A stretch of DNA of 41,748 bases from Perkinsus olseni (taxonomy: Eukaryota). The stretch spans positions 62,001 to 103,748 of the forward strand of contig JABANN010000045.1 of NCBI GenBank assembly GCA_013115125.1, read 5' to 3'. The translations under genes were made by a program, and so were the position numbers. Under the pieces are notes generated by a model. That model was given only the letters and a program-made list of their open reading frames with translations. It made no database searches and was not told the DNA's origin. Below, one piece after another: positions 1 through 41,748 of the stretch (position 1 is its first letter; the number at the start of each line of letters is the position of its first letter).

Positions 1-238
1 TTCATCTTGGGAGCTCCGCATCTCTCTGAGAATCATCATAGGCTGGCAGGAGGTTCATACCCCATGAACCCAGCGAGAGCTCCACTGGCCACAGCATCAG
101 ACCACACACACTGACCATAGGGCATTTCTCATTTCACGGCCTACGTTATGATGGTGCGAGCGATGATGCTGTGATGGATTCTAGCGGACGGGACCTCACG
201 AGTTCCGCAGGTGCCATCTCTCAATTCCTTCAATTGTC

Positions 239-1364
239 CTAGTCAAGGGACGATAGAAAGTGAACGTTATTGAGGGGCTCGAGAACTGAGCATATTCGAT
301 TGGCAATCTCGTGACAACTGTTGTACAAGATATGGTCTGCAACCCAAGTGTGGGGACGAAGCCAATGCCTAGGCAGGAGCCGAGAGGCCAGTCCGACTGT
401 AAACTGTTGTGTGGGAACTCGCGGCCTCGGTTTCAAGCCAGATTCAACTCGATCAGAACTTACCGCCACTTACGTGACATTGAGATGCTCAATGACCTCT
501 CGTTGAAGTCCAAACAGGGAGCAGAACGCCCCTGAACCAGCTTCTAAGGCATCGCGATGTTGTTCTGGTTGCTCCTTAACAAGTTCACGTTTCTTCACAA
601 TTTCCATGTCGCTCAGGGAGAGATGTCCCAAACTGTCTACTATATCCTCAACGGACATCTCAGAACTACTCTTCTCTTTGGAAATCGGCGCACACGCTTC
701 GAGACTCTGCCGCACGTGCTCTTCTATGGATCCCGAAGTCGAACTGAATGATACCGACTCTCGAGCAGTTGGATCGATTTCACTCCTTCGGGGGGTACCC
801 AGTTGGCGCATTCCGCAACGGAGGGGCCAGGGTGATACCGGCATTGACGTCTGCGTGCCAACACCTGAATGAGTGCAGGCTCCGAACAACTGAGCAGACG
901 CAGTCCCATCAGGAGACTCGAGCTCGTGCTTGACGACATCAAGTCAAAATACAAACGACCAGCCGGCCACTCACTGTATCTCTCTTGGTCCTGCACGGCG
1001 GGCAAGGCAGCGGCTCCCAAGACCGTTGAGACGGAGGAGCTTCGTTGGCGGCGTAGAAGTCTCGCCTCTCGTTTCGTCATTGTCGCCTGTTCGTCCATGC
1101 TTCGATCGTCAGCCAGACGAGGGCATGCTAGTCTTAGCTCCTCAGATGACTTCATACAACCCTCTACGGTGTAACGCATTTGCTTTTCAAGCTCGCCAAA
1201 GCAATCATCGAGGGCGGAGAGCACCTTAAAAGGATAGCTACGCCTGAGAAGCATCCCCATGGCCATGGGAAGTTGCTCACCCTCTGGCAAATCTTGTCTG
1301 TGAGGCTGTCTAGGTCCTCGTTCTCGTGTGAGGAGGGATGCGGCGGAATCGCCGCTTCTGACAT
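239..1364 (-). CDS. Hypothetical multi-exon protein, no recognised domain; exon structure approximate
   Basis: ATG at 1364 (MSEAAIPPHPSSHENEDLDSLTDKICQR) joins through a phase-0 gtgagc...ttaag intron to VLSALDDCFGELEKQ... Further open stretches lie at 470-889 (IEEHVRQSLEAC...) and 239-469, ending SLD* at 239. Confidence 0.45.
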
Positions 1365-2230
1365 CAATGAACCCGAATATAAGATGGAAAGCTGCCAAAA
1401 TGAGCGGAAACAGGACCATCGACCATGATGACTCTAGCTGGCTTCCCTAGCGTATGGAAACCAAACTCCGCCGTTGGGCTTCCAGGAGAGCTTCAGTGAG
1501 TGACCTGCGCCATTGTTCGTTCAATTCACTTCACAGGGTGTTAGCCTACAGTGATAACCTCCGTGACTAATCGCACGTCACCGAGGAGCATAGGGTGTAT
1601 GCTAGAGATAAAGTCCCCTAGGCGGGAGAACAGCAAACCGTTGACGTCATCAGCTCAAAGTTCACAGTGGAGCTTATGAAGTTGTTCGTGCAACTGTGAT
1701 GGTGGATTGAGGCGGCCCATCCGCTACGACCTGTGGCCCGCCACTGCTAGGAGTGATGCTCGCTGATTCACAACTCAACATGATCATCGTATGCGTGATG
1801 AAAAGGGTTTGAAATGGATGACAATAACGACATAAACGACGAAGCTGAAAAGCCCCTGGAATCCACGACTACCATAAGGCACGAAGGGGCAGGCAATATG
1901 AGCACATCACAGAAAGCTCTGGGGCTGGGGAAATGCCTCGCCAGAGGGGGATCATACAGGTCCTTTCTCCTTCTGTTGAATCAACTCTCTCACGTTGAAA
2001 ATCTAAACATGTGTTGGAATGATAAATATTGACGAAAAAAGAGACTGGTCACCCGGTGATCCAGGTAATGGGCCTCTGTAAACCCACTCCTCTCTACCAG
2101 GTAGCCTCGGGCCAGAGACCCTGGAGGTGAGAGAACAGGACGAAATGACGCAGGACTGAGAAGTGGTCTGACGACGATGTTGATAGAACATGCCTAGCCA
2201 AGAGTAAGAAGGAATACTGGCAGTGGCATG

Positions 2231-5200
2231 TTATTTGGCAGCAATTGTTAGGTTTTGGTCGTGGTGCAGAGCGGCTCCTTTGCCGCAGCTCACTGGGAAC
2301 CGTGCCATCTTCATAATCTTCTGACCCACGGACTGACGATTGGAGGCGCCCTAAGGAGAAAATTGCAGGACAAACAGCGGAGCGGAGCTCTTCACTTTCT
2401 CGGCTGCTCGCGGAGGTTCAACACCATCACTCCAGCAGCGAACGTTAAAGATGCTATCACAAGGTCTGAGCCATGAGCAAGCTTGCATGAACAGAGGGGT
2501 CGTCGACCATCTACCTCGAACGCTGCTTCCTACTGGAATCTTCGGAGATCCCCGAAAAGTTCAAGTCCGTGCAGATCATCGGCATGGGTGATTGAGTTGA
2601 ACTCATCGATTGCATGATGGACCATTTAGCATCAATCGGGTGGGCAAACCACAGGAGGTCGGTGAGCTCAGGATCGAGTGGTGGCAAGTCGAGTTGAGCC
2701 ACGCAAGCCTGAGGATAACGTTCGCCTAGCATGCAAGGATGAGGTACTGACTTCATAGACAGCGTGATGGCACAACTGATCGGCCTTGAGAAGAGCGGCA
2801 TTCAAATCCTCATCAGGAGGGTGTTTGTAGCTGCCAATTGATGATGTACTGGAGCGACGGGAGTAGCCCACGCTGCTGCATCGCGTCGAGCAGCTCCCCA
2901 CGGCGGAGGCTACATCGAACGTCATTGAGAAGGCGGCGAGGTCCAACGCGTCCGACAAGCTCCTAAGGCAGAATCCTTCGTCAATGCCCAGTCCAGTTGA
3001 ACTCACTTGAGCCTCCGCCGATCATCACGTTTGATGTGATGCCACTCTCCTGATGCAGTCTTGAAGGTGTACGAGGGCAGAAGCTTCCAGCCATTATCGG
3101 CTATCCATAAGATAGCATCGGCAACGAAGGCTACTTCTTCCGGAGTCATCGTAAAGTGCACCCCCACACGGACAAACCCAGGCTTGAAGACCTCGGAACG
3201 GGAAGATTCTGAATGACATTGGAAGTCCAATTGCAACCACCACCGACAGGAAGGACGTACCAACAGCTTCCTCGAACCGTTCAGCGCTCCCATGAATTAG
3301 CCCGAGGATAGCCTCTGCATGAGGTCCAGCGCAAGCACATCCACCCCTCGCTTGAATGCCGAAAAGATCGTTCAGGAGGGCCGCGACGAAGTTGTAATGA
3401 AGGTACCTGGACATAGCAACAATTCCTTCGACGATGGAGACGAGCGAGACCTACAAGCCGTGCTGCGTCGGGCCGTCAGTTGTATTATACAGGATATTGA
3501 AAGAAATGATACCAGCGCAATGAGAACGTTCCTGAGAGAGTCGTCGAGTCTGATATGAGGAAGTCCACTTCACCTTCGGCCCGAGTATGTGAACTTTGGT
3601 GTGCGCTCGGAGCCTCTTGGTGAGATGTTCTGCCATCTTGAGTTCCTCAGCGGCGATTCGTTCAATTCCAATCATCGCATGGAGATGGTACACAGCACCT
3701 GTCCTGATGCAGCCAAGGATGTCCGGGGTGCCTGAGAGTATCGGGATGAGTGGTACCGAATGCGGTAAGTACTTTAACACACCAGCTTCCTCTCGCTCTT
3801 CCAAGTTGTCAAGGTATTGATGACGTCTTTGGCTTACATAGAGGACTACAACTGCCGCTGCTCTTCGGTGTCCCGCCCAAACTAAATTGCTAACGCAATT
3901 CATCCCGCCCTGGCGATCAGAGACATGCACCCTCCGAGTGTTGCATTGCCAGAAACTATCTCGGTCCCGCTTGGACCCTTGCAATCTTGTAACACTCGGT
4001 GGGACCTACTCCCCGGGTGGTAGTGGGCGGGTTAAACTCAGCTTCGTCAATGGCGCCTGGAGAGAGCAAACAACTGACGGACGATGACTATTATTACCAA
4101 CGGTAACGCAACCGTATATGCCAACTGGATTGCCGCCGCTATCCGATCGATATCTCGCTCGCCCGTACACGCTCAACTTCCATCATGCGCATTGCTGTTG
4201 TACTGCAGAACACTTCTTGTTCTTCCAAACACCGCCGCCGCAGACCGCAGGCACGGCGTTGGTCTGATGTCTCCTCTTACACAACAAAAGGCCGCTGCTA
4301 CCGGGACCACCGAGCAGCTTATGTGGCGATACGAAGGCGAAATCAATGTAGCCCTCAGGGAGGCTGGACGGATTCATGTCGACCTAAGACGACCATCATG
4401 GGAACTCGGTGTGCGGCGTTCCGACTTTATCGTGAGCGGCGATAGCTGCCAAGTCCCAGGCGGCGATACCGTTGTACTTGTGAACCAAAGCGGATACCGT
4501 TGGTATTTAAGGAGAGTATTGGCATGGGGTGAGAGTCGGTCGTAGCTTTTACATCAAGACGTGCACCAGTGACATTGCTACAGGCGGAAAGGACTGTCAC
4601 TGGCACAGCGAAGTCGTGGCGATGACGATTGATATCCGTGACCTGAAGAGACAACGACAATGTCGATGGATGCTAGCGGGAAGTCTACCTTCCTCAAGAC
4701 ATCCTCGAGGCTCTCAACGGAAGCAGTGCCCTTCACTGGATCCAGCGGCAGTGTCTGCAACGACGACGGTTGTGGTGGTGGCATGTTGTTGTGCAGGAGA
4801 GCAGCGAAGGCCTACCACCAGCTCAACTTCAAGATCCTCGGTTTTCTAACCACTGAGCCAGTTGATCAGGGGCTCCAGAACTAACAAAGATAGGCTTCGA
4901 AGCTCTGTCGTAATGCAGGCTTGGATTTTACCACTTCTCGCTAGAGTGAAGCGCCTGAGTGGATACCTCAAGGATAGCTCCCTGAAGGGAAGTAATGAAC
5001 TATGATGAGCAGCAGGATCTATAATCAGAACCTGAGGGATAACGATGAAAGCTGACGGGCTGTGAGGGCGCACCGCTCGACGGAGACCCTTCCGAGATCT
5101 CTCCGTAGCGAAGACTCGGCTACGGCACATCATTTCGACGAACTTGTTGATGGCCGCCGTAGGCTACGGCCCGTAGCACCGGCGCCACAGAAGATGACTG

Positions 5201-5665
5201 AAGGCCGGAGGGGTCGAGCGTGGACTTCCGAGAGACGAACTCACCGGAATCTTCCGAAGTACAATTGAAATACTTACGAACTTCATCTCGCGCCTCTTCT
5301 CGATAATGCATCGTCTGACGAGCAGTCGCCGAGGCCACGGAATGCGTGTTGGCGTATCTGCACGGTGCGCAGGGAATGAAGAGGCGAGGTGTTGAGGACG
5401 CACGTGGGGCAAACAGTGGAGGTTATGAAGTCCTCGATGGCATTAAGACTTCTCCCTGAGGCGGTGTAGTCGCAGTAACTGAATGGAGGGCATGTGGAGA
5501 CGGAAGAGGGTCGGGCGTACACCAGCTTCCGCGAAGAGTCGTCGAAGGGTACGGGGACTCTTTCGTGTTCTCCTATGCATTGGTCTCTGAGGGAGTTCAC
5601 GAGATCGTCATAGTCACTGCGAAGACGCACGCAGGACGGGCGACGAACTCCAGGGAAGAGAGCAT
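2231..5665 (-). pseudogene. PLP-dependent aminotransferase class V / cysteine desulfurase-like gene carrying several disabling lesions
   Basis: Spliced translation gives family motifs YCDYTASGRS, YANTHS, VIFCGAGAT-AAINK, HHSSLLPFRE, SACSNVTG, WDLAA, VSPHKLLGGPG (PLP Lys), EREEAGTP, LHYNFVAALLNDLFGIQARGGCACAGP, KPGFVRV and GEWHH. Lesions: +14 nt frameshift (5157-5170), in-frame TAG (4846-4848), AA instead of AG acceptor (4507-4508), and a 381-nt insert/intron (3852-4232). Both ends are approximate; an upstream ATG at 5802 is possible. Confidence 0.85.
5156..5177. repeat. Fold-back scar GCCGTAG-GCTACGGC-CCGTAGC (putative hAT-type excision footprint, 8-bp target GCCGTAGC)
   Basis: First 7 nt of the 8-mer, its exact reverse complement, then its last 7 nt. 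Removing 14 nt restores the conserved GAGATAAINK frame. Confidence 0.75.
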
Positions 5666-5730
5666 AGGGGTAAGGCATCAAGAAAGATCTGAAGCAGTCT
5701 TGCGGAGCTCAAGTGTACAAGATCGGAATA

Positions 5731-5752
5731 GAATGGTCACCATTCAATGGTG
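5731..5752. repeat. Fold-back scar GAATGGT-CACCATTC-AATGGTG (8-bp target GAATGGTG)
   Basis: Same 7+8+7 geometry as 5156-5177 with an unrelated 8-mer. Confidence 0.75.
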
Positions 5753-6805
5753 ATGAGAAGGGAGTCCCACTGAAGGAAGGCTTGCTGGGCTCCTATGATC
5801 ATGGTGATTGACAGCTTAATACTCCCAAAGACCTTGAGTGAGATCTTTATTGACTGGGAAACGACACTCGAGAAATGCCCCAATCGAACCAACGGGTAGC
5901 AAAATTCACCCCGTCACGGCGTCAGTTGATAATTTTTACCGACAGTCAGCCATACTCGATTTTGAAGGACTCGGTCCCTCCTTGCCGAGGAGTGATGATG
6001 CTTAGAAAACGAGTCCTCGGGTATGGCCATCCGGACCACGCAGGAATGTTTAGGTCAACATATTTCCGCTTCGGATCCTCAGGTTCATAAGTGTGACGCT
6101 ATTATGATAGCTTTGGCAGTGCACGCATGCGCAGCAGCACGCGTAGACAAACTATGTTATCAAATAACTGATACTCATTTCCGTACCACTTCGAGAGACT
6201 CAGTGGCTTAGGCCTGAGGACAACACCTCTGTGCCCTGCCCCTCATGTTCATTCGGGATAATATGCCTGATAGTCGATCGAAATCCTCAAGTTAGTGAGA
6301 TGGGCGAGCTGCCCCGGGGACAGCCTACGCCTTGCCCAATTTGGGAAGTCCAGGGAAGAGCTGATTCTCACAGCAGCGATAACTAAGCTTCGAAATATTC
6401 ACCTTTTCGATGGAGTACAGTACGGTATCACCGATACCGTGGAAACGCCCTTGACCGAAGAATCTAAGTTGCTGAGTACATCCTCGTGAGTTGGGGATGT
6501 GCGGGTATTAACGCCGACAGCGATGAAGTTGCCAAGAGGTGTATGTATTGCTACTTCAAGCAGCATGTAACCGTGTGAAGCGTATACACTCAAGCACGTG
6601 TCTTCTAAGAGGACACGGGATTCAGCATGTCTGACATGGTAGATAAGGGGACTCGCAGTCGTCATGGCTGTGTGGAGATCTGCGCAAACTACGTGAGATG
6701 CGTGCGAGGAATAATGTCGAAATCGCTGCGAGTTCGAAGAAAAAGCGCACGCCCGAGGTCCAGGATGTCGCATCGTAGACCGACATTTTCCGAATCCCCC
6801 TTTGC

Positions 6806-9631
6806 ATGATGGTGAACCGCAAGGGAGCTAGGCGGCAGCCATTGCCTGCAGAGGATGGTAGGGCCGGTTAGCATCTCACCTACCTCCGCTGTTCTCTTTT
6901 GGCTTCGAGCTGTCCTCCTTTCCCTCAGTACTCTCGGATGCAAGCAGCGATGACGGCCTTGACATGATCGGAGGCGATGGTAGGGCGGTGGGTCGCACTC
7001 TCTTCGTTGGTGGTGAGTTCCTCGAACTCAGATGAGCGTAACGACTACTCGGACCTCGAGGGCACCGAGGAAGTGGACGTGATGAGCATCGGCAGCGAGA
7101 AGGACGGACAGCAGCGAGAGGAGGATATCGAGGTGCGTCTCGAAGGCATCGGTCGGTATTAAAGGACGTGTATTCTATAGGACTTCGACGTCGAGGAAGC
7201 TCCTAAGGAAGATAAGGAAGACGATCGGCTGGCGTGGGGAAGACGCGACCGGGACTTCTACGGTATTCGGACTGTTGCGAGCTGGGGAGTCGGTGGGTGC
7301 TGACTTGGCGTTGTGGCAGGCAGTGAGTCTGAAGATGAGTCCTCTGAAGCCGAGGAGCTCCAACTAGAGGAAGCGAAGAAAGCGGCTTTGTCTCGAGCCA
7401 AGCTTTTGCCTAGGAAGACTGCTGACCTGGTAATAAGTGTTGGGGAGAGGGCGTCGATCGAAGATCCGCTGGGACGAGAGATACTAGACGATACCCCATG
7501 CTCGTGAGCGATGATTGAGGTGCCTTGCTGTAGGTTGAAGAACTGGCGGGTGGCGAAGAAGCGCGTGAAGAGGTCCCGGCTGAGGAGGTGGCTGCTGAGG
7601 GGGAGGAGTCTGAGGATGATGTGGATGAAGATTTCGACTTCGCTGCTGGTGACATCTCCTTCAAGGGCTCCACCACTGCCTCTAAGAAGCGCAAGGACGG
7701 CTTGTCCCAGACTGAGCGACGGAGACTCGCTCTGAAGGAGAGCCCGGAGCTCGAGGCACTCGTGGAACAGTACCACGAGGGCGCCTTGAAGCTGGCGGAC
7801 GAAGCCAGGGATCTGGTGGATGCTGTACGGAGGAGTCCTCCACCGGCTGGCAAGGGCGGCATGACTTTCGTAGAGACGAAACTGCAGCTGCTGCTGTCCC
7901 ATCTGAACTACTTGAGCTACTACTTCATGCTTAAGGCCAAGGGAGCCAGCGTGAGGAAGCACCCCGTTATCAGGAAGATCGCCTGGGTCAAGGGGATGCT
8001 GGACCGCCTGAAGCCGATAGAAAAGAGTGTGGCAGACCAAGCTGAGGAGCTGGTCAGTCGGTCGCAGTCGGAGGAACCCGATCCGGAGATGAGCTATCTT
8101 GATGAGGTTCTCGCTGGGCTCGGTGTTGAACTGTCGGGAGAGGAGGAAGCAGAGAGTGATGCTAGCGAGGCTGAGACGGAGGCGAGTGAAGTGGCTGAGG
8201 AGGAGACCCAGGCCGCGACGAAGATCTCCAGAGCTGACCTTGTGAAGCGTCTTAGCGCTAGACGTGCCGAGAAGCCAGTTGGTGAGCAGTCGGGAATCGA
8301 CGAAGAGAGCATCTTGGCGAAGATGGCCGCGAGGGATGATAAGGAGGATGCAGCGGAGTTGTTGAAGCCCAAGAAGGCTGGGAAGAAGTTAGGCAAGCTG
8401 CGTGCTAAGATCAAGGGCGGCAAGGGGTGACGGACGATGTCTGATTTACCGGCTTGGAGCTTGTTTTTGCAGTTACGCTGGCGCGGGCTCGGTGAGCCTG
8501 GACGAGGTTGCTGAGGTCGGGGATCTGGTCGATACTCGGACGAGTCTGGCGGATATACTGAACTCTGCTAAGCAGGTGAGAGCGAGGATGCGGGGGAGGA
8601 GTGGTATAGTGTGTCTCGCAGGTCGAAGAGGCTGCCTCTAGTCGTAAGGGTGGCGGTGATGATGATGTGGAGGTTCGAAAGGGCATGTCGATGAGGGAGA
8701 TAAGAGCTGCTATGGAGGAGGCTGATGCAGCCGAGGTAGTAGTAAGGCAGCTTACGCCTGGTGACGCTGCGCATGCAGGCACACGGTGCGGCAGTGGAAG
8801 GAGAGGACGAAGCACTGGAGCCTTCACTTATGCGTAAGGCACGCAAGGCACGGGATGCTAAGCGGGAGTCGAAGAAGTCGGCCTTGGCGACTAAGGCTCA
8901 GGCGTTCATGCCGGAGGAAGAGGTAGTAGTGAGTGGGCGGTCTGGGCAGTTCTAAGATGGTCGATGAGCTGATGGTCTGGTGATAGTGGGAGGCTTTACA
9001 CCATGGTCATTCTTTATTATGGCAATAATACTGCATAATAATGAATGCATATTGATATCATGCATACATGCATGATAAATATTGATGAATATTCATGATA
9101 CATGCATCGTATAGAGCGATACTCTATAGATTTACACTTAGTATAATGCTGAATGCTTTATAATGCTACTAGCATTTAGTATCATGCTTAGACACACTCT
9201 AACGAGTATGTCGATATAGAATGCAGGAGAGAAACTCTCTTAAAAAGGGAATTTCATTCTTTAGCCAACCTAGCGCCCTTGAGCAGCTTTCGGTAGCCAT
9301 CCTTCACTGCAAGTCGGTGTAAACGTATACTGTCATATGTTACCGGTATTCTTATATTATCGTATGACGTGTATTTGTGCTGCTCGTCGGTCAGAATGAA
9401 GTCGATCTTCGCTCCACCAACTACGCTATTAATAAGAATAAGGGCCTCACTCGGAAGCGCAAGAAGGAGGACCGCAATGCTCGTGTCAAGAATAGGAATA
9501 GATACGAGAGAGCTGTCAAACGTCGCAAGGGGGCGGTACAGGAGGTCCGGGAGGCCAGTGCGGACGGGACATACTCAGGAGAAGCCACTGGTCTGCGTAC
9601 CAACGTCAGGAAGAGTGTCAAACTTGGCTGA
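6806..9631 (+). CDS. UTP3: SAS10/UTP3 small-subunit processome component (multi-exon)
   Basis: Acidic N-terminus and AWGRRDRDFY motif. Sas10/Utp3/C1D domain FVETKLQLLLSHLNYLSYYFMLKAKGASVRKHPVIRKI. C-terminal Sas10 domain NKGLTRKRKKEDRNARVKNRNRYERAVKRRKG...YSGEATGLRTNVRKSVKL*. Canonical GT-AG introns. Confidence 0.92.
8995..9370. repeat. AT-rich array of short palindromes/hairpins in the last SAS10 intron (intron 8923-9394)
   Basis: Stems at 9008-9047, 9056-9077 (perfect 10 bp), 9085-9096, 9110-9128, 9162-9176, 9191-9212 and 9341-9348. TTTACACC (8995-9002) and GGTGTAAA (9316-9323) form an 8-bp inverted repeat. Confidence 0.7.
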
Positions 9632-9805
9632 GGTGGTTACTTGCCATTGCCCCTCATCAAGCTTGGATGCCATCAAGCTGCTGTTTATACGTCAATACTC
9701 CCTATACCAATACAACGGTAGATGCTGTTCCGTTTCTACTGCGTTGAGGAGTTGCGTTGATGACGCTGCCTCAGTAGCCTCTGTCGCAGTGTCTCCTGTT
9801 TTACT

Positions 9806-11338
9806 ATGGTCGCCGCGGAGCTTCCCGTCGGCCTACTGCTGTGTGGTGGGGTCTCGGATGATTCATCAGACCCTTCCTTAGCTGATATAGGAATCCCCAA
9901 GCCTCTCTTGACGGTGGCGAACAGGCCTTTGTACAGGTAGTGTTGTTAATCTGTACCTCTTTCGTCAACGGGATGTAAGCAGTTACGCGGTGCAAGCCTT
10001 GACGGCTGGCCCTTTGGTTAGCCGAGTAGTGCTGATAGCATGGACTGAGCAAGCCGCTGCCCTACAGGCGTCTGTTGTAGAGCACCAAGATCTCTTCAAC
10101 GGCGTTGAGGTCTCAGTAGAGGGTAGGAAGCAAGCTACAGTGAGTACAGTGACTGTGTGATCGAAGGTGTGTCGGCGGAGGCCCCTGCAGCAGAGGCCTT
10201 GATGGCCGTACTTGAGCGACGGAAGGATGTGGAGGGGAGCACCTTCCTCGTGAGTGGCTGGTACGAGGAGGTTCTATACAGCCCTGGAGTGTTGTCAGGT
10301 CGGTTATGGCGACTATATGGGTCAGTGGCCGGCCCGCACGGCTGAGTCATTGGACGGCGCTGAGTTGGAGGTCTCCATGGCTCGTAGGCCTCCCGTACGC
10401 CTTCGATTCGGCTCGGTATCTTCCTTCCAGGCGTCAAGGAGATACCTGACGATTTCGTGTACACGGCTTACGGGAGTGCGGATAAGGTAGTGTTGGTCGC
10501 TTGAAGAGGGAATGTTAGGGTTCTCTGATCAGACTATCCTTGCTTTGAAGTCCGCCGAGGATGTGGCCTTTGACGGCAGCCTGTCCTTGCGATTATCGAA
10601 GATCTTCGCAGAGGGTGATGTGACGCTAGTTCGCAACCTGATCGATACTGGTTGCTACTGGATGGGCCGTAACGTGTTGGCAAGGTTGAAGGAGTTCATG
10701 GCGGATGAGGACGAGGTGGATCGGAATCTTCGAGAGGGGTTTGTGCCATGGATGGCCGACAAGGGATATAAGGTGATACCGGGGACGTGGTGATGAGGGG
10801 GGAGTGGTCTTGGTCAGGTCCTCCTGAGAGGCCCTGAGGAGTCCCCGTTGTTGGACCCCTGCAAGAACAGGGTGAAGGGTACCGATACCCTCCTCCACTT
10901 CAACCAGCAAAGGCTAAAGCATGACCGCAGTACTGTGAAGGGAGTGCTATACGGCGCTTCCTGTGCAGTTGAAGAAGGGACTGTCGTTAAGAATACTGTA
11001 TTGGGGGATTCTGTGACGATAGCTGGTAAGTGTATTTGGGTGTCTTAGGTTGACTATGGGCTTCCACGGAATCGTCGTCTTTAGATAAGTGTCGTGTGAC
11101 CAAGTCTGTTGTTATGAAGGGCGTCACCATAGGAAGCGGATCGACAGTCCAAGAGTGTGTTCTTGCCGAGGTAGATCAACGGTCTTCAAGACAGCCCTGT
11201 GACAGCGGTGCGTGCTTCTAGGGCTGTGAAGTCGGTTCTGGCGTGAAGATGACTAAGTGTACTGTGGCGAAGGGTGTTAAGATGTTGAAGGCAGGGGAGT
11301 ATGAGGAGGAAGATTTCGATCGCAATGTGTCCAGCTGA
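9806..11338 (+). CDS. EIF2B3: Translation initiation factor eIF2B gamma subunit-like (nucleotidyltransferase-like domain plus left-handed beta-helix), multi-exon
   Basis: Starts MVAAELPVGLLLCGG...IPKPLLTVANRPLY and contains DTGCYWM...LREGFVPWM. Hexapeptide repeats KNTVLGDSVTIADKCRVTKSVVMKGVTIGSGSTVQECVL follow. It stops directly after the LbH domain with no W2 domain, which favours gamma over epsilon. Confidence 0.75.
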
Positions 11339-11495
11339 ATGCTAAGTTTCCACTTTAACGCTGATCTGTGCACTGATACCACCGGCCGTTTCGTAAGAGG
11401 GCGCAATGTAAAAAGCGCTCGCCCGAAAATAGCAGTCTTCGAGCGGTCGCCAATGGTGAACTGTTTAGTTAACACATCTTGACAAGTTAATTCTA

Positions 11496-12724
11496 ATGTC
11501 GTTTACTGGTCCGACGGAGGTGATGAGATCACCGCCTCCTGCGCCTTCGAATCTGACTAAGTCCTTCTCTATGCCGGAGACAGCGCGATCGTCGTGCTCG
11601 TCCTTGGCCTCGATGAACTTGGAGCATCATCGGAAGGGCCCGTCTCAGAGGTCCAAGGGGAGGAAGAAGAAGAAGTCCTCTGTTAGACGACATAACAGGG
11701 ATTATGAGGGGACGGCGAGGCGGACTTTTGATTGCTATAGCTGCATCAAGAGGATAAGGGCCCATCGGCCGATATACCTGCGGAATGACTTTACGTATTG
11801 TTCGAGGACATGTAGGGAGAGGGGCGTGTCTGAGCTCTTCGGGAAATTTGCCCGCCATGATGGACTCACTCCTGAGGAGCTGGATAACCTCTCCGTGCGT
11901 CAGCTTGGGATACTGCGGTCGAAGGCTGTTGATGTCTGTGCGGCTATGGCGGTGCAAGCGATAACAGTATCGGCTATGCGGAGGTATGACGGTGGTGGCG
12001 GCGATCCGGGTATTGCCGCGCGGACTTATCTCCATCCGGAAGACTACTCGACCGGAGTAGAGGGTGCTGATAGGGACGGCCAGTTCGACGATGATGAGGA
12101 AGCTGCTGCGGTAGAGGCCGAAGAGACTGCTCGAGAGAAGCTAGAGAACCAATGGCGCGATAGACCGATGACGATAATGGAGGCAGCGCAGGCACGGGCT
12201 AGGATGATGATACACAACCTGGCGCGGCGGCTGAGCAGCAACGCCTTGGTCTCGCGAGCTGTGAACACCTATTCGACTAGCAGGGAATGGGGACAGGAAT
12301 TAACGAAGAATACTAGTGTGGGTATGCTGTTTTCGTACTTACCGGAGTTACAGGGGCCGACGTTACCGCAGGACAGAACAGATGCTAGCTTAGCGGCGCG
12401 AGTGGAGCTGGAGCAGGAGGCTGCGATTGAAGCCAGCATGTACTGTCCAGTAGGCGGGTCGAGTTGCTCCAGTATGTGTATGGACAGTACGATGGAATCC
12501 AGTGGCATGTTCCGGGATCCGGAAACGTATCTTCCGTCACAGAAGCGGGCCGCAGGAGCCTCGCTTTCGGGCCGAACAGGTAGTGCAGTTGTGATTTGTG
12601 GGATTTGTGGTATGTCTCTTTTTCAGTATCCATCATACGGTTACGAGATGAAGATGATGATAGCGGCCCGGCAATTAGAGTTAAGGCTGTGGAGCCACCA
12701 CGACGAGCCCTGGGAATTTTTTGA
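11496..12724 (+). CDS. FLZ (FCS-like, DUF581-type) zinc-finger protein
   Basis: C-x2-C-x17-YCS-x2-C motif (CYSCIKRIRAHRPIYLRNDFTYCSRTCR, 11733-11813) follows a basic KGRKKKK patch. One 1084-nt exon, then a probable 47-nt intron (12580-12626) and stop at 12724. The unspliced ORF runs to 12800. Confidence 0.7.
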
Positions 12725-12799
12725 CATCATTAGAGATACCCTTAGAGTGCATAGTGGTAGTACTCGGTGCAATAAGGGTGGTGCCTGCTCTTGCTGCTG

Positions 12800-13202
12800 A
12801 TGACTAGAAAAGGCTGCGCTGCTGATGAGTCGACTAAGTCAGGCGGGGTGGCAGTTAATATTAATCGGTCGCCCTCTTCTTCTATCTTTTCTGTACGACT
12901 TTTTGAACAATCGTCTCCTACTCTATCTCTTTTGCCGTACCTGTTGTATAGAGCGCTGCTGCCATACCGGCTGAATGCCGAGCGGTGGGTGCCTGAGGAT
13001 GCTGTCACTACTACCTACTACGGTAAAATGCAATTCTGCTACTTTTGATTATCACCGTACGCTACCGTTAGAGTTTGGTCACGATGATGAGATAAGAACA
13101 TTGACGTACTGCCTGTAAGTGTCGCGTTGCACCTTCAATTCTACTGGGGGTATTGACCGTCGCAGGAGGCTTTCCGCTGTGGGCGCCGGGAATGTAATCT
13201 GA
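12800..13202 (+). CDS. Possible small spliced ORF (~60 aa) or spliced UTR
   Basis: Two canonical introns (13023-13071, 13115-13165) join ALLPYRLNAERWVPEDAVTTTYY-EFGHDDEIRTLTYC-LRLSAVGAGNVI* in frame. The 5' end is uncertain. Confidence 0.3.
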
Positions 13203-13243
13203 ATTCGACGGTTGCAGTTCTGTTTAGTCAATCTTTTTCCGTG

Positions 13244-14190
13244 ATGGTGGGAGATTCAGCGTCACCCGGGCCTGTGCTGGAGTCATCGAAGTCTGGTTTG
13301 GATGACCATGAGGGTTGTGGTCAGCAAGCTGATGACGCTCCACCAGTACTCGTGTATCACCTATTTTAGATATCTGTGGTAATGTGAATTTGGTACGAGA
13401 GGCGAATGTCCAGCGACGTGAGGAAGAGATCAAGAGGAGGCAGAGGGAGCGTCTTGAGAAGAAGCACAAGTTTTGGCAGGTAATGAGGAGTCGCTGGTGG
13501 GGGAAGGCTTCGAACGATGCTTCGATAAACTCGGGGGCGGCACTGGAGGGGCGTTAGCTTCTTAGATAGTGCAGGAGAGTGCCGCTGCTCGGAAGGATGA
13601 GTTGAGAGAATCTCGGTTCGCTAAGAGTGCAGCAAAGGCTCGGCAGACGCGGCTGCGGGAACTTGAGAATGACTACAAGGAGCGATGCCGGGAGGTGAAG
13701 ATCGTGGCTCGGCAACAGGTGCGGTCAATGGTTGAATTCCTGGGTTGACTACTGGGTCAGGATTGGTTGATACGAGCAACCGAATCGGTGATGAAGACGG
13801 TGGAGCGGCATAGGAAGGAGGACGAGGTCCAGGAGGAGGTTGTGAGGGACTACAAGCACATGAGGCGTAGCTTTCTTAATGAGCGTGCCGAGGTCAGAAA
13901 GAGACGCCAGGAGAGATTGGACACTAGGGAGAGGAGAAGGGTAGTAGTTGAGGGGATTTGTCGTTGGGCCCATTCTGGACGATGCTGTCTCCCTTTCGAA
14001 GGGGGTACCTTTCTGGGCAAGCCTTGCGTGTTAGGCCGTTAGCGTCGAAGGGAGGGATGCACTGCGGCAACGGCGAGAACTTTCAAGGGTCCGTACTTTG
14101 AGGGAATTGGTGGAGACAGAGAGAGCTCAGAGGATGGATGAGTTTGCCAATGCCATGGACAGCGGTATCATTCCCCGCTTCTTGAGGTGA
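13244..14190 (+). CDS. Hypothetical R/E/K-rich coiled-coil protein (multi-exon)
   Basis: Spliced reading NVQRREEEIKRRQRERLEKKHKFWQ / ARQTRLRELENDYKERCREVK / VERHRKEDEVQEEVVRDYKHMRRSFLNERAEVRKRRQERLD / ...DSGIIPRFLR*. It may be joined to the next gene. Confidence 0.55.
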
Positions 14191-14431
14191 TGCCTCGACA
14201 CCATCGCGGGTCTTCTGCTGATTGGTGCGTTCAGTCTGTTACCTGGCCCTGAGGACTGCCAGGAGGTGCTTTGACCTAGCATGCCATTAGACGCCATTGT
14301 TGCAGACGAAATCATCCGGTGTTCGATGTGAATGGCTGAGGGTGTTGTGCTTTGCAGTCAATTTTGAAGGGCAGTTACGCTGGCCACGGGAAGGGCCGGG
14401 GGTGGGGTCGGTGGGTGGATGGGCAGTACTG

Positions 14432-17431
14432 ATGAGTTCTGGCAGTATGAATGATTCTTCAGTGTCCCACCCTGACAACTCCAAAGTAGCATCGACTCCT
14501 CAGGGGAAGGTCTCGGTGCTCGGAGTTGAATCCAGTGCTGGGGAGCTGGAGAAGGGAGAAAGCATCTTACAGGAGGAATATGGTAATACTCTAGCGGTCG
14601 GCTTTCCCTGGAACGCCGAGATCGGTCATGGTTGATGATACCTGTTTGCGTGGGGAGGGTAGCAGGCCCAATGAGGGTGCGGTAGTAATTGTCCTGGCTG
14701 CGCGCGGTAGAGTTGTCGTTTGGCTAGCGATCTCTGGAATTATGAGCGCTGTGGCTAGGGAATGAATAGACCATTCTGTTGGGAGTGGTGCTAGACCTCT
14801 TTCCGGTGTGGTCGCTGTCTACCTCTCCTAGTACAAGAGGTTATGATTCCATATGGCCTTGTGTGTAGAGGTGACGAAGGCCTCCTCGCCGACGGTGGCA
14901 ATGGCTGTGATGAGAGAGAGGCTTGAGAGCAGTCTTAGGGACAAGGAGATGATGCGTGAGAGGATGCGCCTGCAGGAGGAGGAGCTGGCTCTGTGCAAGG
15001 TCCGCGGGTTTCATGCCTTACAGGGGGTGCCCTTGCCTCCAACGTGCGCAAGTCTCATCACTCTCCGCGAGGAAGGAGGGCAGCAATACTTTGTTTGTTG
15101 ATCTCATCACCAAGTTCCGCCTGTATTCTCGCCCTACGGCCCTGTCCACTATGGGACCTTGTGTAGGGTCTCGCTAGCCAGAATAGCGGAGAAGCGTTTT
15201 TCAGGCGAATACTGGAGAGACGGAAAAAGTTTCGTGTAAAAGTTGGCTCAGGTGAAAAAACGGTCGTATAGGGCTGATGCTCACCGGTTGAAGGAGGATG
15301 TGGAGACGCTGAGGGCCAGGGCAGCGTGCTTGGGGGAAGAGACGTCGAGTAATATGGAGGAAGTGAAGTATTGGCAGAAGACAGCAGAGGAGGCTAATAG
15401 ACATATCAATGAGTACTCGTGCATAATTTCGTGGCGCGCGGGAAAATTTTCGGTTTGTAGGATGAGCAAGAGCTTCACTCACGAGGTTAGGCTGTTGCAG
15501 CGGGCATTGGAGTGTGCTAGGGGTGGTGGAAAGCAGCAGTTCAAGCTTACTGAGAGTGCTGATCTTGTCGAGAGGCTGGGCAGGGCGGTTCTACAGAGGG
15601 ACGATGCCTACCGGGATAAAATAAGGCTCGGCGCCAAGGTGAGCGGCCTGCCACACCTGCCGAGTCCTTTTGTCTTCTACGTTCTCCGACTCCGAATCTG
15701 TTCTGCGATAGCAACAACCCTTGGAGTAGCGGCGGTTTTTTTGTCCGTCGTGAATTTTGGAAGAGTAGGTACGAGAGTTCCGTCAGCAATTGATGGCTCT
15801 GCAGAGTGAGCGCAACTCCTTGGCGTTGAAGTTGAACTCGACGACACGACAGATAGACACCCTTAAGGAGTCCAACAGGTTACTTATGAATGGTAGAGCT
15901 TGGCCGCTGATGATGAGGGAGGGGTCGCTGGTGGTCAGGTTCCATGCTACAGGAAGGCACAGTGGTAGTGGTGAAGGATGGTGACAGGATCGGCCAGAAG
16001 AAGGGTAGGCTATAGCGGGGATGGGAGTGAAGCAGAAGACTGCGTGGATCAGCATGGGGGAGGGTAGAGGACGTGGCTTTAGGGACAGCCTCCGCAGTGG
16101 AAGCTGGCACGGTCGTTCTGGATGATGATGACTTTGAAGTGGAACTGCGGGCCTTCGAGCAGCGGTACATGATGTTGGGGGAGGGGAGCGAAGGTTGGGG
16201 AAGGTGTGGTATTAGCGTGGTCTGTCCAAGCCGCGATCAGGTGCCGAACAGCTGACGACTAAGCTGCACGCAGAGTGTAAGATGCTGCGGAGGGACGTGG
16301 CACGGTGCAAGGAGGAGGCTGAATCTCTGAGGGCCGATCTCACGCAGTGGCGCGACTTGGCTGAGGACAGGCTGGCTGAGGTACTCGACTTGGAGGCGAA
16401 GGTGACGAGTCTGAACGAGACCGTCGAGGAGCAGAAGGGACAGCTGGAAGCAGCGGCTGCTGCTGCTGTTGTGGGGGAGGGTGAGAGGGGGGCTGAGCAG
16501 AAGGAGTTGGCTGAGGGAGGGTTGAGGAAGAGAGATAGTGTGGAGGTAAGGGAGACGCGGGAGCTGGCCAAGTCCTTGACGAGGTCTGTGACGGATAAGT
16601 GGCTACGGCAAGGCGAGGAGGAGGAGGAGTGCACGTCGCTGTACAGAGGGGTTCAGGAGATCAACACGGGAGAGACCGTGGAGGTGCCCGACGGTCTTCC
16701 ATCTGCTGCCGCCGCCTAGTCCTGAAGCAGGTATCGGTAGTGGAGCGTCGGGTCGAAGGCGGCGAGGGGTCCTCCTCCTATGAGGTCATGGCTACCGTTG
16801 ATGGCAGCAGGACTTACACCATCACTGTGGACCCTCAGTACTGGTCCTGGGCATGGCCAGTCTGCTCATGCTTGGCGCTTGCTAGATACTACCAGGATTG
16901 CCCTCCTGAGGATAAGTCATGGATCTCAGAGGTCGTCACGCTCCTCGGCCTCATTGATGATGGAGAAGGGGGTTCGAAGCGTCTGGTCGTGCCGGAGCCT
17001 GCAGGTCCAGGCTGGGGGGGTGTTGCTCGCTGGCTGAGTCCTTCCACGTTAGGTTCGGCCGAGCTGGAGGGTGGTGTGAGTGTGACGGTGTACCAGTACA
17101 CGCCTACTGTGTTTTACGTGACAGCGTACGATGGTGATTCGGGAGCTGTGGGGGCCACCACCTTGGACGTGGCTGCGGAGGCTACAGGTAACGCCTACAC
17201 TGGCCGTTTCAATGGGCGGGCGAGATCTAAAAAAGATATCTTGGGAATCTTCGCGGTGCGCACTCCCTTGTAGATACCTCCTCCTTGTCGAGTTGTGATG
17301 CAGCACAGTGGGTATTAAGTCACCTGGAATTGTCCCGCGAGGCCGATCAGAATACCATCCACTTGGCTTTGTCCCATGCCCCTCCTGTTGTTGGTGAACC
17401 GACCCCTCCTGCCGCTGCTGCTGTTGATTGA
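14432..17431 (+). CDS. Hypothetical long coiled-coil protein with a beta-rich C-terminal region (multi-exon)
   Basis: Exons encode MRERLESSLRDKEMMRERMRLQEEEL, EVRLLQRALE...ADLVERLGRAVLQRDDAYRDK, FEVELRAFEQRY, AESLRADLTQWRDLAEDRLAEVLDLEAKV and VTVYQYTPTVFYVTAYD. The last exon 17274-17431 ends PPAAAAVD*. Start is uncertain. Confidence 0.6.
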
Positions 17432-17490
17432 CCTGGACGGGGGTTGTGTTGAAGTTGTCAATATGCAAATGCCTGGTTACAGTAGAGGGA

Positions 17491-20400
17491 ATGACTATCG
17501 GCAGCGGCAGTGCCGGAGTGCTAGACGTAGCCTCCTGTTCGGCGTGGTTCCAAGCCAGGCTGCAGCTCCCAGGTCCTGGCCAGCAGTAGACGAGTCCGTG
17601 TGGGTAATGAGATCATCAGGTTTTACCCCCGATAACTGGAGTGACCGAGTGGCGAAGAAGTGCTTCGACTGGGCTATCAATCCTGATGCTGTGAGCCTGT
17701 GTCTGTGGCAGAGGGAGGACGGCACTCTGAAGGCCTTCAAGCATACTCGTAGGGCGCTGATTTGGTGGATTTACTCTACTGTCGGGTAGGGGAATCCGAG
17801 ATGAAGGCTACAGTGGCTGAGCGGCTCCCTAAGGCGATACACTCTGGGCGAGTGAAGGAATTCGCTGCCTTCTACAAGCGGACTCCCACCGCTTGCACTA
17901 AGGAGAATATCTCTGTCAGAAGGAGGATGGTTTGCCGATGGAACTTGGTCGTGTTTGTAGGACGTTGTGATGTTCACCGTGGTGAGGGGGGACATCCTTC
18001 GTGATGGGCCGATGCTCATGCTCAACTCCATCTATGCTCCGATGACTACCCATGACCGTGGCTGGCCGGATAACGTCAGGAAGGAGTTTACGGAAGAGGT
18101 GGTATGAGCGATTACTGTCCTTTTTGGACGGCTGACCTGTGCTTCTGTCCATCCTGTTTATCAAAGCACTTCGCTTTGTCTAGGAAGGGGTTCGGGAAGG
18201 GCACTTCAAACTTCCCCTATGCGGTCCCTCTCAGTTCCAACGGTTCATATCCGCCAGCGTGGAGGCGGCCAACCTCGCCAAGGGGACGACTGTCCTCTAC
18301 ATACCGGTTGACGATCTGAGTGATGTTGATGCAGCTAGCAGGGACAAGGACCTGGTCCAGCGTCTGGAGAGCTGCCTTATACATTGGGTAGCCCGGTGAC
18401 TGCCTTTGCCATTCTATGGTCGTCATCCTGTTGCAGACCCGGCAGATCAAGGACGTGACGAGTTCCCAGGGCGTATCATCGGGGACCTTCGCCAGTGACT
18501 CTGACGATCCTGCCAAACAGGGTGAGCGCTGGGATGAGCCTCAAGTCCGCTTGGGATGTTTCTTTCTCGACGATGCGTCGTATCCTGACTGATAGGTCCC
18601 CTTAGCGAGATCGAACTGTGGAGTATGAGGGATGTGGATCTGTCGAGGCTGAATGATCAACTGCAGTCACCTGAGCTGCAGCAAGTGTTGAAGGTCCTAG
18701 AGGCCGCCAAGAGCCCCTACCTCAAGCAGTTCAAGTCCTTGGAGGACAGCATCCATGCTGGCAGCCTCGAGGCTCGGGACAACCTAAAATTCCTCTCTGT
18801 GAGTTCTGCGACGAGTGGTATCAGCTGTCGGTGTTGTCAAGATTATCAGGAAACCGTTACAGCATTATTCAGGTTTTGAGGGAGCCTTGCGTAGAGCTGG
18901 CCGAGGCTGGCCCAGCGGAGCTCCCTGCCCTGCTGCCGAAGATACTCAACTGCGTCCGTCTCGTGTGGTCCATGAGTACTCATTACAACACTGCTGATCG
19001 GATCATTGGCCTCTTGAGGAGGCTCAGTAATGAGATTATATACCGCTGTCAGGAGAGGATATCGGTCGAGAATATCTTCCAAGGTAATGAGGATCAGGGG
19101 CTACGCACTGGGAAGAATTGGAGTTCTTGGTAGGCCCCAAGGTTGACGATGCAAAGAAGGTCTTGTCGGACTGCATACAATGTGGCAAGGCGTTTCGAGA
19201 GGCCTACCAGCGTGTTGTGAGGCTGATCGCTGCAGACAAGGCGGCCAAGCCTTGGGACTTTCCGGAAGGTTCCATCTTTGCACAGGTACTCCCGGCTGGG
19301 GGGGCTTTATCTGCTACAGTCTGGTTCTTGCCAGATCGATGCATTTGTCCAGCGTTGTGCTGATCTGATTGACGTATGCGTAGGAAGGGAACAGTTCGCC
19401 ATTATGAGCCTCGGCCGAGACCCTCCCGTTTTCACAGGTAGCATTTAACAGCCCTGTTGGTGTTCGATGGTGTTGCTGCTGCTTGGTAGGCACTAAAGCC
19501 GATGAAATAAGCAAGAGCTTGAGCGAGATAGAATTCACGTTCTTGCGGAGCGCCGATCGATTGTGGATCGCAGATTATGATATATTGGACGTTAAGGCGG
19601 GGAAGTGGCATGAGGACTACGGCGTGCTGAAGCATCAGATGAAGGATCTTGAGGTCCGTAAATGGGTCGGTAAATCTCCATGGATTCACTTCGATCAGAT
19701 TATGTACACAAACGCCATCAACTCCGCTTTCGAGAATGTGTCGACAGTGCAGGCAGCGTGCGACCTCATCTTCAACTTCTATGGGCTAGCCAAGCGGGAG
19801 CGAGTCGTGGCGTTTGTCCAGAAGAAGTCCGTCAACGTGTGAGTGACATCGAATGGCCCGATTGGTGAGGACCGCCTGGGCTCGCAGGTTTGGCATTTTT
19901 CTGGGGGAATTGGCGAGTGTGAAGAGGGAGCTGGAGCAGTTCCGGAAGAATCCCCAGTTGCCGATTGCGGCGGAGCATCCACAATTCGCCGGCCAGGCCA
20001 TGTGGGCTAAGGGAGTCGCACTGCGGATTCAGAGACAGTGGGAGGTAGATGTTAGTAGCTTCGCTCTGCTGTGAATGCATGTGAATTTTTCATCAGATCA
20101 TGGAGGAGCTGATTGAAGCGGGGGTCCTTCATGCGTCTAGAGAACAGGCTTTGGCGCGTGACGGCTATCAGAATCTATGCGTCTTGCTGGAAGCCTTGAC
20201 AGCGCAGGTTAGTCGGGCCCGACTGTTGAGGTTGGTCGAGCCTGGCTATCTTACAGACCTTCGGGGAGTGGCAGAACGATTTGAAGTCTCTAGGAGAGGA
20301 TAAGCTGCCTAAGAGGTTGGCGCAGCATCTCTTATGCCGGTGAGAGGGATTGCTGGCGGATGGCAGCATCAACGGGCTAATTACTGCTCCTGCAGGCCGG

Positions 20401-23400
20401 ATGATGGTGGCCGCAACATGGCAGTTTCGGCGATGACCGGAGCTCGGGGGTACCACATCGAGAATAACTTCGACAAGGGCCTCTTGCGAGTGCTCAAGGA
20501 GGTTTACTACTGGGGAAAAATACAGGGTTCGGGTAGTGTCCGCCGCTGGGAGTGCTGTGGGCATTTTGTGCACAACTCTCGGGCTGCCTTTCTGTTAGGT
20601 ATTGTTGTACCGTACGCGGCCCATGACCTGGCCTCTCATAGGGAGCATATCAGAGTTGTCAGAGAGCACGTCATGCGTGTTGTGAGGGAGTACAACGAGA
20701 TCATCGATGCTCTCTCGGCAGAGGAGAGGAAGCTATTCGCGCAGCATTTGAAAAATTTGGACCGGAAGATCGGACCAGGCCTGCAGAAGTAAGTTTCTAG
20801 CCGTGCAGGGTGTTGCTGTGAGTGTAGCCACGGCGGCAGGTACACCTGGACCTCGCCCGGTATCAAGGAGTACTTCGTACGGGATGCTTGCCGAGAGTGC
20901 TCAAAGGTGTATGATATTGTGAAGCAGTACAAGTCTAACGATATGAAGATAGTGGAGGCATGTGCGGCGATGGAGCGAAAGATGCTGATAAGAATTGAGA
21001 AGAAGGTTGTCTATCGAGCGTCGGAGTTCAAGCAGATGCAGGCTAGCTATAAGGCCCACGTGGAGGGGTATCTTTCACAGCATCACCAACGCATTACGGA
21101 CCTCCTCATGAGGACATACCAGTTCTTCGAGGTAGCAAGGAAGAGGGCAAAGGGAAATTCGGATGGTATGCCGTTCGTACTGTACCGCTATTGCCAACAG
21201 TATGTTCCACAACTCCGTCCAAATTCGGCAACAAACTCCTAGATAAATTGATGACAGTAGACTTGGGCTCCGAAGCGACTTGGAGAGCGCTCGGAGGGTG
21301 TCAGGCAAGGCGGCTCTGGAGCGTCCGAGCTTTGCTTGATCTCTTTGTGAGTATGGCAGTGTCGTCGGTCGATCAGGCTCATCCAGCGGAGGTCCAAACT
21401 GAGTGGCGACGGTATGTTGACTCAATAGACCAGCGCATTTTGGAGGCTCTGAAGCGGTCCATGAAGAATAGTCTCCGCGACCTGAGCCGAGCCCTCAATG
21501 GTGACACCAAGACCGAAGTGAAGCCATTGTTCAAGCTATTCGCTATGCTTGAGGGACATCATATGGATTTCAATCCGACAATGAATGAACTCAAGGAGCT
21601 GCTGCAGAATGTGAGGCTTCCCTTGGGTTCGGAGCGGGGTCGAAGATCCTTTCACAGGTGTGCCGGGACATGACGACGACTCTGACTGTAATGGTCAGAC
21701 TGCCGCGGCACTTCAGGAAGGAGAAGGTAAAGGACGCCCGTACAGTTGTGGTTTGTCTAATTTGTAGTGATTGGCATTGCGATGTATTAGCCTCGATCAG
21801 CAGTGAGCTGTCATCACTGTGATGATGATTGTGGTAGATTGCCCGGGATATGAAGAAGAAACAGCTATTATTGAAGCAGGGAGAGACTCAGCTTGCTGCT
21901 GCTATAATCATACCCACTGCCGAGGATGTGAGTGCCGCTGCTGCCATGTGCATGGGGAAATGACGTTGACGTTGGGTTTGTGCAGGATGCTGCCTTTGAG
22001 GAGAGCCTTAGCAGTAAAGGGACGTACTTCGAAGACATTTCGAAGGACGATGACTGCGTTATCAAGTGAGAGTGATGGAGAGGGAGAGGTTCGAGTAGTC
22101 GGTCTAGCAGGTTTGTCAAGGAGATTCTCAAGGGCTTCAACCAGTGCGCTGTTAAACTGGGCGAGAGGTTGAAGTGGTGGAGTACGAGTTACCAGCCCAT
22201 CATCAGTCAAGATAAGGACGCCTTCATTCGCCGATACGCCAAGACTGAGAGGCCCCTGCATGTGATTGGGGAGGACATTCAGAGGTGGGATTCGTCGCTC
22301 CTGCGTTCTTATAGAATAGCCTCACCTGCGGTAGGCATGCAGTCTTCTGTGCTCAGCGGACTTGTTATGTTATTGCATTCCCTCTTTTTCGTTCCCTCTC
22401 ACTTTGAAAGGCACTTCAACCGTAGGCTCTCTTAGTAGTAGCCCCTAATCCTCGATCGTGAATGTGCAGCCGTGGCTCTTGGAGGTCAGTCGTTTTGGCC
22501 AGGTACAAGCGTCTCCAGATGGACATCCAACAGCAGGAGTTCAAGGTCGTCGTGGACTTCATCGACGCAGATTTCACTCACCTTATGAACGAGCTCATCA
22601 AGCATTGCCAGCAATGGCATGCCAAGCTCACAGAGCTACTGCATCAGAACGCTAAGGAGCAACTGGACTCGTTACTCGGGTGAGAGCTTGACCCGAAGGC
22701 TTTCCTGCCTGTCTCTCGGTGGCTGCCTCACAACGATCCAGCGTAGCGCATCAGCCTGACTCTATCACACTCCATTAGACCGTACGGTGATGCAGAGGAT
22801 GTAGCACGAAACGTCGCCCCAGTTGTGAGTTCGGTTGATTGTACACTGTCGATAATTGCTGGTGTATGATCGTGATGCGGGGGCCCGCTATAGGTCCTCG
22901 TAACCGCTGTAGTCTTCTCAACCATCAGGTACTTCACCAATAATACTCGTGTTCTGCTTTCGACTCCTCGAAACTTCGACCAGCTTCGAGATCGGATAGG
23001 ACTACTGGACACCTGTTCGAATGACGTGGGGACTATGGACGAGAGGATCCAGCCTGTTGAGGATATGTGAGTGGCGGGGGCCACACAACGAGGAGACCTA
23101 CTGGTCCGTATCTGGAGCCGCAGCCTACACCTCTGTGGTCGAGCTAACCTTGCCAGAGGGATAGCGCGTTCTTGGCTCACGCTCGTTGACGAGGTCTGAG
23201 CAATGACGTGGGGTTGGGGAAATTATTACGCTCTGCTAGAGAGTGTCGTGATTCTGGAGGTGACGTTAATTTGCTTGCTGAAGGTACCAGAAGTTGGCTG
23301 ACTTTGACGTTACAACTAGCGATGTGGAGGCAGCCCGTAAGGCCTCGATGAGACCGCGCCTCGAGAGCTTCAAGGAGAGCCTCGTGGAGGCAGAGGAGGT

Positions 23401-26400
23401 AATGCTGGACGAGGCCCAGTGGATGGAGCATGACTAGCGGGAGTATCAGATATTGTCTAAGAGCAAGAAGGTTATGAAAGTGCAGCTTGAGAACGAGCTG
23501 CAGTCATTCGCCACATCGGTCAAGGGCTTACACGAGGACTTCAATAAAAGGGTAGCAACAGCAGCAGTGGCAGTGCTCCCACCATCGACCGTCTCTAAGG
23601 GACTTTCCTGTCCTCTTAACGTGAATTGGAATTACCTGTCATTCAGGCTCCGTTCTCTTCGGACGATATGAGCATCTCCACGGCTATGGACCTTCTGGAG
23701 GAGTTCACGCAGGAGCTTGGACAGAAGCGGAAGCAGGAGGCGGACTTCCAGCCCAACCTTGATCTATTCAAAATGGGCGTAACACTCTCAAGGTTTAAAC
23801 ACGGCCAGTCACTGATCATCTCAGGCGGCTGTCTACAAAGAGCTGGAGAAAGTGAGCGAGCAAGTGGATTCTTTGAACACAATCTGGGGATACACAGCCG
23901 ACTGGGACGGGCAGCTTGATAAGATCCGGAGAATTCAATTCCGAGACCTCCAGGTAGGGCCGTTCGAAGGGAGTTAAGAGACGCGTGACCGTCCTTCGTT
24001 ACAGGTGGAAGATATGGACACCATGGCGACGGGATATCAGAAGAAAGTAGGACTGCCTGTGTAGTTGGCCAGCACAGAGGGGATTGATGTGACGCTGGGG
24101 TGTATTCCTGTTGGCATCCTCAGTGCGTGAAGCTGAGGGGCGTCATGGGTAATTGGAACGTGTGGCAGAATCTTAAGAAGGGGATAGACGAGTTCCGCAC
24201 GGCCATGCCTCTAATAACAAACTTGAGGTCGGTCCTGGGTGAAGGGGGAGGGGCGAAAATCCGGCATGCTCAGGTCGGATGCGATGCGGCCTCGACACTG
24301 GCAAGCTATTATGGAGGAGATAGGTCGCGAGTTCGATCCCCAGGCCGACGATTTTACTCTTGGAAAGGTACGGAGCCTACCGTTGTGGTAGTCAATACAC
24401 TGTGTATCCTCTTTGACGATAGGTGTTCGAGTTAGAGCTACACAAGCACTCTGACCTTATAGCTCGGCTAGCGGACGAAGCACGTAAGCAGTACGAGATC
24501 GAGTCGAGTCTGGAGATGATCGAGGGTGTGTGGGCTACAATGGAGATCGAGATGGGAGAGTACAAGCAGAGCTACGTGAAGATCAAGAGTGAGTGTCCTT
24601 TGGGGACTTCTCGCGCTGTGCTTCGTCTTCTTGGTGAAGCCAGGGGGGATGTTCGTGTTCGGGTAGAGGATGTCTGCAAAGACAGAAATCCATCCTTTGT
24701 GATACAGACTCGGAAGGCTGATTATGGGCCTTCACGGTGTGCTCAGGACTCATGGAGTGGCGGCACTGACTGCGACCCATGTTGCTCTCCTCTAGGTACT
24801 GAAGAGCTGTTCCAAACTCTCGAGGAGCACGTCCTGAAGCTATCTGATATGAAGAGCTCTCAGTTTTATCTGCCCTTCGCTGAGAAAGTTGAGAAGTGGG
24901 AGAGGCAGCTGGCCAGTGTGAGCGAGATCGTGGAGACGATCTTGGCTGTGCAGCGTGCTTGGATGTATCTGGAGAATATCTTTGTGGGCAGTGATGATAT
25001 CAGACCGCACTTGCCGACGGAAAGCGCGTGGTTTGATGATGTCAATGCTGGCTTCCCGAAGATGCTCCGGGGCATTTACGAGCGGCCGAATGCGGTTGAA
25101 TCATGCGCGGGGGAGAACTGCGGTGAAATGCTTGAGGATCTGAACTCGTTTATGGAGAAGTTGGAGAAGATCCAGAAGGCTTTGGACGACTACCTGGAGA
25201 GGAAGAGGATGCTCTTCCCAAGGTTTTACTTTCTGTCGAATGATGATTTGCTGGAGATTCTAGGGCAGGCGAAGGAGCCGGAGTTGGTGCAGAAGCACAT
25301 CAAAAAGTGCTTTGAGGGTATCAAGGTGTTGGACTTGGTGAAGACTGATCAGGAGGATAGGGTGCTGTGTGAGGCGGTCGGGATGATCTCTCCTGATGGG
25401 GAGAAGGTCCCCTTCTCGAAGCCTGTGGTGTTGGACCCGCCGGTGGAAGGGTGGTTGGTGAAGGTTGAGAGGAGGATGAAGAGTACGTTGACGAAGCTGC
25501 TGAACTCGTGTCAGCAGGCCAACTGTTCTCCCCCGAAGGGGCTCAAGAAGGATAAGTGGGTGCTTAAGTTCCCTGGCCAGCTACTCATCACGGCTGGTCA
25601 AATATCCTGGACGATGGGCTGCCAGAACGCCCTGGCGAAGATAGCTGAGGGAAGCAAGAACGCGATGAAGGTGTGCAGGAAACGGCAGACGAAGACCATA
25701 GCAAGGCTGACTGATATGATTAGGAAGCCTTTGAGTAAGGTGGACCGGAATAAGGTGGTGGCCTTGATCACAATCGAGGTGCACGCTCGAGACGTCCAGG
25801 AGAGGCTGATTGCGTTGAAGTGCGAGTCTCCACAGCACTTTGATTGGCTGTCTCAGCTGAGGTTTGAGCTCAGAGAGCCCGTTGAGGGTGGTAGCGTTGC
25901 TGCCGTGATTTCTGGCATGGCGGAGTTGACCGGCCAGCAGAAGGACCCGGGTTCGATCCCGTCATGTGTCGTTCTACAGACTAATACGATGAATCCGTAT
26001 GGTTACGAGTATCAGGGCAACAACGGACGCCTCGTTATCACGCCAATGACCGACCGCTGTTATATGACCTTGACGACGGCGATGCACTTGAAGAGGGGAG
26101 GAGCCCCTCAGGGTCCGGCAGGGACTGGCAAGACCGAGTCTGTGAAGGATCTGGGCAAGGGCATGGCGAAGTATGTTATAGTGTTCAACTGCAGCGATGG
26201 TCTCGACTACAAGTCCCTCGGGAGAATGTTCAGCGGCTTGGCCCAGGCTGGGGCTTGGGGGTGCTTTGATGAATTCAATCGGATTGAAGTGGAGGTGCTC
26301 TCGGTGGTTGCGGCACAGATCCTGTGCATTCAGGTGATCAGGACACGTGCTCTTGGCTTGGTGATGGTCTCTGTTCAGACGGCGTTGCGGGAGGAGAGGG

Positions 26401-29400
26401 AGACTTTCATGTTTGAGGAGAACGTCATACGCCTGGACAAGAGCTGCGCTGTCTTCATCACGATGAACCCAGGATACGCCGGCCGTAGCGAGCTGCCCGA
26501 TAACTTGAAGAGCCTGTTCAGACCAGTTGCTATGATGGTCGGAAGACTGCTGCTGCCACCCCAAATTTGTAGTAATCCGTGTTCAGGTGCCGGACTTGGC
26601 GATGATTGCGGAGATTATGCTGGTCTCTGAAGGATTTATGGACTTCAAGCCGCTGGCCAAGAAGATGGTCACGCTTTACACCATGATGGTACAACAGATG
26701 AGCAAACAGGTGACAGCATCCCTTATTGGTGTGAGCACTCCTCGCCGGAGCCACGATCGCCACTTGAACTTGTTCGCTAAGCTAGGGTTGGAAAATAGGA
26801 AAACCATATGCTGTGGTAGTCGATAGTCTCGACAGTGCCTCCTCAGGACCATTACGATTTTGGTCTGAGAAGCATCAAGAGTGTACTCAACTGTGCGGGG
26901 TCTCTCAAGCGCAGTGAGCCGGACATGGATGAAGCAGCCATTCTCATGAGGGCTATCAATGATATGAATGCCCCTAAGTGGGTGTCCCAGGTGGGCGTTA
27001 GACTGATACCGCCGGAATGGTAGGCAGCCCTGTGTTCAGGACAAGCCTCTGTATGCTGCGTTGCTGGGGGATCTTTTCCCTGGTCTGGAGCTCCCCGACC
27101 CGGACTATGGTGACCTCGAGAAGTGCATCAAGGAGGTCCTCCTCGATTTCAAGCTGCAACCGACGGACCATGCTGTTCACAAGGTAGAGGTCCTTCGAAG
27201 AGGAAGAGTTGAGGGCCCATCAGGTCATTCACACGTATGAGACCAAGATAACCCGGCATGGTAACATGCTGGTTGGGGCGAGTCTAGGCGGCAAGAGCAC
27301 GGCCTGGAAGGTGATAACGGTAGAGATAGCCGGGGTGAACTGGTCATGGTAGGTCCTGGCCGAGACCAAGACAAGGCTGTGCAAGCGGAGCGTGGCTGGG
27401 TATGACAAGGTGATGTACTATATACTCAACCCGAAGTCCATAACGATGGATGAGCTGTACGGTGCATACGACTTGACTACGATGGAGTGGACGGATGGTG
27501 TCTTCTCGACGCTGATGCGACAGGCGTGCCAGGTGGACTGCTGCTGCTCACAGCGATGGTACGGCCTTTATCGGTGGTGTAGGATGAGAAGCCAGATGAG
27601 AAGTGGATCGTGCTGGACGGCCCTGTTGATACGTTGTGGATTGAAAGCATGAATACAGTGTTGGACGACAATAAGGTGAGAGCAGCCACGGCAGGTTGAG
27701 CGAGGCTAGGTCGGCTGTCGTGGAGGTGTTGACGCTCATCAACGGTGACCGCATATCGATGCCTCCCCAAGTGTCATTGCTGTTTGAAGTAGAAGACCTC
27801 AGTGTTGCCTCTCCGGCGACCGTCAGCCGTGCGGGTGAGTACCTCTCTGTCGTCTCGGATACCCCTCGTATCCTCGGCCCAGGTATGGTCTACTTCGACG
27901 TGCATGACTTGGGCTGGATGCCATACTCTACATCATGGTTGGAGAAGCTCGGGTCGGCCAAGTCGGCTGAGTTCACTGCTGAGCGCCTGGCTGAGATGGC
28001 GGACCTGTTCCAGAAGTGGGTACCGAAGGTGCTGAAGGCTAAGAAGGGCCTATCGGAGCTGGTGCCAATAAGCGAGATCAATGGGGTGATGTCAGAGAGG
28101 GCTTAGGGGTTGGAGATGGTTTCGGGCAGGTGATGAGTCTTTGCCGACTATTTGAATGCTTCGGGATGGATGTGAAGTACGATAGCTTCGGCGACAAGGC
28201 GAGCGATGTCCTAGAGAAGGTCAGGGTTAACCTTGGATAGCGGTTGCTGACTGGATTGTTTTAAATAGGTGTTTGTATTCTGTCTACTATGGTCTTTGGG
28301 CGGGTCAGTGACTGAGGCTGGCAGAGGGGATATGGACGCCTCAATACGACATGTCGACAGCAGCGTCTTCCCTCATGGGCAGTCAGTGTACGACTATGCT
28401 CTGTGGAACTTGGAGAAAACGGCAGAGTTCTGCCTCTGGGAGGATCGTCTGCCGAATCCCTTCAAGTGAGCCCCGTCCCTCCTTCGCCGTCTGCACTTAC
28501 CGGGAAGCCTCCCTTGTGTATGCTGGCCCATCTACGGCTCGCCCTTCCAGTCGTCAGCGCTGTTTTCTTAGGCCCGGCGACTTGCCCTTCCACAAGATCA
28601 TAGTCCCTACTGTGGACACCTTGAGGCACGGAAACATCATCTCGACGCTGGTGGCTCAGCATCATCATGTTCTCCTCGTTGGTCATACGGGCACAGGGAA
28701 GACTGTGGCGGCGCAGCAGGTAGAGTAGAGGGTGGCCGGGTATTAGGCGACGCTCTCGTGGGGTAGGTCCTGTCTGGTTGTAATGAGGACAAGTCCAAGT
28801 GGTGCAGCTTGGTGGTCAATCTTAGTGCTCAGACGAGTAGCGCTATGGTCCAGGTAGGGGGAGGGCAGCGGCATTGTTGGTGATTGGGGAGTGCAGGACA
28901 TCATCGAAGGGAGAGTCGAGAAGAGAATCAAGAATAAGTTCGGGCCGCCTATGAACAGGAGGATGGTCATTCTTGTCGACGACTTGAATATGCCTAGGAA
29001 GGATCTCTTCGGGAGTCAGCCGCCACTGGAGCTACTCCGTCAGTGGATGGACTACGAGTGTTGGTAGGGTTGGGAGGGAGGTGTGGTGGAGGGAGGCTGC
29101 CACAGGTATGACCGGAAGAAGCAGACGTTGCGGTATATACAGGACATCCAGTTGCTGGGGGCCATGGGGCCTCCGGGGGGTGGCAGAGCCGTCATATCGA
29201 GGCGTCTCCAGAGCCGATTCAATCTCCTCTGTGTGGTGAGTAGGAGGGTCGATGATGAGCCCCTCGGTTGAGGTGCCTTCAGGTGAACCCGAGTGACTCC
29301 CAAGTGAACAGAGTGTTCCAGACTCTATGCTCGCATAAATTGGAGTCGGGCTTCCGTGACGACTTGAAGGCGATGTCGGAGCTCATCACCACCGCCACCA

Positions 29401-32400
29401 CCACACTGTATGCCGTCATCCAGGTAGTGCTTGTAGCTACCTCAGAGGGCTACCGCCAGCTTGGGTCCATCAAATCAGGAAAAGTTCTTGCCTACGCCAA
29501 GCAAGTGTCATTATCTCTTTAACCTTCGAGACGTCAGCAAGGTCTTCCAAGGCATATATTTGGTAAAAAGGAAAGTGGAGCTCGAGCTCCGACTGCCATT
29601 GGTGTGGCTAGGCCCAGCCGACGCACTTTGAGGAGAAGGAGAAGCTGCTACGCCTTTGGGTGCATGAATGCTGCCGAGTCTTCATGGACCGCTTGATCAG
29701 CGAGGAGGATAGGATACACTTCGTCTCGGAAATTGACAATGTCATGGACCAGACCATGCAGATCCGTCTGAAGGAGGTCGGACCGGATTTAGGGTAGTTG
29801 GGAGTTGCTGCTGGAGTTGCCTTGCTACAGGTTCTACAGCAAGATGAGCATGCGCAGGATATCGTCTTCGGTGGCGTGGACTTGAAGAACTACGAGGCTG
29901 AGGATCCGCCTTATGACCAGATGGTGGACAAGAAGGGTTTGAAGTTGTTTATGGAAGCTAAACTCGAGAACTATAATGATGAGATGAAGGGGAAGGCGAT
30001 GGATATTGTCCTGTTCAAGGATGCTATTGAGCACTGCCTTAGAGTTCTCCGGTAGGCAACAGTAGTCGACTGTGCGGTGTCGTCGGTCATGTCGTAGATG
30101 TGATACCCAGGGAATTCATCCGCGTTTGTGCCGCAGTATATTCGCCCTAGGTGTGGCCTCGATGAGGTGGAGTTGCCTCCTGAATCAGGCAGCTATTTTC
30201 TCCTGACTGATACAGTCTAGATTTGTGAGATGTGTGACCCTTTATAGGGTGATACGCATGCCCCGGGGCAATGCCTTACTGGTGGGTGTTGGTGGAAGCG
30301 GAAGACACTGCCAGACGCGTCTTGCCTCGTATATCGCCGAGTACAAGTGTTTCCAGATAGAGATCAATAAGAACTACAACCATCAGAAGTAGTTGCGGGA
30401 GCAGGTCCCTTGGGTGCTCTGGGAAGCGAGATCAATGGCAGGTTCCGAGAAGATATCAAGGCGGTCTATGAACTGGCCGGAGTGAAGTCCCAGAATGTCG
30501 CTTTCCTGTTCAGCGATACTGAGATCTGTGAAGAGAGCTTCTTGGAGGACGTTTCAAATATACTCTCTAGCGGGGAGGTTCCGAACCTCTATGCAGCGGA
30601 TGAGCTCAACCAGGTGGGCGTCCGATCAATAGCCAGTAGCCCGAGGAGCTACGGAATGAGAGCGTGAAGAGGGGTTGTGTGTAGGTCCGCACTGCCCTCG
30701 AGAAGCCAGCGAAGGAAGCAGGAATTGCTTTCGGGCCCGAGGCGATTTACGACTTCTTTCTATCCAGGATTCGGGAGAACCTGCATGTGGTATTCTGTGC
30801 TAGTCCTATAGGGGACAGCTTCAGGAATTACTGCCGAATGTGAGGCGTCCTCGAAGCGGCGCCGCCCCTCTGTGGAGTTGGGCAATCGCACAGGTACCCC
30901 TCCCTGGTGAACTGCTCTACGATAGACTGGTTCCTGCCTTGGCCGAATGAGGCCCTCACTGAAGTCGCCATGAAATTCCTTTCGGGAGCGCAGGGTGAGC
31001 GTACAATTGGAGGGGGCTGCTCCTGCAGTCCTCAGTGCGAGTGCCGCTAGGCCTTCCGCAAGCGCATGTTGCCAACGTGGCTGCGGTGTTTGGTACGGCT
31101 CATACGGCCGTCGTCGAGTACAGTGAGGTCATGCTGGAAACACAGAAGAGACATAACTACGTCACCCCGACCAACTACCTGGACCTGGTGCGCTACTGTT
31201 GCTGTAGACGGCCGCTACAGATTGATCGACTCAGGTGCAAGGCTACGTCGCTGCTCTGCGGGAGAAGGGTGAAGCCATCGGAGGCTCGGCAGACAAGCTC
31301 CGCAATGGTCTGTCGAAGCTGATGGAGGCTAGAACGCAAGTAGAGGAGATGAGCGTCGTGCTGGAGAAAAATCAAGTAAGGGCTGAATGGCTCCGCCCTA
31401 GCACACTGTGTTGTGTGTAGGAAGTGGTGTCAAGGAAGCAGAACGAGTGTCGAGAACTGATGGTTGTTATTGTGGAGAAGAGGGCTAATGCAGCGGAACA
31501 GGAGAAGGTGGTCCGGGCGGATGAAGTCAGGATCCAAGCTGAGACCAAGGAGACCGAGGTAATGGGGTTCTAGGCTGACTATCACGACGGTTCTGAATTT
31601 CCCGTGGGCGGTACGTAGGTGCTCGCGGCCGACGCTCAAGCTGACCTCGACAAAGCAATGCCGGCCCTGCAAGCATCGGAGGAGGCACTGAACAAGCTCG
31701 ACAAGAAGGCTATTGCGGAAGTGAAGGTGAGGTGTAACTTTGCAGCAGCAGGAGTGGCTGAGCCGTAGTGATAGCAGCTGGCCTGACAGGTGTATGCCAA
31801 GCCTCCTGAGCTGGTCATGAAGACCATGTGTGCTGTGATGACTGTGATGGAGAAACCGCCGACTTGGGCCCAGGCTAAGTTGGAGCTCAACGACGTCAAC
31901 TTCCTCAATAGGATCAAGACATTCGACAAGGACAACATCTCCAACACTACTGTTAAGAAAATCGAGAAGTAGTATCTCTCAGCGCCCGAGGCGTTGAAAG
32001 TGGCGCCCTCCTCCAGATTTACGAAGGATCCGACGTTCACACCGACGGCTGTAGGGAAGGTCAGTGTCGCTGCTGGGGCCCTCTGCCAGTGGGTTCACGC
32101 AATGAAGGTGATCTATATCGTGTTGGTCATCGGTGTCGTTTTTGACCTGGCCTCCTGTGCAGGTGTATGCGGAGGTGTTCAGGGAGGTGGAGCCGAAGAG
32201 GTTGAAGTTGAGGAGAGCAGCGGAGACTCTTCATGCTAAGCAGAAGCAGCTCGCGGAGGCTATGGAGAAACTACAGAGCGTCCAGGAGACATTGGCTGGT
32301 CTGAAGAGCCAGTTCGATGAGAGTAACGAAGAAAAGGAGACCCTGACGAAGCAGGTGGGTGCGTCCTGGAACGCAGCAGCGATTGAATGTTCTGGATGGT

Positions 32401-35400
32401 TTAGGCGGAAGACTTGAAGACGAAACTAGAGAGAGCTGAGAAGCTAGTGTCTGGGTTGGCTGGAGAGAAGGATCGATGGGAGCTCAGCCTTGAAGATTAT
32501 GATGAACAAATAGGACATCTAGTTGGGGACTGCTTGGTAGGCTGTGGCCATGCACACGTGCCAGCGCATCAGACGAGGTCGGCTCAGGTCGCCGCTGCCT
32601 TCCAGAGCTATGCTGGCCCCTTTGGGTCGGCCATGAGAGACGCTTTGGTTCAAGATAAGTGGATGCCCCTGGTCCAGGACCTAGAGATACCCTTCTCGGA
32701 CGGCTTCGACTTCCAAGACTTCATGGCCGATCCAGCAGAGGTCAGAATATGGAACCTGCAGGTAAGGGCCGTGATCGATCTCAGAGCGTTGGAGCCTGCG
32801 CTGCGCGCAGGGATTACCGACCGATCGATTTTCCACCGAGAACGGCGTACTGGTGACGAAGTCCCGGCGATGGCCGTTGATGGTGGACCCGCAAAACCAA
32901 GCTAACCGGTGGATCCGGGACATGGAGAGCAAGAATGACCTACGAATATTCGACCCGAATACAGCCAACTTCATGAGGACCATCGAGCGGGCGATCGAGT
33001 ATGGCAAGCCTTGCCTGATGGAAAATGTTGGTGAAGAGCTGGACCCGTCGCTGGAGCCGGTTCTGGCGAAGAACATCATCAACACAGGAGGCAGCCTCAG
33101 CATACAGATCGGCGAGTCGACACTCTTTTACAACCCCGATTTCAAATTCTACCTGACGACGAAGTTGGGGAATCCCCATTACACCCCAGAAGTGTCGACT
33201 AAAACTACTATCGTCAATTTCGTCGTTGTCGAGGAAGGGTTGTCGAGCCAGTTGCTAGGCGTCGTGGTGAAGAAGGAAGAGCCGCAGCTGGAGCAGCAGA
33301 AGAGCGATTTGGTCGTGCAGGTGACGAGGAGCTGGCGGGCCAGGAAGCTGCCACAGAGACCTCTTCGTGCAGGTGTCGAAGGGAAAGAACCGTCTGGCGG
33401 AGTTGGAGAATGAAATCCTCCGCCTGCTGTCGGAGAGCAAGGGGTCGTTACTGGATGATCTCAACTTGGTGAACACTCTCAACGAGTCCAAGACCATCAG
33501 TGAGGCGGTTACAGAGCAGGCAAGCCGCCGCTGTGCATATCCAAGAGAATATCGGGGGATTCATCCGTAGGTTGAAGATGCGGAAAAGACTATGGTCCAA
33601 ATCGACGCTGCTCGAGAGAACTACAAGTCCTGCGGAGACCGGGCAGCTACTCTATTCTTCGTTCTCAATGACTTGGTAACGGTGGACCCTATGTACCAGG
33701 TAAGCTAGGCCACTGCAGGACGATGGCAAGCTTCGCCGTGTGACGTAGTTCGCCTTGGAACCGTACATCAAGCTCTTCCAGTCGAGCATCGATAAGTCAT
33801 CGGAACAGAACCCCATGACATGCGGTGTTGACGAACGTGTCGAGGTACTGATCGTCGTACGTGGATGGCAGGCGAGGCTCTGCTTGTCTTAGGTCCTCAA
33901 CGACTTCCATACCTTGGCAGTCTACCGGTTCGCGTCGCGAGCGCTGTTTGAGAGGCACAAGCTCCTCCTGTCGTTGCACATAACGACTCGGATTCTGGCC
34001 AGCAAAAGCGCCCTGTCGCCCAATGAGTTCGCTTTCTTCCTCCGTGGCGGGCAAACGCTCGATAAGTCAACTCAGGTGGGAAGAGCATGAGGTTCTCTCG
34101 AGTGCCCTTGCAGCAAAGTCGTTGTTAGGCCGTGAACCCCTCGCCCGATTGGATCACCCCAGTTTGTTGGGATAACATCACGTCGCTGGCTGTGGCATCT
34201 CCGGACGCGTTCAAAGGTTTCCAGTCCGCGGTCGAGCAGGGGCTCCGAGAGTGGAAGCGCTGGTGAGCCGCTTGATGGTCCTTGGTTGTTACGTCCCTGC
34301 AGGTATATGGCTTCCGAGCCGGAGAGCGAGCCTTTGCCGGGCGAGTGGGAGTCTAGGCTGGATCCCCTTCAGAAGCTCCTGTTGGTTCGCGCGTTGCGAG
34401 GCGACAGGATCCTCCCTGCCGTGGGAAGGTTTGTGACGGCTAAGATGGGTCCGAGGTTCGTGGAGCCGCCCAACTTTGACCTCGAGGCCATATACGATGA
34501 GAGCGATGCCAGGATTCCCCTTGTCTTTGTGCTGAGCCCTGGGATGGACCCCACGCCCCTCCTTCGAGGTTTGGCCGTCAGTAGAGGGACTGAGTGGAAG
34601 ACCATATCCCTCGGTCAAGGGCAGGCACCGAAGGCCGAGGCCATGCTGAGGCACGGTGTTGAAGCGGGCTTCTGGGTGTTCTTGGCCAACTGCCACTTGT
34701 CGGTCTCGTGGCTCCCGGCTCTGGAGAAGTTGGTGGTACATGAGCTCGAGGAGAAGACCCCGCACGCGACGTTCCGGCTTTGGTTGTCATCCGACCCGAC
34801 GCCCAAGTTCCCCATCGCTCTGTTGCAGAAGTGCATGAAGATGACGACGGAGCCTCCGAGAGGATTGAAGGCCAATATGGCCAGGCTTCTGATCAACCTC
34901 TCCGAGGACCAATTCACGCGGTGTACGCAGGCGAACGAGTATCGCAAATTACTGTTCTCGCTGGTGTGGTTCCACGCGATCCTACTGGAGCGTAAAAAGT
35001 TCAAGAATTTGGGCTGGAATGTCGCCTATGATTTTAACGATTCTGACTTTGATATCTGTGAGAATATATTGGCCATGTATCTGGACGAGTACCCGAACGA
35101 GATTCCGTGGGAGGCGATACGCTACCTCATCGCTGACGCTAACTACGGTGGCCGCGTGACGGAGTATCCGGACAACAAACTACTACGGGCGTATGTGGAT
35201 GAGTTCTTCTGCCCTGACGCCGTAAACACTTCGAGCTTCCCTCTGTCGCCGCTGCCGACCTATTACATCCCGGAGGAGACCACTCTTGACGGGTAGGACA
35301 GCCTCCACGGCTCGGGTATTGAGGACCTTCTGTAGGTATCGTATGTACGTGAGGGAGCTCCCGCTCAACGAGCCGCCGGAAGCATTCGGACAGCATGTAA

Positions 35401-36634
35401 ATGCTGAGATCAGCTCAGCTCTTGCGGATGCAGAAGCGGTAGTCGAAGAGTAGATTAGCAGTCATTCGTAGAACCTTCTCCGGTTGTTGCAGTTGCTGAG
35501 TACCGTTATTTCTATTCAGCCAGCTGGCGAAGCGTCTCAGGCAAATAAGGGTAGTGCCGCACACGTGTACTTGGCTGGCTAGATGCTCCATCAGGCGACG
35601 CTGGGGGTGGTGGCAGCGGCTCGAAAGACGATACGGTCATGAAGGTGTGCGACAATCTACTTGAGAAGCTCCCTGAGGATATTGACTTCGCGGACATCGC
35701 AAGTCGCAACGAAGGGGACACCAGTCCTCTCAAGATCGTTCTCCTTCAAGAGATCGAGAGGTCAAAAAATTTTCACAATTTTCCTCAAATTTTATTTTTT
35801 CTGTTTACGACACCTTCCGTGGCTTCAGATACAACTTGCTATTGCGGAAAGTCCGCGTGTCCATTCATGAGCTGAAGAAGGGTATCGCTGGGTTTGTTGT
35901 GATATCAGAGGACCAGGAAGCGGTTATGCAATCGCTCTCTGAAGGGAAGGCAAGTTCCCCAGTGCAGGCTGGACTAATGAGGCTGTAGAGGCCCCTGCCA
36001 GGTCCCGGGTGCGTGGCATAGCGCATATCCATCACTGAAGCCCCTCAATGCTTGGATCGTCGACCTCATCTCTCGCATAGATCAGCTATCCCAGTGGGGC
36101 CTCTATGAGACGCCCAAGGTCTTCTGGCTGGGAGGACTCACTTACCCCACGGGCTTCTTAACAGCTGTACTGCAGCTTTCCGCTAGGAAGAATATGGTCA
36201 GCGTGGATACGCTCTCGTTCGACTTTGTCGTACTGCAGGTAAGCTCCAAGGTCCGGCCTGTACTGGTCTGTGTAACTAGTTGTCAGATTCACGATGAAAC
36301 CTCCGTCACAGCAGCTCCTAAGGAGGGCGCTTACGTGTCGAAGATGATCCTTGAAGGCGCGTCGTGGGATGTCCAACATAGTCACCTGGCAGAGCCAGAA
36401 CCGATGGAACTGTTTTCACCGATCCCTATCGTCCATTTCAAGCCGGTAGCGAAGAAGAAGACCACCGAACAAGTCGTGTCCAACATATACCCCTGCCCGC
36501 TGTATCTCTATCCTATCAGAACAGGAACCAGAGAAAGGCCTAGTTTTATGATTTGGGTTGACCTGGAAGCGGGCGAGCGTAATGCCTCGTTCTGGACCAA
36601 GAGAGGCACAGCGCTCCTTCTGTCAATTGCCTGA
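17491..36634 (+). CDS. DNAH2: Axonemal dynein heavy chain, inner-arm I1/f beta type (DNAH2 / Chlamydomonas DHC10-like), dozens of short introns
   Basis: Tail motifs [29 protein letters not shown] and GPLSEIELW. Linker [20 protein letters not shown]1 GPAGTGKT (26112-26135) and [11 protein letters not shown]2 [11 protein letters not shown]3 [11 protein letters not shown]4 GVGGSGRH. Stalk [24 protein letters not shown]5 [14 protein letters not shown]6 SLGQGQAP. C-terminus [13 protein letters not shown]...[13 protein letters not shown]. Junctions I checked splice in frame. Confidence 0.95.
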
Positions 36635-36786
36635 TGAACTCACATGCGATTGTGATTGCCCCCTTTAAGATCGTGTTGAGTTACGTACTGTGAAAAAAAC
36701 TGATCGAAGTCTTCTGTTCGAAAGAAGCTCCGCTACGCACCATATTACCGTAGCACCTGCCGCCTCCTCGCGAATAATAAACTCGA

Positions 36787-36808
36787 GGAGAAAATTTCTC
36801 CGAGAAAT
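36787..36808. repeat. Fold-back scar GGAGAAA-ATTTCTCC-GAGAAAT (8-bp target GGAGAAAT)
   Basis: Third exact 7+8+7 instance, about 150 nt downstream of the dynein stop. An adjacent CTCCTCG/CGAGGAG inverted repeat spans 36764-36790. Confidence 0.7.
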
Positions 36809-38653
36809 TAAAGGGAAGACTGCACACAAGGATAGTGTCAGGCAGGCAGGCAGAGAAACATCACTTTAGCAGCCGGGGTTTGCCCTACTCTCTGCCTGAG
36901 TGCAGCTCTCCGTGCTCAATACCCATGCCTAAACTCATCCCTCTTGAAACAAGAAACATCGGTCCTTGTCGGGCTGAGCCGGTTTTCGTCGTTGGACCCA
37001 AATCTCACACACATAGTCGCACAATAATGAAATTGTAGGAAGATAAGCGGAACTCCGTTCTTGCTTCTCTGAGACACTGTCTTAGGCTCTTAGTAAATCA
37101 GCGTCTAGCTCTCTGATGATGAGAAGTTCTGGGGGACAACCTCCAGGAGCCCATGAGGTACATCAACGGGGAGGGCATCTGCAAGAGATATCCTTATCAG
37201 AGCCACCGCCTCATACACGGATGTCTGCGTGCAAGCCGAAAAACGCCACATGGTAATCACTTTTGGAGGGGCGTAGTGATGACCGCACCCCAGGTCAGTA
37301 ATGGTCACACATCAGCCACTCCCACTCCCATCACGGAAGTTCAATGCATATCTTAACCTTTCACCAAACTGTATAACACAACAAGCTTTTATTCAACGTA
37401 GCTTTTAGCAGATTATCTATCGGGATATGAGGTAGGCGCTCAATGTACCCTCACTGATCTATACAGCAGCGAAGCAATGAAGCTAGGACACGAGACCACT
37501 CACAATAGGAGATATCATCGTGACATCACTCATTACTACAGCGCTGATATGGACGACGATACGTATACATATTCAATATCAAATCAGCATGCGATAATCA
37601 ACCAGACTTATGCCGGGCACGACAATACAATTGAATTCGCAGCTGAGACGACGTTGTTAATGAGAACGAGTGGGCCGAAGAGAACACTATTACTGATGAC
37701 GAGCAGCAGCAGCAAGATCGGAGCGGCCGCAGCGGTAGGGAATAATAACTCTATGAATCAATGGTTCTATGAGCACAACGTGGACAACAGCAATGATCAT
37801 AGCATAAATTACCACGGAAAAATACAACGTGAAATGTTGCAACCGTAACAACAGATGACTGATGCTACAGAAAATACGGTGGCAGTAATGCTAACTAATC
37901 ATACTGGAAAATAGTAGCCCTTGAAGTGTGACGGGCCGCAGCCCGAGCGACCGATGGGTAATAGTAGCAATCGAAGAGCGACGTTACGATGTCTACAACT
38001 TGTCGAAGGGCGTTTATTGCAGTCGAGTGCACACTAGACGATATCATCAAACCACCTCGAGTGGCTCCGGGGGAGTGCATGGTGATATAGAGAACAACGA
38101 TTCATTGATGAAGGAGCTCATGCTACTGGCCAACTCGATAAGAGCTAATGAATGCTGCTACTGCTCGCTGTTCTCGTTGATGGCTTTGTTGGACGCTGTT
38201 GTAGTAGTGGTAGTATCGGAGACCAACCAGCAATAGTGTAGGCCACACCATCTCACCTATAATTCATGATCATCATCATCGACAACAACAACAACTGATA
38301 CGCAAATAAAACAATATCAAAGATTCAGCATATTACAGGGAATAACTATATCGGGTTAATGGTACAGAGAATAACGAAAGGAGGAGGGAGAATGAGGATG
38401 AGGGAGAGAGAGAGCCGGATAATCATAATAATACCATCACCAAACATGGGACCATAGCAGCAGCCATAACCAAATAGCTGCAACCTCAACAACTACGACA
38501 AGTAGGCATGTACTACCGTCTAACGCTAGGACAACGTCATTGCATCATCATCATCATCAGCGAGGGAGCGGCTTCTCATCCAACCAGCAACTCAGGAAGC
38601 GAGCGATGAGCAATCACGAAGTCACATAGCGTTAGAAAAGACCATATCGACTG

Positions 38654-40180
38654 CTAAGGCCCCCCTCGAGAGGAGTGTACTCGGATAGGAGGGGGCGGGC
38701 CTTCGTAGCGCAGCAGCTTGCCATTAGGACCATTGAAGCCAGCAAGTCCTCCACTAGGTGGGGAGGGATGGTGCCGATGCTCGAAGGTTGCTGGTGGTGG
38801 TGGCGGCACTGGCGGAGGGGGTGGCGGAGGAATCGCTGGTGGCGGCCCTCGGTAGCCCACTGGCGGCATGGGAGGGGGAGGCGGCGGCGGAGGGCCCGCT
38901 GGAACACATCTCGGCTTAGCAGAAGGCGGTGGGGGAGGGGGAGCTCCCGCCATAGACTTGCCCGGAGAAGCGAAGATCATGCCGCTGTTATTGGCGATGG
39001 TACGGTGACCCGATGGGTAACTATTCTCAGCAGACGGGGCTATCAGCAAGAGGGCTGCCTCCAGTCTTCGGCGTGAGTGCAGCGAATTGTCGATACAACC
39101 TCGGGAGTCCGGAGGGTGCTCGACATTGACGCTAGTAGTACCACATCTATAAATGGAGCTACGCCAGAGGGACTTAGAATAGCGTTGAGTACTGCCTTCC
39201 ACACTCGATGAAGTGATGACGCTGCCGCTCGTCCTACTGGAACTTGTCGAGCAATCCTCGTCGCCTGGCTTGTCAAGGTTACCGAAGAAAGCATCTATGA
39301 TACGGACAGTGTCACCTAGGTCATAGGCTGAGTAGCTCAGATTGGTCACAGCAGGGTCTCGGCCTAGGATCTTGATATCATAGAGCCGCGGGAAGTACTC
39401 GGCCACGAGCTCACTGAACTGGCTGTGGTGATCGGGCAAGGGCTTGCCAGTGAGGATTTTCAGCAACGACGCGAAGACGATACCACCGGAACTGACCAGC
39501 CACGCAACCTCCTCCGATAAAACGATCCCGCTTGACATGAGAAATTCCCCAAAAACGTCGTGTTCGATTCCCCTGTGCATCGCCACTGCAAAGTCGAGGC
39601 CCGCCCCGCCAACTTCCACCGAGCTGCCGAGCACTTCAACCCTATCAGCCGCGTAAAGATCCGTGAGTAAGTTGAACTTGAAGTTGAGCTTCCAACAGCA
39701 CCGCCCCGGTCCGAGGTTGGGATGGGGCGCACAGTTCCCTCGAGCATCGGCAAAGGAGAAGCATACTTGAACTATTTTAACGAGGTCAACGTTGGCCTTC
39801 ATAAACCGGTAATTGTACTCGTCAGTATTCTCGAAAGGACCTAAGGTGCGGAAAAGTTGGTATCAAAGCACTCCTGTTGCAATCAAGAGCGAGCGTAGCG
39901 GGTGAACCCATCCTAGCCCTGTCCGCGGCGTACCCGTTGGCCTGGCGACAATTCCCGGCAGCCTGACGTCCATCGCTATGTAGGGGTACTTCTCCACCAC
40001 GTTACGCATTATTTCAGCTTCTTCCTCGAAGTTCGATGCCCAAACATCAACCACTTGTGCCTTCTCTCTACTACCACCCCCTGGATCCCCGACCGGGCAC
40101 TGGGGGCAACTAGATTGAGCCCCTAGGGAAACCGCGTTCAATACGCGAGCTGTTTGCTGTTTGAAGTCCAGATATCTCAT
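38654..40180 (-). CDS. CAF1: CAF1/POP2 (CNOT7/8)-family deadenylase-like protein with a degenerate active site and polyproline tail
   Basis: VVDVWASNFEEEAEIMRNVVEKYPYIAMDVRLPGIVARP, intron 39841-39933, then NYRFMKANVDLVKIVQV, WKLNFKFNLLTDLYA, FGEFLMSSGIVL, LLKILTGKPLP and YFPRLYDIK. The C-terminus has PPPPPPPPMPP tracts. Confidence 0.88.
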
Positions 40181-40444
40181 GGGCCTGGCCGATGGCCGTG
40201 AGGGAAGTAAAGGACACTAAGGAGAGGAAATTATAGGGGGTTACTTGCGATTGACGCACGATTCCAAAATCACTGCCGCACGCCTGCCCATCTTGAAATC
40301 TTGTGAAATCTTAAGCTTTCTTAACGCATACCATCATGATTCGCGTTTGAGCATCTGTGCGGGATCAAATCGCTTTCTATGCTGACGAGTACATGCGTGT
40401 TAGTAAAGTGGTTTGAATTGGGACAATCGTCCTTCCGCCGGGAT
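40181..40444. promoter_or_regulatory. Probable bidirectional promoter between the CAF1-like and sphingolipid synthase genes
   Basis: 264 nt separate the divergent ATGs. A tandem ATCTT(G)/GAAATCTT repeat lies at 40290-40312. Confidence 0.4.
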
Positions 40445-41748
40445 ATGGGAGGCGACGCGTCACTGAGTGGACGGCAGCAAGCACGCCATAGTGCCTTATT
40501 CGACTTCATCTGCCAACCTATGAAGCAACTAGCATGTAATACCCGGCTTGGGCGGCTATCACTACTCAGGGACTTTCAGGCTGGCAGCTGGTCGCGGGGT
40601 GCCTCTGGATGGCTGCTTGTGCCTACGTAAACTGTATCTCCCAGGTAGGTCCTGTCCTCCTGGGCCCGCCGTACATCCCCTCTCCTCAGATCTATGTCGA
40701 CAAGTTTCAAAACGAGCACTACCATGGTCGGACACCGGAGCTGCTACCGGACTTAGGATTCTACTTTTTACCCCATATTGAGATACCCCACTTAGCAGAC
40801 TACTGGAACGTGGCCATTGTCGTGGGCACTATGGTCCCGGTAGTAGTACTGGGCGGAAGAAATAAAATCGGCTTTCGCGGGGAAGTTTAGTTCCGTGTAA
40901 ATCGAAATCAAACCTGCAACTCAAAATCGACTTACACGCAAAGGCAGCTGCAGGATCTGCTGCTACTTCCAGAATTATTTTGGGGACATTCCCGATGCCG
41001 CGCCTGTGCACAGTGCACCCGATGGAACTGTTGAACGTGTATCCCTCAGGTTGTGCTATTCCACCCGAAGCGGCGGAAAGTGGTAATACCCACCTTCCCC
41101 TCCCAGTTCGGACCCATGTCTGTAGATTCTGCGTTTCCTGGCGATCCAGGGTTCGGTATTCCTGCTGCGCAGCGCCACTATTATCGTAACATTATTGCCA
41201 CCACCTTACCAACTTTGCGTCAACGTCTCAAGCCCTGACGAGAACGTACGTCCTATCGGCAGCACAGTCGCGTGACAGCAACGCTTCGCCTGTTAGGTTT
41301 TTCTCGAGGCCGTCAAAATCGTCCTGGGCATCCGCTTCACCTGCGGGGACATCCTTTTTTCTGGTAATCTCAGGAGTATTCTCATAATCGCAAAACGCCT
41401 TGCCGTAGGTCACGCCGCGAATTTCACTTTGATGGCCCTCATCTGGTCGGAGTACGGCTACGGCTTCCTTGCAGTGGACGCAAGTACTGCTCTACCGTTG
41501 ATTTGCGACCGGCCTTGCATGTCTCATGCTCAGCCACTCGGGGATATTCAGCACTAGGGGGAAGCAACCGCGGACAAATTGGCGGCCGGCATCGCGGAGG
41601 CCCTGTCCTGCATTTTGTGTTCCGTCGGCTGTTGCCTTTGTTATGGTGGGCAGCAGCAATCTCGGGGTAGGCCTGGCCGGTCTGGTCTGCCCCTCAGCCC
41701 CCTGCCTTGTAAGGTACTTCGTCATCGTAGCGACACGGTTCCACTACA
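40445..41748 (+). CDS. Sphingomyelin synthase / inositol-phosphorylceramide synthase family protein, truncated by the window end
   Basis: Spliced reading shows all four family motifs: LLPDLGFYFLP (D1), FLLRSATIIVTLLPPPYQLC (D2), TCGDILFSGH (D3, catalytic His) and IVATRFHY at the last bases (start of D4), with hydrophobic segments between them. Confidence 0.85.

Follow-up and report, generated by a model that had tools for sequence, protein, structure and literature searches.

Three 22-nt inverted-target insertions in Perkinsus olseni DNA as probable excision scars of a hAT-like transposon

The closest described counterparts of the sequences reported here are joints made from hairpin-capped DNA ends. 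At Hermes excision sites and V(D)J coding ends, hairpins on the flanking DNA are opened by host enzymes and leave P-nucleotides, much as we propose below for Perkinsus. The Hermes nick is offset by one base. RAG and Transib hairpins, on the other hand, form with no one-base offset and accompany 5-bp duplications, and the Perkinsus scars differ from them in being odd palindromes built on an 8-bp target. For the hAT element Ac/Ds, the available portions of two reports describe an 8-bp duplication and joining via microhomology once the hairpins have been opened (PMC5873905, PMC1978519). Footprints of Ac/Ds in Saccharomyces, Arabidopsis, Candida, and maize carry, in the excerpts at hand, palindromic P-nucleotides centered on the complement of the element-adjacent base, as the Perkinsus scars do; yeast excision footprints are described there with arms of up to 20 nt and with microhomology in 88-89%. 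Experimental hAT footprints are heterogeneous, many in kind and mostly short, with 28 types among 128 Candida revertants in the part of the report available (PMC5873905), whereas the Perkinsus scars represent one dominant product, with the entire 8-mer inverted (three of three identical in form, plus one unproven 18-nt variant). No element or transposase has been tied to the Perkinsus scars, and their targets lack the Hermes-type preference.

Two further systems share some of these features. The Mutator-like element Muta1 likewise forms flank hairpins and makes 8-9 bp duplications, but its excision is mostly precise, and the accessible text describes no footprint class resembling the Perkinsus scars (PMC5499845). 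For mPing, the duplicated target provides homology that sets the register of repair, as it does in the scars; according to the portion of the source available, the direct repeats of mPing yield precise restoration, whereas in Perkinsus hairpin-made inverted copies would yield a +14 scar (PMC4561436).

We analyzed a single stretch of DNA of 41.7 kb (41,748 nt) from the shellfish parasite P. olseni, referred to here as the window. The first-pass annotation had pointed to three sites of the form aX + revcomp(aXb) + Xb, and both their coordinates and their form were confirmed. Scar 1 (5156-5177) reads GCCGTAG GCTACGGC CCGTAGC and has the target GCCGTAGC; scar 2 (5731-5752) reads GAATGGT CACCATTC AATGGTG, with target GAATGGTG; and scar 3 (36787-36808) reads GGAGAAA ATTTCTCC GAGAAAT, with target GGAGAAAT. 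Each is divided into 7+8+7 nt and has no assigned strand. This form is common to all three 22-nt strings, and the three 8-mers are unrelated. As had been stated, knowledge of the 8-mer fixes the remaining 14 nt: all of the added bases follow from the target, and the three scars hold no untemplated, foreign, or element-derived bases. Every scar contains two palindromes, each centered on a single base complementary to the outermost base of the target, t8 or t1 (6/6). Read directly from the sequence, the forward-to-reverse junctions are without microhomology, which fits covalent hairpin formation and not polymerase template switching.

The fixed geometry stands out statistically. Recomputing the chance expectation at uniform composition gave the same figure as before, 1.6e-4 exact sites. 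We scanned the window for target lengths of 7-10 and end offsets of 0-3 on each side (64 geometries), and exact matches occurred only for 8/1/1 (n=3) and 9/3/1 (n=2). The two 9/3/1 matches are scars 2 and 3 described a second time, because one neighboring base pairs by chance. Those aside, 8 bp is the sole length with exact matches among target lengths 5-12 and is thus the implied target duplication. Two checks suggested at first pass therefore came out positive: within this one 41.7-kb window there is a sharp peak at an 8-bp target and 1-nt offset, and 300 dinucleotide-preserving shuffles produced 0 matches versus the 3 observed. Near-perfect 8/1/1 sites with one or two mismatches are absent from the window. 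Sites with three mismatches number 7 versus 1.5 expected, six of the seven lying in the dynein gene region; considered as decayed scars, these seven were rejected as not scar-like. No look-alike window turned up when other genomes were queried.

Could such strings arise with no transposon at all? Break repair or replication can create forward-reverse-forward micro-duplications through fold-back or template-switch synthesis of the snap-back or polymerase-theta type, and no element is present in the window. Such synthesis should, however, vary in arm length and spacing, whereas 8/1/1 alone of the 64 classes is populated, and it should leave microhomology at the switch points, which the scar junctions lack. 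Odd palindromes with arms of at least 7 nt occur four times outside the scars, versus about three expected, so the window has no excess of one-sided palindromes and thus no background of one-sided fold-backs. In addition, the whole 8-mer is needed on both flanks, which requires a prior duplication. We consider templated insertion of this kind improbable.

The scars themselves are well supported by independent sequence data. New relative to the first-pass annotation are the position of scar 1 inside the coding exon of a transcribed gene, the existence of an unscarred allele, and the presence of scars 1 and 2 in independent contigs. Certain library or long-read artefacts can yield small inverted duplications, which would make the scars an error of assembly or sequencing. 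Against this, a short-read-derived DNA contig of 36,371 nt (X1) covers 4204-7200, including scars 1 and 2, with 0 differences, and RNA contigs of two other studies (X7 and X8) carry scar 1 unchanged, X7 also covering scar 2 with 0 differences; X7 and X8 are classed as spliced RNA from the contig alignment rather than from the run record. Runs from two studies contained 100% of the sampled words. The recurrence of the same scars in DNA and RNA contigs of independent studies argues that scars 1 and 2 are not assembly artefacts, and with the artefact reading contradicted at these two sites we regard it as having next to no chance of being right. The contig evidence covers scars 1 and 2, and the cross-isolate evidence one site of three, scar 1.

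Scar 1 lies in a class-V aminotransferase paralog on the minus strand (2285..5690), identified by Aminotran_5 matches, by the Perkinsus homologs P0001-P0003, and by tblastn matches running from 5618 to 2285. The paralog is transcribed and spliced-leader-capped, and the RNA contigs over it are spliced, with CT..AC joints. It bears other disabling changes besides scar 1, which is a +14-nt frameshift within a coding exon. The homolog alignment switches frame inside the scar, and the three Perkinsus homologs are uninterrupted at the same motif: in the window, VIFCGAGATG and TAAINKFVEMM fall in different frames, whereas P0002 reads continuously as VIFCGAGATAAITKF. A divergent isolate, represented by contig X9, is 96% alike here, extends through intron sequence, and lacks exactly 14 nt at 5157 (depth 60.4 of 60.4). 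Since exactly those 14 nt are missing from X9, scar 1 is a derived change of recent date, inserted where the ancestor had the 8-mer only once. Of the alleles whose comparison was proposed earlier, X9 supplies an unscarred one at scar 1, where the homologs read through; no filled allele was seen.

The other two scars sit outside coding sequence. Scar 2 is upstream of the minus-strand aminotransferase gene's spliced-leader acceptor, at a distance of 41-62 nt, in a region removed from the mature mRNA; the X8 RNA contig stops at 5690, where nine loose letters agree with the last bases of the Perkinsus spliced leader. At scar 2, the X9 contig is 14% different and shows 9 gap letters rather than 14. 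Scar 3 is 153 nt downstream of the stop codon of a dynein heavy chain gene, whose ORF ends at 36634 and matches the Dynein_C profile to its last position. Since the DNA around scars 2 and 3 flanks genes and is transcribed or close to transcribed sequence, the double palindromes might be taken for selected signals, that is, cruciforms or RNA hairpins serving regulation or 3'-end formation. The sequences of the three scars are unrelated, though, scar 1 frameshifts a coding exon and is missing from isolate X9, and the three differ in where they stand relative to genes (one within an exon, one upstream of a site of spliced-leader addition, one beyond a stop codon). The DNA around the scars is under no evident constraint. 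A role as selected signals is accordingly very improbable, more so than templated synthesis.

We favor the interpretation that each 22-mer is the repair scar of a cut-and-paste DNA transposon, most likely hAT-like, that inserted with 8-bp target duplications and was later excised, and we give this a probability of roughly 0.7. The enzymatic steps are inferred from the published Ac/Ds and Hermes scheme. Insertion would duplicate an 8-mer, t1..t8, leaving one copy on each side of the element. At excision, each flank would receive a nick one base into the duplication, and its 3'-OH would attack the other strand, so that the left flank would become the hairpin t1..t7-t8'-t7'..t1' and the right flank its mirror image. 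Host enzymes would then cut the hairpins open at some point other than the tip. Once unfolded, the tails would bear the inverted 8-mer on opposite strands and could pair with each other in register, after which flap trimming, gap filling, and ligation would complete the joint. The predicted joint is t1..t7 + revcomp(t1..t8) + t2..t8 in every case, 14 nt longer than the original target, wherever the hairpins are opened. Indeed, all nine ways of splitting the middle 8 nt into left and right P-nucleotides give the identical string, so that the invariance of the product comes from microhomology, that is, in-register joining via the inverted duplication, and not from precise cutting. The hairpin model put forward at first pass thus holds as far as geometry is concerned, the scars being as predicted from an 8-bp duplication and flank hairpins with a 1-nt offset. 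The exact opening it had invoked is not needed, and the "unusual precise repair route" becomes superfluous, since all nine P-nucleotide splits yield the same string.

As to the identity of the element, the window offers little. None of its 140 ORFs of at least 90 aa has a transposase domain, in agreement with the first-pass annotation; none of its 5728 8-bp direct-repeat pairs, the candidates for elements with 8-bp duplications, flanks terminal inverted repeats (ends with at least 11 of 14 complementary); and no filled site was seen. The rule nnnTAnnn is fitted by 0/3 targets, a weak test at n=3. The Hermes/Ac-type preference, nTnnnnAn, is reported for 8-bp Hermes targets in the available part of the source (PMC10368747); 1/6 target half-sites fits, again a weak test with n=3 targets. 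The earlier assignment to hAT is therefore not borne out within the window, which has no hAT element, terminal repeats, or filled site and shows a mismatched target preference. In the literature searched, we found no description of hAT elements or of such scars in Perkinsus, no protist paper on the subject generally among the matches listed, none joining Perkinsus with Ku70 or end joining, and, for Perkinsus and NHEJ, nothing on repair genes.

The same mechanism could instead have been run by a non-hAT element, either Mutator-like or of another 8-bp-duplication superfamily such as Merlin. Besides the lack of a Hermes-type preference, this draws on the flanking-DNA hairpins and 8-9 bp duplications of Muta1 (PMC5499845) and on Merlin-related ORFs, with 8-9 bp duplications, described for P. 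marinus in the accessible text (PMC8101967). MULE duplications measure 8-10 bp, commonly 9, so that a target length of 8 is in range, but the window has 0 exact matches for 9- and 10-bp targets with symmetric offsets. In the portions of the sources available, moreover, Muta1 excises precisely in more than 90% of cases (PMC5499845), the P. marinus Merlin copies have no recognizable ends (PMC8101967), and the one-base hairpin offset is documented for Ac/Ds-type footprints (PMC5873905, PMC1978519), with none found for MULEs or Merlin. We therefore view a non-hAT source as unlikely, albeit less so than any of the transposon-free explanations.

The scars are mutagenic, one of them frameshifting a gene in the window, and, being polymorphic between isolates, they could serve as strain markers. 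If the excision reading is right, Perkinsus DNA would preserve transposon visits, and the repair of hairpin-capped breaks, as a natural record that can be counted, in an alveolate whose repair pathways are little studied. More tentatively, and with the odds against it, the observations could be read jointly as a hairpin-forming element now active in Perkinsus whose breaks are mended almost only by pairing of the inverted 8 nt. If this were true, the element would enter and leave often, and the scars would form a major class of small insertions and be a genuine cause of frameshifts that kill genes. The short-P end joining of plants and yeasts would then be rare in this parasite, which would suggest a repair regime driven by microhomology. 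Since the scars consist of direct repeats with a palindrome in between, slippage might also return them exactly to the original site, and this would account for the finding of perfect scars only.

Several lesser matches were also considered. The motif CCGTAGC, which is similar to the first bases of the spliced leader, is found close to scar 1 and at 36748; with 4 occurrences versus 2.6 expected, it is attributed to chance. A search for shorter footprints, for which 0.04 sites are expected per class, gave a match at 38800-38816, which lies inside a CAF1 ORF and was set aside as chance. An intergenic candidate at 6342-6359 (no assigned strand) reads TGGGAAG TCCA GGGAAGA, 18 nt with a gain of 10. 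The only other match in its class, 32575-32592, is inside the open ORF of the dynein stalk and was likewise taken as chance. It is possible, but unproven, that 6342-6359 reflects the same target logic with only four P-nucleotides; its inclusion would bring the share of the dominant form from 3/3 clear scars to 3/4.

All three 22-nt scars described in the first-pass annotation are present at the coordinates claimed there: scar 1 at 5156-5177 (GCCGTAG GCTACGGC CCGTAGC), scar 2 at 5731-5752 (GAATGGT CACCATTC AATGGTG), and scar 3 at 36787-36808 (GGAGAAA ATTTCTCC GAGAAAT). Each consists of nucleotides 1 to 7 of an 8-mer, the full 8-mer in reverse complement, and nucleotides 2 to 8. The chance expectation of 1.6e-4 sites per 41,748 bases, with 14 bases fixed once the 8-mer is set, was also borne out; three exact sites were observed versus no matches in 300 dinucleotide-preserving shuffles. 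We scanned 64 geometry classes across the window (target length 7 to 10, with an offset of 0 to 3 at each end). Exact matches were confined to target length 8 with offsets of 1 and 1 (8/1/1; n = 3) and to 9/3/1 (n = 2), the latter being sites 2 and 3 over again, which also score there because one adjoining base pairs by chance. No exact match was found in the window at target length 7 or 10-12, nor any 8/1/1 site with one or two mismatches. Sites with three mismatches numbered 7 (1.5 expected) and were rejected as worn scars, six of the seven lying inside the dynein gene and none being scar-like; every scar is thus perfect. An 18-nt stretch at 6342 may be a shorter footprint.

Scars 1 and 2 are genuine DNA, not an artefact. 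Sampled words of 4800-6600 were all present in runs from two studies, and a 36,371-nt contig from the DNA run X1 covered 4204-7200 with 0 differences. Two RNA runs from other studies, X7 and X8, are spliced, with eight short CT..AC joints that correspond to minus-strand GT..AG introns of 42-61 nt. Scar 1 was unchanged in both, so that it stays in transcripts, a new observation here, and X7 also carried scar 2. Where the X8 contig stops, at 5690, it carries nine unaligned letters; reverse-complemented, these match the 3' portion of the Perkinsus spliced leader published in PMC3101222, which puts the start of mature mRNA near 5690. Scar 2 is 41-62 nt upstream of this start, within the part lost by trans-splicing, and scar 3 lies 153 nt beyond the dynein stop. 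The published leader begins with ACCGTAGC, and these eight bases also occur at 36747-36754, 40 nt before scar 3.

Scar 1 falls in a conserved motif that is unbroken in three Perkinsus aminotransferase homologs (P0002, for example, reads VIFCGAGATAAITKF). The window splits this motif between two frames: its upstream part (VIFCGAGATG) ends at 5169 in one, and its downstream part (TAAINKFVEMM) starts at 5172 in the other, placing the frame change within 5156-5177. Alignment of other isolates had been suggested as a way to find empty alleles, and a divergent isolate under the same organism label (run X9) carries one at site 1, with 14 bases absent at 5157 at full depth. Its contig over 4952-5226 differs from the window by 10 substitutions and three indels; we take it for this locus rather than a paralog because intron sequence is spanned at 96% identity. 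As paralogs and other species have the unscarred form, the single 8-mer is ancestral and the 14 bases were gained. On these alignments, scar 1 is a derived, gene-breaking insertion. What the window newly provides is a scar inside a coding exon that is conserved, its polarity proven by outgroups, and an isolate carrying the empty site. Site 1 is the only one of the three with an empty allele; at site 2, the X9 contig has 9 gap letters and is 14% different from the window. The X9 contig is also longer at intergenic 5773-6051 (~435 nt versus ~277 nt), which could hide an insertion. CCGTAGC copies and their complement occur near scar 1 at 5103-5126; the overall count of CCGTAGC, 4 versus 2.6 expected, is not above chance.

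The affected paralog (class V, minus strand, ~5690 down to 2285) is transcribed, spliced, and apparently spliced-leader capped. It has an in-frame stop near 4850, where homologs have Asp, and a 46-nt intron (4507-4552) with a GT start and an AA acceptor instead of AG, which was retained in both RNA runs; X9 substitutions at 4507 and 4509 turn the acceptor into CAG. Given the +14 frameshift, the stop, and the dead acceptor, the gene is a transcribed pseudogene, and the scars thus sit in DNA under little constraint. At 4000-4233, contigs from all four runs break, with several different continuations and word depth 2-4 times higher; this is probably the PLP-site exon common to aminotransferase paralogs.

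The scar shape agrees with the excision model published for Ac/Ds and Hermes. Ac/Ds-type footprints in yeast have palindrome arms that reach 20 nt and microhomology in 88-89%. If the duplication is 8 bp long, each unfolded hairpin would bear an inverted copy of the 8-mer, the two copies being on opposite strands and so mutually complementary; opened at any pair of points, the hairpins would pair in register and, after flap trimming and gap filling, give one product. However the eight central bases are divided into left and right P-nucleotides (9 of 9 splits), the string is identical, so any opening pair with in-register pairing gives a single product. The precisely placed cuts of the first-pass annotation, which opened hairpins to 8-nt 3' overhangs, are therefore unnecessary; in-register pairing alone accounts for scar invariance, a new point here. 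The forward-to-reverse junctions of the scars have no microhomology, and a covalent hairpin fits such junctions better than polymerase switching. We infer all of the enzymatic steps of excision and repair.

Insertion and excision of a cut-and-paste transposon with 8-bp duplications, most likely hAT-like, is the reading that we favor (probability about 0.7). The hAT-type hairpin excision originally proposed stands in its geometry; in the window there is no transposase, as also noted then (a domain in 0 of 140 ORFs of at least 90 aa), no terminal inverted repeats flanked by 8-bp direct-repeat pairs 30-6000 bp apart (0 of 5728 pairs), and no filled site with an element in place. No report of hAT elements in Perkinsus was found in the literature searched; Dada elements with 6-7 bp duplications (excerpt of PMC3706591) and Merlin-related ORFs without recognizable ends (excerpt of PMC8101967) are reported. 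The same kind of hairpin scar could have been left by a MULE, which likewise forms flank hairpins but whose excision is mostly precise (both from part of PMC5499845), and we regard a non-hAT source, whether MULE, Merlin, or another, as unlikely. The Hermes target rule, nTnnnnAn in the excerpted text of PMC10368747, holds at only 1 of 6 half-sites of the three targets. Experimental hAT footprints are diverse, whereas the Perkinsus scars are uniform. The presence of only perfect scars suggests either that activity was recent, since scar 1 post-dates a split of ~4% divergence, or that scars get lost: each is a 6-7-nt direct-repeat pair around a palindrome, so slippage could remove exactly 14 nt, restoring the original site.

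The homologs found are Perkinsus proteins. Besides the paralog, the genes that could be placed in the window are Sas10/Utp3 (7.5-8.4 kb, plus strand), a dynein heavy chain (recognizable domains from 18.6 kb, stop at 36634), and a CAF1-like gene (38.7-39.9 kb, minus strand). Downstream of Sas10/Utp3 and before the plus-strand gene that follows it, 9046-9110 is AT-rich and intergenic with repeated ATGCAT and TGATA words, and a perfect 10+2+10 palindrome at 9056-9077 lacks the scar geometry. Long plus-strand open frames at 9300-17800 (such as 11469-12797, 443 aa), upstream of the first recognizable dynein domain and with no Pfam match, may encode the tail of the dynein or belong to another gene. 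A positive GC skew of 0.1-0.25 is sustained on the plus strand over 6000-34000, across the entire plus-strand gene run.
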